NCBI RefSeq assembly: GCF_964213995.1
Contig: NC_135811.1
Location: 32,984,001-33,048,000, forward strand
Origin: Mustelus asterias
Taxonomy: Eukaryota
Direction of reading: 5' to 3'
Length of the DNA: 64,000 nt
In this document: one piece after another, positions 1 to 64,000 of the stretch
Layout of the letters: each line of letters begins with the position of its first letter
Numbering within the stretch: the stretch's first letter is position 1
Program-made: the position numbers and the translations under genes
Notes under the pieces: model-generated
Told to the model about the DNA's origin: nothing
What the model saw: only the letters and a program-made list of their open reading frames with translations
Databases searched by the model: none

Positions 1-420
1 TAGAGTCATACAACATGGAATCAGGCCCTTTGGCCCAACTTGTCCATGCTGTCCAGTTTTTACCACTAAGCTACCCCAATTGCCCGCTTTTGGCCCATAC
101 CCCTCTATACCCATCTTACCCATGTAACTGTCTAAATGCTTTTTAAAAGACAAAATTGTACCCACCTATACTATTACCTCTGGCAGCTTGTTCCAGACAC
201 TCACCACCCTCTGAGTGAAAAAATTGACTTTTGCATCTCTCACCTCTCACCTTTAACCTATGTCCTCTAGTTATCAGACTCCCCTACTTTTGGGAAAAGA
301 TGTTGACTATCTACCTGATCTATGTCCCTCATTCTTTTATAGACCTCTAAGAGATCACCCCTAAGCCTCCTACACTCCAGGGAAAAAAGTCCCAGTCTAT
401 CCAGCCTCTCCTTATAAGTC
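1..420 (-). mobile_element. CR1 LINE 3' end, same subfamily as 17899-19375
   Basis: Aligns by eye with 17899-18580 minus the inserted element; tail tagagtcata. Confidence 0.88.
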
Positions 421-1479
421 AAACAGTAATGTCCTGTATCTAAGCCCTGTATCTAAGAGAATAATGTGGTTGATGAGTTGTACATGGATTTCCAAAAGGC
501 ATTCGATTAAGTGCCACAGTGAATGAATAGAATTAAAAACTAGTCCAATCAACAATTAAACGGTGGGCCCTGTGACCTTGCTGGATCTAATGTTTGAATT
601 TGGGTAGTGATTTTGACATTTTATCACAGTGTTCAGTTTCCTGGCAGTTCTTCCCCTCAGGCCAACCCATACAACAAGCTGCTGCTGTTGAAATGGAATT
701 CAGGAAGCTACCCAAGAACATCAGTCGAAGGGGGATACTGTTTCAGTAAGAGGAATCTCAAACTTTACATACTGTACAGATGGTCTCTGTGTATATTAAC
801 TGATATTAGACAAATCCCTTCAATCGCCCTATTTTTCTAGCCACTTAGCTGACTTTCTTATTTCCAAAATAAAAATGCTGCAGTTCCCAATTCCCAAATG
901 CAAATACTGCACAAAGCAGGGATTGTTTGTTTACCTTATACCCCATAAAGTAAAATCGATGCTGCCAATGTACAGTGTATCAATGCACTTCCAGTCTGGC
1001 ACTCACCAGCTAGAAATTGCTATTCACGCTGACCTTGAGGCAATTCCAACATCGCGACATATAAATAGCTTAAAACAGTGTCTGCTGCCAGATGAATGCC
1101 ACTCAGTTTGCCCAGGAATGCCAGCATAGTTTTGTTCCAGTGTTCCTCGCCAATATCATAATTCCATTATGAATCTTGGAACCTGACCAGAACAAATGCA
1201 CTGATATCAGAATCCCACATTCAAAAAATGTGGCACAGATTCCTGCAGATTTCTCCAGATTTTATAAAAGTTACACATACACACACACAAGGGGTAATTT
1301 TCCTCCTTAGTGTCCAGTTTTAAGGAGGCATGTTGGGAATATTTGCCTCAGCCATCAAGATAGGAGGATCTGCCCACTTCTTGGGCCTTAAAGGCACCAA
1401 ACTCCTTTAAAGGGACAGGTGCCGATAAAGCTTCATGGTGGAGCCAGATGGAGAATGTTTCTTTTTTATTTTGCAGATG

Positions 1480-2030
1480 ATAATATATTACATTTATATA
1501 GCACCCTAACATAGAAAATATCCCAAGGTGTTTCACAGAGTTGTAATCAGACAAGGATGGATGCCAATCCAAAAAACAAGATATCAAGAAATGAGACCAA
1601 AGGCTGTGGGGTTGAGGGAGGGCATTAAAAAGAGGGGCAGAGAGGTGGAGAAGCAGCGGGGTTTTAGGGAGGCAATTCCAGAGCATGGAGCCTTGGACCA
1701 GTTAACAGGACCAGTGGACTAGAGAGAAGAGTAATGCACAAGATAGGGGAACAGAGAATTCGGAGGGAATGGTAGGGCAGTTACAGAAAGGGCATGAAGA
1801 AACTTCAACACAAGGGAGATAATTCTGGAAGGGACTCGGGGAGCTATTATACATCAACAACGACAAGGTATTGGGCGAGTGGGGGATTTGGTGACAAACA
1901 GGAGGCGGGTGGAAGAGTTGGATGAGAAAGAGTTTGTGGAGGGTGGAGATGCCACAAGGGGAATATTGGCATCATTTCAAAAGCTTGGATGAGGTTTCGA
2001 AGCAGCAGTTTGGTTTCGGGAGGTATGCAG
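1480..2030 (-). mobile_element. Decayed L2-clade 3' fragment
   Basis: catttatatagcacc tail and LWNCLP remnant. Confidence 0.55.
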
Positions 2031-2551
2031 GCAGGTGGCTCTCAGAGGGAGTTTGTGCTTCTTTGTCCTCACCTGTTCCCATGTGAGGCTATTGTGGAGA
2101 AAAGGGGGAGGAAATGGGGGGCTTGCACAGTATTGAACATGGTTTCCGTCAATGTCAAATACTAATCGCAGTTTGAAACAAGTTCTTTTTAAAAATTGAA
2201 AATAAAGACCCCCTTGACAATATCAATTGTTCCTTTAGGCCTTGATAATTCCCGAGTGTCAGTTCAGGAATGTGTGTTACAAATTTACAGTGGAACAGGT
2301 TTCAGTGGAACAGTTAACAAGCACCCATTGTTAGTAAAGGAAATATGCATTCAAAATTCTCAGACGTTGATTTGCATTTTAATTATATCCCTGCACCTTC
2401 ATCAAGCCAAAAAAAAATGCATGGAGGAAGTTTGGATTCAGCCTAGTTCGGGGGGCGGGTGGTGCAGAATTGAAGCAAAGAATTAGCATCTATTTGCCGC
2501 TGTTTGTACTAATTTTGTAGCACTACTTGGAAGCTTTAAGGGGTACGCTAT

Positions 2552-2707
2552 GGACGGGATTTTCCCATCCTGCCCGCCACGGGAATCATAGTGGACGGAG
2601 GGGAGGCGGGGGGGGGGGGGGGGGGGGGGGGTGGATCTATGGAAAGGTCCATTGACTTTGGGTAGGATTTTCCATTCTCGGGGTGAGCGCGGCCGGAAAA
2701 TCCTGCC
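2552..2707. mobile_element. Short MITE of the GGCGGGATTTT-TIR family
   Basis: ggacgggattttcc / ggaaaatcctgcc; relatives at about 7546-7725, 10615-10751, 16567-16700 and 21116-21241. Confidence 0.65.
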
Positions 2708-3933
2708 TTATGTCTAAGATCTCAGTATTGTTAAACCTGTTTTAATTAAATATTGCACTCAACATATTTCTTAACTGGAATGGCAATGCCTTAAAAGTCA
2801 ACATAATGTGATTAGTTGGAGAAAGACTACAAAGCAGCTGACCCATGTTCTGACAACCATTCTGAATGCAAGTTTTCAGGTGGGAGATAAGCCGGAATGT
2901 TCACTTGTATCAGGACTACAGAGTCTGGAAGAATTCCCGACTCCGCAGATGGTTTAATTTTCATTCCGGAGGTGGGGAAGGGGTGTGTTATTGGGTCCCA
3001 CACCCCCAGAAAGAGCTCGGAGGCAGCCAAAGAGGCCACCAGGCGTGGAGATGAGCTGTGTGCAAGGATCTCCTTGCTGATTGGAGACTTTTGTCCCATT
3101 TGTAAATAAGAAACAACAAAACAGAGATCAATTCTGGGGGAGGTGGGACCTCTATGAGCCAGAGAGGTTTGCTCGTGCTGTTGAGTATGGTTTACATTAG
3201 GCGGGATGGGAACCTCAGGATAGGATCAGAATGGAATTAAATCAGAAATGGAAATGGAAGGCAGGAAATTAATGAGTGAGCCTGGAAGGCAGAGAAAACA
3301 AAGGATAGAAAATTTAAATAACATTTGGCAGTGCTCAGTGGTTATATACTTCAATGCAAGGAATAAATAAAGCAGATGAGCTGAGGGCACAGATAGAAAC
3401 ATGGTGGTATGATATTATAGCTATTACAGAAATATGCTTGAAGGGAGACAGGAATGGCACTTACAATTCCTGGTTACAGGGTTTTCAGGTGAGATAGTCC
3501 AGGGTTAAGAAGCAAGGGGAGGATGGCAAGTTTGATTAGCAAAGCAATTGCAACAAAGAAGGATGATATGATAGAAGGATTATCATTTGAGGCCATATGG
3601 GTTGAGTCTAGGAACTAAGAAGTGACAGTCGCACTACTGGGAGTGTACTATGGACCTCCAAAAACTCAGAGATGGAAGAGCAAATATGAAAGCAAGGCTC
3701 TGAGAAATGCAGTAATTGTAGGGGATTTTAATTTCCCCAATATTAACTGGGATAGTTTTAGCGTGAAAGGAATGGAGGGAACAGAATTCTTAAGGTGCAT
3801 TCAGGAAAACCTTTTTAGCCAGTATGTATACAAGTCCAACAAGAGAGGGCACTTCTGGACTTAGTTTTAGGTAATGGAGCTGGGCAGGTGGAAGGAGTGG
3901 AACTGGAGGAGTATTTTGGTAGTACCAAAGCAC

Positions 3934-4271
3934 CATAGAATCTCTACAGTGCAGAAGGAGGCCATTCGGTCCACCGAGTCTGCATCCACTCTGACAGAGC
4001 ATCTTACCCAGGCCCACCCACTGTCCTATCCCCATAACACTGCACATTTACCATTTCTAATCTCCCTAACCTACACATCTTTGGACACTGTGGCAAGTTA
4101 TCATTGCCAATCCAGCTAACCTGCACATCCTTGAATTGTGGAAGAAAACCGAAGCACCCAGAGGAAACCCACGCAGGCACGGGGAGAACATGCAAACACA
4201 AGGCCAGAACTGAACTCGGGTCTCTGGTGCTTAAAGGCAGCAGTGCTAACCACTATGCCACCGTGTTGCCC
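3934..4271 (-). mobile_element. HE1-like V-SINE with CR1-type tail
   Basis: tRNA head ggcatagtggttagcactgctgcc, V-core gggtttcctctgggtgc, tail gaatggcctccttctgcactgtagagattctatg. Confidence 0.85.
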
Positions 4272-4416
4272 CAGTGATCCTAATTCAGTTAGTCTTAACA
4301 TAATTATGGAAAAGGACAAAAATAAAACAGAAATTAAAGTTCGAAATTGTAGTGAGGCTAATTTTACTAAGCTGGGACGTGATTTAACAAAAGTGGATTG
4401 GAAATAGATATTTGAA

Positions 4417-4704
4417 GGTTTAAGTTTATTTATTAGCGGCACAAGTAAGCTTACATTAACATTGCAATGAAGTTACTGTGAAAATCCCCTTGTTGCCACA
4501 CTCCAACACCTGTTCGGGTACACTGAGGGAGAATTTAGTATGGCCAATGCACCTAACCAGCATGTCTTTCGGACTGAGGGAGGAAACCGGAGCACCACAC
4601 AGACACTGGGAGAATGTGCAGACTCCGCACAGGCTTCCCAAGCCGAGAATTAAATCTGGGTCCCCAGTGCTGTGAGGCAGCAGTGCTAACTACTGTGCCA
4701 CCGT
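4417..4704 (-). mobile_element. HE1-like V-SINE with alternative tail
   Basis: Same head and core; tail ...cagtaacttcattgcaatgttaatgtaagc...aataaataaactt. Confidence 0.85.
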
Positions 4705-5785
4705 AAATCAGCAGGAGGCAAAGGGGAAATTCAAGGGGCTCAAGGTAAATATATTCCCACAAAGGGAAAGATTGGGATGGCCAAATATCAAGCCCCCTGG
4801 ATGTCTAGGAGCTTACAGAGTAAGGTAAGGCAGAAAAACTTATGTTGGATACAAAGAACTCAATACCATAGAAAGCAGAGAGAAATATAGGAAGCTTAGG
4901 GGGTGAAATCAAAAAGGAAATTAGGAAAGCAAAGAGAGGGTATTAAATAAAGCAAAGCAAAATCAAGATAAAGCCAAAGATTTTTTATCAATACATGAAG
5001 GGTGAGAGGATAACCAAGGAAAGAGCAAGCCCCATATACCACCAAAAAACTAAGCTACGCTGGGGGCAGAAGATGTGGATAAAGTTCTTAATTAATACGT
5101 TGCATGTCTTCACAAAAGAGGGGGATGATGCAGGCATTCTAGTTAAGGAGGAGGAGTGTGAAGTATTGGATGTGATAAACACAGGAAGAGAGGAAGTGTT
5201 AATGGGATTAACATCCTTGAGAGTGGATAAATCACCAGTAGCCCAGGTAGTGAGACCTGGATACAGGTGTAGCGCTGGAGTATTGGAGCTTTGCTTATGT
5301 TGTATCTTTGTTTAAAAAGGCAGCAATGGGTAGGCTGAATAATTATGAGCCAGTCAATTTAATGTCTGTAATGGGCAAATTATTGGAATCAATTCCGAGA
5401 GACAAGATAAACTATCACACAGAAAGGTACAGAGTAATCAAGGACAGTCAGCACGGATTTGTGAAGGGAAGGTCTTGTCTGACTAACTTGACTGAATTTT
5501 TTGAGGAAGTAACAAGGATAACTGACGCCAGCAGTACATTTGAAGTTGTCTGCATGGGTTTTAACAAGGCTCTTGACAAGGTCTCACAGAAGACTGGTTA
5601 AAAAATTAAAAGCCCAAGGGATTGAGGAGAATGTAGCAAGTTGGATACAAAATGGGCCCAGGAAACAAAGGGTAGTGGATGATGTGTAATATTGCAACTG
5701 GAAGACTGTTTCAGTGGGGTTCCACAGATCTCAGTACTAAGTCCCCTGCTTTTTCATACAATCATAGAATCCCTCGGATTTTGGG

Positions 5786-6058
5786 TTAATTCAGTGGAAA
5801 GTAGTTCTTCTTTTGGCAATCTGAATTTACCACAAACTTAAACAGTTTTGACCTGCTAAAATGGTTGGCTTCCCAGCGTTTATGACAAGCGATTCTGTGA
5901 AGTAAAATATTCCATAACAAACCCAAATTTGTACACGTACCAACACATGTTAAACTTTCCTGTTTGACTCTAGTAATGATACTTTAATAGTCCCAATGTG
6001 TCCTGAACACCCCGTTTGGATTAATGAAGGGACTCCATTCAAAGTGGTTTCAACCTCC
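5786..6058 (+). repeat. Diverged direct copy of 23581-23859
   Basis: Colinear ~280-bp match (aattcagt..aaagtagttcttcttttgg ... ttcaaagtgg.ttcaacct.cac) with scattered substitutions and small indels. Confidence 0.9.
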
Positions 6059-6059
6059 A

Positions 6060-6360
6060 CATAGAATCCCTACAATGCAGGAGGCCATTCGGCCCACTGA
6101 GCCTGCACCGACAACAATCCCACCCAGGCCCTATCCTCATAACCCCACGTATTTACCCTACTAATCCTCCTGACACTGAGGGGCAATTTAGCATGGCCAA
6201 TCAAAGCCAATCTTTGGACTGTGGGAGGAAACAGGAGCACCCGGAGATAAACCCATGCAGACACAGGGAGAAAATGCAAACTCCGCAGTCACCTGAGGCT
6301 GGAATTGAACCCGGGTCCCTGGCGCTGTGAGGCAGCAGTGCTAACCACTGTGCTACTGTG
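6060..6360 (-). mobile_element. HE1-like V-SINE with CR1-type tail
   Basis: A/B boxes, V-core, gggattctatg tail. Confidence 0.85.
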
Positions 6361-9300
6361 GCGATTTGGACATAAATGTAAGGGGAATGATCAAGAAGTT
6401 TTCAGACACACAAAAATTGTCCATGTGGTTGATGGTGAAGAGGACAGCTGTAGACTGCAGGAAGCTATCAATGGACTAATCAGGTGAGCAGAAAGGTGGC
6501 AAGTAGAACTCCATCTGGAGAAGTGGGAGGTAAAACATTTGAGAAAGGTCAAACAACACACAATAAACAGGAGGATACTGGGAGGTGAGGGACAGGGGAG
6601 TCACAGATCCCTGAAGGTAGCAGGTCAGATTGATAAGAAGGCATATGGAATCCTTTCCTTTATTAGCTGAGGCATAGAACAGGCTGGAACTATGTAAAAC
6701 ATTAGTTAGGCCACAACTTGAGTACTGTGTGTGGTTCTAGTCACCTCATTACAGAAAGAGTATAATTGCATTTGGGAGGGTGTACAAGAGGTTTACAAGG
6801 ATGTTGCCAGGACTAGGAACTTGCAGCTATGAGGAAAGGTTGGATAGGCTGGGGATATTCTCAATGGAACAGAGGGGGGCTGAGAATAGATTTGATTGAG
6901 TTGTACAAAATTGTGAGGAGCCTGGATTGAGTGTATGGTCAGGGCCTATTTACCTGAATAGAGTAGTTAGTAACTAGGGGTCATAGATTTAAATTGATTT
7001 GTAGGAAGATTAGAGGAGAGATGAGGAAAGCCTTTTTCACCCAGAGGTCGGTAGGGATCCGGAACTCACTGCCAGAAAAGGCTATTAGAGGCAGGAACCC
7101 GCCACATTTAAAAGGTGCCTGGATGTGCACGAGAAGGGCAGTAACCTGCAGGGCTATGGGCCAAATGCTGCAAAGTGGGATCAGGCAGATGGTTTGTTTT
7201 TTTGGCTGGTGTAGCCAGAATGGGCCAAGAGGCCTCCTTCTGCACTGTAAACTTTCAATAATTCTATAAAAGAAAAATCAGCCATCCAACCATCACTTCA
7301 TCCTCATTCACTTTCCATGCCGTACTTCAATGCTCCTCACCCACCATGACAACCTATGTCCATCAACCCACCCCAAAGGCCCTTTATAGCCCCTATGCCA
7401 ACTCATGCCAACCCATGTCCCTCTTACTCACCTCCCTTTGCCCTCACACCCTCCATGCCAACTCACCCAGCATTCACCATGGGCAGACTCAACATCCAAG
7501 CTGAGATTAAATAAAATGAAGTTTTAAGTTCCCAATGAAGGCATGGGGGGGGATTTTCTGGCCACCCCATGTCATTTCCTATGGTGGGAGGAAGTGCACC
7601 GCTTGTTGGCAGAGGGATCTGATGGTCCCATTGACTGCATCCTACACTGCTGGGAAACCCACTGTGGGGGAGCACCATCGGCAGATCCAGAAAGATCCCA
7701 CTGGCGTGAACAGCTGGAGAATTCAGGTAATGGTTTTTAAATATTCTTATTCATAAAAACCCATTCACCACATTTACTTTTCTTTAGCAACATGTTATCT
7801 TTCAAAAACAAACATTTCATTCAAGTGCAAATATTTGTATTCATAGCTCCACAAAGACTTTATACCCAATCAAACTCTGAACTTACAGGCACCCCACTGT
7901 GATAATGACAGGTTGTGAAATCAGTCATGCAGCACAAATCCTATAATGATAACCCTCAGGAATTTGTCATCAGACAGAATGAAGTAGCAAGCAGTGTTTT
8001 TTTTTAACTGAAATATGTTTTGTTTTTTAAAAAAATTCAAAGAACTGGAAATTGAAATCCTTTACAACTTGACCATTCCAAATAGTTTGACAGTTCCAAT
8101 GAAGTTTAAACCTCTTGATAGTTTCAATCAGCTTATCCACTTTTTACACACAATCATGTCTAATTTTAACAATCCCAAAGGGCATCTAACCTCTCCAAAA
8201 GTGTAGCCCACCTCTCCATATAATTCTGGCAGCTTTAGACCTTCTCCTGAAAAGTATCCGGCCCCAAGTCGTGCTGTGGCCATTCCACTAGCGAAAACTG
8301 GAGCTGTTTGAAGGCAGCTACACTTCGAAATGTGCAGCTTCCTCTGTGAAGCACGGGTGTCCAACACCATCCTCGTTCCCCCAAACAAAATTGATGGACG
8401 CCGTGACCGGGGCAGAACTTCCTGAATCATGCCCCTGACACCATACTGGCTACGTGCAGGCGATCTCGGTATGTACGAAAATTCGGAGCATGGGTCCTGC
8501 CGCTATATCTGACATGTCTTAAAAAAGAGACAATTTTTCCTCAGCAAAGAGGAAGCTGAATGTGAGCAGTCGTGTGAAAATGTTTTCAGGCTCTTGTCTT
8601 TCAGACACTGTTGGAATTACGGTCTGGTCTAAGGGTGGGTGATGTGGGATGCATTCTTTTGAAGAGAAGTTGGAAAGTAGATGGTGAGTCTCTGCATTTG
8701 GCTCACAGCAACTTGAAACGATTCAAAAGGCAAAATTCCCAAGTTGGCAGACTCGCTGTCTCCCACAGATCTAAATATTGCAAAGTGCCTTTTGGCTATT
8801 TGGATTCACTTTGAGGATGACTTCAGGCAATATGTGCTTGGTGGTGGTAGAATGGCATCAACAGGTTTCATCTATTTACTTTAGTAATAAAATAGCTTAT
8901 GCAACAAACCAAACATGTGGCCATCGTGTGAATAACAAAATTCTCAAGAGAAGTATGATGATTAAACAGTCTGATTCACACAGGCCTACATAGCATACAT
9001 CTGTCAGAAACCACTGGGGTTGGACAAGGTCAAGTCATTATTCTGTTTATATATTTCCAAAATGCATCTCCAGGTCTCACAAAAAATGAGGAAAATAATC
9101 TACGCAAATCACAGTTCGTCATACCCAGGACCATCATGATGCAATTATTTTCATAAGATCCTGAATTGTTTTTAATGAAATTAAGGGGATTTATTTTCAA
9201 TCAAAAATTATTAAAGTATATTCCTTTGCCTTACACAAATCAAGTAAAACCAGAAAAGTCCATGTAAAAATATTTTAATATCAGCAGTGGCTTGGATATG

Positions 9301-9379
9301 ATTATATATCTACTTTTATAGTGGTGGTGCTGTACTCCGCCAATTTCTACCAGGACAGGAGGAGGAGGTTACGGATTTT

Positions 9380-9693
9380 CATAGAATCCGTACAGTGCAG
9401 AAAGAAGTCATTCAGCCCATCGAGCCTGCACCAACAACAATCCCACCCAGACCCTACCCTCGTGACCCCACGCATTTAACCTGTTAATCCCCTTGACACT
9501 AGGGGGCAATTTAGCATGACCAATCAATCTAATCCGCACATCTTTGAAGTGTGGGAGGAAACCGGAGCACCAGGAGGAAACCCACGCAGACACGGGGAGA
9601 ATGTGCAAACTCCAACATAGACAGTCACCCGAGGTTGGATTTGAACCCAGGTCCCTGGAGCTGTGAGGCAGCAATGCTAACCACTGTGCCACC
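9380..9693 (-). mobile_element. HE1-like V-SINE with CR1-type tail
   Basis: A/B boxes, V-core, gattctatg tail. Confidence 0.85.
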
Positions 9694-9803
9694 ATTGATC
9701 ATGGGAGTGAAGAACAGCTCTATTAATGATACTTGCATGTGTTGAGAAGGGGCAGGAATACAGGTTTAGTGACACTGTAATATTACTGTGGCTTTCCATA
9801 TTG

Positions 9804-9903
9804 GTAAGAGTTTTAACAACACTAGGTTAAAGTCTTTAACCTGGTGTTGTTAAAACTCTTACTGTGTTCACCCCAGTCCAACGCCGGCATCTCCACATCA
9901 TGA
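9804..9903 (+). mobile_element. Penelope-like mini hairpin element (no ribozyme retained)
   Basis: ~29-bp inverted arms plus family tail ccccagtccaacgccggcatctccacatcatga; TSD tttccatattg at 9793-9803 and 9904-9914. Confidence 0.8.
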
Positions 9904-9954
9904 TTTCCATATTGATACAGATATTGGGTGTAACTATGTGACAATAAAGACCCA

Positions 9955-10073
9955 GGAATTTTACCGGCACGCCCACCCCGATTTCGGGGATGGGCGAGGC
10001 TTGGAGAATGGCATTCTCTGATGGCCTCGGGCAGGATCGTACAAACCTCGGACGGACGTGCCGGTAAAATTCC
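9955..10073. mobile_element. Short MITE
   Basis: Perfect 17-bp TIR ggaattttaccggcacg / cgtgccggtaaaattcc; a related, internally deleted copy is at about 43296-43382. Confidence 0.75.
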
Positions 10074-10949
10074 ACAACCTGTATGCTAACTTTGTCAGTT
10101 GCTTTGTGGACCCATTTGAAAGAGATTGTGGAGAAAATCTGTGCTGTAGAAATCATTGCTTTAGAATCTAAAAACAACTGGTCAGAACTTAATAGCAAAA
10201 AGGAGGCTATGGTGGTTATTGGAATATGTTACTCTGGGTAACATATTCCAAGATCAAAAGGATGGCTGAGCTGAAGGAGGAAACAGTGGTTAGTCAGAGA
10301 CAATGATGGAGACTCGAGCCCATGGAATGCAAAACAGCTCAGCCCTTTTGTATTGACGACAGCCCTGAATGCATTGGACTGAATAAAACATCAAAACCCA
10401 TCAGACATGTTCTGGATTTCAGTTTGCACTGCTTTCCTTGTTCTACAACCAGTCAAATCTATTTGTACAGCGTTCAGCAATTAATAAGGACATGTGACAA
10501 GAACACAGATACATGTCACAGAATGCGATAAAAATCATTTATAGGGAACCCAATATACAGCAAACAAAAGTGACTTTCAAACAGTGCTTCACAGCAACCA
10601 CAATGTGATGCTAAGGGTTCGATTCTCCGACCTTGCCTGCAGCCGGGATTCTCCAGTCCCGCTGCAGTGAACGGAGATTTGGCTGAGCGCCAAATTCTCC
10701 ATTCCGGCTGGCAGCGGCGACGGGTCATGAACGGCCAGAGAATTCCGGCCCCTTTCCTAAAAAAAAACAATGCGCGGTGGAAAGATTTAAGTGTCCATGA
10801 AATTCTGTGGCAAATGTGATGTATATCGGGTACGCATACCAGAATGATCACTTGTGGGTCAGGACAAAGCAAAGGGAGTTCATGGGGTTAACCAGATCTG
10901 ATTAAAACAGGAACCTTGTTAATATCCCTCAGGCTGGCCAGTCCCATGA

Positions 10950-11250
10950 TTTTTTTTAAATTCACTTGTGTGGGACACAGATATCACTGGCCAGAATTTA
11001 TTGCCCATCCCTAATCGCCCTGGAGAAAGTGCTGCTAAGCTGCCTTCTTGAACCACTGCAATCCATGTGGGGTAGGTACACCCACAGTGCTGTTAGGGAA
11101 GGAGTTCCCGGATTTTGCCCCAGTGACAGTGAAGGAATGGCTGATATATTTTGAAGTCAGGTGGCGGTGTTCCCATGCATCTGCTGCCCTTGTCCTTCTA
11201 GGTCATGGGTTTAGGAGGCGCTGTCTAAGGAGCTTTGTTAAGTTCCTGCA
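10950..11250 (-). mobile_element. LINE 3' fragment sharing its tail with the SINEs at 32476 and 49406
   Basis: Shared gggatgggcaataaa..ctggccag tail; LWNSFP remnant. Confidence 0.65.
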
Positions 11251-11939
11251 GATCATTGTAATGACATCTTACTGCAACCACCCATCTGAAGTTAAGAATT
11301 ATAGTGATTGTGAGGAAGCTGGAAACCTTAAAATTTAAAATGTTGACGGTTACAAGCAGGCATTCATCTGGCAACCAGAACCCCTGAAAGCATTTGGATC
11401 AGAGATGTCCCACACTGAAGAAATTTGGCAAAAATAAGAATTTTGCATTTAAATCCTGCTCACTTTAACTACAAGCTCAATCACAAAGTGCCAAAAACAT
11501 TTGTCCTCAGGGCTCTGTAGGGTTGGAAACCAGGTTTTCCAATGCAGTCCTAATTACAACAGTTCTCATCCCTCAGAGCATTTGATGTTTTTCAAATGTA
11601 CATGGGTTAAATATCATACACTTTAGTTTTTTTAACCTTTGGAATTTTTAAACAAAGCACGGAGAAATTTAACATTCCACAAATATAAAATCAGCCAAAA
11701 GGGTTGTTCAGCTGTAACTATGATTTGGTATGCTGTTACAAGCCCAGTTACACGTCATTCAATAAGGCTTAACATTTTCATGCGGAAAAGAGGAAGTTCA
11801 CAGCAACTCCGTGATTTCTAATTGATTTCCATCTGCTAGGACTACAGCAGTGTGTCCTGTGGAGAAACAGGGAGACACTGACAGCAACTTCTGGATTGCT
11901 GTGTTTAATTGTGCATGTGTTTAATTGTGCAAGCTCGTT

Positions 11940-13157
11940 AGGCAGATCGTGCCTTACGAGCCTGGTGGAGTTCTTCGAAAATGTGACTAAACACATTGAC
12001 GAAGGGAAAGCGGTAGATGTGGTTTATATGGATCTTAGCAAGGCGTTCGATAAGGTCCCCCATGCAAGGCTTCTAGAAAAAGTGAGAGGGCATGGGATCC
12101 AAGGGCCTGCTGCCCTGTGGATCCAGAACTGGCTTGCCCAAAGGAGGCAGAGAGTGTGTATAGATGGGTCTCTTTTTAAATGGAGGTCGGTCACCAGTGG
12201 TGTGCCCCAGGGATCTGTTCTGGGACCCTTGCTGTTTGTCATTTTCATAAATGACCTGGATGTGGAAGTGGAGGGATGGGTTGGTAAGTTTGCTGACGAC
12301 ACGAAGGTTGGTGGGGTTGTGGATAGTCTGGAGGGATGTCAGAAGTTACAGAGGGACATAGATAGGATGAAAGACTGGGCGGAGAAGTGGCAGATGGACT
12401 TCAACCCAGATAAATGCATAGTGGTCCATTTTGGCAGGTCAAATGGGATGAAGGAGTACAATATAAAGGGAAAGACTCTTAGTACTGTGGAGGATCAGAA
12501 GGACCTTGGGGTCCGGGTCCATAGGACTCTAAAATCGGCCCTGCAGGTGGAGGAGGTGGTTAAGAAGGCATATGGTGTGCTGGCCTTTATTAATCGAGGG
12601 ATTGAGTTTAGGAGTCTGGGGATAATGATGCAGCTATATCAGACCCTCGTCAGACCCCACTTGGAGTACTGTGCTCAGTTCTGGTCGCCTCATTACAGGA
12701 AGGATGTGGAAAAGATTGAAAGGGTGCAGAGGAGATTTACAAGGATGTTGCCTGGGTTGAGTGGCATGCCTTATGAGGATAGGCTGAGGGAGCTCGGTCT
12801 TTTCTCCTTGGAGAGACGTAGGATGAGAGGAGACCTAATAGAGGTACATAAGATGTTGAGAGGCATAGATCGGGTGGACTCTCAGAGGCTTTTTCCCAGG
12901 GTGGAAATGGCTGCTACGAGAGGACACAGGTTTAAGGTGCTGGGGGGTAGGTACAGGGGAAATGTTAGGGGGAAGTTTTTCACACAGAGGGTGGTGGATG
13001 AGTGGAATCGGCTGCCGTCAGTGGTGGTGGAGGCAAACTCAATAGGGTCTTTTAAGAGACTCCTGGATGAGTACATGGGACTTAAGGTAGGGATATGTTC
13101 GGCACAACTTGTGGGGCCGAAGGGCCTGTTTTGTGCTGTAGTTTTCTATGTTTCTAT
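11940..13157 (+). mobile_element. 5'-truncated CR1 LINE (RT C-terminal half)
   Basis: ORF 11896..13212 from GRSCLTSL through FADD and RFTRMLPGL; ttctatg tail; same subfamily as 55820-57554. Confidence 0.93.
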
Positions 13158-13339
13158 GTATGGATGTCAGAAGTTGCTCACACTTTCACAGTGTAATTAC
13201 AGTGAATGCTGACAGATTCACCAGCATTGTGACAGCAAATTCAGGCAAATGAATCTGCATTCTTCCGAGACAGCTAGCTTTAGATCAAATAGATTATTCT
13301 CCTCGAGTCCTGGCCAATTCCACACAAACGCCTTATGGC

Positions 13340-13808
13340 ATGTTATGTTGAATTCTGGTCACCATACTTTTAGGAAGGATGTGATTGGCTGCGAGAGGAT
13401 GCAGAGGGATTTTAGCTTCAAGGTTAGGTTGGGACATGGGACAGAGGCAATTGAGGGGAGGTTTGATAGAGGTGTACAAGTTTAGATAATGTGGACACAG
13501 AAAAGTTGTTCCTACTAGCTGATGGTAAAACAACTAAGGGATATAGATTTAAGCTTTTGGACAAGAGATGCAATGTGAATGAGAGGAAAAATCTTTTTTT
13601 TTTTAAACACAGCGATTGGTAATGGGATGGAACTCGCTGTCTACAAGGTGGTGGTGATGGAGACAATCAATGATTTCAGAAGGAAATTGAAGAGGATGCA
13701 GGGATAAAGTGGGGGATGGGACTGACTGGATTGCTTTGCAGAGAGCCAGCATGTTTTCAATGGGCTGAGCATCCTCTATCCAAGCCATATTGACACCATA
13801 ACTCTATG
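13340..13808 (+). mobile_element. Decayed CR1 3' fragment
   Basis: ttctggtcaccatactttaggaaggatgtg (FWSPYFRKDV) and a CR1-like 3' end. Confidence 0.7.
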
Positions 13809-14705
13809 GCTAACTATAACAATGGAATGATTTTAAAATAAAAGGCAAACCATAAGCCAGTATCTTTAGTAAGGCTTGAAGGAGCACTAATTGAATGCTT
13901 CCCAGAGCTTCAATAGCTCCAAGGGCGAGCGAGTCACCTGACACTTCCACCACCACCCCCTATAAAATTTCAGACAGGTCAGAGGGTGCGTGTAGATAGT
14001 GGTAGGCCACTCATGGGATTTTATGAGACCCCCCCTCCCCTGCCTTCTGATCCACTGGCAGGGGAGGGTAAAATCCAGTTCCACGCAAAACTCAGAAAGT
14101 GCACTTTATCCTGGACAAACACAGATGAATATACACTTCACAACTGTAAATGATTCATTAAGACACGTGAACAAGAAAAATGTTGGAAAAAGATGTGCCT
14201 CAACAACTCACATACGACTGTAATATGCCCCTCTCCCATGTTATACACTACCCAAATAAAAACAGAAAGGCGTGCATTAGAACAAGGAGTCCAAATGAGT
14301 CGCTGTAAAGCACTCAAAGTAATTGGCACAACACGGAAAGGATACAGTGAGAGACAATCATACTGTATATAGTTTAGTAGCTCTCATTTTTACCGCATAG
14401 GGTAGGATCATTACACAGAACTAACATGGCCAACAACCTCAGCCCAGCTTGTATAGTTTATGGAACCGCTGCTTTGCAAAATAAAACAAGTAGAAGGAGA
14501 GATGTGGACGGATGATGCTTGCAGCAAGGTGCTAAACGTAGCTTTACCAGCAATCATGCCGGGGATCTATATTATTGTATGTGATGTTTGTGGAATCCAG
14601 TTCACTCCTAACAGCGAACGGTAATATTTAATGTCACGGTAGGTGAAGCTTTTAAACATTTGTTGCTGACAGCTTCAAACATCTGTCACAAATGTTAACT
14701 TTTAT

Positions 14706-15141
14706 GAACAAAGAACAATACAGCACAGGAACAGGCCCTTCGGCCCTCCAAGCCCGCGCCGCTCCCTGGTCCAAACTAGACCATTCTTTTGTATCCCTCC
14801 ATTCCCACTCCGTTCATATGGCTGTCTAGATAAGTCTTAAACGTTCCCAGTGTGTCCGCCTCCACCACCTTGCCTGGCAGCGCATTCCAGGCCCCCACCA
14901 CCCTCTGTGTAAAATATGTCTGTCTGATATCTGTGTTAAACCTCCCCCCCCTTCACCTTGAACCTATGACCCCTCGTGAACGTCACCACCGACCTGGGGA
15001 AAAGCTTCCCACCGTTCACCCTATCTATGCCTTTCATAATTTTATACACCTCTATTAAGTCTCCCCTCATCCTCCATCTTTCCAGGGAGAACAACCCCAG
15101 TTTACCCAATCTCTCCTCATAACTAAGCCCCTCCATACCAG
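14706..15141 (-). mobile_element. CR1 3' fragment, near-identical to the end of 38540-41258
   Basis: ORF 14936..15136 MEGLSYEERLGKLGLFSLE; gaacaaagaac tail. Confidence 0.9.
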
Positions 15142-16805
15142 GTACCAGGAAGTTCTGTTCTATGATCCACTAAAAATGGTATTAGAATCTTCCAGTACAT
15201 GGTGTGAGGCATGAAATGGTAATACCTTTGGTTACACTAAAATGCCAAAAGAGGTTCTAGTTAGCATTAGATCACTGCATTGAAATCATTGTATGTTAAC
15301 CACGTATACCACATTTCGTGCTGTCACTGTGCATTTGCTGCCCTTTGCAAATAGCATTGTCACCTATATTATTAATCTTTTTATATAAGCACTGGAGTTG
15401 AAGAGACTCAAACATATTGCTCAGTGCCTTTCAGTATCTAAGTTTCAATGATCATCGTAACATGTTGATAAGTATTCAGTAACTGCAGAAAGGTCAGCAC
15501 ACAATTGATTACACGACAATGCTGCCCATTTCTGTTCGCAGTGATAAGAGAGCAATTGGTTTCCAAAGGGGTTCCTCGGGAATCTCCAAGTGCCTTACAC
15601 CATAGATATCGATTAAAACCTATTTAGTGTGAACCTGAAAATCCCACTGAGTAACTAACCTTAACTCAATTGTTGTGAACATGAGTCACACATAAAGAGT
15701 GAGCCAATTCACTGCAAGATCTGCACGCAAACATAATTACTACTTTATATACAGATAAGTAATCAGCACAAGTATATTGTCCTGTAAACCACACCTCTAT
15801 TGCTGAACTTCCAATCATTTTATTCCTTTAATGCCATCTTAATGAAATTAACTTTATTTGCTACGAAGTAAGAAATATTTCTGCCCGGCAAGACTTTGGA
15901 CATATCGGAAAATGCTGCTTCCAAATGGATTTTCTGATTTTTAAAAGACATTTGTGATGCAGTGATGACATTTAAACTGCAGTGAAAATGTACTGGATAG
16001 TTTCCCCAATAGCTTAGTAAATAAACGTACCACTTTCAATGCAGTTAAAGTGCCACACTCAGTCTTAGTGACCCCTAGAGGGAAAAGCAGGGCAATGTAT
16101 AGCATCCTCTGACTCCCTCCAACCTTCCCTTAACCCACGCCACCCACCTCACCACAACCACTATCCATAGTCAAGTAACCTTCTTACTGCCGATACTAAC
16201 TTTAATTAAATGGGCGAGATGCTAATGGGTAGCAAGCAGCAGCTCTAGGTTCATATCGCAGCGTGAAACAACAGCAGAAAAGGAAAAAATTGGAAAGTGC
16301 AAAGTGTGCTGGAAAACAAAGAGGTTCATATTAAAACCATCAAATCATAGAAAGTGGTGAATTTTGCTGTGTTTTCTGAACAGCAATCAATTGTCTAATA
16401 ACTTAGCAATCCTTCCACTGTCCAAAATATTCCTTAGAACTGCAGTAACAGCAAACAGGTAGTAAATGCCACCAAATACAATGGGGATATCTTTCCATGA
16501 CTTTAAAAGGACTTCGGCCAATTCCTAGAATGCTTTATGGAATTGGATAGGAGCCTCAAAGATATAGGAGAAAATTTTCCAGTCCCGCCCATCATGGGAA
16601 TCGTCTCAAGTGGGATGGAACATTCGACTGACCGTTTAAAGGTTTGCTGACCTCAGCAGGAATTTCCATCTTGGGGCAGGCGTGACTGGAACATCCCACC
16701 CTTAGTGTGCTGTGCTGCTCTAGATCCCCTGAAGCTTTATTTACTTAGCCTGGTATAGGAACGATATGCAGCTTCTGTGATGTGTAACATCTACAAGATG
16801 TTCTG

Positions 16806-17149
16806 CGGCACGGTAGCACAGTGGTTAGCACTGCTGCTTCACAGCTCCAGGGACCTGGGTTCGATTCCCGGCTTGGGTCACTGTCTGTGTGGAGTTTGCA
16901 CTTTCTCCTCGTGTCTGCATGGGTTTCCTCCGGGTGCTCCGGTTTCTTCCCACAGTCCAAAGATGTGCGGGTTAGGTTGATTGGCCAAGGTAAAATTGCC
17001 CTTAGTGTCCTGGGATGCGTAGGTTAGAGGGATTAGTGGGCAAATATGTAGGGATATGGGGGTAGGGCCTGGGTGGGATTGTGGTCAGTGCTGACTCGAT
17101 GGGCCGAATGGCCTCTTTCTATGCTGTAGGGATTCTAAGATTCTAAGAA
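16806..17149 (+). mobile_element. HE1-like V-SINE with CR1-type tail
   Basis: ggcacggtagcacagtggttagcactgctgc...gggttcgattccc; tail gattctaagattctaag. Confidence 0.88.
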
Positions 17150-17898
17150 CTCATCTTTCCCCTTTCCTGACATCATTTTGAATTTAGCTCCGAGTCAAAT
17201 GGATCAACAAAGCAACAAGCAAATTGAAGTAGCTAATCACATTAAAGCATTCTCACAGACAGCAAAGCAGGAAACAAAAATCACTGAAGGCCTTCATTTT
17301 TAATTTAAATTGTACAGATTGCAAAATAAATGATTGAGATATGCAGGTGCATTGTTAGAGGTTATGTCAATAAATGTTTTAGAACTAATTCTGAAATTAA
17401 CTAGATTTTTAAAATCATTTCATAAATAAAATGTTTCACAGTAATTATGCAATTGGTCCATCATTAAAAACCCAGTTACAGCCCATTCACCAAGGGGTAA
17501 ATTTTTCAAGGGTTTTTACAGCAAGTAGCATTGAGACTAAGATGGAGAGCACAAAGTGGAAGCTCTTATCTGCTCAGTGATTTCTAATTGTTTGTAGTCT
17601 GGAGAAACTTCAAAAATGCACCTGATGAGAGAAGCAGAGAATCCCTGAAGCAACGTCTGGATTTCCATGTTGAACTGCACATGTGTAGGCACTAGGAGTT
17701 GCTGTCAGTTTCAGAAAAGTAATGATAGCAAATGCTGAGATTTTTGCTATCATTACTACAGCATAATACACGTCAATGTGTTTATATCCTCATGTAAATA
17801 TAGGGTAGTATATACATCAGTATGATTTATGGTCCATTGACACTTATTATTTTTGTACGTTAGAGGGAAAGGGAGTTGAAAATGGATGTCAGTCTAAG

Positions 17899-19375
17899 TC
17901 ATAGAGATTTACAGCATGGAAACAGGCCCTTTGGCCCAATTTGTCCATGCCGCCCAGTTTTTAATCACTAAGCTAGTCCCAATTGCCCACGTTTGGCCCA
18001 TATTCCTCTATATCCATCTTACCAAAGTAACTGTCTAAATGCTTGATGTGGATATGCAGGCGTTGGACTGGGGCGGGCACAGTAAGAGGTCTCACAACAC
18101 CAGGTTAAAGGCCAACGGGTTTATTTGGTATCAAGAGCTTTCGGAGCACTACTCCTTCAGGAGCTCACCTGATGAAGGTGAGAAGGTGAGTAGGTGAGTA
18201 GATGAGAAGGTGATGAAGTGGAACTCACCTGATGAAGCAGCAACGCTCCAAAAGCTCGTGATACCAAATAAACCTGTTGGACTTTAACTAAATGCTTTTT
18301 TAAAAAGACAAAATTGTACCCCGCCTCTACTCCTGCCTCTGGCAGCTCGTTCCAGACGCTCACCACCCTGTGTGTGAAAAAATTGCCCCTCTGGACCCTT
18401 TTGTATCTCTCCCCTCTCATTATGCCCTCTAGTTTTAGACTCCCCTGCCTTTGGGAAAAGGTGTTGATTATCTACCTTATCTACGCCCCTCATTATTTTA
18501 TAGACCTCTATAAGATCACCCTGAAGTCTCCTACACTCCAGGGAAAAAGGGCTAATCTATCCAGCCTCTCCTTATAACTCAAATCATCAAGTCCCGATAG
18601 CATTCTAATAATTCTTTTCTGCACTCTTTTTAGTTTAATAATATCCTTTCTATAATAGGGTGACCAGAACTATACATAGTATTCCAAGTGTGGCCTTACT
18701 AATGGCTTGTACAACTTCAACAAGCCATCCCAACTCCTGTATTCAATGTTCTGACCAATGAAATCATGCATGCCGAATGCCTTCTTCACCACCCTGTCCA
18801 CCTGTGATTCAACTTTTAAGGAGCTATGAACCTGTACTCCTAGATCTGTTTGTTCTATAACTCGCCCCAATGCCCTACCATTATCTGAGTAGGTCCTGCC
18901 CTGATTTGATCTACCAAAATGCATCACCTCACATTTATCTGAATTAAACTCCACCTGCCATTCATTGGCCCACTGGCCCAATTGATCAAGATCCCATTGC
19001 AATCCTAGATAACCTTCTTCACTGTCCACTATGCCACCAATCTTGGAATCATCTGCAAACTTACTAACCATGCCTCCTAAATTCTCATCCAAATCAGTAT
19101 ATAAATAACAATTAACAGTGGACCCAGCAATTATCCCTGAGGCACACCGCTGGTCACAGGTCTCCAGTTTGAAAATCAACCCTCTATAATCACCCTCTGT
19201 CTTCTGTCGTCAAGCCAATTTTGTATCCAATTGGCTACCTCACCCTGGATCCTGTGAAATTTAACCTTATGCAACAACCTACCATGCGGTACCTTGTCAA
19301 AGACCTTGCTAAAGTCCATGTAGATAACATCGACTACACTTCCCTCATCTAGCTTCTTGGTTACCCCTTCAAAAG
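17899..19375 (-). mobile_element. 5'-truncated CR1 LINE, same subfamily as 52099-54420
   Basis: ORFs 19176..19397 and 18670..19179 with DFSKVFDKVPH and FADD; tail at 17899; interrupted by the hairpin element 18045-18287. Confidence 0.92.
18045..18287 (-). mobile_element. Penelope-like hairpin element with two damaged hammerhead motifs
   Basis: Family tail inverted at the left end; inverted arms; TSD ctaaatgctt at 18035-18044 and 18288-18297. Confidence 0.8.
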
Positions 19376-19412
19376 ACTCAAGTCTGGAGTCTGCCACAGT
19401 GACACCTCATAC

Positions 19413-20200
19413 CTGAGTCATCTTGGCAAGGTCAAGCGATGGCCTTTGATCTTCTTCTGGTCTGCGACGCTTCATCCCAACCTTCTGATCATTGTGGACA
19501 CACGGCTGTGATCGGCATCGGAGTAGTCGACTGGTCTGCTGCACACTCTCTGGATTTGCAGCAGACTTACCCATGGTAGATGGTGCGCTGAGCTCCAGCA
19601 CAGATATCTGTTCATGAGATACAGAGAGAGGTCGCAGGAGATTGATCCCGGACGCAGCCCCTGAACTGGAATCAGGGCGCAGATCATCTTGAAACCTTCC
19701 AAAAGTGGGTGAGGTCCAAAAGCCCTGCCTCTGGGGGCACACAGACCTGGTGCTGGTAGCCAAGGGTTCATATGAGAAAGAAAAGACATTGGATCTTGAA
19801 GGCAGACTAAAACTTGAGCTCCTCTGCATTGTGGATACCCCATTTGAACAATGCTGCACACTGCTCCCACTGTGGCAGCGTCTTTTATCCACTGGAGTCC
19901 ACACCTTTGACCCGCTAGGTTTCCACGGCGACCGACAGCTTGAAAGTTCATCTGAAAATGACAGCGACCTACACTGCCGTTTGCTAGGAGGTGCTGATGG
20001 ATGGCCATTTCGATCAGTGAGGCTGAGGTCTTTGATTAAACTGGTTACAGCAGATGTTGGGTTTGAATCACTTGGCCAAGCGGTATTCTCTTGACACTCC
20101 TCCGAGCTGGTCAAACAAGTCCAAGGTGAATCCAGATTATTGGTGGCTTGCTCAAGGTCGATTTGACACTTTCTGGTGATGTCTCTCCACCGATCCCCCT
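19413..20200 (-). CDS. FAM53B: FAM53B large internal coding exon (FAM53 domain)
   Basis: ORF 19407..20114 has AVTSLIKDLS, PSAPPSKRQCRSLSFSDE, GSKVWTPVDKRRC, MQRSSSFSLPSR, RSQPCV, KRRRPEE and RPSLDLAKM. The frame extends to a phase-1 acceptor (T-rich tract, aaag|AG GGG GAT CGG TGG = GDRWRD) and ends at CAG|gtatga. 78+55+788 = 921 nt, in frame. Confidence 0.95.
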
Positions 20201-20555
20201 CTTTTCAGTTCAAATAAAACAAAACAAAAAAGGATTTTATTAGTCTGAACCCTGATGCCACAACATGGATTAGTTCTTAAGGAAACATTTGAAAACAAAT
20301 TGATCTTAACTTAAATCTGCCTTTTAAGCATAAATATTTATTCCAGTCCTTTAAAAGAGGTTTTCTAAAAAAATAAATAAATAGGAAACGAGAAACAGAG
20401 GAGATGATCGTTTAGCTCTGGACTATGTTCTGCCGCCATGCAGAGAGATCATGACTGATCAGCAATCCAGCTTCACATGCTCATCTTTGCTTCATATTCT
20501 GCAATACCAGGGCTTAATAAAAATCTGATCAATTTCAGTTTTAAATGTAATAAGT

Positions 20556-21020
20556 GATCTGGCGCCGACTGACCTGGCGCCGACTGACCTGGCGCCGACT
20601 GACCTGGCGCTAACTGACCTGGCGCTGACTGATCTGGCGCTAATTGATCTGGCGCTGACTGACCTGGCGCTGACTGACCTGGCGCTGACTGACCTGGCGC
20701 TGACTGACCTGGCGCTGACTGATCTGGCGCTGATTGATCTGGCGCTAATTGATCTGGCGCTGACTGACCTGGCGCCGACTGACCTGGCGCCGACTGACCT
20801 GGCGCCGACTGACCTGGCGCCGACTGACCTGGCGCTGACTGACCTGGCGCTGACTGATCTGGCGCTAATTGATCTGGCGCTGACTGACCTGGCGCTGACT
20901 GACCTGGCGCTGACTGACCTGGCGCTGACTGACCTGGCGCTAATTGATCTGGCGCTAATTGATCTGGCGCTGACTGACCTGGCGCTGACTGACCTGGCGC
21001 TGACTGATCTGGCGCTGAAA
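20556..21020. repeat. 15-bp minisatellite, 31 units (GAYCTGGCGCYRAYT)
   Basis: Exact 15-nt period from 20556 to 21006; 20 gacc-type and 11 gatc-type units. Confidence 0.98.
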
Positions 21021-21115
21021 GTGATTTCTGAAAGAGAATTCCAAACTTCTATCATCCTTGCCGTGTAATAGCATTTCTTAATTTTACTCCACAAAGGGCT
21101 GGCTCAAACATTTGA

Positions 21116-21241
21116 GGCTGGAATTTTACCGTCCCGTCCACCACGGTAATCAGAGCAGGCGAGGGGTGAACAATGGGAAGCTCCGTTGACCTCAGGCAGG
21201 ATTTTACAGTTTCAGGACAAGCGAGGATGTAAAATCCCGCC
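21116..21241. mobile_element. Short MITE
   Basis: ggctggaattttac / gtaaaatcccgcc. Confidence 0.65.
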
Positions 21242-23580
21242 AGACTTACTTTCATTTTCAACTCCCTTTCCCTCAAGACCAGTAAATCTTAGGAGTGGAT
21301 TTCCATTCCTGTGTCCTGATCTTGATGCCAGGATGAACTCTGAATGTGGAATCTGGAGACGTGACGGCGGAACCCTGGAAGAGATTTTCAAGGAGATTGC
21401 CAATTAGGTGGCAGCCTCCCGGAGACTCATCCAACTAAGGACAGTGGCTGGGCTCCAAAGGCTGGGCTCCAATAGGAGGCGCTCCAACACTGCAAGACTG
21501 GCAGCACCATCGTAATAGATGGAAGCTACCTATGTATGTAGGAGAAAGGTAAGGTGTCTCATGGTTGAGGTATCCATTGAAGACTTTTGGTAAATTCATG
21601 AATTAAAAGAGACCACAGCTGCCAGGCCATCATCAGGGAAGGTCAACCAATGGATGTCCAGTAGTCAGAGCTGTGGCCCTACAGCTAAAGCAAATGCAGG
21701 ATGGCTGCCCAGTCTGCTACTATCCCTTGGCAAGTGTTTGCTTCCCGATTGGAAAACTCCGATTGATGTTGGCAGGTTAGCCATAATACATCCTTTTGGT
21801 AGCCTGATAGACACCTCCCCCCACCCCTCCCAAACCCGGTCCAGTCTGTTCCAAAATGGCCTGGAGATGAGAACAGACCAAAAAGCTGGCATGCCAGTCA
21901 GTGATGGGAAGATGGGGAATTGCCAGCCCTCACTCCTCTGGTCCTGCCTTCACAGCCAACTGAAAATGTGGGCCTTAGACTCCCCGACCAGCTGAAACTG
22001 CTTTTTCTGTTTACCCCATGTGTTCCCCTTAATAGCTTGAACAATCCCACCAAACTTCCCCTTAACCTTCTAAATTTCAGGGAATACAACCCTAGTTAGC
22101 ATAATCTTGGCTTGTAATTTGTTGCTTGGGGTCCGAGTATCATTCTGGTAAATCTATGCTGCAATTCCTACAAGGCCAATTTATTCTTCCGAGATGTACT
22201 CCAGGTAGTGATCTAACTAGAGCTTGGAAAGATGCAACCTGACTTCTACCCATTGTATTTTAGTTCTAGATATAAAGGCCAACATTCCACTCGCCTTTCT
22301 AATCATTTTTTTCAAAGTATTTTAATGACCTATGCACCTGGACCATCAGGCCTCTTTGGACCACCACCTTTTCCAGCTGTTCACCATTTAGGAAAATCAT
22401 TCTGTCCTGTTTAGGTCCAAAGCAGATGGCCTAATATTTGTCTGCACTGAAATTAATTTGTCTCAGTTTGCGCTATTCACTTAATCTATCAATAATGTTA
22501 GAATCTTACATTTCCACTTACACTGCTCACAGTGCCACCTACCTGTATCGTCGACAACTCAGATTTGTGGCTTTCTACCCCATCATCTAAGCTGTTAATA
22601 AATATGGCGCCCATTTGAGGTCCCTAAAATGATCGCACACTGTCAATTAGCATATAGGTCCACTATCCCCATCAATAATTTGCCTTCAAATCCACGAACT
22701 TCGACTTAAGTCGACAGTTTCTTATGAAGGACTTCATCAAATGCCTTCTGAAAGTCCATATGAAAAATATTCAGAAGTTTCCTTGTCCACTACTTTAGTG
22801 GTCACTTTGAAAAAAAAGTCAATCAGATTCATCAAGCATGACCTCCCTTTACCAATCCATTTGAATGATTCCATTCTGGGCTAGAACTTTCCGTTCTTCC
22901 ATCAAATCGTGGGTCAAATATGGGACAATACTTGTTCACTATTGAGATCATCAGCAACGTGGGATAGATGAGAGCAGTCATGTTGAGGTAATACTACCCC
23001 AACATTTTCCAAGTCACTTCAACAAAAAGTAAGTAACCTGCATTAGCTACATTGAAACTGGGTACTAGGACTGATTCCTCGGCTGAAAATAATTGCTAAA
23101 TATTTAATCTTCCTCCCCTAGCAACATAATCTCAGTGTTAGTTGTTCCCCTACCAACCTGACTACATCAACAAGCATATTGTTCTTACAAGTGGGAGGTT
23201 ATGTCAAAGATTAAGGACAGTGTGTCTTCAGAGATTTCTTTATTTAAAATTAGTACATTCCACAGACATGCCGCATAATCCAAACAGTGTTAGAAGCTAT
23301 CTATATATACTTAGCAGCATCTCTCAGTAACCTCTTATTGCTGTTTGAATTATTTTCAAGCTACTGTGCTAAATAAGGTCTGCGAATAGATATTTTGGGC
23401 TGCACTTCTCCTGTTATGACTACACGATATTCTGCCACGAAAGTGCGGGGATGGTTGGATATTTCCATTCACATGGCCATGACGCTAACCAGTAGTCGCA
23501 AAGCATTAGAGGAATTAGAAGCAACTGGGAGGTGCTGATTAGCACACAAATGTCCCTTTTTTATTGCATTTAGCATTATA

Positions 23581-23859
23581 GGTCAATTCAGTAAAAAGTA
23601 GTTCTTCTTTTGGGAATCTGAATTCACCACAAACTTAAACAGCTCCAACCTGCCAAAATGGTTGCTTCTCAATGTTTATGACAAGCGATTCTGTGAAGTA
23701 AAACATTCCATAACAAACCCTGCAAATTTCTACATGTACAACACGTTAAATTTTACTGTTTGACTCGAGCAATGAAACTTTAATAGTCCCAGTGTGTCCT
23801 GAACAACACCACGTTTGGATTAATGAAAGGATTCAGTTCAAAGTGGCTTCAACCTGCAC
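23581..23859 (+). repeat. Probable source copy of the segment duplicated at 5786-6058
   Basis: Sits in otherwise unique-looking intronic DNA. Confidence 0.85.
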
Positions 23860-23899
23860 TATGGATTGGAGCGTATGTACTTTCCACCAACACATCAGT

Positions 23900-24135
23900 G
23901 AAGTACTGCAGGGGTCCTGCATTGTTGAAAGGGCTGTCTTTCAGAGGAAACATTAAACAAATGCCTTGTTTGTTTGTTCAGACCGACATGTCGTGCATCA
24001 AAAACTCAAATGGTACCCACAACCAGAATAAATTAACAGCTTTAGCCCTGCTGCAAGTATTTGCCTACATTACAGCAGTGACCACACTCTCATAGGCTGT
24101 GAAGCACATCCCGAGGAGGTGGGAAGGTACAACAT
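23900..24135 (+). mobile_element. Decayed Deu-core SINE (SacSINE1/AmnSINE1-like)
   Basis: gtgaagtactgcaggggtcctgcattgttgaaagggctgtctttcagaggaaacattaaac resembles the recalled Deu domain. Confidence 0.55.
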
Positions 24136-24300
24136 GAAGGTCATTTTCCCCCTTTATTTCTTTCAATAACAAACCACAAGGAGTGAAAACTGTACCCAAA
24201 AGATCCTTCGTGGCAATAATCTGCATTTTGAAGAAAGATTAGGGAACTTTGAACTCCTCAGCTTCGAAAGGAAATATTTATGAGGTGATTGCATATGGGG

Positions 24301-24608
24301 AGGCACGGCGGCATAGTGGTGAGCACTGCTGCCTCACAGCGCCAGGGACCCGGGTTCGATTCCCGGCTTGGGTCACTGTCTGTGTGCAGTTTGAACATTC
24401 TCCCCTTGTCTGCGCACGTTTCCTCCGGGTGCTCCTGTTTCCTCCCACAGTCCAAAGACGTGCTGGTTAGGTGCATTGGCCGTGCTAAATTCTCCCTCAG
24501 TCGACCCAAACAGGCGCTAGAGTGTGATGACTAGGAGGGTTTTCACAGTAACTTCATTGCAGTGTTAATGTAAGCCTACTTGTGACTAATAAATAAGCTT
24601 TAAACTTT
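24301..24608 (+). mobile_element. HE1-like V-SINE with alternative tail
   Basis: A/B boxes, V-core, aagcctacttgtgactaataaataa end. Confidence 0.88.
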
Positions 24609-25110
24609 ATCATAAAAGGTATACAAGAGATTAGAAACAATATGGAGAAAGTGCAGAACTATATTTGTTGCATCATAAATCAACCTTTCATGATATTACA
24701 TCAAATGGACCTTGAGTTTCACTTGCAGAGAATCAGCAAGGGTCTGAATGCCCTCCCCCTTTGCTGCACTTTGTGATTCTATCCATGCAGAAATGTCGAT
24801 TTCAGTTTCCAATCAATGTTTCGATTATTCTAGGACTTGTACATGGGAACAACTCGAGTTTATACTGCCATGAGTTCAAACTAATAAAAATATATATTTA
24901 GAGCTGATATCAGAATGTTGTTCCTCAAGTATTAGCTCCTTTGTAAGCCAACCATACAGCTGGAAAGGAGTTGGTTTGGACCCAACACCCAATTTACGCA
25001 GTGCCCACTCTTATGCTCCACTGAAATCAGGGGAGTTGTAAATCGAGAATCCAATCTGAACCCACCATATTCTTGCCAGGCAGGCAATGTTAAAACCTGG
25101 ACTATGGAGT

Positions 25111-25400
25111 TTAAAGTATTAACTTTATTTATTAGTGTCACAACTGGGTTTACATTAACACTGCAATGAAGTTGCTGTAAAAATCCCCTAGTCGCCACAC
25201 TCTGGCACCTGTTCGGGTACACCGAGGGAGAATTTAGCATGGCCAATTCACCTAACCAGCACGTCTTTCGGACTGTGGGAGGAAACCGGAGCACCCAGAG
25301 GAAACCCACACAGACACGGGGAGAACGTGCAGACTCCATGCAGACAACGAACCCAAGCCAGGAATCGAACCCAGGTCCCTGGCGCTGTGAGGCAGCAGTG
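25111..25400 (-). mobile_element. HE1-like V-SINE with alternative tail
   Basis: Inverse copy of 24301-24608, with a slightly truncated head. Confidence 0.85.
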
Positions 25401-26794
25401 TGCCGCAGAGCGATCAATTCCCTAATAAAATACTAGAGATTAAAAACCCAGAATCAAGGATGCTTGCTACCATTGAGAGATTTCAATCTGTTTGAATGGA
25501 TGAACTATTATGGGCTGAATGGTCGTCCTTATCCATGATTATCTTATGATTTTGTGAACAACTCTCAGTGCTCCCGTGGCAACGTAGGCCGGCACTGTAG
25601 ACAACGCTACTTTAAGCCCCTGATTCTCGTTCATTTGAATAGGAATTAAATTGTTTAAACAGTATGATGAATGACTGATATATGACACAATAATTATAGC
25701 CTTCAGTGGTTGTTCAGTTCATCGCAAGCTATTCTAAAGGCAAGTTATCAGTTCACAATGTGAATGCACTGATTTACTATTTTAACACCATAGGTTTATG
25801 GGTTTAAAACATGAGGACTAATGAATGTTTAATTTAAATATAAACTGTTATGCAGATCCAAGGGGCTTTTATCATGCCTTTTATCTGCTCTCCATCAGGT
25901 ACCAATTCAAAAGTCTTCCAAACAGTGATTAAATATTCAATTCGGAAAGCTCTCTTCTCAACCCCTACAATAATTAAATTTAGGAGTCAAACATGGAGCG
26001 ATTTTGAAATTTCAGCGCATCTACATAATTCAAATTAGTAAATGGCTCCGAAACAGATCGATTCCAAAATTGGTTGCAATATATAATAAATAGGAATCAA
26101 GTGATGCAATCTGACAATTAAATCAAGGAAGGAAGGAGACAAGGATACAGTTTTATTCAGCATTTGTCATTTGATCCGGAACAGAATTAAAAGGGTGATT
26201 AATGTGTCAACACGGTACACAGTGCACGCAATGCCACAACATGCCCAAGCCTGTAACTCCATCATCACATGGCAAACTGACAGCTCTGGATAAGTCACAG
26301 GACAGGGCACTAAGTAAAGACGAAGGGAAATTCTTCCGAGAAAATTCAGTCCCAATATCACCCTGGGCTACTCCTGTACGCTGGCTGCAGATGGATTGGA
26401 AGGGATCTGGGAAGAGATTACTTACATGCCAATTAAGCCAGGGAATAATTCATGAGAAGTTGCTGAAGTGGCAAGGAGAAATGTGACTCATACACAAGGG
26501 GGGAATAAATGAGAAGCCAATCCTTCCCCCAGCATGCACAACACAGTTTGGAAAGGAAAAGTTGAAGAAAGAAGAGTGAAGTCCACAGATACAGAAGTAA
26601 TCCCTGAAATAAAAGGGATCGATTTATTTTTTACAAAAGGGTAGCATAAATTTTAAACACAATATGTTTATTTTGCTGGTTTATCTATTTTTGTGGCAAT
26701 TTGAGATTTTGGTTTTAATAAGGAAGAGAGAGGCAGGGTAGTGAATTTTAGTGGATTAATGTTGAGATTCTGGTTGTATCACAGCTTGGTAGGG

Positions 26795-27237
26795 CTCCTG
26801 CTCTGCCCCAGACCGCAAGGAACTACAAAAGGTTGTGAATGTAGCCCAATCCATCACGCAAACCAGCCTCCAATCCATTGACTCTATCTACACTTCCCGC
26901 TGCCTCGGCAAAGCAGCCAGCATAATTAAGGACCCCACACACCCCGGACATTCTCTCTTCCACCTTCTTCCATTGGGAAAAAGATACACAAGTCTGAGCC
27001 CACGTACCAACCGACTCAAGAACAGCTTCTTCCCTGCTGCTGTCAGACTTTTGAATGGACCTACCTTGCATTAAGTTGATCTTTTTCTACACCCTAGCTA
27101 TGACTGTAACACTATATTCTGCACTCTCACCTTTCCTTCTCAATGAATGGTATACCTTGTCTGTATAGCGCGCAAGAAACAATACTTTTCATTGTATGTT
27201 AATACATGTGACAATAATAAATCAAATCAAAATCAAA
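26795..27237 (+). mobile_element. Rex1/Babar-type LINE 3' fragment
   Basis: ORF 26835..27074 YTSRCLGKAASIIKDPTHPGH...RLKNSFFPAAVRLLN resembles Rex1 C-termini; aataaatcaaatcaaaatcaaa tail. Confidence 0.75.
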
Positions 27238-27766
27238 CCCGGCAGCAGCAAGCAATTGCGTCATGAGACCTGACTGAAAAAGGTTTTGTGCTGTTTTCTT
27301 CAACTTAATATTTTGTTAAAACAGCACCGCCAGGAGAGGAACACCTTCAGAATTATTAAAACAATACTTTTTTTTAAAAAAGGTCGCTAAAAACACCACT
27401 GAGCAGTAAATAGAATTTCCTTTTCTTGATTAAAAAAGTAATTTCCTGGCTGCACATCTCATATATTTCATTCCTCCCGGAAGGATTTTATTTGATTAAA
27501 ATGATCACAGTGGGTGCACCATAGTGATCGCTAATTGCAGTACCACCTGCTACAACACAAGTGCCTCCACACCTGCATCAGTGACACAAAGGGAATATAG
27601 CCCAAAACAAGCATTGCTGTAAAATCAATTTACAACATGAACGTCGAGCAAATAGGTTTTTGCTTGCATAAGAATAAATTAAACTTTAACCCAGTTTCTT
27701 TATCTTCCCTCACAATTATCTTCCCTTCCCGACAGATATTTGTCTTTGGCTGGCCTTACCCAAATG

Positions 27767-27860
27767 CAATAAGAGTTTTAACAACACTAGGTTTTACCTG
27801 GTGTTGTTAAAACTCTTACTGTGTTTACCCAAGTCCAACGCCGGCACCTCCACATCATGA
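27767..27860 (+). mobile_element. Penelope-like mini hairpin element
   Basis: Inverted arms plus family tail; TSD cttacccaaatg at 27755-27766 and 27861-27872. Confidence 0.8.
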
Positions 27861-28331
27861 CTTACCCAAATGGCCATTATTCATGTCTGGAGTCTACTTG
27901 AACATGGAACACATCAAAACTGAGCAACAACCCTTAGCTCACAGAGACATGCACACTTCTAGCAGAGGTCAGTGAATAGCAAATCAGGACTGGAAAGCCC
28001 AGCTCATTTTCTTCCACCTGGAACAGCCTCTGGGGACAAAAGTAGGACTCCTGTCACTACTCTACTGCTATCAGCTAACTCCACACAAACTAAGGAACCA
28101 AATCTTTCCTCTGTGGCTTAGCTATTTACTGGCTCAACACATAGAGATATGGGCGCATGAGGTGACAGGTTCTTCGGAGTAAAAAACCTATTTATCTCAC
28201 GGTTACAGCTATAGTTGACCAAATTCTATTTTTGCAATTGTTACAGTACACAATTTGTAAATGTTATTAGGTTTCACCAATAATTATGAACAATGAATTT
28301 TAGTCCCTCACTTGTTCTGATACTTAGATAC

Positions 28332-29378
28332 GGGGCCCTATTTTACCATTGCGTCGCGCCCGTTTGGTGAAGTCGGCTGTGAGGCCATTAACATGAACCG
28401 CGCCCGCGTTTGCGCAGATGGCCACTTTGCTGAGACCCGGGAATGGCCGCGATCCGATTCACGCCCGAAACGGGCGCAACAGCGATTTAAATGTATTTGC
28501 ATGCATTTAAATTGAATTAATGAACTGCCCGCCCAACTTTATCGGCATTTCCCTCTTTACCACCGCGTTCGCTGATCCGGAATCGTGCCGAAATGGACAT
28601 GCTGAATAAAAGTCTGAATTGGGCGCTCCAGCTGCTGAAGAGGCGTGTTCAGCACTTCCAACAGGCTCGTTGACGCAGATCAGTGGTTGTGTGTGTGGGG
28701 GCGGGGGGGGGGGGGGGGGGGGCGGGGGGGGGGTCAGATCATTCTCTGGCTGGGGGGGTGGGGGGAGGGGAGTAAGGTCAGATCATTCTCTGGTTAGGGG
28801 GGGGGGGGGGAGGGCCGATCATTGTCTGGTGGTGGGGGGGGGGGGGGGGGGGGGCCGATCTTTCTCTGGTTGGGGGAGTGGGGGGGGAAGTGAGGCCAGA
28901 TCATTCTTTGGAGGGAGGGGGGAAGAGGAGGAGGCGGGTAAGATGGATCTCTGAGGGGTGGCGGTGGGGGGCAGAGGGGTCTGCTGCCACTCTGCGGGCG
29001 ATCGGTGGGGGGGGGGGGCGAAGGGGGGGCAGGGGGTCTCGATCGGTCTGAGTAGCAGTGGGGGATGGATAAGGCGGACAGTGATATTTGTGGGGGGCAT
29101 CGCTCCCGCTTTTCGCTCCCGGGCCGCTTTCTCCGCTTTTTGCGGCCCGGGAGCGATGTGACATGGGCGCGCTTTTTCAAATTTTTTCTAACTGCGCATG
29201 CGCAGTTCAGAGCTCCGATCGTTTTGGGCATACTATGCCCCGTCCACAGCACGATTCAGACTCGCGATTTTTTTTTCATGCTGAGTGCGTATGGGGGCGC
29301 CTGAAGGCAGATTTCCAAGTCGGATCTGAATTGCGCCCAGATTCAGCACTTAGAATGAAAATGGTGAAATCAGGTCCA
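28332..29378. mobile_element. ~1-kb GC/CpG-rich non-autonomous DNA transposon (MITE-like) with internal G-run repeats
   Basis: Imperfect TIR ggggccctattttaccatt / aatggtgaaatcaggtcca (14 of 19 match); sharp GC boundaries. Confidence 0.6.
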
Positions 29379-29428
29379 CTAATATTAAAACTGTAGCACA
29401 TAGAAACATGGAAACACTGCAAAATATG

Positions 29429-29732
29429 AGGCACGGTGGCACAGTGGTTAGCACTGCTGCCTCACAGTGCCAGGGACCTGGGTTCGATTCCCAGCTTGGG
29501 TCACTGTCTGTGTGGAGTCTGCGTTCTCCCCATGTCTGCATGGGTTTCCTCTGGGTGCTCCGGTTTCCTCCCACAGTCCGAAAGACGTGCTGGTTAGGTG
29601 CATTGGCCATACTTAATTCTCCCTCAGTGTACTGAACAGGCGCCAGAGTGTGGCGACTAGGGGACTGTCACAGTAACTTCATTGCAGTGTTAACGTAGGC
29701 CTACTTGTGACACTAATAAATAAACTTTAAAC
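29429..29732 (+). mobile_element. HE1-like V-SINE with alternative tail
   Basis: A/B boxes, V-core, same tail. Confidence 0.88.
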
Positions 29733-31680
29733 TATGAGGAGCCACCAGAAATTCAATTCATTTATTTTACCCAAGCAAGTTTGTTGCTTTAAAAAAAAAG
29801 CAAAAACCTCAAATGATAGCTTGAAGTTCCAATCTGCTCCTGCGGGACTGTTGAGTGGTAAAGACAGCAAGTAAAAGTTGATGAGCAAAGTCATATACGA
29901 GAGGTCATAGAGAACGCAGGTTAGAAAGTAACACGGCCAACATTAGCAAGTGAACATGCTCATTTAACCTTCCTGTTACACATTTGTCCATTAATATCAG
30001 CTGAAGCGATTTCGAGGCTTCAGCTTTTAAGTATCTCCTTCAGAGGAATTTGGAGTCAAATCAACAAAAAAAAGCTGACTGATTTGACTGTGTAAACCTG
30101 GAAAGAGGCGAAGAATACACCCAACCAAATCCACCATTTTGGTGGCTTTCGAACATTCAAATGGGACGATGTGGCTTTAACTTCTTTTACACGTCCCTAA
30201 AATGGTGGAAAATTTTCAAGTAAGTTGGAGAAGGACAAAAAACCAAAGCCAGCAACTTGAGTATTCGGACCTCTGACTTGTGCACCGGTTCAACTGAAGT
30301 GCTTTTTCAGTAATTTCCCTTTGGGGACAGATTCCCGATTCAATAAAGTAAGAAAATATTCTTTTTTGTTTTAAAAAGAGCTGCATAAGCATGCAGAACG
30401 TCATCACAGCCAGTGCTTTACAAGAAAAACCGAGACGTTTCTTCTGATGTGCAACCAAGAAACACATTCCAAGGCAAGTCTCATAGGAAACATTTTGTTT
30501 TCAGCCGAGGCACAAGTAAAGAGGCTTATGGGAATCTACTGGTCACAGAGAGACCAATGACATTAATCAGGAGATATAAATTCATCACTTTCTTTTTGAT
30601 CCTCAGCTCGGGCTACTGGCTGTATCACATTGCAGTGTCCAAACCCACCCCTTCCTCAGCTTGAGGAGGCAGCAATGAGAGCACCACTGGGAAGCAGAAA
30701 AATTCACACTGATAATCCTGACCCAAGAAAAATGGTCTGGTTTGGTTGGGGACGCAGCCATGAGGTGGTCACATCCCAGAGTTGCAGCAGTGTAGAATCC
30801 AAGAGGAAATTCTGTCCCCTGGCATTTCTTGGCTACTGCCAACGCCATCTTTATCTCTTCCTCATTAGTGAAGCCATTCGGTAATGTAAACAGGGCCTGC
30901 AAGGAGGAAGGACATACAAATTCTCACTGCAGCCTTCCAGTTCCACCCCGCAGAATAAAATATGATAGATTGGTGGGACCTCTTTGGTCCTCCCACTGCT
31001 AATGTGGGCTACAGATGAATGCACTGCATGGTTGGGTACTCAGCCATTGTCCATTGCTGTTCTATGTTGGGTGGGCTGATTTTGGCTGTGGCAGTGAAAT
31101 GGGTGCTTATAATCAGAGACCCCGGGGACAGGGGGGGTGGAAAGGAGTGGAGGAAAGCAGAGAGATCCTGGCCAGTGAGCGTATGAAAATTAGACAGAGC
31201 ATTCAGCTTACACTGACAACCGGGCCACCGACATGTGTGATAAGTTCAAACACAAATCATGCCAGTTGAGAGGGTTGCTGTTTGGAAGTCGGGGGGGGGG
31301 AGGGCACTCCTGCTGTCAATGGATCCCCACTGTCGCCCCTGGAAGGGAAAGTGCCTTCAGAAGGGAAAGAAAACAGCGCATTGACAAAAAAAGGTTGACA
31401 GGTGAAATAAATAAGAAAGAACAGAGGCGAGCACTGACCAAAAATCAACCAGAAACCATAGTTCAAATGTGAGAAAAAAAGAGGATACAATGATCTTTCA
31501 CAGGCAACACAGAAAGGACACAAGCAAAACTCCACAGTCAGAGCCTTTCAGCAAGATATAGAGATCTGTCACAGAAGAATGAGAAAAAACACATTTATAA
31601 ACAGACTAGGCAGAAAAAGTGATGGAGCAAATTATTAAAAAGTCCATTGGAAACTGAAAAACAACAAACAGGTCAAAATG

Positions 31681-31972
31681 GGTGGCACAGTGGTTAGCAC
31701 TGCTGCCTCACAGCACCAGGGACCCAGGTTCGATTCACAGCGTGGGAGACTGTCTGTGTGGAGTTTGCATGTTCTCCCCGTGTCCGCGTGGGTTTCCTCC
31801 GGGTGCTCTGGTTTCCTCCCATAGTCCGAAAGACGTGCTGGTTGGGTGCATTGGCCGTGCTAAATTTTCCCTCAGTGCACCCGAATGTGGCGACTAGGGG
31901 ACGTTCATAGTAACTTCATTGCAGTTTTTAATGTAAGCCTACTTGTGACATTAATAAATAAACTTAAAACTT
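31681..31972 (+). mobile_element. HE1-like V-SINE with alternative tail
   Basis: A/B boxes, V-core, same tail. Confidence 0.88.
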
Positions 31973-32475
31973 ACATTCCAGGAATGGGTTACAAAACACT
32001 AAAAGCACAGCAAATGATTCTGAAGGGACTATAATATTTCTCTTTGCTGCTCTGGGGACAGAGGCAATCTTCCAAAAAATGCAGTTCAGAGTTTCCTTGT
32101 TCACTCAGCAGTTCAAGAACTGATAAAAGAGTCTCAGAGCTGCTGCTGAATTTGGAGGGAAACCGAAAACTAAAAATAACGGACCGCTATTTCATTTCAC
32201 ATTCTGAAAATGTCTTCAGTGTTACTTGGCAGAAAATAATCAGCTGGTTTGTAGAATTGACAAACTGTAGCAGTGAAAGATTTGTTGGCTTTGGACAACA
32301 CAGGATGTGAGCTGCTTGCTTGAGTTTTTGCATCATAAATGTTGCTTTGCTCAAGAGTTAAGATATTCTGCGCTATTTTGAAAATCTCAATTCCCCATAT
32401 CTTCAATATGCAAATTTCCGGTTCAGAGCTGGAGCCTTTCACATCTCGCCACTGGAGATTCTGTCTGATGATAGT

Positions 32476-32815
32476 TTTTTAAAATTCATTCGTGGCACAT
32501 GGGCATCGCTGGCTGGCCAGCATTTATTGCCCATCCCTAGTTGCTGGACGGGCAGTTGAGAGTCAACCACATTGCTGCGGCTCTGAAGTCACATGGAGGT
32601 CAGTCCGGGTAAGGACGGCAGATTTCCTTCCCTCGAGCACACTAGTTTTTCCAACAATCGACAATGCTTTCATGGTCATCAGTAGATTCTTAATTTCAGA
32701 CATTTTTTTCTTAATTCGAATTCCACCATCTGCCATGGCGGGATTCGAACCCAGGTCCCCAGAACATGAGTTAAGTTTCTGGATTAATTGTCCAGCGATA
32801 ATACCACTGAGGCCA
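32476..32815 (-). mobile_element. tRNA-derived SINE, second family
   Basis: Minus-strand A box (agtggt) and B box (ggttcgaatccc); LINE-type tail with poly(A). Confidence 0.75.
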
Positions 32816-34492
32816 ACGTACCCCAGTTACCCTGACTTTCTCAGTAAAATTAACAAAATGTCGGTTTGCCCCTCCGGACATTTGAGTAGACTAATGGAAC
32901 AAGGAACAGGAAAATAAAGAGTGGGGAAACTAAATTTGAAAGTGAATAAAAAAAACATATTTCATTAGATGTGAAGTGGGAGAAAAGCCCAAGACATCTT
33001 TTTAAAATTTTACTCTAACCTGGTGAAAAGTGTGTGAAAAAAATTGCATAATTTCAGGCAAAAATGATCTGAAAGTATTCATGTCAAGAAATATTTTGTT
33101 ACTGTATATTGCAAAATGTCCATCTTATATAAGCATATTGAAACATTTTAAGCTTTCATATTTATCTAGTCTCTTTGCACAATATTTGGCAACAAAATCA
33201 GAAATGATTATACCAAGAATTGACCAATGGAACAACATAGGGAGTTGGGCAATTTTTGGAACGCAACTGAACAGGGTCAAGAGTTATTGTTAACTATTCA
33301 AAAACATTTGTTACCTAAATAAAGAGGCAGCAAAAAAAGGCTGAACATTGCCAATGAAGAGTTGCACATATGGATCAGCCATGTATCTTGCGGCTGGAGA
33401 AATGCATTAGCAAGTGTACAAGTCTTCAGGCCAAAGCACTCAGAAATCCACAAAGGTGGAGTTGCTGTTTGCCCAGTGTAGAGTGCATACCCAATTCATC
33501 CACATTAAAAGAATCTAGCTTCGCTGTAGCCATGGCTATTGAGCATGCACAGTGTGATTTATAATTTACCAGCACTGAGCATTGGCAAACTTACTGTTGA
33601 TTATCTTTTTTTTTTACTCCATTCTGAGCCAATGCTCAGAGTGGACCAGGCAAACCCATTCCTTGCTTGCTCCAAAAACCAAATTCAAATTGAATCCAAT
33701 TCACGGTCCTGAGAATAGAGACAAACAAGCTGACAAGATACGGCATTATACCGCATCTTGGGTTTGATCTGACGCTTGACTTTAGCCAAAACGTTGTTGA
33801 TGATCCTGTTAGGATTGGCCTACCTATTAGTGCATTGTCTTGCAGAGTCACTTGGGCAAGGGTGGGATGAATTCCAGTGACAGGTCCACCCTTTCATGTT
33901 GGCTTGTCAGTTATCAATAGTGCATTGCAATACTCCAAATATCAGAGTTGACTTCAATCAGCAGGTATGTCCTCAAGCAAAGCCCATTTCCCTCTCCACT
34001 GAGTGTTAGGTGTTAGCCAGTAAACAACTGCCAATATACTTGCCTTAGAGAAGGGGCACTAGATTGATTCGCAGTTATCCCATGAGGAGATCATTGATCC
34101 ACTGGAGCAAGCTGAGAGGGGTGATTGAAAAGCAGCAGTGCTGGTAAGAGATTAATTGGATTAATTGAATTGTTTATTTATTTAATTAGTCAGCTAGTGT
34201 GTGTATTTTTTTGGCCTTTACTTTAACAGCAGTTTTTCAAGTTTAAAGTGAAAACTAGAAGTGGGCAGCAAAGGAGTCTGGGAAGGGTTTTTATTTTAAC
34301 TTTAAAAGTCAGTTACCTGGGTGGTTCCCCCTCAGTAGTAGTTTGTTTTTTCTCTTGGGCCCCTAGCCCTATAAATTGGTGCAGAGGAGATACCCGATCC
34401 TCTACACTGGTAGAGGATCCCACCCTTCCATCCTCCTCTAACCTAATTATAAGTGTGGGGAAGTTTTTTGTTTTCTTTTTTTCTTGCTGGTA

Positions 34493-35422
34493 ATGGCTTC
34501 AGGGATGGCAGTTCAGGCAGTATGCTGCATCTCCTGTGGGATGTATGTGGTGAGGAAATCCAGTAGTGTTTCAGGAGATTTTAGTTGTAAGAAGTGCATT
34601 AGATTGCAGCTTCTGGAGGAGCGTGTAAAGGAGCTGGAGGGGGAGGTAGAGGAACTCCGCATAATTCGGGAGGCGGAGGTGGAAGTTGATAGGAGTTATA
34701 GAGAAATAGTAACTCCTAGAAATGAGGCTTGGGTCAATGCCAGGAGGAGGGGTAAGAAGCAATCGGGAAGACAATCCCCTGGGGCGGTTCCCCTCCATAA
34801 TAGGTTTTCGGTGCTGGAGGCTACAGTTGAGGAGGAATCAACTGAGCATAGAGAGCAGATCTCTGGGGGTGAGCCGAGTGAGAAAGCTCAGGTGGTTAGG
34901 GGCTGTAAAAGACTGGGCCTTGTGATTGGGGACTCCACAATTAAGGGGACAGATAGGAGGGTCGGAACTAAAGGTAGGGACTCAGGGTTGGTGTGTTGCC
35001 TACCAGGGGCTGGGGTCCGGGATGTGTCTGACAGGGTATTCAGGACTCTTAGGGGGGAGGGAGATAAACCACAAGTTATTGTACATGTGGGGACACACGA
35101 CATAGGGAGGATAGGGGAAGGGGATATTAGGCAGGGATTTATGGAGTTGGGGTGGAAACTAAAGGCCAAGACTGACAGAGTGGTTATCTCTGGACTCTTG
35201 CCTGTACCACGGGATAGTTTAGAGAGGAATAGGGAGAGGGAAGGTTTGAATTCATGGCTGAGGGGATGGTGCAGGAGGGAGGGGTTCAGGTACTTAAGCA
35301 ATTGGGGCTCGTACTGGGGAAGGTGTGACCTCTATGAGAAGGATGGTCTACACCTTAATCAGAAGGGGACCAATATCCTGGGGGGTAAATTTGCTAAGGC
35401 CATGCAGGGAGGTTTAAACTGA
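34493..35422 (+). CDS. CR1 ORF1: zinc finger, coiled coil and SGNH esterase-like domain
   Basis: CISC...CKKC, heptad LQLLEERVKELEGEVEELRII, SGNH blocks VIGDS, PGA, VHVGTHD and DGLH. First ATG at 34493, second in-frame ATG at 34505. Confidence 0.92.
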   Translation: MASGMAVQAVCCISCGMYVVRKSSSVSGDFSCKKCIRLQLLEERVKELEGEVEELRIIREAEVEVDRSYREIVTPRNEAWVNARRRGKKQSGRQSPGAVPLHNRFSVLEATVEEESTEHREQISGGEPSEKAQVVRGCKRLGLVIGDSTIKGTDRRVGTKGRDSGLVCCLPGAGVRDVSDRVFRTLRGEGDKPQVIVHVGTHDIGRIGEGDIRQGFMELGWKLKAKTDRVVISGLLPVPRDSLERNREREGLNSWLRGWCRREGFRYLSNWGSYWGRCDLYEKDGLHLNQKGTNILGGKFAKAMQGGLN

Positions 35423-35511
35423 TTCGGGGGGGGGGAGGGATCCTGAGTAGTGGGGCTGAAAGTGAGGGATGCATAGATGGGGACTGCAATGCACGGCATT
35501 GCAGAGGTGGG

Positions 35512-38292
35512 GTGGAGCAGGGTTTGAAATGTGTATACTTCAATGCCAGGAGTATTCGCAATAAAGTGGGTGAACTTGCAGCGTGGATCAGTACCTGGGA
35601 CTTCGATGTTGTGGCTATTTCAGAGACATGGATAGAGCAGGGGCAGGAATGGATGCTGCAGGTCCCGGGGTTCAAATGTTTTAGTCGAAGTAGGGAAGGA
35701 GGTAGAAGAGGGGGAGGGGTAGCATTATTGGTCAGAGATTGTATCACAGTGTCAGAGAGGAGGTTTGATGAGGACTTATCTGTTGAGGTAGTATGGGCGG
35801 AGATTAGAAATAGGAGAGGAGAGGTCACCCTGTTGGGAGTCTTTTATAGACCTCCTAAAAGTTCTAGAGAGGTTGAGGAAAGGATTGCGGAGTCAATCCT
35901 GCTTAGGAGTGAAAGTAATAGGGCAATTGTTATGGGGGATTTTAACTTGACTAATATTGACTGGAATTGTTATAGCTCTAGCTCGTTAGAGGGGTCAGTT
36001 TTTGTTCAAAGCGTGCAGGAAGGTTTTTTGACTCAGTATGTAGACAGGCCAACTAGAGGTGAGGCTATATTGGATCTGGTGCTGGGAAATGAGCCAGACC
36101 AGGTGCTAGACTTGGAAGTTGGTGTGCATTTTGGTGATAGTGACCACAATTCGGTTACGTTCACCTTAGTGATGGAAAGGGATAGGCATGAACCTCGGGC
36201 CAGTGGTTTTAGCTGGGGGAAGGGTAATTATGAGGCTATTAGGAGAGAATTAGGAAACATAGGTTGGACTAGGAGATTACAGGGACTGGGAACGTCCGAC
36301 ATGTGGAGTTTTTTCAAGGAGCAGCTACTGCGAGTCTGTGATAGGTATGTCCCTGTCAGGCAAGGAGGAATTGGTAGGGCTAGGGAACCGTGGTGCACCA
36401 AAAAAGTTTCTTTGTTGGTTAAAAAGAAAAAGGAGGCTTATGTTCGGATGAGACGTGAGCACTCGGGTAGTGCACTAGAAAGCTTTAGATTGGCTAAGAG
36501 GGAGTTGAAGAGCGAGCTTAGAAGGGCTAAAAGGGGACATGAGAAGACTTTGGCGGATAGGGTTAAAGAGAATCCTAAGGCGTTCTATAGGTATGTCAAG
36601 AACAGAAGGTTGGTTAGGGCAAGTTTAGGGCCAGTTATAGATGGCAGAGGGAAGTTATGTGTGGAACCGGAGGAGATTGGTGAAGCATTGAACCAATATT
36701 TCTCTTCGGTGTTCACGCAAGGGGACATGAATATAGCTGAGGAGGACACTGGGTTGCAAGGGAGTAGAATAGACAGTATTACAGTTGATAAGGAGGATGT
36801 GCAGGATATTCTGGAGGGTCTGAAAATAGATAAATCCCCTGGTCCGGATGGGATTTATCCAAGGATTCTCTGGGAGGCAAGAGAAGTGATTGCAGAGCCT
36901 CTGGCTCTGATCTTCAGGTCGTCGTTGGCCTCTGGTATAGTACCAGAAGATTGGAGGTTAGCGAATGTTGTCCCATTGTTTAAGAAGGGGAACAGAGACT
37001 TCCCCGGGAATTATAGACCGGTGAGTCTCACTTCTGTTGTCGGCAAGATGTTGGAAAAAATTATAAGGGATAGGATTTATAGTTATTTGGAGAGTAATGA
37101 ATTGATAGGTGATAGTCAGCATGGTTTTGTGGCAGGTAGGTCGTGCCTTACTAACCTTATTGAGTTTTTTGAGAAAGTGACCAAGGAGGTGGATGGGGGC
37201 AAGGCAGTGGACGTGGTATATATGGATTTTAGTAAGGCGTTTGATAAGGTTCACCATGGTAGGCTTCTGCAGAAAATGCAGATGTATGGGATTGGGGGTG
37301 ATCTAGGAAATTGGATCAGGAATTGGCTAGCGGATAGGAAACAGAGGGTGGTGGTTGATAGTAAATATTCATCATGGAGTGCGGTTACAAGTGGTGTACC
37401 TCAGGGATCTGTTTTGGGGCCACTGCTGTTTGTAATATTTATTAATGATCTGGATGAGGGTATAGTTGGGTGGATTAGCAAATTTGCTGATGACACCAAA
37501 GTCGGTGGTGTGGTAGACAGTGAGGAAGGGTGTCGTAGTTTGCAGGAAGACTTAGACAGGTTGCAAAGTTGGGCCGAGAGGTGGCGGATGGAGTTTAATG
37601 CGGAGAAGTGTGAGGTAATTCACTTTGGTAGGAATAACAGATGTGTTGAGTATAGGGCTAACGGGAGGACTTTGAATAGTGTGGAGGAGCAGAGGGATCT
37701 AGGTGTATGTGTGCATAGATCCCTGAAAGTTGGGAATCAAGTAGATAAGGTTGTTAAGAAGGCATATGGTGTCTTGGCGTTTATTGGTAGGGGGATTGAA
37801 TTTAGGAGTCGTAGCGTTATGTTGCAACTGTACACAACTCTGGTGCGGCCGCACTTGGAGTACTGTGTGCAGTTCTGGTCCCCACATTACAGGAAGGATG
37901 TGGAGGCTTTGGAGAGGGTGCAGAGGAGGTTTACCAGGATGTTGCCTGGTATGGAGGGGAGATCCTATGAGGAGAGGCTGAGGGATTTGGGATTGTTTTC
38001 GCTGGAAAGGCGGCGGCTAAGAGGGGATCTTATTGAAACATATAAGATGATTAGAGGTTTAGATAGGGTGGATAGTGATAGCCTTTTTCCTCTGATGGAG
38101 AAATCCAGCACGAGGGGGCATGGCTTTAAATTGAGGGGGGGTAGTTATAGAACCGATGTCAGGGGTAGGTTCTTTACCCAGAGGGTGGTGAGGGATTGGA
38201 ATGCCCTGCCAGCATCAGTAGTAAATGCGCCTAGTTTGGGGGCGTTTAAGAGATCCGTAGATAGGTTCATGGACGAAAAGAAATTGGTTTAG
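35512..38292 (+). CDS. CR1 ORF2: APE endonuclease plus reverse transcriptase
   Basis: EN motifs YFNARS, SETW, YRPP, GDFN, LDL, SDH; RT motifs YRPVSLTS, QHGF, DFSKAFD, GVPQGSVLGPLLF, FADD. The frame is open from 35398; 35512 is a GTG, so the true start is uncertain. Confidence 0.95.
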   Translation: MEQGLKCVYFNARSIRNKVGELAAWISTWDFDVVAISETWIEQGQEWMLQVPGFKCFSRSREGGRRGGGVALLVRDCITVSERRFDEDLSVEVVWAEIRNRRGEVTLLGVFYRPPKSSREVEERIAESILLRSESNRAIVMGDFNLTNIDWNCYSSSSLEGSVFVQSVQEGFLTQYVDRPTRGEAILDLVLGNEPDQVLDLEVGVHFGDSDHNSVTFTLVMERDRHEPRASGFSWGKGNYEAIRRELGNIGWTRRLQGLGTSDMWSFFKEQLLRVCDRYVPVRQGGIGRAREPWCTKKVSLLVKKKKEAYVRMRREHSGSALESFRLAKRELKSELRRAKRGHEKTLADRVKENPKAFYRYVKNRRLVRASLGPVIDGRGKLCVEPEEIGEALNQYFSSVFTQGDMNIAEEDTGLQGSRIDSITVDKEDVQDILEGLKIDKSPGPDGIYPRILWEAREVIAEPLALIFRSSLASGIVPEDWRLANVVPLFKKGNRDFPGNYRPVSLTSVVGKMLEKIIRDRIYSYLESNELIGDSQHGFVAGRSCLTNLIEFFEKVTKEVDGGKAVDVVYMDFSKAFDKVHHGRLLQKMQMYGIGGDLGNWIRNWLADRKQRVVVDSKYSSWSAVTSGVPQGSVLGPLLFVIFINDLDEGIVGWISKFADDTKVGGVVDSEEGCRSLQEDLDRLQSWAERWRMEFNAEKCEVIHFGRNNRCVEYRANGRTLNSVEEQRDLGVCVHRSLKVGNQVDKVVKKAYGVLAFIGRGIEFRSRSVMLQLYTTLVRPHLEYCVQFWSPHYRKDVEALERVQRRFTRMLPGMEGRSYEERLRDLGLFSLERRRLRGDLIETYKMIRGLDRVDSDSLFPLMEKSSTRGHGFKLRGGSYRTDVRGRFFTQRVVRDWNALPASVVNAPSLGAFKRSVDRFMDEKKLV

Positions 38293-38539
38293 GTTGGAGG
38301 GTCACAGTTTGTTTTTTTTAACTGGTCGGTGCAACATCGTGGGCCGAAGGGCCTGTTCTGCGCTGTAATGTTCTATGTTCTATGTTCTATGTTCTATGAG
38401 AGATTGAGTAGACTGAGCCTATATTCAATAGAGTTGAGAAGAAAGAGATAATCTCACTGAAATGAATAAACCTCTTAATGGACTTCACAGGGTAGATGCT
38501 GAGAGGCTATTTCTTCAGCTGGAGAATCTAGAATTAGGG

Positions 38540-41258
38540 TTAATAGGCTCGAGACTGGCAACTGAATATTCCGGGGTCCAAGTGTTTTAGGCGAGACAGA
38601 GGAGGGGCCAAAAGAGGTGGGGGGGGGGTAGCAGTATTACTTAGAGAGCATATTACAGCGGTGCAGAGGGAGGACAATTCAGAGGGGTCGTGTAACGAGT
38701 CACTGTGGGTGGAGCTCAGAAACAGGAAGGGCGCAGTCACTATGTTGGGGGTATACTACAGGCCCCCCAACAGCCCAAGGGAAGTGGAAGAACGGATATG
38801 TCAGGAGATAATGGATAGGTGCAGGAAAAATAGGGTTGTTGTAGTGGGAGACTTCAATTTCCCTGGTATAGACTGGAAATCGCGTAGGGCTGGGAGTCTG
38901 AATGGGGAGGAATTTGTAAAATGCGTACAGGAAGGTTCTTTGGAACAATATGTAGATAGCCCGACTAGAGAGGGGGCTATACTGGACCTAGTACTGGGGA
39001 ATGAGCCCGGTCAGGTCTTCAAAGTTTCGGTCGGGGAACATGTGGCAAATAGTGACCACAATTCTGTTAGCTTTAGGATAGTGATGGAAAAGGATGAGTG
39101 GTGTCCCAAGTGTAAGGTGTTGGATTGGGGGAAGGCTAACTTTGGGAGAGGCTGTATGAGGGTAAATCCACATCTGGCATGTGGGAGTCTTTTAAGGAAC
39201 AGTTGCTAGGGCTGCAGGATAGGCATGTGCCTGTAAAAATGAAGGATAGGAAGGGTAGGATTCGAGAACCGTGGATAACCAGGGAAATTGAGGGATTGGT
39301 CAAAAAGAAAAGAGAGGCGTACGTTAGGTCCAGGCAGCTAAAAACGGAGGGAGCTCTGGAGGAATACAAAGAAAGTAGGAAAGAACTCAAACGAGGATTT
39401 AGAAGGGCAAAAAGGGGTCACGAAATATCCTTGGCAGACAGGATTAAGGAGAATCCCAAGGCATTTTATTCATACGTTAGGAACAGAAGGGTTGTCACGG
39501 AAAAAATCAGACCTCTCAGGGACAAAAGTGGGGAATTATGCTTAGAGCCCAAAGAAGTAGGGGAGATCCTAAATGAATACTTTGCGTCGGTATTCATAAA
39601 GGAGAGGAATGTGTTGACTGGGAGTGTCTCGGAGGGGAGTGTTGACCCGTTAGAGAAAATCTCCATTACAAGGGAGGAAGCGTTAGGTTTTTTAGGGAAT
39701 ATAAAGACTGACAAATCCCCAGGGCCTGATGGAATCTATCCAAGGCTGCTCAGGGAGACGAGAGATGAAATCACTGGGCCTCTGACGCAAATCTTTGTCT
39801 CGTCACTGGACACAGGTGAGGTCCCAGAGGATTGGAGGATAGCTAATGTGGTCCCGTTATTTAAGAAGGATAGGAAGGATAACCCAGGAAATTATAGGCC
39901 GGTGAGCTTGACGTCCGTGGTCGGGAAGTTGTTGGAGAGGATTCTTAGAGATAGGATGTATGCGCATTTAGAAAGGAATAAACTCATTAACGATAGTCAG
40001 CATGGTTTTGTGAGAGGGAGGTCATGCCTCACTAACCTGGTGGAGTTTTTTGAAGAAGTGACTAGAATGGTTGACGAGGGAAGGGCCGTGGATGTCATCT
40101 ATATGGACATTAGTAAAGCGTTTGACAAAGTCCCTCATGGTACGTTGGTGCAAAAGGTTGGATCTCATGGGATAAAGAGGGAGGTGGCTAGATGGATGGA
40201 GAACTGGCTTGGTCACAGAAGACAGTGGGTGGTAGTGAAAGGGTCTTTTTCCAGCTGGATGCCTGTGACCAGTGGTGTTCCACAGGGCTCTGTATTGGGA
40301 CCTTTGCTGTTTGTGATTTATATAAACGATCTAGAAGAAGGTGTAACTGGGGTGATCAGTAAGTTTGCGGACGACACGAAAATGACTGGACTTGCAGATA
40401 GTGAGGAACATTGTCAGAGGCTACAGAAGGATATAGATAGGCTGGAAATTTGGGCAAAGAAATGGCAGATAGAGTTCAATCCAGATAAGTGTGAAGTGAT
40501 GCATTTTGGTAGAACTAACGTAGGGGGGAGCTATACGATAAATGGCAGAACCATAAAGGGTGTAGATACGCAGAGGGACCTGGGTGTGCAAGTCCACAGA
40601 TCCCTGAAGGTGACGTCACAGATGGAGAAGGTAGTGAATAAGGCATATGGCATGCTTGCCTTTATAGGACGGGGCATAGAGTATAAAAGTTGGGGTCTGA
40701 TGTTGCAGTTGTATCGAATGTTGGTTTGGCCGCATTTGGAATACTGCGCCCAGTTCTGGTCGCCACACTACCAGAAGGATGTGGAGGCTTTAGAGAGAGT
40801 GCAGAGGAGATTTACCAGGATGTTGCCTGGTATGGAAGGGCTTAGTTATGAGGAGAGATTGGGTAAACTGGGGTTGTTCTCACTGGAAAGACGGAGGATG
40901 AGGGGTGACCCAATAGAGATGTATAAAATTATGAAAGGCATAGATAGGGTGAACGATGGGAAGCTTTTTCCCTATGGTGACGTTGATGAGGGGTCATAGG
41001 TTCAAGGTGAGGGGGGGAGGTTTAACACAGATATCAGAAGGACGTATTTTACACAGAGGGTGGTGGGGGCCTGGAATGCGCTGCCGGGCAAGGTGGTGGA
41101 GGCGGACACACTGGGAACATTTAAGACTTATCTAGGTAGCCGCATGAACGGAGTGGGAATGGAGGGATACAAAAGAATGGTCTAGTTTGGACCAGGGAGC
41201 AGCGTGGGCTTGGAGGGCCGAAGGGCCTGTTCCTGTGCTGTATTGTTCTTTGTTCTTT
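38540..41258 (+). mobile_element. 5'-truncated CR1 LINE with frameshifted ORF2, (TTCTTTG)n-tail subfamily
   Basis: ORFs 38661..39209 (EN) and 39179..40999 (RT, FADD) are separated by a frameshifting deletion near 39145. Tail gttctttgttcttt. Confidence 0.92.
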
Positions 41259-41556
41259 GAGTCAGCCATTTGGAACTGAGGTGAAGAAAAATTCCTTCAT
41301 TGAGTTTTGAATCTTTGCAATTCTCTACCTCAAAGGTCTGTGGATGCTCAGTTAATCAGAGTATTCAAGACATTTAGGCACTTTGCGAATAGGGCAGGAA
41401 AGTGGCGTTGATGTGAAAGTTCAGCCATCATGTTATTAAATGGCAGAGCAAGTTGGAAGGGCTGATTGACCTACTCTCGCTCCTATTTCCTGCATTCTTG
41501 TGCTCTTAAAGCATCAATACATTCAGAAGAATAGTAAGTGCTAGAAGCTTCTTACA

Positions 41557-42031
41557 TCTCCAAAGATGTGCATGTTCGGTGGATTGGCCATACTAAATTG
41601 ACCCTTAATGTCAGGGCAGGGTGAAGATGTGTGGTTACAAGGATAGGGCCTGGGTGAGATTATTGTCGGTGCAGCTCAATGGGCCGAATGGTCTCTTTCT
41701 GCACTGTAGGTAGAACATAGAACATAGAAACCCTACAGTGCAGAAGGAGGCCATTCGGCCCATCGAGTCTGCACCAACCACAATCCCACCCAGGCCCTAC
41801 CCCCACATATTTACCCGCTAATCCCATCTCGGGGACAATTTTTAACTTGGCCAATCAACCTAACCCGCACATCTTTGGATTGTGGGAGGAAACCGGAGCA
41901 CCCGGAGGAAACCCACACAGACACGAGGAGAATGTACAAACTCCACACAGACAGTGACCCGAGCCGGGAATCGAACCCAGGACCCTGGAGCTGTGAAGCA
42001 GCAGTGCTAACCACTGTGCTCCCGTGCCGCC
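41557..42031. mobile_element. Two HE1-like SINEs tail-to-tail: partial plus copy 41557-41713 and full minus copy 41714-42031
   Basis: Both carry the CR1-type tail; junction tgtaggtagaacatagaacatag. Confidence 0.85.
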
Positions 42032-42066
42032 CCAAATTCTATAATTCTATATTCGCTGCAGTTCAG

Positions 42067-42470
42067 AAGAATGAGGGAGATCTCATAGGAACCTATAAAA
42101 TTCGAACAGGACTAGCCAGGATAGATGCAGAAAGGATGTTCCTTGTGGTGGGGAGTCCAACACAAGGGGTATAGTCTAAGAATACTGGTAAACCTTTTAG
42201 GACTGAGATGAGGAGAAATTTTTCCACCCAGAGAGGGTAAGTCTGTGGAATTCACTACTACAGAAAGCAGTTGAGGCCAAAACATTGTATGTTTTCAAGA
42301 AAGAGTTAGATATAGCTCTTGGGGTGAAGGGGATCAAAGGATATGGGGGGGGGGGCGAGGGGGTTGGCAGAATCAGGCTATTGAGTTGAATGATCAGCCA
42401 TGATCATAGTGAATGGCAGAGTAGGCTCGAAGGGCTGAATGGCCTACTCCCACTCTCTAATGTTTCTATG
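42067..42470 (+). mobile_element. CR1 3' fragment
   Basis: GDLIGTYKI...ERMF remnant; gggctgaatggcct stem-loop and ttctatg end. Confidence 0.8.
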
Positions 42471-43110
42471 TTATCTCCAAGGAAAGTTAATAGTTGTTGC
42501 CACAGATCTCCAAGATCATTACAATTCTCTCCTTTTACCTGGAGTAGCTTATAATGTGCAAACACATATTCCAATTCAGATAAAGTCCTGGGGGGGGAAC
42601 ATAAAAGACATTATCATGACACAACTATTCACAATGCAAAACCAGCATGGCTTTCTGCCTAGAATTTCCCAGTCTCAAGTATCAGAATGGTGTAAAAAGG
42701 CAGCAGGATGATAGAAGATTAATTGGCATATCAAAGCTGCAATGTAATCAAATGGCAGTTTTCTCATGGAGACTGGGGAAGGAGTGATGAAGATACTAAA
42801 TGAGTATTTTGCACAGAAGAGCATAATCATGGAAGTGAAAGGATTCGAGAGAAGATGGAGCAATTCGGAGAACTCTGGAAAAGGGCATAATCCAAAAAAT
42901 GTTGGTGAAATTCATAAGTGGAATAAGCATCATGCTGCGGTGGAATACTAAGAGGAGTGGGAATGGCGACAGCAGATACTCTGACCACAATCCTTCCGAC
43001 ATCCTCAGGGTGAAATGGTGCCAGAGGGCCAGCCAGCTGTTAGCAGCACTTCTGCCAAAAAGGGAAAGATTGGATAACTGTACACATGGGTAGTGTGTAA
43101 GCTTCTAAAG

Positions 43111-43262
43111 GCCCCTTCATCAGGTGAGTCACCTGATGAAGGGGCAGCGCTCCGAAAGCTAGTGGCGTGTGCTACCAAATAAACCTGTTGGACTTTAACC
43201 TGGTGTTGTGAAACTTCTTACTGTGTTTACCCCAGTCCAACGCCGGTGTCTCCACATAATGA
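43111..43262 (+). mobile_element. Penelope-like hairpin element with an intact hammerhead motif
   Basis: 17-bp perfect inverted arms centred on 43128, then hammerhead, aataaa and family tail. No long TSD seen. Confidence 0.8.
43128..43166 (+). ncRNA. Minimal type I hammerhead ribozyme motif; predicted cleavage after 43161 (CUA)
   Basis: GUCAC-CUGAUGA-A-GGGGC-AGC-GCUCC-GAAAG-CUA-GUGGC: core boxes intact, stems I and II pair, stem III reduced to palindromic AGCU (dimer-type). Confidence 0.78.
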
Positions 43263-44367
43263 AGGATAATCAGGACAGATTTATAAAAGACAATGGCCGG
43301 ACTTTTACCGGCACGAGCGGCATTCTCCGTTGGCCTCAGGCGGGATCTTACGAGCTTCAGACGGGCGAGGCAGTAAAATTCCGATAAATATGTCTCCAAT
43401 TAATTTGAGAGAGATCTAAGGGGAAATAATGGCTCAGATCTTCCAAGGAGGGACAGGCATCATCGGATGTTGCTGCACTTAAACGTTTCCCAACCCGATG
43501 CTGCTCTACATTTCTTCACAGGGATTGTGAGCCCAGTCTTCCCAAAAACGCATAGCACAGTGTCCTTCAGAGAGTTCTGCTGCAGTGGAGTAGAATTGTG
43601 CAGAGGGAAGGGAGCGGAGACAGCGCAAGCCCCCTTCTTATGGTGCTGGCTGTCACCAGGTAAGTTTAAAGGTTCAGTATGAATGCTAGTGAATGAGTGA
43701 GTGAACGATGAGTGAATGGGTAAGATGGTGGGGTGGGTAAGTGGATAGAGTGGAGCAGTTGAATCGAGGGAGTAAGGAATGTTAGTCGGGTCTGGGGTCA
43801 GTTTCAGTGATTGGGTGGTGGTGGAGGTGACTAGTTCAGTCTGTAGTTGCCCAGGAGTTAGACTAGGTTTTAATCTAACATTTCCTAGGTAACTATTCAG
43901 GTAGGCACATCGGAATTGCCTCAAGGAGACATTCATAGAGGGCCCAGGAAGCAGGGAAATTGCCCATTAGAAGTTGAAAATTCCCACATAGGTCAGCACA
44001 TTTCCACAGGTTCCCGATGTGCTTCTCAGTCACATGTCCAAAGATTTTGGCCAATGTGAAGTGTTTTGATAATGGGAAAGCAGGAGATGTTTTCCATACC
44101 AATTTCCATCAACGTTTCATATAACGTCACGTAGTAGATATGTCAGTAAAAATGAGGAGCACTGTTTTAAAGGAAACATGGGAGCATAGGCAGAAATTTG
44201 GCAAGAGCAAAGAAAAGAAAGAGCAATTGTTAATGGGTGTTTTACAAACTTGTTTTACAGACAAAGTGGGCAGTGGTGTTCGATAGGCATCAGGGTTAAG
44301 ACTTGTTTTATTTTACCCATATTCAACACGATATCAAAATTTGCAGAAAATATATGGGGTGGGGGGG

Positions 44368-45315
44368 AGGCGATTCTCCCATCCCAATTTTTTAGTGCAG
44401 CGGCCAGGAGAATCTCACAGTGGGTTTCGCACATGCATTCCCACCACGATAGTATCTCCCAGTGCCGGATTTCCGGCGGCGTGAGCTTTGCACCAAAAAT
44501 CAGCAAGGAGGCACGGAAATGATTTGAATGCCAATTTAAATATAATTACTGGGCCCGGGACTGAAGCCTCCGGGGCCTGTAAACATCTCCCCCCCCCCGC
44601 GACTGACGTGAAGGGGGAGGCAATTGGAGCCCCCCCAGAGGGTCAGGCGGTGGGGTGGGGTGTCCCTAGGCAGTGGCACCATGACAGTGCCAGCCTGTGT
44701 TCCCTGGCACTGGCAAAGGGGCAAAGTGCCAATGCCCAGAGGGCACCTTGGCACTCCCCATCGGGCAATCAGTGGGAGTGGGGGGGTCCCACTGCCACTC
44801 TGCAGTTGGGTGGCCAGCGATCGGGGTGAGCTGGGGAAAATCGGGACTGCGGGGGGCGTAGGCACTGCGGAGGGGGCGAGAGGGACAGGGGCTGGAGATC
44901 GGGGCAGGACGAGGAGGGTTGGGTGTCAGGACTGGACCCAGGAATGCTTAAGGGGGCGGTGATCGGGCCGTTGGCGGGGGGGGGGGGGGGGGGGGGGGGG
45001 GGGGAGAGTTGCACAGCTGGCGTTGTGGGTATCACAGAGCTGGCGAGCGATCGAGCTGGCCAGCAATCAGGAAGCCTGCAATGTGGGGCCACTGCACACG
45101 CGCCGATCTCCACACTGACAGATCGGTACATGTGCAGTGGCCTGCTCAGCGCTATGCTGCCAGCCTCCCGGGCAGAAATAAGCCCTGTCCCCTGAATTAT
45201 AATGATATAGATGCTGGTGCTCTCTGCAGTGCGCAGAGTGTGGGAGATTCCTGTCTGAACTCCCACTGAAAAAAACCAACGTAAATTACTCCAGTTTTCC
45301 CGCAAATTCGACACA
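44368..45315. mobile_element. GC-rich MITE-like element, one end apparently lost
   Basis: Begins ggcgattctccc; same architecture as 28332-29378 (tttaaat motif, central G-runs, gatcgg repeats); interrupts a decayed CR1. Confidence 0.45.
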
Positions 45316-46214
45316 TGGTCTATCTAATTATGCAGAAAGCTGAAGGTGGAGGGTTAGTAAATCGGGCGTTTGGATGTCACATGGAATTCAAAGGAAATTC
45401 TGCATCCTCAGTGGGCAGCAGCAGTCACGGGGGAGGAATGTGGCAATGTGCAAACTGTGTTCACCTCCTGTGAACCTCACTCCCCTTTAACACAGAGAAA
45501 TGTGAAACAAGACACGGCAATGGAAGAGCTCTCTCTAACAGCCAGCACAGGTGAAATCCAAAGAAAGGCTCCTCCTGGCCATAACACGTACAAATCCGGT
45601 GTCAGGGAAATTCCTTCTTCCTCCACCAGCCAATGTGATTTTTATGAATCACTGCTGGACTTTATGTTATTTGGTTATTTCTTTGCACTTCCAATGTCTA
45701 GATTTGTTGCCACGGGAACCATAGCTGTGGTCAGGCTCTCCGACCCACCAATTTCACATTAGGTTCAAGCCCGTGTTTATGTTACACAAGGTAGAATTAG
45801 TGCAGCTTCTCCACCCTTATTTACGCAATAATAAATAGAAAGGGATTGCAGCAGACATGACCACAAGGAACCAACAATAACATGGGAATCCATGCTACAT
45901 CATTGCAACGGCCTTTACTGCAGAGAAGCACACAGCCCATTTCCAAAGCTAAGGATGTACGCAGTGGCTGGCTACAGCCCCAAATATTGGAGAAATGTAG
46001 TCCCGGCACCATCATTAAAATAAAGTTTTAATTTTCATGCAAGGGAGTTACTTTTTTCTTTAAAAAAAAATCAAGGTTATACCCATTAAAACAGTTTAAT
46101 CAAGCTGTAAAAAAATGTAAATCAAAATTATATTTGCCTTTCTGATGATACTGCTCCCACCTGCCCTGCCCCACTGCTACGGAAACAGGTGTACACCCTT
46201 TAAATTCAACCAGT

Positions 46215-46554
46215 GGCACGGTGGCACAGTGGTTAGCATTGCTGTCTCACAGTGCCAGGGACCCGCTTCAATTCCGGCCTCAGGTCACCATCTGTGTGGA
46301 GTTTGCACATTCGCCGTGTCTGCGTGGGTTTCCTCCAAGTGCTCCGGTTTCCTCCCACGCTCCAAAGATATGCAGGTCAGGTGGAATTGTCAAATAAATT
46401 ATCCCTTAGTGTCCCAAGATATGTAGGTTAGATGGATTAGCCATGGGAAATGTATGGGGTTATGGGGATAGGGTGGGGAGATGGGCTGGGTAATATCAGA
46501 GAGTCAGTGCAGACTTGTTGGGACAAATGGCTTTCTGCAAAGTCGGAATTCTAC
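46215..46554 (+). mobile_element. HE1-like V-SINE, diverged CR1-type tail
   Basis: ggcacggtggcacagtggttagc head and V-core. Confidence 0.82.
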
Positions 46555-46580
46555 AATCGCACAATTACATTGGTGCTTAG

Positions 46581-46682
46581 GGGTCTGATGAAGGGTCATC
46601 CTGACTCAAAACGTTAGCTCCATTCTCTCTCCGCAGATGCTGTCAGACCTGCTGAGTTTCTCCAGCATTTTATGTTTTTGTG
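46581..46682 (+). mobile_element. Second Penelope-like terminal fragment with a decayed hammerhead motif
   Basis: CTGATGA-A-GGGTCA-TCC-TGACTC-(G>A)AAAC-GTTA, then cagatgctgtcagacctgctgagttt; a related tail fragment lies at about 51391-51440. Confidence 0.65.
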
Positions 46683-48201
46683 TGAGGAATCGCTAATACC
46701 ATTTTATAAAGCATCAATTCACTCCATGATGGGTTGGAATATGGTGTGGTGGTAGGTTATATATCTGACCCAAATTATTTCCCCACCCCAGCCCCCCCAC
46801 CCCAAGAAAAAAGGGATGTACATTGATAGTTAAATTAACTACTGTTTTGTCTTGTTTAAAATTTGTCCAGCAAATGCAAGGTTCAACTCTCACTGATGTG
46901 TACTTAACCAATGATTTACTTGTTTCAGTAACTTGCTCTGTATTTCCAAGCAGCCAAATATTATCTTTCAGATCAAATGGCCGACACATTTTTGATGGGT
47001 TTAAGACTCAAAATATTGCTCAAAATCCATGGAGCACTAAAACCTCAGGCCTAATACCATAACAAAAAACTGGGAGCAGGCTTTTGCAATTGAAAACTTG
47101 ACCTGTTTTCAGATATACGATGTTGACTGGCTGGCTCTGCAGTGCATATGGTAGTTAGGACGTGATCAGTAGTTTACACATTTACAGTTGATTGGCTTAG
47201 GGTATTGCCAGGTGCAGACAACTAGCAGGAAAATCATCATCTGCCTGAAACAATCCCATGACTCAAATTATTGAGGGGGAAGTTCCTCTTCCCGTTCAAT
47301 TAAAGGGATGAGGTAGTTACACCCTTTGTTCCTGTTGACATAGTGGTTTGATATTTAGAGATTGCAATTCATCCAGTTTCGGGAGAGCAGTTGCCCCATG
47401 TTTCTTTCTCATTTTTAGACTGTCGTATGGAGGCCAGTGTCTGCGGAACTGCTGATTTTCTATGAGACTCTTCAAACCCTCAGAGGCAGCTCACGTTACT
47501 AAAATCAACTCCCTTACCCGCATAACACAATTGTAAGCCCATACTTTGCTCTACGTTGGTGTTGGGATATGGGAGGAGGGTTTGTTTATATCATGACTTG
47601 CATCCCTCTGTGACTTAGACGCACATAAAGGCAAATTCAGTGATTCTGCACTCCCCATGGGGAACAACATTTGAAGGAACACAGGTCAGAGACAGAGTTG
47701 CAATTCTATAGGACTAATTCTGATCCACATTTCCTTCAAGCGCGGTTCTATTCTGGGAGCGTGGAATTGCCAACTTAACTCCACAGTTTCAAAACACTCT
47801 AGTGGTGCCTTGTCACAGGGGCTTCAAAATCTGTGTTCCATCTAAAGCTTTGTGGTCCTCATAATGTTTTTGTGTAATATTGCACATAACTCCAAAGGAT
47901 CTTTCCACTATCTTTAGTGCTAGGATTCAAACGCTCCACACAAAGAAAAGGGCTCCAATCATTTCCTTTCAGAACCAGAACTCTTCATGTCCAGAAAACG
48001 TCTCTTATCAACACCCACGAAAACAGAATAAACTCCAGAGGAAACAAACATCATGTGCATAGCATTTAAGTTGATGGAATTAGCCTCCCTTACTAATTTT
48101 ATTACAGGGAGCTCACACGCACATGAGCAAAGTGTTACCATTGGCACAAATAATGGACGTTTGACCAAGCGTTCTAATGAACCAATCATTCCTACACTTA
48201 C

Positions 48202-48256
48202 CCATGATTCCACATGAGAGGAGAGTAGGCCCTTTACTCATCTTCTTTGGAAGGTG
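48202..48256 (-). CDS. FAM53B: FAM53B second coding exon, HLPKKMSKGPTLLSCGIM(E)
   Basis: 55 nt bounded by ttttcag| and G|gtaagt, phase 0 to 1. Near-identical to recalled human HTPKKMSQGPTLFSCGIME. Confidence 0.93.
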
Positions 48257-48933
48257 CTGAAAACAATTTAGGAAATGTCGTTAAGCCAGAATTTCTACTA
48301 ACCATCAGCTTAAAAAGAGGTTTTTTTTAAATATAGAAAAAGCACTTACAGGTAGGTGACTAAAAAAATGCATTAAAAAAATTACAATTATATCATGAGA
48401 TCAACCAATCACAACTGAGGAGAAAAGACAGGTAATTGACAAAATTACTTACGTAACTTTGACATTTTACAGCCAGTAAAATTACCCAATCACAACAAAA
48501 CAATTGTATCATGTGACTGCATGATATTATGACACCACTAACTGACTTGATTTTGAATATCACCAATGTGAGAACTTTTAAATAAGCAACTTATTTTTAA
48601 AAGGAGTGCGAAGCCACAAAAAATAAATCTTTCAAAAGATAAGTCTTTATTTGGCACACTGTATTCTGTTTAGAACATATGCTTGATTTTCAGTAACAGA
48701 TGGTTATCACTTTTTAAGCACAGTTTTGAATCTTAGGTCCAGAAGCTGAATCTTTTTGTGTGTTCTTCATCTAAAGCAGTGCATACGCAACAAGCTAACA
48801 CTTAATCATCCAGCTATTAGAATGAACATACATTTGTGCGACATTACCAAATTATCTTTAAAGCGGCAAATATTGCAACAGACAAGACCCAAACTGTTTG
48901 CAGATTAAAAAACAACTGAGACCTTCATTTACA

Positions 48934-49145
48934 GTAAGAAGTCTCACAACACCAGGTTAAAGTCAAACAGGTTTATTTGGAATCATGAGTTTTTGGAACA
49001 TTGCTCCTTCATCAGGTGACTCACCTGATGAAGGGGCAGTGCTCGGAAAGCTCGCGATTCCAAATAAACCTGTTGGACTTTAACCTGGTGTTGTGAGACT
49101 TCTTACTGTGCTCACCCCAATCCAATGCTAGCATTTCCACATCAT
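48934..49145 (+). mobile_element. Penelope-like hairpin element, longest inverted arms (~89 bp)
   Basis: Arms centred on 49020; TSD gaccttcatttaca at 48920-48933 and 49146-49159. Confidence 0.85.
49021..49057 (+). ncRNA. Minimal hammerhead ribozyme motif, core intact, stems weakened
   Basis: UCAC-CUGAUGA-A-GGGGC-AGU-GCUCG-GAAAG-CUC-GCGA. Confidence 0.65.
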
Positions 49146-49405
49146 GACCTTCATTTACAAACAGGCAGAACTATGAAGCCTAATAATCAGCATGCATATG
49201 CAAACAATACCATACAAGCATACAAAAAGAATCAGTAACAGGACAATTATCCTCTACCATCTAATAGAGTTTAGGGATGTTAAATGGCATGCACTTGTTA
49301 TAGTGGGTGGAATTTAACTTTTCTGTTGTGTGCTACTGGAACCTACATTGACCCTTATGCAGTGCTTAGATTTCCGAGGTGTTTTGCTTGGTTAACACAA
49401 TTGTT

Positions 49406-49738
49406 TTTTTTAATTCATTCATGGGATGTAGGCGTCGCTGGCTGGGCCGGCATTTATTGTTCATCCCCAAGGGCACTGGGGCTAACTGCATTGCTGTGGA
49501 TCTGGAGTCACATGTAGGCCAGACCAGGCAAGGACAGCAGATTTCCTTCCCTAAATTAGTGAACTAGATGGGTTAATGACAATTGACAATGGTTTCATGG
49601 TCATCATTAGACTTTTAATTCCAGATATTTATTGAATTCAAATTTCACCATCTGCCATGGTGGGATTCGAACTGGAGTCCCCAGAGCATTACCCTGGATC
49701 TCTGGTCCAGCGACAATACCACTATGCCACGGCCTCCC
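49406..49738 (-). mobile_element. tRNA-derived SINE, same family as 32476-32815
   Basis: gggaggccgtggcatagtgg head, gttcgaatccc B box, same tail. Confidence 0.75.
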
Positions 49739-52098
49739 TCTTGTTGCAGGAATTCATGCACTGTTTCAAGCACTCTGATTGATATGCTTTAGGAATTAAA
49801 ACCACATTTCTCTGCTCCAAAGATCAGAAATCAAGGAACTGGAACAGCTGATCCAAAGCAGACCAGACTCCATGGCCTGGACTTTCACTGAGCTGGGACA
49901 ATGTGAGAATGTTAAAAACAGTTGACATGACTCCAGCGTTCCAATCTCCATTCCCATTTCAAGCAGCTTCTACCAGTATGGGGTAAGGATGTGAGGCAGC
50001 CTGTCCAACACAGCACTGCTGTTGTTGGCGCTATTGTAGCAGTGGACAGTTTAAATCCTGCCCCTGCACCCCACCACCAGTAAAATTGATCTAGTAAACA
50101 TTGGTTCCACTTTTGGACAGAAGCCCAAAGTAAACATTTAGTATAACAAAAGCAGATTGCTCACAAACTTGACCTCAATAGTCACTGACAGTATAAAAGG
50201 AGAAACTCTCCTATCTGAGATTTTCCCTAATTTATCACATGCTGCTGAACCCAAATTTATGAAGTGATGTCTATCTATTTAAACTCCTGTTAACAAGAGA
50301 CACAATTCCAAGTGGTTGCACTGTCTATAAGAAGGCTCCACATGAGAGCCGGTGCCTGAAGCATTTTCCCTTGTGTCCTGCATAGTTCTGTTTTGAACCG
50401 ACACAGGATAATGGGGTGAAGTCGCTTTTTCTGTGTGGTCAGAAAGCCAGAGTGTGAAATTCTATCATAATCTCTAAATGTCAGGGTCTACTGCTCTGAC
50501 TTTGCAGTGAATTAAAAGGAAATTTAATTCTGGATAATGTGACTTGAAGACTTCGAAATTACTGTCACTAATATTAGCAGACAAATGGTTAACATTTGTG
50601 TCACAGTCGATTCTCTGCAACTTTAACTGAAGTTTAATTTATTTATTTAAACTAAATAGATAAGTGCTTTGGTTAAATTCCTGGCAAAAGAGTGTCAAAG
50701 ACCAGTGTTAAGGACTTCTTTGTCAATGCCTCCAAGTGTAGTTTCTAGGCATAAGTAAAATTAGTGATGAAAAATTCCATTTAATCCAGTCAGCTTGCTT
50801 TGTCAACAAGGTCCAGATACTGTCCAGGAACTGGGGGAAGGTTTCGCACTTCAACATTCAGGCAGAACAGTTTGGCAAAACTGAAGTCCTAATTGCAAAC
50901 CCGGACACAAGCGGCTGACAATTTAATGAACGGAAAATCATGAGCAACTTGTGCCCAAGTCTGTGATGAATGTTTCCACCTTGCCAAGCTTCCGTGCCAA
51001 GGCACTGAAGAGGAAAATCTGCCCTTGTTGTGACCGTTGAATAGATTTTCCGTCATGTGCATGAATGCAGCCGAAATATTGCACCTGTCCGACTAAGGCA
51101 TGGCCAATCTAGTCAAATCTTCCAGAGTTGATAAGCAGAGTTACTCATTGATTTTGAGTTTCAGTCATTCAATCCACCCAGTCTGTGAGCTCACACACTT
51201 AGAGGTGGCAAATCTGGCACTGCTGCAACTAGTTAAAGTAACACTATAACCTTTTAAGGAGAAAAGTACTTTTGCGTAGCAAAAGGAAGTTCAGAATTTT
51301 GGAGCGTCCGTGCAGAGGATAAATCAGTTTATTTCAGGACCTTTTGTACAATCTACAATCAAAATGTGAACTTACCTAACTGATCTCTCGACAGATGCCG
51401 CCTGACCTGCTGAGTTTCCCCAATATTTTGTATTTGTATTTTTCTTTCACATTCCCAGTGTCAATTATTTTTGCATCAAAGGGCTGTTCAGATTGACAAA
51501 TGAAGCAGTTTAGATATATACAACGGAAGAGAAGGAAAAGGAGGCTTGCCCTCCACTGTACCCTTGCACAAGTTTAAGATTCTTGTTTGTGACTGGAGTA
51601 TGCAACTTCAGAGTTAACATGAAATTCAATGGTATTCTTCTCCTTCTTGAGCCCCCTGCCTGAAGGCAGGTCTATCCCACAATGCTGCAATCTCCACCAC
51701 AGATATGGTGAAGCAGGTCCCAATTCCATCCCAGCCAGAAAATGGATCACATCGAAAGCTGTTGGCACCAGTCTGATCCACACCGGATGTCCAGCCAGTC
51801 GGGCCAAGTGGTCTGAGATGCTGTGGCAACATACACCTTTAATTGAATGTTCTCATCAGGAACTATGGATAGGTGGTGGTAGAGGTTCCAATTTCTTTCC
51901 TGGTCATGGTTGACCAGGAATCTCTCCCACCACTGCCATTGGTAAACATTAGAAGGATTCACAAGTTGACACTCAACTTGTTTGGCCATGCTATGAACAC
52001 TCCTTCCTTGGCCATCAAGTCCTTGAGTGGGACTTGAGTATGAAAATTCTGTGTGTTACCTGCTGCACCAAAGACCTACTCAATTATGTTATGGTCAT

Positions 52099-54420
52099 TC
52101 AGTATGTGGATGGCCTGACTAGAGAGGGGGCAAAACTTGACCTCCTCTTGGGAAATAAGGAAGGGCAGGTGACAGAAATGTTAGTGAGGGTTCGCTTTGA
52201 AACCAGTGACCATAATTCTATTGGTTTTAAGATAGCTATGGAGAATGATAGGTCTGGCCCAACAGTTAAAATTCTAAATTCGGGCAAGGCCAATTTTGAT
52301 GGTATTAGGCAGGAACTTTCAAAAGTTAATTGGGGGAGTCTGTGGGAAGGCAAAAGGACGTCTAGTAAGTGGCACGCTTTCAAAAGTGTGTTAACCAGGG
52401 TTCAGGGTAAACACATTCCTCTTAGAGTGAAGGGCAAGGCTGGCAGAAGTAGGGAACCCTGGATGACTCAGGATATTGAGGCCCTGGTCAAGAAGAAGAA
52501 AGAGGCACGTGACATGCACAGGTAGCTGGGATCAAGTGAATCCCTTGAAGAGTATAGGGAGTGTAGGAGTAGAGTAAAGAGAAAAATCAGGAGGGCAGAC
52601 AAGGCAAAGAAGAATCCAAAGAGCTTCTACAAATACATAAAGGGCAAAAAAGTAACTAGGGAGAGAGTAGGACCTCTTAAGGATCAACAAGGTGATCTAT
52701 GTGCGGATCCACAAGAGATGGGTGAGATCCTAAATGAATATTTCTCAACAGTATTTACTATTGAGAAAAACATGGATGTTAGGGAACTTGGGGAAATAAA
52801 TAGTGATGTCTTGAGTAGTGTACATATTACAGAGGAGGAGGTGCTGGAAGTCTTAAAGCGCATCAAGGTAGATAAATCCCCGGGACCTGATGAAGTGTAT
52901 CCCAGAGCATCCTGGGAGGCTAGGGAGGAAATTGCAGGTCCCCGAGCCGAGATATTTGAATCATCGATTGTCACGTGTGAGGTGCCTGAAGATTGGAGAG
53001 TGGCAAATGTTGTGCCTTTGTCTAAAAAGGGCTGCAGGGAAAAGCCTGGGAACTACAGGCCAGTGAGCCTCAGATCTGTGGTGGGTAAGTTGTTGGAAGG
53101 TATTTTGAGAGACAGGATCTACAGGTATTTAGAGACGCAAGGACTGATTAGGGACAGTCAGCATGGCTTTGTGAGTGGAAAATCATGTCTCACAAATTTG
53201 ATTGAGTTTTTTGAAGGGGTAACCAAGAAGGTAGATGAAGGCAGTGCAGTTGATGTTGTCTACGTGGACTTTAGCAAGGCCTTTGACAAGGTACCGCATG
53301 GTAGGTTGTTGCATAAAGTTAAATCTCATGGGATCCAGGGTGAAGTATCTAAATGGATACAAAATTGGCTTCTTGACAGAAGCCAGAGGGTGGTTTTTCA
53401 AACTGGAGGCCTGTGACCAGCGGTGTGCCTCAGGGATCAGTGCTGGGTCCACTGTTATTTGTCATTTATATTCATGATTTGGATGAGAATATAGGAGGCA
53501 TGGTTAGTAAGTTTGCAGATGACACTAAGATTGGTGGCATAGTGGACAGTGAAGAAAGTTATCTCCAATTGCAACGGGATCTTGATCAATTGGGCCAGTG
53601 GGTTGACGAATGGCAGATGGAGTTTAATTTAGACAAATACGAGGTGATGCATTTTAGTAGATTGAACCAGGGCAGGACTTACTCAGTTAATGGTAGGGCG
53701 TTGGGGAGAGTTACAGAACAAAGAGATCTAGGGGTACATGTTCACAGCTCCTTGAAAGTGGAGTCACAGGTGGACAGAGTGGTGAAGAAGGCATTCGGCA
53801 TGCTTGGTTTCATCGGTCAGAACATTGAATACAGGAGTTGGAATGTCTTGTTGAAGTTGTACAAGACATTGGTAAGGCCACACTTGGAATACTGTGTGCA
53901 ATTCTGGTCACCCTAGTATAGAAAGGATATTATTAAACTAGAAAGAGTGCAGAAAAGATTTACTAGGATGCTACCGGGACTTGATGGATTGAGTTATAAG
54001 GAGAGGCTGGATAGACTGGGACTTTTTTCTCTGGAGTGTAGGAGGCTGAGGGGTGATCTTATGGAGGTCTATAAAATAATGAGGGGCACAGATCAGCTGG
54101 ATAATCAATATCTTTTCCCAAAGATAGGGGAGTCTAAAACTAGAGGGCATAGGTTTAAGGTGAGAGGGGAGAGATACAAAAGTGTCCAGATGGGCATTGT
54201 TTTCACACAGGAACAAGCTGCCAGAGGTAGTAGTAGAGGCGGGTACAATTTTGTCTTTTAAAAAGCATTTAAATAGTTACATGGGTACGATGGGTATAGA
54301 GGGATATGGGCCAAATGCGGGCAATTGGGATTAGCTTAGGGGTTTTAAAATAGAAAGGGCGGCATGGACAAGTTGGGCCGTAGGGCCTGTTTCCATTCTG
54401 TAAACCTCTATGACTCTATG
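52099..54420 (+). mobile_element. 5'-truncated decayed CR1 LINE, (ACTCTATG)n-tail subfamily
   Basis: Consecutive broken ORFs 52034, 52718, 53413 and 53947 carry EN-end and RT motifs; tail ctctatgactctatg. Confidence 0.92.
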
Positions 54421-54907
54421 ATCACTATTTCCGAGAGGATCTCCTACTGTGCACAAGCCAGTGGTGCAGGATGGATCACAGAAAAATTACTGGAGCACAT
54501 AAATGCTTTATCCAAAGGCAGTTGATAAAATAGGGTGCAAAAAAAATATAGCATGAATTATCCTATATATTGTATCTATTGATCATGTACCTATTGTGCA
54601 GCAAACCAATCCTGTACATCATTGGCACACAATAAAAAGATACAGAAGGATAGCTCCCAATGCTATCAGAATAGGACAACATGGCAAACACAGTCAACAT
54701 CAGACAACGAAGATAAAAAGATCCAGCAGAATTCAAAAGCAAGAATGAAAGACCAAATTCTGAGAGGCAGAACCTAATGGAAAAGCTGCTTAAAAGTTAA
54801 ACTATTCAGATATATCTTACTTCCTACAAATCACATCATTAGCTGCAGGAGCAGTAAACCTTTTCTGATGTTTTGGCAAACACAATGTTGCTCTTTATCA
54901 GAAAGAT

Positions 54908-55249
54908 CAGAATCATAGATCATAGATTCTCTACTATGCAGAAGGAGACCATTCAGCCCATTGAGTCAGCATCTTACCCAGGCCCTATCACCATATCCCC
55001 ACATATCTACCCCATTAATCCCCCAAACTTACACATTTTGGGACACTAAGGAGGAAGTTAGCATGGCCAATCCACCTCACCTGCACATCTTTGGACAGTG
55101 GGAGGAAACAGGAGCACCCTGGAGGAAACCTTCGCAGACATGGGGAGAATGTGCAAACTCCACACAGACAGTAACCCAAGGCTGGAATCGAACCCAGGTC
55201 CCTGGAGCTGTGAGGCAGCAGTGCTAACCACTGTGCCACCATGCCGCCC
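54908..55249 (-). mobile_element. HE1-like V-SINE with CR1-type tail
   Basis: A/B boxes, V-core, ctatgatctatgatt tail. Confidence 0.85.
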
Positions 55250-55819
55250 TTTAAAACCAAAATATCATATCAGTGATGTTCCTTCATGAAAGCTTAATGC
55301 TGAACACTACAGGGGAATCAGAAGCGAGAACTTACTGGATCAAAATCACTGGGCTCACATCAATGGACCAACTAATGATAAAGTTGTTCTTCAACATGCA
55401 ATACCACATGCATCATTTTTGTTTAGCGAGGTTCACATTGTGATAGTTCAGCACCTATCCTAACTTTGTGGCCTTGATTATCAATGTCTTTTCTATTCAG
55501 TTTGGTCGATCAAAAAAAATTGCAATCAACATTTCCACTGCTAAGATAATGCCACCACCCAGGAATATAACTCACCTGAAGCCCTGCTATGTTTTGATGA
55601 AAACAAAAAATTTGTAGCTCAGCTTTATTTTAAATAAGATACAAATGAAAAATAACGAACTTTTCACAATTTATAGACAGGAAGTGTGAATAAGCCTGGC
55701 ACCGCAAACTTCCATAATACTTCAGTGTTGTCATACACTGTATTCCAGAGACATTTCTGACATTGCTTCACTGCTAGACTGAACTTCAGCCAGTCACAGT
55801 ACAAATATAATTCGATACA

Positions 55820-57554
55820 AGTTTGTGCGGAACCGTTAGAAATGGCGGAGCTGCTTAATGAATACTTTACCTCGGTATTCACGGTGGAAAGGGATCTGGG
55901 TGGTTGTACTGCTGGTTTGCGGTGGACAGAAAGGATCGAGCATGTGGACATAAAGAAAGAGGATGTGTTGGAACTATTGAATGGCATCAAGGTTGGTAAG
56001 TCGCCGGGACCGGATGGGATGTACCCCAGGTTACTGTGGGAGGCGAGGGAGGAGATTGCGGAGCCTTTGGCGATGATCTTTGCATCGTCGATGGAGACGG
56101 GAGAGGTTCCGGAGGATTGGAGGATTGCAGATGTGGTCCCTATATTCAAGAAAGGGAACAGGGACAGCCCGGGTAATTACCGACCGGTGAGTCTAACCTC
56201 AGTGGTTGGTAAGTTGATGGAGAGGATCCTGAGAGACAGGATTTATGATCATCTAGAGAAGTTTAGTATGATCAAAAGTAGTCAGCACGGCTTTGTCAAG
56301 GGCAGGTCGTGCCTTACGAGCCTGGTTGAGTTCTTTGAAAATGTGACCAAACACATTGACAAAGGAAGAGCGGTGGATGTGGTCTATATGGACTTCAGCA
56401 AGGCGTTCGATAAGGTCCCCCATGCAAGACTTCTTGAGAAAGTGAGAGGGCATGGGATCCAAGGGGCTGTTGCCTTGTGGATCCAGAACTGGCTTGCCTG
56501 CAGAAGGCAGAGAGTGGCTGTGGAGGGGTCTTCCTCTGCATGGAGGTCAGTGACCAGTGGAGTGCCCCAGGGATCTGTTCTGGGACCCTTGCTGTTTGTC
56601 ATTTTCATAAATGACCTGGATGAGGAAGTGGAGGGATGGGTTGGTAAGTTTGCTGACGGCACCAAGGTAGGTGGTGTTGTGGATAGTTTGGAGGGATGTC
56701 AGAAGTTGCAGCGAGACATAGATAGAATGCAAGACTGGGCGGAGAAGTGGCAGATGGACTTCAACCCGGATAAGTGTGTGGTGATCCATTTTGGCAGATC
56801 CAATGGGATGAAGCAGCAGTATAATATGAAGGGTACCATTCTTAGCAGTGTAGAGGATCAGAAGGACCTTGGGGTCCGGGTCCATAGGACTCTTAAATCG
56901 GCCTCGCAGGTGGAGGATGCGGTCAAGAAGGCGTACGGCGTACTGGCCTTCATTAATCGAGGGATTGAGTTTAGGAGTCGGGAGATAATGCTGCAGCTTT
57001 ATAGGACCCTGGTTAGACCCCACTTGGAGTACTGCGCGCAGTTCTGGTCACCTCATTACAGGAAAGATGTTGAAGCCATTGAAAGGGTGCAGAGGAGATT
57101 TACAAGGATGTTGCCTGGATTGGGGGGCATGCCTTATGAGGATAGGTTGAGGGAGCTTGGTCTCTTCTCCCTGGAGAGACGAAGGATGAGAGGTGACCTG
57201 ATAGAGGTTTACAAGATGTTGAGAGGTCTGGATAGGGTAGACTCTCAGAGGCTATTTCCAAGGGCTGAAATGGTTGCTACGAGAGGACACAGGTTTAAGG
57301 TGCTGGGGGGTAGGTACAGAGGAGATGTCAGGGGTAAGTTTTTCACTCAGAGGGTGGTGGGTGAGTGGAATCGGCTGACGTCGGTGGTGGTGGAGGCAAA
57401 CTCGTTGGGGTCTTTTAAGAGACTTCTGGATGAGTACATGGGATTTAATGGGATTGAGGGCTATAGATAGGCCTAGAGGTGGGGATGTGATCGGCGCAAC
57501 TTGTGGGCCGAAGGGCCTGTTTGTGCTGTGGCTTTCTATGTTCTATGTTCTATG
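55820..57554 (+). mobile_element. 5'-truncated CR1 LINE, open RT frame but FADD mutated to FADG
   Basis: ORF 55842..57470, 542 aa; (TTCTATG)3 tail. Confidence 0.93.
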
Positions 57555-57686
57555 ATAATGTTCAAATTAAATAGCAAATACTGACCTCATTCGGACCTGC
57601 CAACAGATTAGTCTGCATTAAGCCACTGGAAGTGGGATTGAGAATGACATTGTAAAGTTGGTCGAAGTGTTGCACCAGAAGCACCA

Positions 57687-57907
57687 TAGCTTCTTCTCTG
57701 CTGCCATCAGACTTTTGAATGGACCTACCCTGTATTAAGCTGATCTTTCTCTATACCCTATCTGTAACTGTAACACTACATTCTGCACTATCCCCTTTCC
57801 TTCTCCCCTACGTACTCTACGAACAGTTTGCTTTGTCTGTATAGCACATAAGGAACAATACTTTTCATTGGATCCTAATACACGTGACAATAATAAATCA
57901 AATCAAA
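57687..57907 (+). mobile_element. Short 3' fragment of the same Rex1-type LINE
   Basis: Matches 27024-27237 by eye, same tail. Confidence 0.75.
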
Positions 57908-58961
57908 ATGTTGCAGAAAATAAATGATTTAACTGCACATATCCTGCTTTAGACTCACATTTCCAACAAACTTTGTATAATTTTCTTTGTCATTTTAAGA
58001 ATATTTGCCATCAATCAGTTGCTGAGAAATGCCATTTGTTGTCATTAAACAAAGTCCATCCTCCTGCCCCTCAATTTGAATCGAACTGGAGTGATATTGG
58101 AAATTAATGAAAACAGCCTTATGTTTTTGAGACTATTTGTAAGAGAGCCCATAAATAAAGATGAATTTGGAAGCATTCACATTCAGTGTTGTCTTTGCAT
58201 AACCCCTATAGGATAATGATTAACTCAGTTTATCTATACAGATGTAATCCTAGAGCAACTCAGTTTAGAACGTACATTGGGCCAATGGGACAACCGCATA
58301 GACTCACCATTTAGAGAATGAATAAACACTCCCATTTTGTGGGAAAATAGATGCGCTGGCCAACTCACATAAATATTGGTGGCAAAACTGTCAACGTTAA
58401 ATATTTGCTGCAGATGGAATTTCAGCACGGAGCAATATTTCTACCACTGATAAAAGTTCAACTGTTAGTTTAAATAAATTCCCCAAGAAAGCCCACATCG
58501 AATGCCTTTGTAAGGCTTTCCTTAAATGTTGGCACTGTTCTGTCATCTACCACCAGTTACAAATGTGAGAAATTTCATTTAAACTAACTTTTCTGAACTT
58601 AGTATTTCAGAGGCTGCGCCAAGGATCAGTGTAGCAGCTATGATTACGATAAGATTGTAGTTCTGATTTTGGAAATAACAGGGTGCTTTAAGTATCAATA
58701 CTGACGGGGGTAAAAACTGAAGCCATCCCAAATGAGGTCAAACTAAACTTCTCAGTGAAAACTGGCTTGAAATTAAATTTACACATTAGTAGTTGCACCA
58801 CAGAAGAGAAAATCCCAGAAATACAACACGAGGATTTCTAAAGAATCCAATATTGCACAATACAATGTAGGCAACTTCTGAAACTATTTATATCGGATGT
58901 TCAAAGTAAATGTTATTTTTCAAAATATGATCCACATATTAGACTTAATTAATAAGCTTAC

Positions 58962-59039
58962 CAATTCAGAGTTGAAGGTGTTGCATATACCATAATCCAA
59001 GCCCTTGTTTTCCAGACCTTTGGTTAAAAGAGTCACCAT
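58962..59039 (-). CDS. FAM53B: FAM53B first coding exon (coding part), MVTLLTKGLENKGLDYGICNTFNSEL
   Basis: ATG in strong Kozak context (gttaccATGG), 78 nt / 26 codons, ends at TTG|gtaagc donor (phase 0). Resembles the recalled human FAM53B N-terminus MVMVLSESLSTRGADSIACGTFSREL in length and in several residues. Too short for the ORF track. Confidence 0.88.
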
Positions 59040-59171
59040 GGTAACATAGTCAACTCTCTGAATCCATTACACTGTGGGCAGCAGTCTGTAGGTATCATTT
59101 TAAGCCACATCTTCCATTTCAGGTCACCACGAGAGCTAGTTGTGAGTATACTACTGCAATGCTCTTCATAA
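59040..59171 (-). promoter_or_regulatory. FAM53B: Predicted 5' UTR portion of the FAM53B start-codon exon, containing six upstream AUGs
   Basis: Minus strand shows branch-like ctcac, a pyrimidine tract (ccttctctttttctctc) and an acceptor ggacag| just before 59171. uATGs at 59169, 59117, 59110, 59098, 59067 and 59047. Confidence 0.6.
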
Positions 59172-60103
59172 CTGTCCAATACCACAAACGAGAGAAAAAG
59201 AGAAGGGTACAGGTGAGTTTTGTGTACAATATATCAAAAACTTGAAGAATTAAATATCTGCTGAACATTTATTTCCTCCCTCCTTCTACCCCCCCCCCCC
59301 CTCCCCCCACCACCACTCCTCCCTGTCACCACCCTCAGCACATTGTGCATTATGTCTCAGGCAAGATTTGTCAAGTGACTTGTATTCAGATCTCTTGGCA
59401 ACTCTGCTCTCTAACCATCTGCAACTCATCAATAAATAAGAGTTCAGTGCAGCATCCCCATGAAACTTCATTCCTGTTTGGGAGGTGACTGGCTTCTACT
59501 GTGTCCTCTTAGTGTCGTGACTGAGGTCAGGGAATCAACGTTTGGTGAATCACAAGCATGAACCAGATCCTAAACTCGGTGCCACAGCCTTGTTTGTATG
59601 TTGTGTCTTTCCATGCCTGCATTGGAATAAAGGCTGAGGCCAGTTGCTAAACAGAATAGATGGGAATTATTGACGTGAAAATACTGCAACACATTTCTAC
59701 ATTTGATTCCATTGACGTCCTAAGGTATTTAATTGGAAATCAGACATGTTACATCCAACTTCACGCCAAGTATACTAGCACTACAATTTTATTTGCACCC
59801 GCCTTGTTTAATTCATGTAACACAGGTAATAGTGAGTTCATATTTTAGGAAAGCAGATGTGATACTTTGCTCATGCAGGATGTTTGGTGATCTGTGTGCA
59901 GACATTTTCCTACGGTGAGATTTCTATATTTTTTCAACTTAATTTGAACCCTAATAGGTTCATTGTTAAAATCAATGAGTTCAGTTGAAGTGATGAAATT
60001 GAAGTACTGCTAACCATCTTCTTTATTCTGTCTCCTCCGCCCTCACCTCCATCAGTGTGAGGAGTTCATGGATATTTTTGTCATTAAGATTGAGATCATA
60101 CAA

Positions 60104-60285
60104 TCCAAAGATGTGCGGGTTAGGTTGATTGGCCAGGTTAAAAATTGCCCCTTAGAATCCTAAAATGCGTAGGTTAGAGGGATTAGCGGGTAAATATGTG
60201 GGGGTAGGGCCTGGGTGGGATTGTGGTCGGTGCAGACTCGATGGGCCGATTGGCCTCCTTCTGCACTGGAGGGATTCTATGATTC
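60104..60285 (+). mobile_element. 5'-truncated HE1-like SINE
   Basis: tccaaagatgtgcgggttagg...gggattctatgattc. Confidence 0.82.
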
Positions 60286-60289
60286 ATAA

Positions 60290-62115
60290 TCAGCTGCCTT
60301 TGCCATATTTTCCCCTTCCTCCAGCCCACAGGGCTAAATTTCCTCTGAACTTCCCCCTGCCCAAGCACTGAACTAACATCTTTCTCTAGGTTCTCTCCCA
60401 TCTCCTTGGTGCCTTGTCTGAGCTCACTTTGTCTACGAGACTTGTCTTCTGTTCCCTCAATCCTGTCCCCTAATTGATCATCCAATTTCCTTTCTTGGTC
60501 CGCATGTTAGTTTCTCTTTGAACATTGTCTCTTTCTTTTAAATCTGTCATCATCAACCTTTCTCCTCAAAAAAAAAATTCCTTGACCTCCATCGTCCATC
60601 TCAAACCTCCCCGGGCATGTTACTGCCTCCCAAATCTGTGTCCATCATTCCCTGGGCTGCATGCTCGAGTCCCGCCAATCTAATTCCCAACCATCACAAT
60701 ATTAAAACAGCTCTTATCAAAGAACAGTGCAGCACAGGAACAGGCCCTTCAGCCCTCCAAGCCTGTGCCGATCACATTGTCCTATCTGGACCAATCACCT
60801 GTATCAAAGTCACAAATGACACCCTCTGTCACTGGAACAAAGATAAATTTCTCCTCCTCGTCCTGTCTGCAGCCTTGGTCGCAGTTCACCACACCATCCT
60901 CCTCCAATGCCTCTCTGCGGTCATCCTGCTGGTGCCATTTTTATCAATCTATTCCTACGCAGAATCTTATTTGTAATGGCTTTCTGCTCTCACACCATTA
61001 CTTCTGGACACTCCCTATCCTGGAGCCTTTCCCATTTCTCATCTACAACTCCTCATCAGTGACTTCATCCAAAAACACATTAGATTTCATGCATGTGCTG
61101 ATAACACCCAGCTCTAACTCCTCTACTGATGTTAAATTATCTGATGTCTTACCCAGCACCCAGTGCTGAATGAGCAGATATTTTCTCCAATTAAATATTT
61201 GCAAGATTGAAGCCATTGTTTTTGGTCTCTGCTCCAATTCCTAACTAAGAAGTTTAACAACACCAGGTTAAAGTCCAACAGGTTTATTTGGTTGTGGCTT
61301 TTGCTACCAAATAAACCTGTTGGACTTTAACCTGGTGTTGTTAAACTTCTTACTGTGTTTACCCCAGTCCAACGCCGGCATCTCCACATCAATTCCTAGC
61401 TACCATCTCTCTGTAACAGACTGAGACCTTTTAGCCTGTCAATGCCAATTGGTATCAAACTTGATCCCAAGAGGAGTTTTCAACTATATATTTCCACCTT
61501 TGCGATATTGTCTGAATTCATTCATTTCAGCTTATCCGCTGTAGAAACCCTCATTCATGTCTTAGTTAGTTATCGCTCCACTTAACTATTCCAATGCAGT
61601 CCTGGCTAGTCTCCCACATTTTACCTTCCTTAAACTCAAGGTCAAGCAAACTCTGTCGCCTGTGTCTTAACTCACACCAAGTCCCGTTCACCTACCATCG
61701 CAGAGTTTGCTGACCTACAGTGGCTCCCAGACAAGCAATTGATTGTAAAATTCCCATCCTGGTTTTCAAATTCTTCCATGGTCTCACCCCTCCCTATCTC
61801 TGTAATCTTCCCTAGACCCACAATCCTCTCTCAGATACCTGCACTCTTCTAACTCTGGCCCCCTGTGCATTCCAAATTATGATCGCTCCACCATTGGTAG
61901 CCTAGGCCTCTGGAATATCCTCACTATTAGTCTCCACCTCACTTTCCCCCTGAAGACACTCTTTAAATCCTCTCTCTTTGACCTGACTTTTGGTCATCTG
62001 ATCAAATATCTCCTTATTTGGCTTGGTATCATATTTTGTTTGAAAATGCTTCTGAGAAGCATCTGGAGACATTTTATTCGATTAAAGGCGTGGTATAAAT
62101 ATGAGTTATTGTTGT
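60290..62115 (+). mobile_element. Decayed L2-clade LINE
   Basis: Pyrimidine-rich; remnants FLQLNI.K.EAIVFG and ADL.WLP; tail tataaatatgagttattgttgt; hosts the hairpin element at 61246. Confidence 0.7.
61246..61390 (+). mobile_element. Penelope-like hairpin element whose sense arm starts at the predicted ribozyme cut site
   Basis: ~45-bp inverted arms plus tail; TSD caattcctaacta / caattcctagcta (61235-61247, 61390-61402). Confidence 0.82.
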
Positions 62116-63203
62116 GGGATGCCACATTCAAAACAGCCCACAGACAAAAGAGTTGACTGCTCAAACTGTAACTGAGCCCCAGTGATGAACCTCTGTCTGG
62201 CAACGCTTATAAGATATTGTGCATCAAAATTCAGAATTGCCTATTAAAGATACTCCACTGCCTTTGGAATTTTATCAAAATAATAACTTGTTAAGTTCCC
62301 AAAATTGAGGATGTTGCTTATTGCTTACCGTAGATAGCAAATCATTGCTTACACTCAGTAAATATACAACATTTGAACTGAAGTTCTAAAAGTTCAGTTA
62401 GAAATCTGTAGAAAGGGTGATTTTCTGGCAGGATATGTTGACTGTGTCAAATGTAAATTAACATGCATAGCAGGATTGCCTTCCACAGAAACTATGCCTT
62501 GAGTGGGTTTTGAAGAAAACTTGGACCTCATACTTAAATAATCTGCCTATCATTGGATTAATCAGTTTGGTTTGAAAGTGGAGGTGCACATACTTTGTTT
62601 GCCAAGTGTCAACAGAATAATAAAAAAGCTCAAAAGCTCGAAGTTTAAAAATTCCTATCGCCATCATAGGAAAGAAGCCAGCTTTCTAACAGAGGTTGAA
62701 TCAGTCTGTTTGTATATTCATGCATATTTGAAGAGTTTCCAGGGAAAGCATGGTTCTCTAACCACCACTGGGGTTTGCTAGGCTTTGCTAGAATAAGATT
62801 TGATTTTTCACTCGTTAAAAACTAAGATTCTTCTCTGCGATATCCACATTAGTTGGATTCATGTGCTCACCAGATGCCAGAACTGAAGAATCTGCACGCA
62901 GAGAGCAAAATGGAGCAGAAATAAATTTTGACTGAAGAGCAAGGCTTTCAAAGCACACATTCCTTTTGCAACTGTATTCATGCTGGAAGCCTCCAAATGA
63001 TTTAGGACAGGGCCAAGACAAGAGCAGCAATGGATGATACTCACGCACTGACGAATGGAACTATGGCAATATGTCAAATGGGCAAACTACAAAGATCAAC
63101 AGGATGCAAAACACTGCAAGAAACACCAGAAAAGACAGTATGAACACCCCAAGAATTAGGCCAGCCAAATGAACAAGCATTCTGCTGCAAGTGCAGTTAA
63201 AAT

Positions 63204-63505
63204 TAAAGTTTATCTATTCGTCACAAGTAGGCTTACATTCACACTGTAATGAAGTTAGTGTGAAAATCCCCTCGTCGCCACACTCTGGTACCTGTTCGGG
63301 TACACGGAGGGAGAATTTAGCATGGCCAATGCACCTGACCAGCACGTCTTTGGACTGTGGGAGGAGACCGGAGCACCTGGAGGAAACCCACACAGACACA
63401 AGGAGATAGTGCAAGCTCCCCACAGACAGTGGCCCAAGCCAGGAATTGAACCTGGGTCCCTGGCACCGAGAAGCAGCAGTGCTAACCACTGTGCCACCGT
63501 GCCAC
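63204..63505 (-). mobile_element. HE1-like V-SINE with alternative tail
   Basis: A/B boxes, V-core, same tail as 24301. Confidence 0.86.
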
Positions 63506-64000
63506 CCACACAAACAAAGAACCTCGGGAAAAGAATTATTAAATGGGAACATACAGATAGAGAGAGATTACATGCTGCTAATGAATAGTTGATCCACTGG
63601 AAGGAACACATTCATAAAGTGTTCGAGAGGCCAACCCTGCATTGGTGGTTGGGTAAAGGTCCCATTTTTACAGAATGTCATTCTGTTTCTGCTCGCATGG
63701 GAGCATTGGAGATCACATCACACCATAAACTCAAGCGTACTGTTCCCAAGTTTATGGAATTTGGACATTCGGACTAGAGATTCCAGGTAATGGTGACTAT
63801 ACAGTCGAACCAACAATTCCTGATGGACATAGATTTCCTTTACCAATAATAAATACAGGTGGACATCAGGAGATATTCCCATTGAGCCACATACATACCT
63901 TTTTCCCTCTGTACCTTACTAGGTATGGTTCACCAGGTTTCTGAAATAAGCAGTTCAGATCACTCTCACAGGAGGAGAGTCAGTTACCTACAGGGAGTAA

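Follow-up and report, generated by a model that had tools for sequence, protein, structure and literature searches.

Six short insertions lie scattered over a 64,000-nt stretch of the Mustelus asterias genome (the window), all with one 3' end, each with an inverted arm, some bearing a hammerhead ribozyme or its remains. Are they a separate ORF-less family, processed by its own ribozyme and mobilised in trans, as a sequence-only reading proposed, or are they fragments of something larger? As argued below, they are very probably the dead-on-arrival, 5'-truncated 3' ends (a pseudo-LTR, or pLTR, plus a tail of ~35 nt) of an autonomous EN+ Penelope-like element (PLE) of the Neptune type.

The copies in the window

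BLAST against copy 5 finds the shared 3' end in all six copies (E 3e-12 to 2e-35), where the sequence-only reading had placed them, and self-BLAST finds an inverted arm in each. The copies, their target-site duplications (TSDs) and the one complete hammerhead in the window are the following, with body starts given relative to the predicted cleavage site.

9804..9903, plus strand: copy 1; inverted tail-less arm 9804-9834, body 9834-9903, starting at +33
9793-9803 and 9904-9914: TSD of copy 1, 11 bp, exact
18045..18287, minus strand: copy 2; body 18159-18044, short inverted arm 18225-18288
18035-18044 and 18288-18297: TSD of copy 2, 10 bp
27767..27860, plus strand: copy 3; inverted arm, then body from 27792, starting at +34
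27755-27766 and 27861-27872: TSD of copy 3, 12 bp
43111..43262, plus strand: copy 4; body 43129-43261, starting at -35
43129..43165, plus strand: intact minimal type I hammerhead of copy 4, the only complete one in the window
48934..49145, plus strand: copy 5; 89-bp inverted tail-less arm 48931-49019, body 49021-49146, starting near -37
48920-48933 and 49146-49159: TSD of copy 5, 14 bp
61246..61390, plus strand: copy 6; inverted arm 61246-61292, body 61293-61391, starting at +1
61235 and 61390: TSD of copy 6, 13 bp with 1 mismatch

The five TSDs of 10-14 bp are as originally described; at the flanks of copy 4 none longer than 6 bp was found. That each 5' arm is an inversion of its own body is true of all six, but the arm of copy 4 is only an inner remnant of 17 bp (43111-43127), and that of copy 2 is short, ending ~20 nt before the usual outer end and separated from its body by ~65 bp of slipped-repeat filler. 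Copies 1, 3 and 6 start downstream of the cleavage site, copies 1 and 3 being without a hammerhead. Copy 6 is identical to an intact young unit at 99 of 99 bases (100% over 99 bp).

The parent element

Followed upstream, longer copies of the same sequence run through a common 3' UTR into the C-terminus of a GIY-YIG protein. [quoted passage not shown] The start codon of this ORF is the very ATG at which the ~35-nt 'tail' ends. The RVT_1 domain is matched at E 4e-10; the GIY-YIG profile match (E 7e-4 to 2e-3) is below the Pfam cut-off, the motif itself being seen directly, preceded by a CX4CX2C linker. The closest named proteins come from sharks, which agrees with the original description of a shark retroelement; no relative of solved structure was found at E<=0.1.

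All 19 measurable intact ORFs have a truncated copy upstream and full tandems also occur, marking the repeated segments as pLTRs, and it is within the pLTR that the hammerhead motif sits. The layout of the short copies recurs in a 5.7-kb insertion (locus L062): an inverted, tail-less copy of 2.3 kb is followed by pLTR, ATG, ORF and pLTR, all within an 11-bp TSD with 1 mismatch. With its RT/GIY-YIG ORF, pLTRs, inverted copy, tail and pLTR hammerhead, the parent is an EN+ Penelope-like element; its assignment to the Neptune type is a probable one, the clade being read from the linker motif rather than from a tree, and the homologues found being unnamed or labelled 'uncharacterized'.

The tail 28-mer has 61,105 exact occurrences in the genome, and a protein search with the GIY-YIG C-terminal peptide gives 75,247 first-look candidates. 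About 99 of 150 scored N-terminal matches (a hand count) lie in open frames of at least 897 amino acids, and all 20 of the full-frame loci that were fetched carry the 893-residue ORF, 99.4-100% identical to the reference. The family, of the Neptune type so defined, is very large and recently active. The sequence-only reading had suggested a genome search for copy number and an autonomous partner, and was right to expect a Penelope-like terminus and an enzyme encoded outside the window: searched by tblastn with the intact ORF, the window gives no match. 'ORF-less' is accordingly correct for the window and wrong for the family, the longer copies of which carry the ORF.

One continuous series of copies

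We surveyed 196 copies, 156 of them tail-selected in a first sample and 40 in a second. All were picked by exact 28-mers from the initial ~39 Mb of a single contig, so that young copies are favoured. (In one copy, L075, an internal duplication disrupted the anchored alignment, and it was entered as long; L281 was left out of the 5' junction parsing.) Short and long copies have one layout: a TSD, an inverted tail-less copy, and a direct copy with its tail. TSDs of at least 10 bp flank 98 of 148 testable copies, as against 1 of 300 mismatched-flank controls. The inverted pLTR of the original description is present as an inverted arm in 138 of the 196 copies, and in 109 of the 156 tail-selected ones the arm stops ~30-36 nt before the tail does.

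Might the short copies nevertheless be a non-autonomous family, retrozyme- or SINE-like, with short masters of its own, processed by the hammerhead and dependent on a Penelope protein for mobilisation in trans? A short master could produce what is seen in 119 of the 156 tail-selected copies and 146 of the whole 196, namely a body of at most 250 nt, and could also account for 5' ends that concentrate within 23 nt, above all in the older subfamilies (22/33 in subfamily A and 15/30 in D). However, every subfamily contains both short and long copies, lengths run continuously from 30 bp to more than 500 bp, the ends spread across those ~23 nt and beyond, and not one fold-back junction recurs among 130 fold-back copies, so that there is no fixed unit. 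Tandem arrays of short hammerhead units, the criterion for retrozymes in bioRxiv 10.64898/2026.07.22.740005, are absent from the window and the sampled loci, in which the only tandems are 3.1-kb coding ones. Moreover, the Poseidon protein requires an ORF start downstream of its priming site (PMC11167929), and the short copies have none. Since the copies are continuous with intact ones, their junctions are unique and their tail ends at the ORF's ATG, we abandon the notion of a separate family mobilised in trans and regard it as very unlikely.

Long palindromes with TSDs are also what MITE-like DNA transposons with terminal inverted repeats would present, and copy 6 does fold at z -16.5. Against that, the tail lies outside the inverted repeat and on one side only, copy length varies continuously, and 58 of the 196 copies have no inverted arm; the likelihood of this reading is negligible. 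What the copies consist of is the 3' terminus of an element with an RT/GIY-YIG ORF, which rules out a DNA transposon.

The hammerhead

In copy 4 the ribozyme consists of stem I, a CUGAUGA box (43133-43139), an extra A, a 5-bp stem II, GAAA and a palindromic AGCU, with cleavage predicted after 43161, the position first proposed. The statement that the longer copies carry a hammerhead is good for copy 4 but not for the other two: in copy 5 the closing pair of stem II is G.G and stem I has one mismatch, and in copy 2 the motif is broken in both arms, the body being without the CUGA box and the arm having AAAA in place of GAAA. Among 86 copies of the family, 85 could be parsed as hammerheads and one could not, by a procedure that tolerated mismatches but was anchored on the core. 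Invariant core positions are kept in 79-85 of these 85, N7 shows all four bases, and H17 is U, A or C in 84. The first pair of stem I is C-G in 52 and U-A in 25, and the third pair of stem II is A-U in 48, G-U in 24 and G-C in 11. These counts bear out, at the level of sequence comparison, a minimal dimer-type type I hammerhead with covarying stems I and II; the covariation is between subfamilies and stems from few subfamily-founding events only. The pLTR hammerhead is under purifying selection.

Folding is less informative. Monomer folding energies (z -0.5 to +1.3) are an uninformative measure, and co-folding of two copies, which says little in itself, gave no dimer topology. An Rfam scan of the window copies called no hammerhead family at E<=10. 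Dimeric cleavage by small PLE hammerheads is the subject of a paper cited in PMC6765202. The ribozyme would most likely act as a dimer, or with the help of a protein, on multimeric transcripts of the parent. It is unlikely to act in the tiny copies, in which there is just one, in most cases truncated or mutated, and the fold-back masks it.

Where the copies begin

If the template RNA were cut by the hammerhead, and short insertions were copied from the 3' product, 5' ends should gather at the cleavage site. Copy 6 starts there, and so do L089, L126 and L185, at the first base after the site; yet only 4 of 156 ends fall within 2 nt of it (rate ratio 1.6, p=0.26), and none of the 40 in the second sample, making 4 of 196. 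Cleavage was also found unnecessary for insertion in vitro by the Poseidon protein, with no reads ending at the site (PMC11167929). 'Ribozyme-processed' thus loses its support and a cleaved template is improbable, although an excess of a few percent at the site may be compatible with 196 copies.

The ends gather instead 28-50 nt upstream of the cleavage site (56 of 127 copies at risk), and this hotspot recurs in the fresh sample. Arm and body ends coincide to within 3 nt more often than expected, outside the hotspot too (17 of 76, against 2.8 expected), which agrees with a common RNA 5' end for the two cDNAs, and near-exact coincidence was replicated in the second sample (7 of 25, p=0.0007). 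Ranked by position, arm and body ends correlated strongly in the first sample (rho 0.69; 77 TSD-supported pairs of 99) but not significantly in the second (rho 0.20; 25 pairs). A hotspot at which arms and bodies often stop together hints that short copies may be cDNAs run to the start of their RNA. Contigs from four public runs have loose ends at the same places (contigs cannot show transcript starts); among the runs listed as containing the sequence, none is of RNA.

We consider it plausible, if just short of probable, that the hotspot is the 5' end of pLTR-initiated transcripts, in which case the commonest product would be a run-off cDNA of ~125-145 nt. Four of the five subfamilies (38 of 41 copies) have a TATA-like box ~30 nt upstream, much as in the TATA and Inr-like layout of a rotifer pLTR (PMC3846280). 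Subfamily D runs counter to this, having the hotspot without the box (0 of 11 copies), and so does the rarity of hotspot ends in intact copies (1 of 19 measurable) and in the youngest subfamily (1 of 10).

The hotspot could alternatively be a block to reverse transcription, by bound protein or by RNA structure just 5' of the ribozyme. A block is favoured by the position of the hotspot, which directly adjoins the hammerhead fold on its 5' side, and again by the behaviour of subfamily D. But a hairpin would stall the enzyme on entry, from the 3' side, and not after passage, and both the coincident ends outside the hotspot and the TATA-like box weigh against a block; it is a possible but somewhat doubtful explanation.

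A putative insertion pathway

For the preferred reading, truncated products of the autonomous element, a pathway may be borrowed from the biochemistry of Poseidon (PMC11167929). The ORF protein would bind its own RNA at the pLTR-ORF junction and nick both target strands ~12-13 bp apart, and two cDNAs would be primed at two internal sites ~35 nt apart. One would become the body with its tail; the other, linked to it head to head, would form the arm, inverted and tail-less. The majority of cDNAs would stop early. The source of this model is Poseidon in vitro and not a Neptune-type element, and PMC3846280 favours, in place of two-site priming, self-priming on an antisense template for inverted junctions.

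A more specific version is tentative: both cDNAs would be made on one uncleaved RNA and run to its 5' end, and pLTR-start transcripts would yield mainly ~130-nt fold-backs. Such transcripts would have one usable priming junction and so give 'strong-stop-like' insertions, and full-length copies would need longer read-through or circular templates.

Relation to known elements

PLEs typically have an adjacent copy that is inverted and 5'-truncated, and a tail of 30-40 bp (PMC8557442, PMC3846280). EN+ PLEs of the Neptune clade (Craig et al. 2021, PMC8557442; Arkhipova et al. 2013, PMC3846280) resemble the shark family in these features, the tail being at one end, and in a single ORF with RT and GIY-YIG, partial-tandem pLTRs, TSDs and the linker between RT and endonuclease (CX2-5CxxC, common also to Nematis; PMC8557442). 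The shark family differs in its very high copy number, in its many near-identical intact ORFs, and in a tail that ends exactly at the ORF's ATG; in Neptune PLEs it ends inside the ORF.

According to the main text portions of Cervera & De la Pena 2014 (PMC4209133), which include no shark example, the min-HHR of metazoan PLE pLTRs are, like ours, type I without stem III, with a palindromic 15.2-16.2, an extra base between 9 and 10.1 and a G10.1-C11.1 pair, and occur mostly as single motifs in truncated PLEs or as opposite-strand pairs 100-700 bp apart. The 5-6 bp stem II of the shark family sets it apart from them. As described in the available text of Frangieh et al. 2024 (PMC11167929), Poseidon of Anolis carolinensis likewise has two 3' ends a tail-length apart, a hammerhead upstream of them, and cleaved RNA that is not evidently the main template; it belongs to another clade, its ORF starting inside the hammerhead and its priming sites lying within the ORF. 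That text contains no description that we found of arm-length pairing or of a 5'-end hotspot.

Animal non-LTR retrozymes, reported in one chondrichthyan genome (bioRxiv 10.64898/2026.07.22.740005), are also short, non-coding, hammerhead-bearing and derived from PLE pLTRs. Their units, each containing a hammerhead, are arrayed head to tail, whereas the shark copies stand singly as head-to-head insertions, each with a junction of its own. PLE architecture with a small ribozyme and mirror-image ends is already published, and a shark retrozyme system is not what is here. What the copies provide is counts on how PLEs make inverted ends and on whether the hammerhead cuts the template: the cleavage site is avoided by the ends, which gather just upstream of the ribozyme and are paired from one arm to the other. 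Should the specific version of the pathway be true, it would account for the abundance of solo minimal hammerheads in the genomes of animals; the many near-identical intact ORFs would offer a ready Neptune-type enzyme for testing it.

Because the exact tail is matched by only 2 of the 6 window copies, its 61,105 occurrences suggest that the family is a source of the order of 10^5 short DNA hairpins. Such fold-backs can be mistaken for microRNA precursors; Rfam miRNA families do match copies 1 and 6, below their gathering scores, on account of the palindromes.

Insertions in the window

The six short fold-back insertions are a real feature, and their Penelope-like element (PLE) class, inverted ends, tail and hammerhead are already published: a layout of inverted copy plus tail is typical of PLEs (PMC8557442 and PMC3846280), and truncated PLEs have been described as a source of single minimal hammerheads (PMC4209133). 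All six lie where the sequence-only reading had placed them (BLAST against copy 5, E-values 3e-12 to 2e-35):

9804-9903, copy 1
18045-18287, minus strand, copy 2
27767-27860, copy 3
43111-43262, copy 4
48934-49145, copy 5
61246-61390, copy 6

Each has a body (a direct copy of the pseudo-LTR, pLTR, plus a tail of ~35 nt) and, as had been reported, an adjoining arm, inverted and tail-less (6/6; in copy 4 reduced to its inner 17 bp). Five carry the claimed TSDs of 10-14 bp; at the flanks of copy 4 there is none longer than 6 bp. In copy 2, ~65 bp of filler (18160-18224) separates arm from body; it consists of slipped repeats drawn from the 5' region of the hammerhead, a pattern such as repeated template jumping at the arm-body joint would leave.

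The parent element

No part of the parent ORF was found in the window. The autonomous RT and GIY-YIG partner that the sequence-only reading had invoked was found elsewhere in the genome, starting from matches to the copy 5 body. Seven of the 30 best genomic matches extend upstream into common sequence, which in the longest of the seven is the end of a GIY-YIG reading frame. With the C-terminal GIY-YIG peptide as query there are 75,247 first-look candidates in the genome (150/150 scored are identical to it); the N-terminal 100 residues yield 4,333, and open frames of at least 897 aa surround ~99 of the 150 matches that were scored (hand count). Each of twenty loci fetched from these latter matches contains an 893-aa ORF with 99.4-100% identity to the reference ORF; tandem copies repeat every 3,097 bp. 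One intact 893-aa copy (L263, C11:36017000-36024200) is on the window's own contig, ~3 Mb away. At another sampled locus, L062, a 5.7-kb insertion has the layout of the tiny ones, in the order TSD, inverted tail-less 2.3-kb copy, pLTR, ORF, pLTR with tail, TSD. The tail common to the six insertions has its 3' limit at the ATG of the parent ORF, and copy 6 equals an intact parent unit at 99/99 bases. The exact tail 28-mer occurs 61,105 times in the genome (control, 0), and two variants differing from it by one base account for another 5,134 and 5,182 occurrences.

An RT domain is detected in the parent protein; the GIY-YIG match is weak and was obtained on other copies of the ORF. The protein has a CX4CX2C linker, the CX2-5CxxC type being a mark of Neptune and Nematis (PMC8557442). 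Its nearest named relatives are shark proteins (85-94% over part of their length), followed by turtle proteins (42-45%). No shark description of the element turned up in the open-access papers searched. bioRxiv 10.64898/2026.07.22.740005 reports retrozymes in one chondrichthyan, and the parent family may be among those listed in its supplements.

By eye, the sense strand of the pLTR tail (for example 61348-61368) resembles a 3' splice site, with branch-like motif, pyrimidines and CAG, 5' of the ATG; some PLEs have an intron in the pLTR (PMC2377424).

Genomic population of copies

A first sample of 156 copies was drawn by exact tail 28-mers, which favours young copies, from the start of contig C1 with 5' ends disregarded; a fresh sample of 40 brings the total to 196. 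The body is at most 250 nt in 146 of these and an inverted arm is present in 138, the arm ending ~30-36 nt before the tail end. A TSD could be tested for in 148 copies, and 98 of them have one of at least 10 bp (mode 12-13); mismatched controls gave 1 in 300. Both end positions, tail-less and tail, also show up as loose contig ends in four public runs. The proposal of a separate, ORF-less family does not survive: no fold-back junction recurs (0/130 among sampled copies), and short and long members occur together in all subfamilies. The short copies are accordingly truncation products of the parent element and do not form a separate lineage.

The hammerhead ribozyme

The hammerhead claimed for the longer window copies stands for copy 4, the one copy in which the motif is complete (43129-43165). 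In copy 5 the closing pair of stem II is gone, and copy 2 is broken in both of its arms. The bodies of copies 1, 3 and 6 begin only 3' of the predicted cleavage site. An Rfam scan did not call the window motifs. Among 86 sampled copies extending beyond stem I, 85 were parsed; fixed core positions are retained in 79-85 of these, each of the four bases occurs at N7, and 84/85 have U, A or C at position 17. The covariation that the sequence-only reading predicts in stems I and II is present across copies: the first pair of stem I occurs as C-G in 52 copies and as U-A in 25, the third pair of stem II as A-U in 48, G-U in 24 and G-C in 11. The changes behind these counts are few, dating from the founding of subfamilies. 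In its features the motif agrees with the min-HHRs of PMC4209133, a study in which cleavage by such motifs was poor even in dimeric form.

Where copies stop

With 5' ends numbered from the base that directly follows the predicted cleavage site, there is no pile-up at that site: 4/156 within 2 nt in the first sample (rate ratio 1.6, p=0.26) and 0/40 in the second. Copies stop instead at -28 to -50 (47 of 103 at risk, rate ratio 6.3), an interval picked post hoc on the first sample and held fixed for the second, in which the hotspot recurs (9/24, rate ratio 5.7, p=1.4e-4). Arm-less copies share it (12/39), and loose contig ends at -35 to -37 occur in independent runs. Among the open-access papers listed for pLTR starts and truncation, none is on such a hotspot.

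In the first sample, 24 of the 77 pairs backed by a TSD have arm and body stopping within 3 nt of each other (5 expected); the second sample gives 7/25 (p=0.0007), and outside the hotspot the figure is 17/76 (2.8 expected). The rank correlation of the two ends was not replicated in the second sample. The pairing of ends suggests a common RNA 5' end.

Insertion mechanism

For a Poseidon element, PMC11167929 showed both target strands to be cut and extended, reverse transcription to begin at two internal sites flanking the tail, downstream ORF sequence to be required and hammerhead cleavage to be dispensable. By analogy, two cDNAs off one pLTR-ORF junction would give body and arm. The hotspot may mark where transcription starts, a reading that we put at slightly below even odds: four subfamilies have a TATA-like box ~30 nt farther upstream (38/41 copies), PLE promoters are located in the pLTR (PMC2377424) and a rotifer pLTR has a TATA plus Inr-like layout (PMC3846280). 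But subfamily D has the hotspot with no TATA-like box (0/11), the youngest subfamily uses it in only 1/10, and of the 19 intact copies that could be measured just one has its end in this interval.

Other repeats in the window

51951-52025, minus strand, within ~51850-52090: HDV-like fold, 35.4 bits (Rfam; gathering score of the CPEB3 ribozyme, 35)
9953-10078, 43297-43385, 21120-21208: MITE-like elements of ~120 bp with terminal inverted repeats (also L062, ~6480-6600)
20465-21124: tandem array, 15-bp period, ~44 units
28664-29020: G-rich repeats, ~40 bp period, possible G-quadruplex region
~11900-13100, 36800-38250, 39700-41250, 52100-54330, 55900-57420: several LINE fragments, which we take to be CR1-like from their appearance

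The HDV-like repeat belongs to a family other than the PLE copies (1,117 candidates; 40/40 scored confirmed, ~80% identical), and by eye the fold looks to sit after a tRNA-derived SINE head; this candidate SINE-borne ribozyme family is possibly worth separate study. SINE copies are numerous in the window, and in two cases a MITE-like element stands downstream of a Penelope copy, no more than 60 bp away.

Follow-up and report, generated by a model that had tools for sequence, protein, structure and literature searches.

A candidate programmed −1 ribosomal frameshift site at the ORF1–ORF2 junction of a CR1 retrotransposon of Mustelus asterias

The CR1 element and its ORF1–ORF2 junction

The window, a 64,000-nt stretch of Mustelus asterias contig NC_135811.1 to which all positions refer, contained a young shark-type CR1 LINE, of which the region 35398..35512 is the ORF1–ORF2 boundary. 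The following features were recognized:

3189..3200, + strand: T TTA CAT TAG, the decayed equivalent of the junction in an old CR1 copy
34493..35422, + strand: ORF1, 309 aa counted from the first ATG, C-terminus ...GGLN*
35395..35397, + strand: TAA in the ORF2 frame, which opens just 22 nt 5' of the ORF1 stop
35413..35419, + strand: slippery heptamer T TTA AAC
35413..38292, + strand: ORF2 frame counted from the heptamer, 959 aa, with APE endonuclease (NARS at 35542) and reverse transcriptase (RT)
35420..35422, + strand: ORF1 stop adjoining the heptamer, TGA here and TAG or TAA in other lineages
35423..35541, + strand: variable linker, open in the −1 frame only
35426..35439, + strand: G10-A-GGG, containing the conserved GGGGG-NN-GGG (35430–35434, 35437–35439), a candidate stimulator
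35473..35475, + strand: ATA here but ATG in most copies of the family; ORF2 frame, +53 relative to the ORF1 stop
38371..38398, + strand: 3' tail of the element, (TTCTATG)4, read directly off the sequence

The ORF1 product comprised a CxxC..CxxC motif, a coiled coil and an SGNH esterase (PF13472) that matched the ORF1 esterase of PDB 4c1b (E 1.6e-36), and was homologous to bird and reptile proteins. Canonical vertebrate CR1 LINEs, as described in passages of PMC13343379, PMC4120745 and PMC2734521, have the same SGNH esterase ORF1, APE-RT ORF2 and microsatellite tail; no relatives were found in viral and prokaryote collections. The old CR1 copy did read GG TTTACAT TAG at 3189–3200, as had been reported, and its junction is too damaged to serve as evidence.

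ORF1 ended in GGT TTA AAC TGA, with the heptamer in X XXY YYZ register with the upstream frame, and the −1 frame had no stop from 35398 to 38292, both as given in a preliminary description of this DNA made from the sequence. The two ORFs overlapped without an AUG, and an equivalent ORF2-frame stop lay at −25 in most CR1 lineages. The claim that no AUG of ORF2 precedes the endonuclease was correct for this copy, whose first in-frame ATG (35653) follows the NARS and SETW motifs, but not for its family. The suspicion that ATA near 35473 is a mutated ATG proved well founded, an in-frame AUG being present at this site in 100/100 listed copies (2734 matches). ATA was found in seven copies, this one included, and reads at 35473 showed G as well. 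The seven had no other variant in common, and a repeated G>A change is therefore equally likely; they were not accepted as showing that ORF2 can do without the AUG.

The G10 tract was located at 35426–35435, where it had been placed after the heptamer. Mis-assembly of its length, raised earlier as a caveat, was ruled out: the heptamer was present in all of the first 100 listed copies (of 2416 matches), junction length was unchanged in 77 of them, and high-depth short-read contigs from two runs crossed the junction without a gap. G10 is thus the usual state of the family. Off-length junctions made up the other 23 copies, one of which was still in frame. In a sample of 40 copies (20 G10 and 20 others), off-length runs were scattered over SNP lineages, every one of which had G10 members, and two G11 copies had a private SNP in common. 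In-frame readthrough, by which G11 would bring ORF2 into frame 0, was rejected, G11 being a minority that formed no lineage in the 40 sampled copies bar this one pair.

Conserved heptamer and reading frame

Alignment of CR1 junctions across vertebrates, as proposed in the preliminary description, revealed that the heptamer and the −1 offset were kept across lineages and vertebrate classes. Of 8849 matches in the genome to a pattern without the heptamer, 8439 had exact TTTAAAC, more than chance would give. So did 135/138 junction records that had a stop where protein motifs predict one (13 of 151 records had no stop there and were set aside). Among 25 bird/reptile-type loci with a junction, the heptamer was exact in 18 and T TTA was kept in 23. 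ORF1 proteins ending in x-L-N came from sharks, rays, frog, turtles, squamates (snake, lizards) and birds, and an LN* end was found in 61 of the best 150 ORF1 protein clusters (50% identity).

Conservation extended to synonymous positions. The heptamer codons were fixed against ORF1 usage (TTA is 10% of Leu, AAC 38% of Asn and T 22% of third bases), and synonymous change was seen at 23 of 24 other invariant ORF1 residues; these codon-usage rows, like the 24-lineage rows of the G-motif analysis, were located via the heptamer and are therefore not counted as heptamer evidence. The residue before LN varied among ten unlike amino acids, each with a T-ending codon, and was K, E, Q, M or W in 2/61 clusters against an 18% background (p 6e-4; the clusters are related). 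Selection might act only on the protein, that is on the Leu-Asn end and a Gly-x-Gly peptide, with the DNA match as a by-product, and L and N were indeed invariant in ORF1 alignments. Such selection would not explain codons fixed against usage or a T fixed under ten different residues, a CTG AAT-like end was modal in no cluster, and Gly-x-Gly is encoded in the −1 frame, 5' of nearly all AUGs, which makes this explanation hardly credible.

In ORF1 clusters ending in GN, Q preceded in 9/9. As judged from the protein, the Q-G-N end of this distant group fits the other classic slippery site, G GGA AAC; a scan of viral contigs for the DNA of the group found nothing, and shark loci fetched with a Q-G-N-type query were TTTAAAC lineages.

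The −1 offset was conserved in 106/126 records and in 14/14 lineage linker lengths, which ranged from 110 to 293 nt and were all 2 mod 3, with the downstream ORF open in −1. In 16 hand-picked representatives, the −1 frame had no stop versus 65 and 67 in the other frames. Upstream AUGs were lineage-specific, occurring in other lineages at +2, +5, +26, +32, +53, +59, +68, +98, +104, +107 and +137. Their presence switched five times on a tree of the endonuclease of fetched loci, in which damaged copies formed long branches and which served solely to count AUG changes; 14 of its 22 rows had an AUG before the endonuclease. In the fully open elements L244 and L258, the first Met came only after NARS and ETW, and the AUG was absent from the modal state of both lineages; ORF2 has a start codon of its own in this family, and none in other intact lineages such as these. 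No near-cognate start common to the AUG-less lineages was found. The upstream AUG of this family and of 5/5 bird-type representatives (three at +5, where reinitiation would be easy) is a counterpoint to frameshifting.

These observations bear on termination-reinitiation, at a linker AUG where one exists and independently of AUG elsewhere, with the heptamer as part of the termination/reinitiation signal. It would draw on the AUG at +53 and on those of the 14 tree rows, and a start directly at the stop would fix the frame too. AUG-independent reinitiation is considered likely for L1. SART1 uses UAAUG (PMC2699510), and L1 ORF2 initiation is described as independent of its AUG (PMC5009743). TAATG or TGATG stop-start overlaps occurred only in L074, L093 and L153; such an overlap was absent at this junction, and no conserved overlapping stop and AUG of the SART1 type was found. 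Reinitiation leaves unexplained the exact in-register slippery heptamer and its apparent swap to Q-G-N, a stop-to-AUG stretch of 50–140 nt kept open and in −1, and AUG-less lineages that share no near-cognate start, and we consider it unlikely.

Alternatively, ORF2 could be translated from an RNA that is spliced or starts internally, with TTTAAACTAG as splice acceptor or promoter element. TAG lineages do end in YAG, but the AG is missing in TAA and TGA lineages (10/24), a start would still be lacking in AUG-less lineages, and no splice joints were seen in assembled contigs, a weak test confined to contigs; this origin appears very improbable.

The preliminary description had held that an in-frame AUG preceding the endonuclease, or a frame offset varying among intact copies, would speak against frameshifting. 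Both occur in this family, the latter through its other G-run lengths. The frameshift model survives the first because the AUG is lineage-specific, and the second because the off-length runs scatter over lineages all holding G10 members.

The downstream G motif

The GGGGG-NN-GGG motif stood at a fixed distance from the heptamer, beginning after a 10-nt spacer. G occupied +8 in 133/138 records, under six residue codons (L, Q, K, R, G and E), and GGG occupied +9..11 in 134/138 records against 30% GGG usage, neither of which would be expected under selection on the protein only. Protein-stimulated frameshifting of the arterivirus/cardiovirus type likewise has a conserved motif on the 3' side, set off by a long spacer of fixed length. 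In arterivirus (nsp1beta + PCBP) and cardiovirus frameshifts, the spacer of the 3' element is 11–14 nt (PMC5009743), and the CR1 motif starts at the 11th nt; unlike those elements it is G-rich and is not known to bind a trans-acting factor.

The frameshift could be real and driven by an RNA G-quadruplex of the G tracts, an alternative that concerns the stimulator step only. G4Hunter gave 1.92 at this junction and at least 1.2 in 20/24 lineages, the junction scored above the 92nd percentile of the element in 24/24, and RNAfold predicted a quadruplex in 11/24, all in lineage rows picked with a GGG filter. The four-tract pattern noted at this junction did not generalize: four runs of at least three G were present in just 6/24 lineages, and only two tracts were conserved, at a fixed distance. 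Natural use of such a stimulator was, in the relevant passage of PMC5009743, 'not currently known' in 2016. A quadruplex seems a somewhat unlikely stimulator.

Energy folding revealed no conserved hairpin or pseudoknot 5–9 nt downstream, with z at or below −2 in 2/14 lineages and folds that were unlike; this, the other G-run length of 23/100 copies and the private SNP of the two G11 copies are further counterpoints to frameshifting. A C-rich site ~650 nt upstream recurred as a pairing partner for the G motif but was rejected, since it consists of the Pro codons of P-x-x-x-P-L-x-N, which vary. Downstream pairing partners did not recur, and no conserved long-range partner was found.

ORF2 expression in CR1 and in other systems

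The mode of ORF2 translation has been established for few LINEs, and to our knowledge the characterized cases use reinitiation. The CR1 junction combines the heptamer and its stop with a coding linker at a fixed −1 offset and has no conserved AUG; it probably works by programmed −1 ribosomal frameshifting. Judged from sequence comparison, this reading is supported by evidence beyond the preliminary description, namely conservation of heptamer and offset and the existence of intact AUG-less lineages. The majority of ribosomes would terminate on the stop that follows U UUA AAC, yielding free ORF1p, and a minority would slip one base back and read ...GGLN-LIRGGGG... across the variable linker. 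The product would be an esterase-endonuclease-RT fusion, recomputed at ~1266 aa, in agreement with the ~1260 aa first proposed. The G motif 10 nt downstream and the stop codon may give the pause, the motif probably acting in linear or protein-bound form rather than as a hairpin. For this family, a second route may open at the AUG at +53.

The heptamer and its register are identical to those of the coronavirus (IBV) site U_UUA_AAC, which with G_GGA_AAC is among the most shifty sites (PMC5009743). As at coronavirus and retroviral gag-pol sites, a structural ORF lies upstream and a polymerase downstream; unlike them, the CR1 junction has no stem-loop or pseudoknot 5–9 nt downstream and no protease to cut the fusion. 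The ORF1-terminal esterase would remain fused to the endonuclease, a counterpoint to frameshifting. SART1 and L1 resemble CR1 in their bicistronic LINE RNA and low need for ORF2p; they make a separate ORF2p, and at the CR1 junction no stop-start is conserved. Dictyostelium TRE5-A and TRE3-A are APE-type non-LTR elements of another clade and kingdom, in which ORF2 requires a −1 frameshift according to a figure legend that gives no site or mechanism (PMC5911963). In the literature searched, −1 frameshifting was stated for no CR1: the words 'frameshift' and 'overlap' do not occur in PMC13343379 and PMC4120745, and passages of PMC2734521 do not address ORF2 translation.

The CR1 group makes up 22–34% of elasmobranch genomes (PMC13343379), and a conserved slippery site would give a defined and readily assayed answer for a very abundant group of vertebrate transposons. 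If the frameshift is real, the esterase shares one chain with endonuclease and RT, the annotation of CR1 ORF2 starts and of intact copies would change, and the junction may provide a natural frameshift stimulator other than a hairpin or pseudoknot. More tentatively, and as a possibility we hold to be short of probable, the LINE clade that dominates in sharks, reptiles and birds may have made a Gag-Pol-like ORF1–ORF2 fusion RT since before the jawed vertebrate split, through structure-free −1 frameshifting in which either a host protein or ORF1p binds the linear G motif 10 nt downstream, and a distant clade may do likewise on G GGA AAC.

Layout of the CR1 element and the proposed recoding

ORF and domain analysis revealed an intact CR1-type LINE in the window, with the following features:

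34493-35422, + strand: ORF1, with an SGNH esterase domain (ORF, domain and structure matches)
35413-35419, + strand: slippery heptamer TTTAAAC, in register with ORF1
open to 38292, + strand: ORF2, with an APE endonuclease and RT (domain match and endonuclease alignment)
3' end of the element, + strand: (TTCTATG)4 (sequence inspection)

ORF1 finished with the codons GGT TTA AAC TGA, and the -1 frame of this copy, after a stop at 35395, had no further stop until 38292. The ETW region of ORF2 aligned to the L1 endonuclease; the NARS and SETW motifs presumably hold catalytic residues, by analogy with that enzyme. Named sharks and rays carried ORF1 relatives with identities of 61% and lower. Programmed -1 frameshifting at the junction is the probable source of an ORF1-ORF2 fusion, with a putative contribution of a downstream G motif. 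Ribosomes would pause at the ORF1 stop with U UUA AAC occupying the P and A sites, and a minority would slip by -1, yielding a fusion of ~1266 aa.

A second, 5'-truncated CR1 ORF2 (38547-40999) started ~150 nt past the tail of the intact element. A 265-aa open frame on the minus strand (19407-20204) resembled an exon of a putative FAM53-type host gene, and such a gene may contain or adjoin the CR1. A 15-nt unit was tandemly arrayed at 20473-21103, with several frames open.

An earlier proposal of frameshifting may exist in the original CR1 descriptions, since these reportedly describe closely spaced or overlapping ORFs. Frameshifting in CR1 was not found in the literature searched, which took in parts of PMC3905857, PMC4120745, PMC2734521 and PMC2699510. 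The non-LTR passage of PMC5009743 treats HeT-A, TART and L1 only, and according to a figure legend in PMC5911963, a -1 frameshift is required by both TRE5-A and TRE3-A. In the consulted parts of a 2026 survey of CR1-group elements (PMC13343379), the terms frameshift, overlap, start codon, translation, fusion and slipp were all absent.

G-run length and the AUG in the window's family

The junction pattern of the window's family matched 2416 places in the genome. Among the first 100 matches listed, tallied by eye, TTTAAAC was kept in all, and junction length equalled that of the window in 77, the others being longer by one (16), two (3), three (1) or four (2) bases or shorter by one (1). The preliminary description had cautioned that the run of ten G after the ORF1 stop (G10, 35426-35435) might be mis-assembled; contigs from the short-read runs X1 and X10 crossed the junction without a gap (depth 538 and 375), indicating that it is not an assembly error. 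In 40 copies from contig C1 (20 G10, 20 others), variants common to at least three copies always included G10 members, and a single variant was confined to two copies with eleven G (G11). Source elements with G10, whose individual copies then slipped, would account for this distribution, but assembly error would produce the same picture.

Copy L322 had a frame-preserving deletion of 30 nt (equivalent to 35483-35512) in the linker between the ORF1 stop and NARS. In six of the 40 copies (L302, L303, L311, L316, L319, and L330) the match to the window's element began at the identical base, 34451, ~40 nt upstream of ORF1, and five of these shared SNPs at 34947 and 36203. The 34451-start copies suggest a source element that still spread although its 5' UTR was short or had been replaced.

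The first -1-frame ATG of the window copy was at 35653, downstream of NARS and SETW, so the earlier statement that ORF2 lacks an AUG before the endonuclease stands for this copy. It fails for the family, in which the codon at 35473-35475 was ATG in 100 of 100 copies among the matches listed, of 2734. The X1 and X10 contigs also carried G at 35475. ATA occurred in 7 copies, which had no further common variant when compared with 38 other copies. An in-frame AUG upstream of the endonuclease, which the preliminary description had itself set against frameshifting, is thus a family feature; because the family majority reads ATG, its lack is a private trait of the flagged copy, which therefore overstates the frameshift case.

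The junction in other lineages of the genome

Lineages with ORF1 identities of 27-84% were recovered by a heptamer-free pattern and by four further ORF1 proteins used as queries. The exact heptamer was found in 8439 of 8849 heptamer-free-pattern matches, a figure mostly reflecting young copies. The stop was at the predicted place in 138 of 151 distinct records anchored by protein motifs only, a set over-representing G11 copies owing to the listing order of family matches, and 135 of the 138 had TTTAAAC. The 24 remaining invariant ORF1 residues served as a control, and 23 of them showed synonymous change across 12 lineages; TTA made up 10% of ORF1 Leu codons. Among 126 records with an endonuclease anchor, offsets were -1 in 106, 0 in 14 and +1 in 6, and clusters out of the -1 frame were damaged copies or G-run variants of the window's family. 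Lineage linkers were 110, 122, 131, 134, 137, 143, 152, 155, 182, 221, 233, 263, 284, and 293 nt long (four lengths from bird-type loci), all 2 mod 3. In 16 hand-picked representatives they held no stop in the -1 frame, versus 65 and 67 in the other two.

Loci L244 and L258, with both ORFs open, had their first Met only after NARS and ETW, and the AUG-less state was modal in their lineages. Among other lineages AUG positions were unrelated, and in a 22-row tree the AUG was gained or lost 5 times. The main rival, production of ORF2 by reinitiation, draws on the AUG at +53 from the ORF1 stop in the window's family and on AUGs in all five bird-type representatives (three at +5), but it leaves unexplained the exact heptamer and why the sequence ahead of distant AUGs stays open and in frame, and we regard it as improbable. 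Frameshifting and reinitiation could also operate side by side. Locus L245 had a TGESLN-type ORF1 end, as in L244, with an endonuclease clustering with L270 and L250 in a tree that takes in damaged copies; ORF1/ORF2 module exchange near the junction is possible.

No conserved fold was found after the slippery site in 14 lineages. A GGGGG-NN-GGG motif began 10 nt past the heptamer in sharks and birds: of the 138 records, 133 had G at +8, 134 had GGG at +9..11 and 124 had GGG at +15..17, against a background of GGG at 30% of Gly codons and with records from 30 heptamer-free-pattern loci, unlike the others, chosen by this motif. Because the +8 G is the third base in codons for several residues, the pattern points to an RNA-level element. 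Its spacing resembles the 11-14 nt spacer of protein-stimulated viral frameshifts (PMC5009743). Four long G tracts occurred in 6 of 24 lineages, and a quadruplex is possible in the window's G-rich family; no long-range partner for the motif stood up to checking across lineages and records.

Conservation beyond sharks

Among the 120 relatives listed for a bird-type ORF1, 73 had an LN C-terminus and the remainder mostly ended outside the esterase, and turtle, snake, lizard and frog ORF1 proteins had xLN ends. Of 66 metagenome loci, 27 extended to the ORF1 end, and in 25 the junction was exact (18), near (5) or deleted (2); an endonuclease anchor allowed the offset to be read in 9 loci, and it was -1 in 7 of them. 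Among the best 150 clusters (50% identity), 61 ended in LN. The preceding residue was A, Y, S, T, G, F, N, C, H or V, each having a codon that ends in T, in 59 of them, and K/E/Q/M/W in 2, versus an 18% background. Nine of the 150 ended in GN, with Q preceding in 9/9; encoded as CAG GGA AAC, such ends would give G GGA AAC, which PMC5009743 places alongside U UUA AAC in the group of most shifty sites. Reinitiation leaves this Q-G-N swap, too, unexplained. Judged from sequence, the CR1 junction carries a genuine recoding signature whose conservation runs deep, in a LINE clade that is already known.

Seven ORF1s with DGLHP-type esterases (P0227, P0229, P0233, P0279, P0290, P0293, and P0298), like the solved protein 4c1b, ended without L-N and form a natural control group of elements not using the TTTAAAC site. 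Two further CR1 ORF1s, which carry the database labels of an SGNH hydrolase from Pseudomonas aeruginosa (P0011, 58% identity to the window's ORF1) and an isoform of sawfish ribosomal protein S24 (P0028), are probably cases of contamination and mis-annotation.

Follow-up and report, generated by a model that had tools for sequence, protein, structure and literature searches.

The window, a stretch of 64,000 nucleotides of DNA from Mustelus asterias, is vertebrate in content. An exon-sized open reading frame (ORF) on the minus strand at 19410-20204 matched the Pfam family FAM53 (E 1e-73); the window is probably part of, or close to, a FAM53 gene. We found it to be rich in LINE ORFs and SINE copies. 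A nearly intact LINE, which we take to be of the CR1 type, occupies 34442-38292 on the plus strand, with a first ORF of 326 aa and an endonuclease-reverse transcriptase ORF of 964 aa; the ORFs of the window that match reverse transcriptase are presumably CR1-type as well. A tandem array with a 15-nt unit, open in several frames, was located within a CR1-like 3' fragment (20465-21124), and a G-rich array of units of about 40 nt, with a GATCATTCTCTGG core and long G runs, at 28664-29020; a piece near 44944-45003 is related to the latter. In addition, 51951-52025 (minus strand) gave a borderline match to the Rfam CPEB3 (HDV-like) ribozyme, with 35.4 bits against a gathering score of 35, and is located where a CR1-type ORF fragment begins on the other strand.

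When the 64-kb window was searched with permissive BLAST settings, six copies of one element of about 130 nt bearing a putative hammerhead were revealed. Copy 43111 served as the ruler for all element positions (numbers of the form 431xx and 432xx). The copies and their parts were as follows.

61235..61247, plus strand: left target-site duplication of copy 61246, 13 nt, differing from the right copy at 1 position; the final 2 nt (TA) also form the start of the inverted arm.
61246..61292, minus strand: inverted arm of copy 61246, 47 nt, 47/47 identical to 61306-61352, running from the equivalent of 43220 to that of 43174.
61293..61305, plus strand: hairpin loop of copy 61246, one T followed by 12 nt from the predicted cut site on; the T at 61293 is untemplated, a templated U17 variant or part of a substituted TAG microhomology.
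61294..61389, plus strand: sense arm of copy 61246, 5'-truncated and without the ribozyme core.
61353..61389, plus strand: unpaired tail of copy 61246, 37 nt, between the proximal and distal start sites.
61390..61402, plus strand: right target-site duplication of copy 61246, whose first 2 nt (CA) also fit the element end.
43111..43262, plus strand: copy 43111, with an inverted arm of 17 nt (43111-43127), centre G 43128 and a full sense arm (43129-43262); a target duplication was not found.
43129..43165, plus strand: predicted minimal type I hammerhead of copy 43111, by the sequence criteria given in PMC4209133.
48920..49159, plus strand: copy 48934, with a 14-nt target duplication (48920-48933 and 49146-49159), an inverted arm to 49019, centre C 49020 and a sense arm at 49021-49147; it belongs to the subtype without 7 nt after the cut site.
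9793..9914, plus strand: copy 9804, with a target duplication of at least 11 nt, an inverted arm (9804-9832), a 1-nt centre and a sense arm (9834-9903).
27755..27872, plus strand: copy 27770, with a 12-nt target duplication, an inverted arm (27767-27793) and a sense arm (27792-27860); its 23-nt arm cores are identical, arm for arm, to those of copy 9804.
18035..18297, minus strand: copy 18046, inserted in a CR1-type 3' end with a 10-nt target duplication; inverted arm 18225-18288, 65-nt centre 18160-18224, sense arm 18046-18159.

Within each of the six copies the order is inverted arm, sense arm and tail, the inverted arm lying head to head 5' of the sense arm and the sense arm ending at 43257-43262; head-to-tail tandem units were found in none of them. 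Target duplications of 10-14 nt flank five of the six, copy 43111 being the one without. The sequence duplicated around copy 18046 is present once in two paralogous CR1 ends of the window, which represent empty sites, and therefore the copies are true insertions. The duplications are 67% AT compared to 56% for the window, a weak bias based on 60 nt, and microhomology at the outer junctions amounts to 0-3 nt, with 2-3 nt at the left junction in two of the five duplicated copies. Two subtypes of the element were distinguished by the presence or absence of 7 nt directly after the cut site. Read from the sequence, no copy contains an ORF, and the frame opened by an ATG in the ribozyme core stops within 10 codons. 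A candidate seventh copy, CACCTGATGA at 17619, was rejected. A pattern scan for further copies gave 0 in genome contigs and 0 in viral contigs, and the single locus that it gave in a metagenome contig, in coding DNA of bacterial appearance, was dismissed as a chance match. A MITE-like DNA transposon, or an assembly artefact, would also show inverted repeats and a high copy number, but the asymmetric arms of variable length, the one-sided tail, the duplications of 10-14 nt, the presence of a hammerhead motif and the recurrence of the same junction piles in contigs of four organisms (see below) all go against this. We give such an origin almost no credence, and it is already contradicted by the variable truncation and the variable duplication length.

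The longest arms open with TCAC, CTGATGA, an extra A, a 5-bp stem II, GAAA, GC and T-H, followed by GTG(G/A). In copy 43111 this can be read as a hammerhead with a 4-bp stem I, CUGAUGA, the extra A, the 5-bp stem II, GAAA, a palindromic GC and UA, and the motif is intact at 43133-43161 and at 49025-49053. The predicted cut falls between 43161 and 43162 (GAAAGCTA/GTGG), the standard position for a hammerhead fold. As a loose pattern the motif was not above chance (7 matches against 4.05 expected), and the predicted hammerhead assignment rests on stems I and II, not on this pattern. Rfam returned no hammerhead family, giving sub-threshold microRNA hairpin matches only, and unconstrained folds of monomer and dimer did not yield the hammerhead conformation. 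In the subtype with the 7 extra nt, as at 61294-61307, a small hairpin (GUGGC, a UUUU loop and GCUAC) directly follows the cut site and competes with stem I.

We then mapped where the inverted arms begin. Four of the six start at 43221, 43223, 43224 and 43220, and the remaining two at 43199 and 43145. Four starts within a 5-nt span are well beyond chance (P about 0.005 under a uniform null), and the unpaired tails that they leave measure 41, 39, 38 and 37 nt. The original prediction had placed these starts near one point in four of six copies, with a constant tail of 35-40 nt and a further start at a set distance from the 3' end, and the measurements bear this out with a tail of 37-41 nt. Contigs from four of the 23 sequencing runs listed with matches, representing four organisms, were then aligned to 43128-43262. 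None of the 23 is listed as RNA; X18 may be RNA, by a guess only, and no expression was read from it, while X1 may stem from the same sample as the window. The numbers of aligned contigs were 50,947, 33,909, 59,774 and 4,609, showing that the family is very abundant, with 34,000-60,000 contigs per large run. The results given below come from the 24 of 693 loose-end, 15 of 35 joint, 12 of 31 between-letter and 40 of 84 variant entries listed, which are not simply the largest. Among the 24 listed loose-end entries, ends piled up behind 43222, 43224 and 43225 in 369, 391 and 348 contigs of X1 and in 487, 500 and 555 of X16, behind 43225 in 298 contigs of X6, and behind 43223 and 43224 in 16 and 17 of X18, so that all four runs have piles within 43222-43225; 731 contigs of X16 had loose ends at the distal end, 43257. 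The contig flanks behind the piles at 43222-43225 and 43257 are long and mutually unlike. The same 9-bp stem surrounds the proximal start site in all four copies folded (43200-43247 and equivalents), and copy 48934 keeps it despite three one-sided changes; in these four copies the stem was no more stable than in shuffled sequences (z -0.4 to -1.2).

At the other end of the element, the fold-backs of copies 43111 and 48934 are both centred on a single base at the edge of stem I (GGTGA-G-TCACC and GGTGA-C-TCACC), and copy 18046 also has an arm ending there. The common centre claimed for the first two copies is therefore present as sequence, and three ends of six copies within a 2-nt span are modestly above chance (P about 0.02). 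Because both antisense pieces of copy 18046 end in GGTGAG, the element itself probably includes a C at 43128, and the centre base can come from either arm. The four runs contained 293, 213, 527 and 42 contigs with loose letters before 43129, and among the entries listed these letters agreed at only 0.36-0.48. The pile at 43129 coincides with the query edge, so these counts prove less than the low agreement does, and the latter is what one would expect if the unit naturally ended here on its 5' side, more than if a longer element had a truncation hotspot at this point. The unit probably has its 5' end at the stem I edge. The common centre may be inherited or may be this natural end, and so does not necessarily record independent breakpoints. 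Two candidate splice signals at this position were considered. An antisense splice-donor look-alike (CAG/GTGAG) setting the centre was rejected, as the arms end after GTGA(G) and not at CAG. An intron end of the kind that maps to the helix I 5' edge in D. virilis according to PMC4209133 was not favoured, the loose consensus before 43129 ending in CAC and not AG.

The centres also bear on how the two arms were joined. A single cDNA might snap back and act as its own template up to the proximal site; the end would be fixed there by protein binding or by endonuclease resolution, and the tail would then mark a stop or cut site instead of a second priming site. Such self-priming has been proposed from similar palindromes (PMC3846280), and the tail has been suggested to arise by endonuclease resolution (PMC8557442). 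The 1-nt centres of three of the six copies, together with a fourth that is near-symmetric, are in line with fold-back of one cDNA, and each inverted arm differs from its own sense arm at 0-1 of 23 nt and from the arms of other copies mostly at 2-5. Two RNAs from one source locus would also yield matching arms, however, and copy 61246 has an asymmetric junction (ends 43162 and 43174), as do contig joints such as 43196/43177, 43205/43128 and 43210/43129 among the 12 of 31 between-letter entries listed. Two start sites were, moreover, directly measured in vitro (PMC11167929), and the left-junction microhomology of 2-3 nt in two of the five duplicated copies fits priming. For the inner steps we regard fold-back of one cDNA with a fixed stop as a serious rival and quite possible, if somewhat short of an even chance.

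A related possibility is that some fold-backs were copied whole from a palindromic source, on either strand, so that centres and arm differences were passed on. Besides their identical cores, copies 9804 and 27770 have the same G-to-A change at 43202 between the arms, a substitution carried only by the inverted arms (9804-9832 and 27767-27793), and both are of the same uncommon subtype; coincidence would account for this with a probability of a few per cent, by a rough, uncomputed and post hoc estimate. The G centre of copy 43111 and the C centre of copy 48934 are likewise reverse complements. Nevertheless, the shared change involves two copies only and was spotted post hoc, copies 9804 and 27770 do not have the same centre, the subtypes of 43111 and 48934 differ, and both centres of the latter pair are accounted for by a natural 5' C. 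Inheritance alone would also leave unexplained why the same start point occurs beside new target duplications. We think copying of whole hairpins rather unlikely, although it keeps a real chance; if it occurred, some breakpoints were passed on, and the six copies do not amount to six independent records.

We wanted to establish whether any breakpoint maps to the ribozyme cut site, as had been claimed for copy 61246. Its sense arm aligns from 61294, equivalent to 43162, which is exactly the base 3' of the predicted scissile bond, and a single T (61293) separates the arms. As a position, the predicted start is thus confirmed. This is a hit in one of the six copies, with P of 0.064 for an exact match and 0.18 within 1 nt (5 free ends) for a landmark picked post hoc. 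The single hit is not beyond chance and could easily be due to it. Hence the claim that inversion breakpoints are non-random holds for the fixed offset and, modestly, for the stem I edge, and is not supported for the cut site.

The original prediction went further, proposing that ribozyme-cleaved RNA also serves as template. In such a model the cDNA would run off at the cut site, gain an untemplated base and fold back or join the other arm. The claim of a cleaved template was not supported, as it rests on one copy whose junction, TTTGGT-T-GTGGC, can be parsed in three equally possible ways. The first parse is a cleaved end plus an untemplated base, and with arms 47/47 identical this base is at least as good an account of 61293 as a later mutation; given that identity, a later substitution is not very likely. 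In the second, position 17 of an uncleaved template is U; T accounts for 11-17% of the depth at 43161 in the four runs, part of which may stem from the other subtype, and the T at 61293 may therefore have been templated from uncleaved RNA. The third is a TAG microhomology across the cut with one substitution, TAG being common to the inverted arm and the uncleaved context across the cut site. In addition, the 3' GTGA of the cDNA is complementary to its own TCAC at the cut site (-4.6 kcal/mol in a DNA fold of one arm). This stem I self-complementarity would mimic cleavage, and cut-site junctions are therefore expected without it when the partner arm is of full length.

The contigs did not strengthen the case for cleavage. 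Of 693 loose-end entries 24 were listed, and of 35 joint entries 15; none of those listed is for 43162, which sets no upper bound. The strongest opposite-strand joints, among the 15 listed, run from 43129 to 43168, 43169 and 43175 (7, 10 and 11 contigs in X1), which is where cut-site starts of the shorter subtype would map, but full-length, uncut arms of that subtype clip at the same 43169 and 43175 in ungapped alignment. Since the two map alike, these joints are uninformative, and the 43129-to-43169 joints were dropped as cut-site starts. For the anole element, PMC11167929 found no RNA-seq reads that end at the cut site, and cleavage was not needed in vitro. Overall, we consider cleaved RNA an improbable template.

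It is also conceivable, though we hold it unlikely, that three things are true together: that sharks carry a very high-copy, SINE-like Penelope derivative of about 130 nt whose 5' end is exactly the stem I edge, that hairpins can be passed on whole from palindromic sources in either strand, and that a measurable fraction of junctions lies at the cut site, whether because the RNA was truly cleaved or because the cDNA folded back by stem I. If so, tens of thousands of junctions would form the first in vivo record of the part played by the hammerhead of a Penelope-like element (PLE) in integration.

The 65-nt centre of copy 18046 (18160-18224, minus strand) is a run of 8-9-nt units (TACTCACC, TTCTCACC and TTCATC) built from the element 5' end and flanked by two antisense ends. 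To judge from its sequence, it looks like a stutter from repeated template jumps by a reverse transcriptase; if so, it records such jumps by a telomerase-related enzyme at the 5' end of the RNA.

Collectively, these data make it likely that the elements represent pseudo-LTR ends, short 3' units without coding capacity, of a Penelope/Poseidon-type retroelement that bears a hammerhead, and that they were inserted from distal and proximal starts with head-to-head joining and normally from an uncleaved template. The copies are not autonomous. Insertion would require a reverse transcriptase together with an endonuclease of the GIY-YIG type encoded elsewhere and acting in trans; we infer this enzyme only, because no autonomous partner ORF, and no match to a GIY-YIG family, was found among 105 ORFs within 2.5 kb of a copy, out of 216 ORFs of at least 70 aa. 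To judge by the duplications, the enzyme would nick the two target strands 10-14 nt apart. One nick would prime cDNA at the distal site near ACAU(CAUGA), 43257-43262, and the other side would start at the proximal site near CUGUG, 43220-43225, aided by 0-3 nt of microhomology. The stretch between the sites would be copied once and left as the tail of 37-41 nt. Both copies would run toward the 5' end of the RNA and meet head to head, stopping at random or at the usual 5' limit, the stem I edge at 43128/43129, which would give the shared centre. With a normally uncleaved RNA as template, the cut-site start of copy 61246 would be a chance truncation or a microhomology junction. The positions of the two sites are seen here, while priming at both would follow the in vitro behaviour of the anole enzyme.

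Several observations go against this explanation. Two of the six inverted arms start elsewhere, copy 43111 lacks a target duplication, and the symmetric internal centres of copies 9804 and 27770, with arms closest to their own partners, fit fold-back of one cDNA better than two cDNAs truncated independently. Furthermore, PMC11167929 reports no start-site difference between the strands in vitro, which on its own does not predict one tail per insertion. Joining of two cDNAs and fold-back of a single cDNA may both operate.

What the hammerhead does in Penelope-like elements, and how their inverted copies arise, could both be addressed by counting junctions, for which a short family with tens of thousands of them per genome is well suited; second-strand steps were left unvalidated by the 2024 in vitro study (PMC11167929). 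If a cut-site peak were proven, it would conflict with the anole result and be of importance to specialists; none is shown in the window. We found neither a description of this shark element family nor an analysis of cut-site breakpoints in PLE insertions in the literature covered, with most subscription papers and Repbase lying outside it.

In LINE-1 twin priming, two target-strand primers produce a 5' inversion with junction microhomology, which inverts sequence without duplicating it. In the shark copies, by contrast, the two arms span one and the same stretch of the element, and the position of the second start is constant. The closer parallel is the canonical EN+ Penelope-like insertion, described as a pLTR with an adjacent inverted, 5'-truncated copy and a tail of 30-40 bp at one end (PMC8557442; PMC3846280). 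The copies here agree in their head-to-head inverted copy (six of six), one-sided tail of 37-41 nt (four of six), target duplications (10-14 nt here compared to 8-10 bp in the rotifer; PMC3846280), palindrome at the pLTR 5' edge and minimal type I hammerhead motif in the pLTR; they differ in having no ORF in any copy, a unit of only about 130 nt and a far higher copy number. Palindromes at pLTR 5' ends and inverted junctions have already been reported in the rotifer (PMC3846280). The fixed offset is the published Penelope tail, and the present finding adds only another lineage to a known rule.

The protein of Poseidon from Anolis carolinensis (PAc) cleaves and extends both DNA strands in vitro, with reverse transcription starting at two sites whose interval is the tail; its ribozyme mutants insert normally in vitro, and RNA-seq reads ending at the ribozyme cut site were not found (PMC11167929). 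As in PAc, the shark element has a minimal hammerhead motif upstream of two start sites that bracket the tail, and its targets lean to AT. A supplementary stem-loop of PAc (CUGUG, 27 nt, ACAU) resembles CTGTG, 28 nt and ACAT here, a comparison that depends on the order of the figure text and is tentative (PMC11167929). The PAc ORF starts inside the ribozyme (PMC11167929), whereas the frame from the core ATG is short here. The main text of that paper contains no analysis of inverted junctions that we saw.

The predicted hammerhead shares with the minimal type I hammerheads of metazoan PLEs a 4-bp helix I, an unpaired base before helix II, a G10.1-C11.1 pair, a palindromic 15.2-16.2, the lack of helix III and the occurrence of dual motifs on opposite strands, and differs in a predicted helix II of 5 bp compared to 7-8 bp in the Schistosoma families (PMC4209133). 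Lastly, metazoan non-LTR retrozymes are described as non-coding elements with a type I hammerhead, derived from PLE pLTRs, and were found, like the elements here, in a cartilaginous fish, of which one was sampled (bioRxiv 10.64898/2026.07.22.740005). Retrozymes are head-to-tail tandems bounded by cleavage according to the same preprint, whereas the shark elements lie dispersed as head-to-head hairpins, and the cut site does not appear to define their ends.
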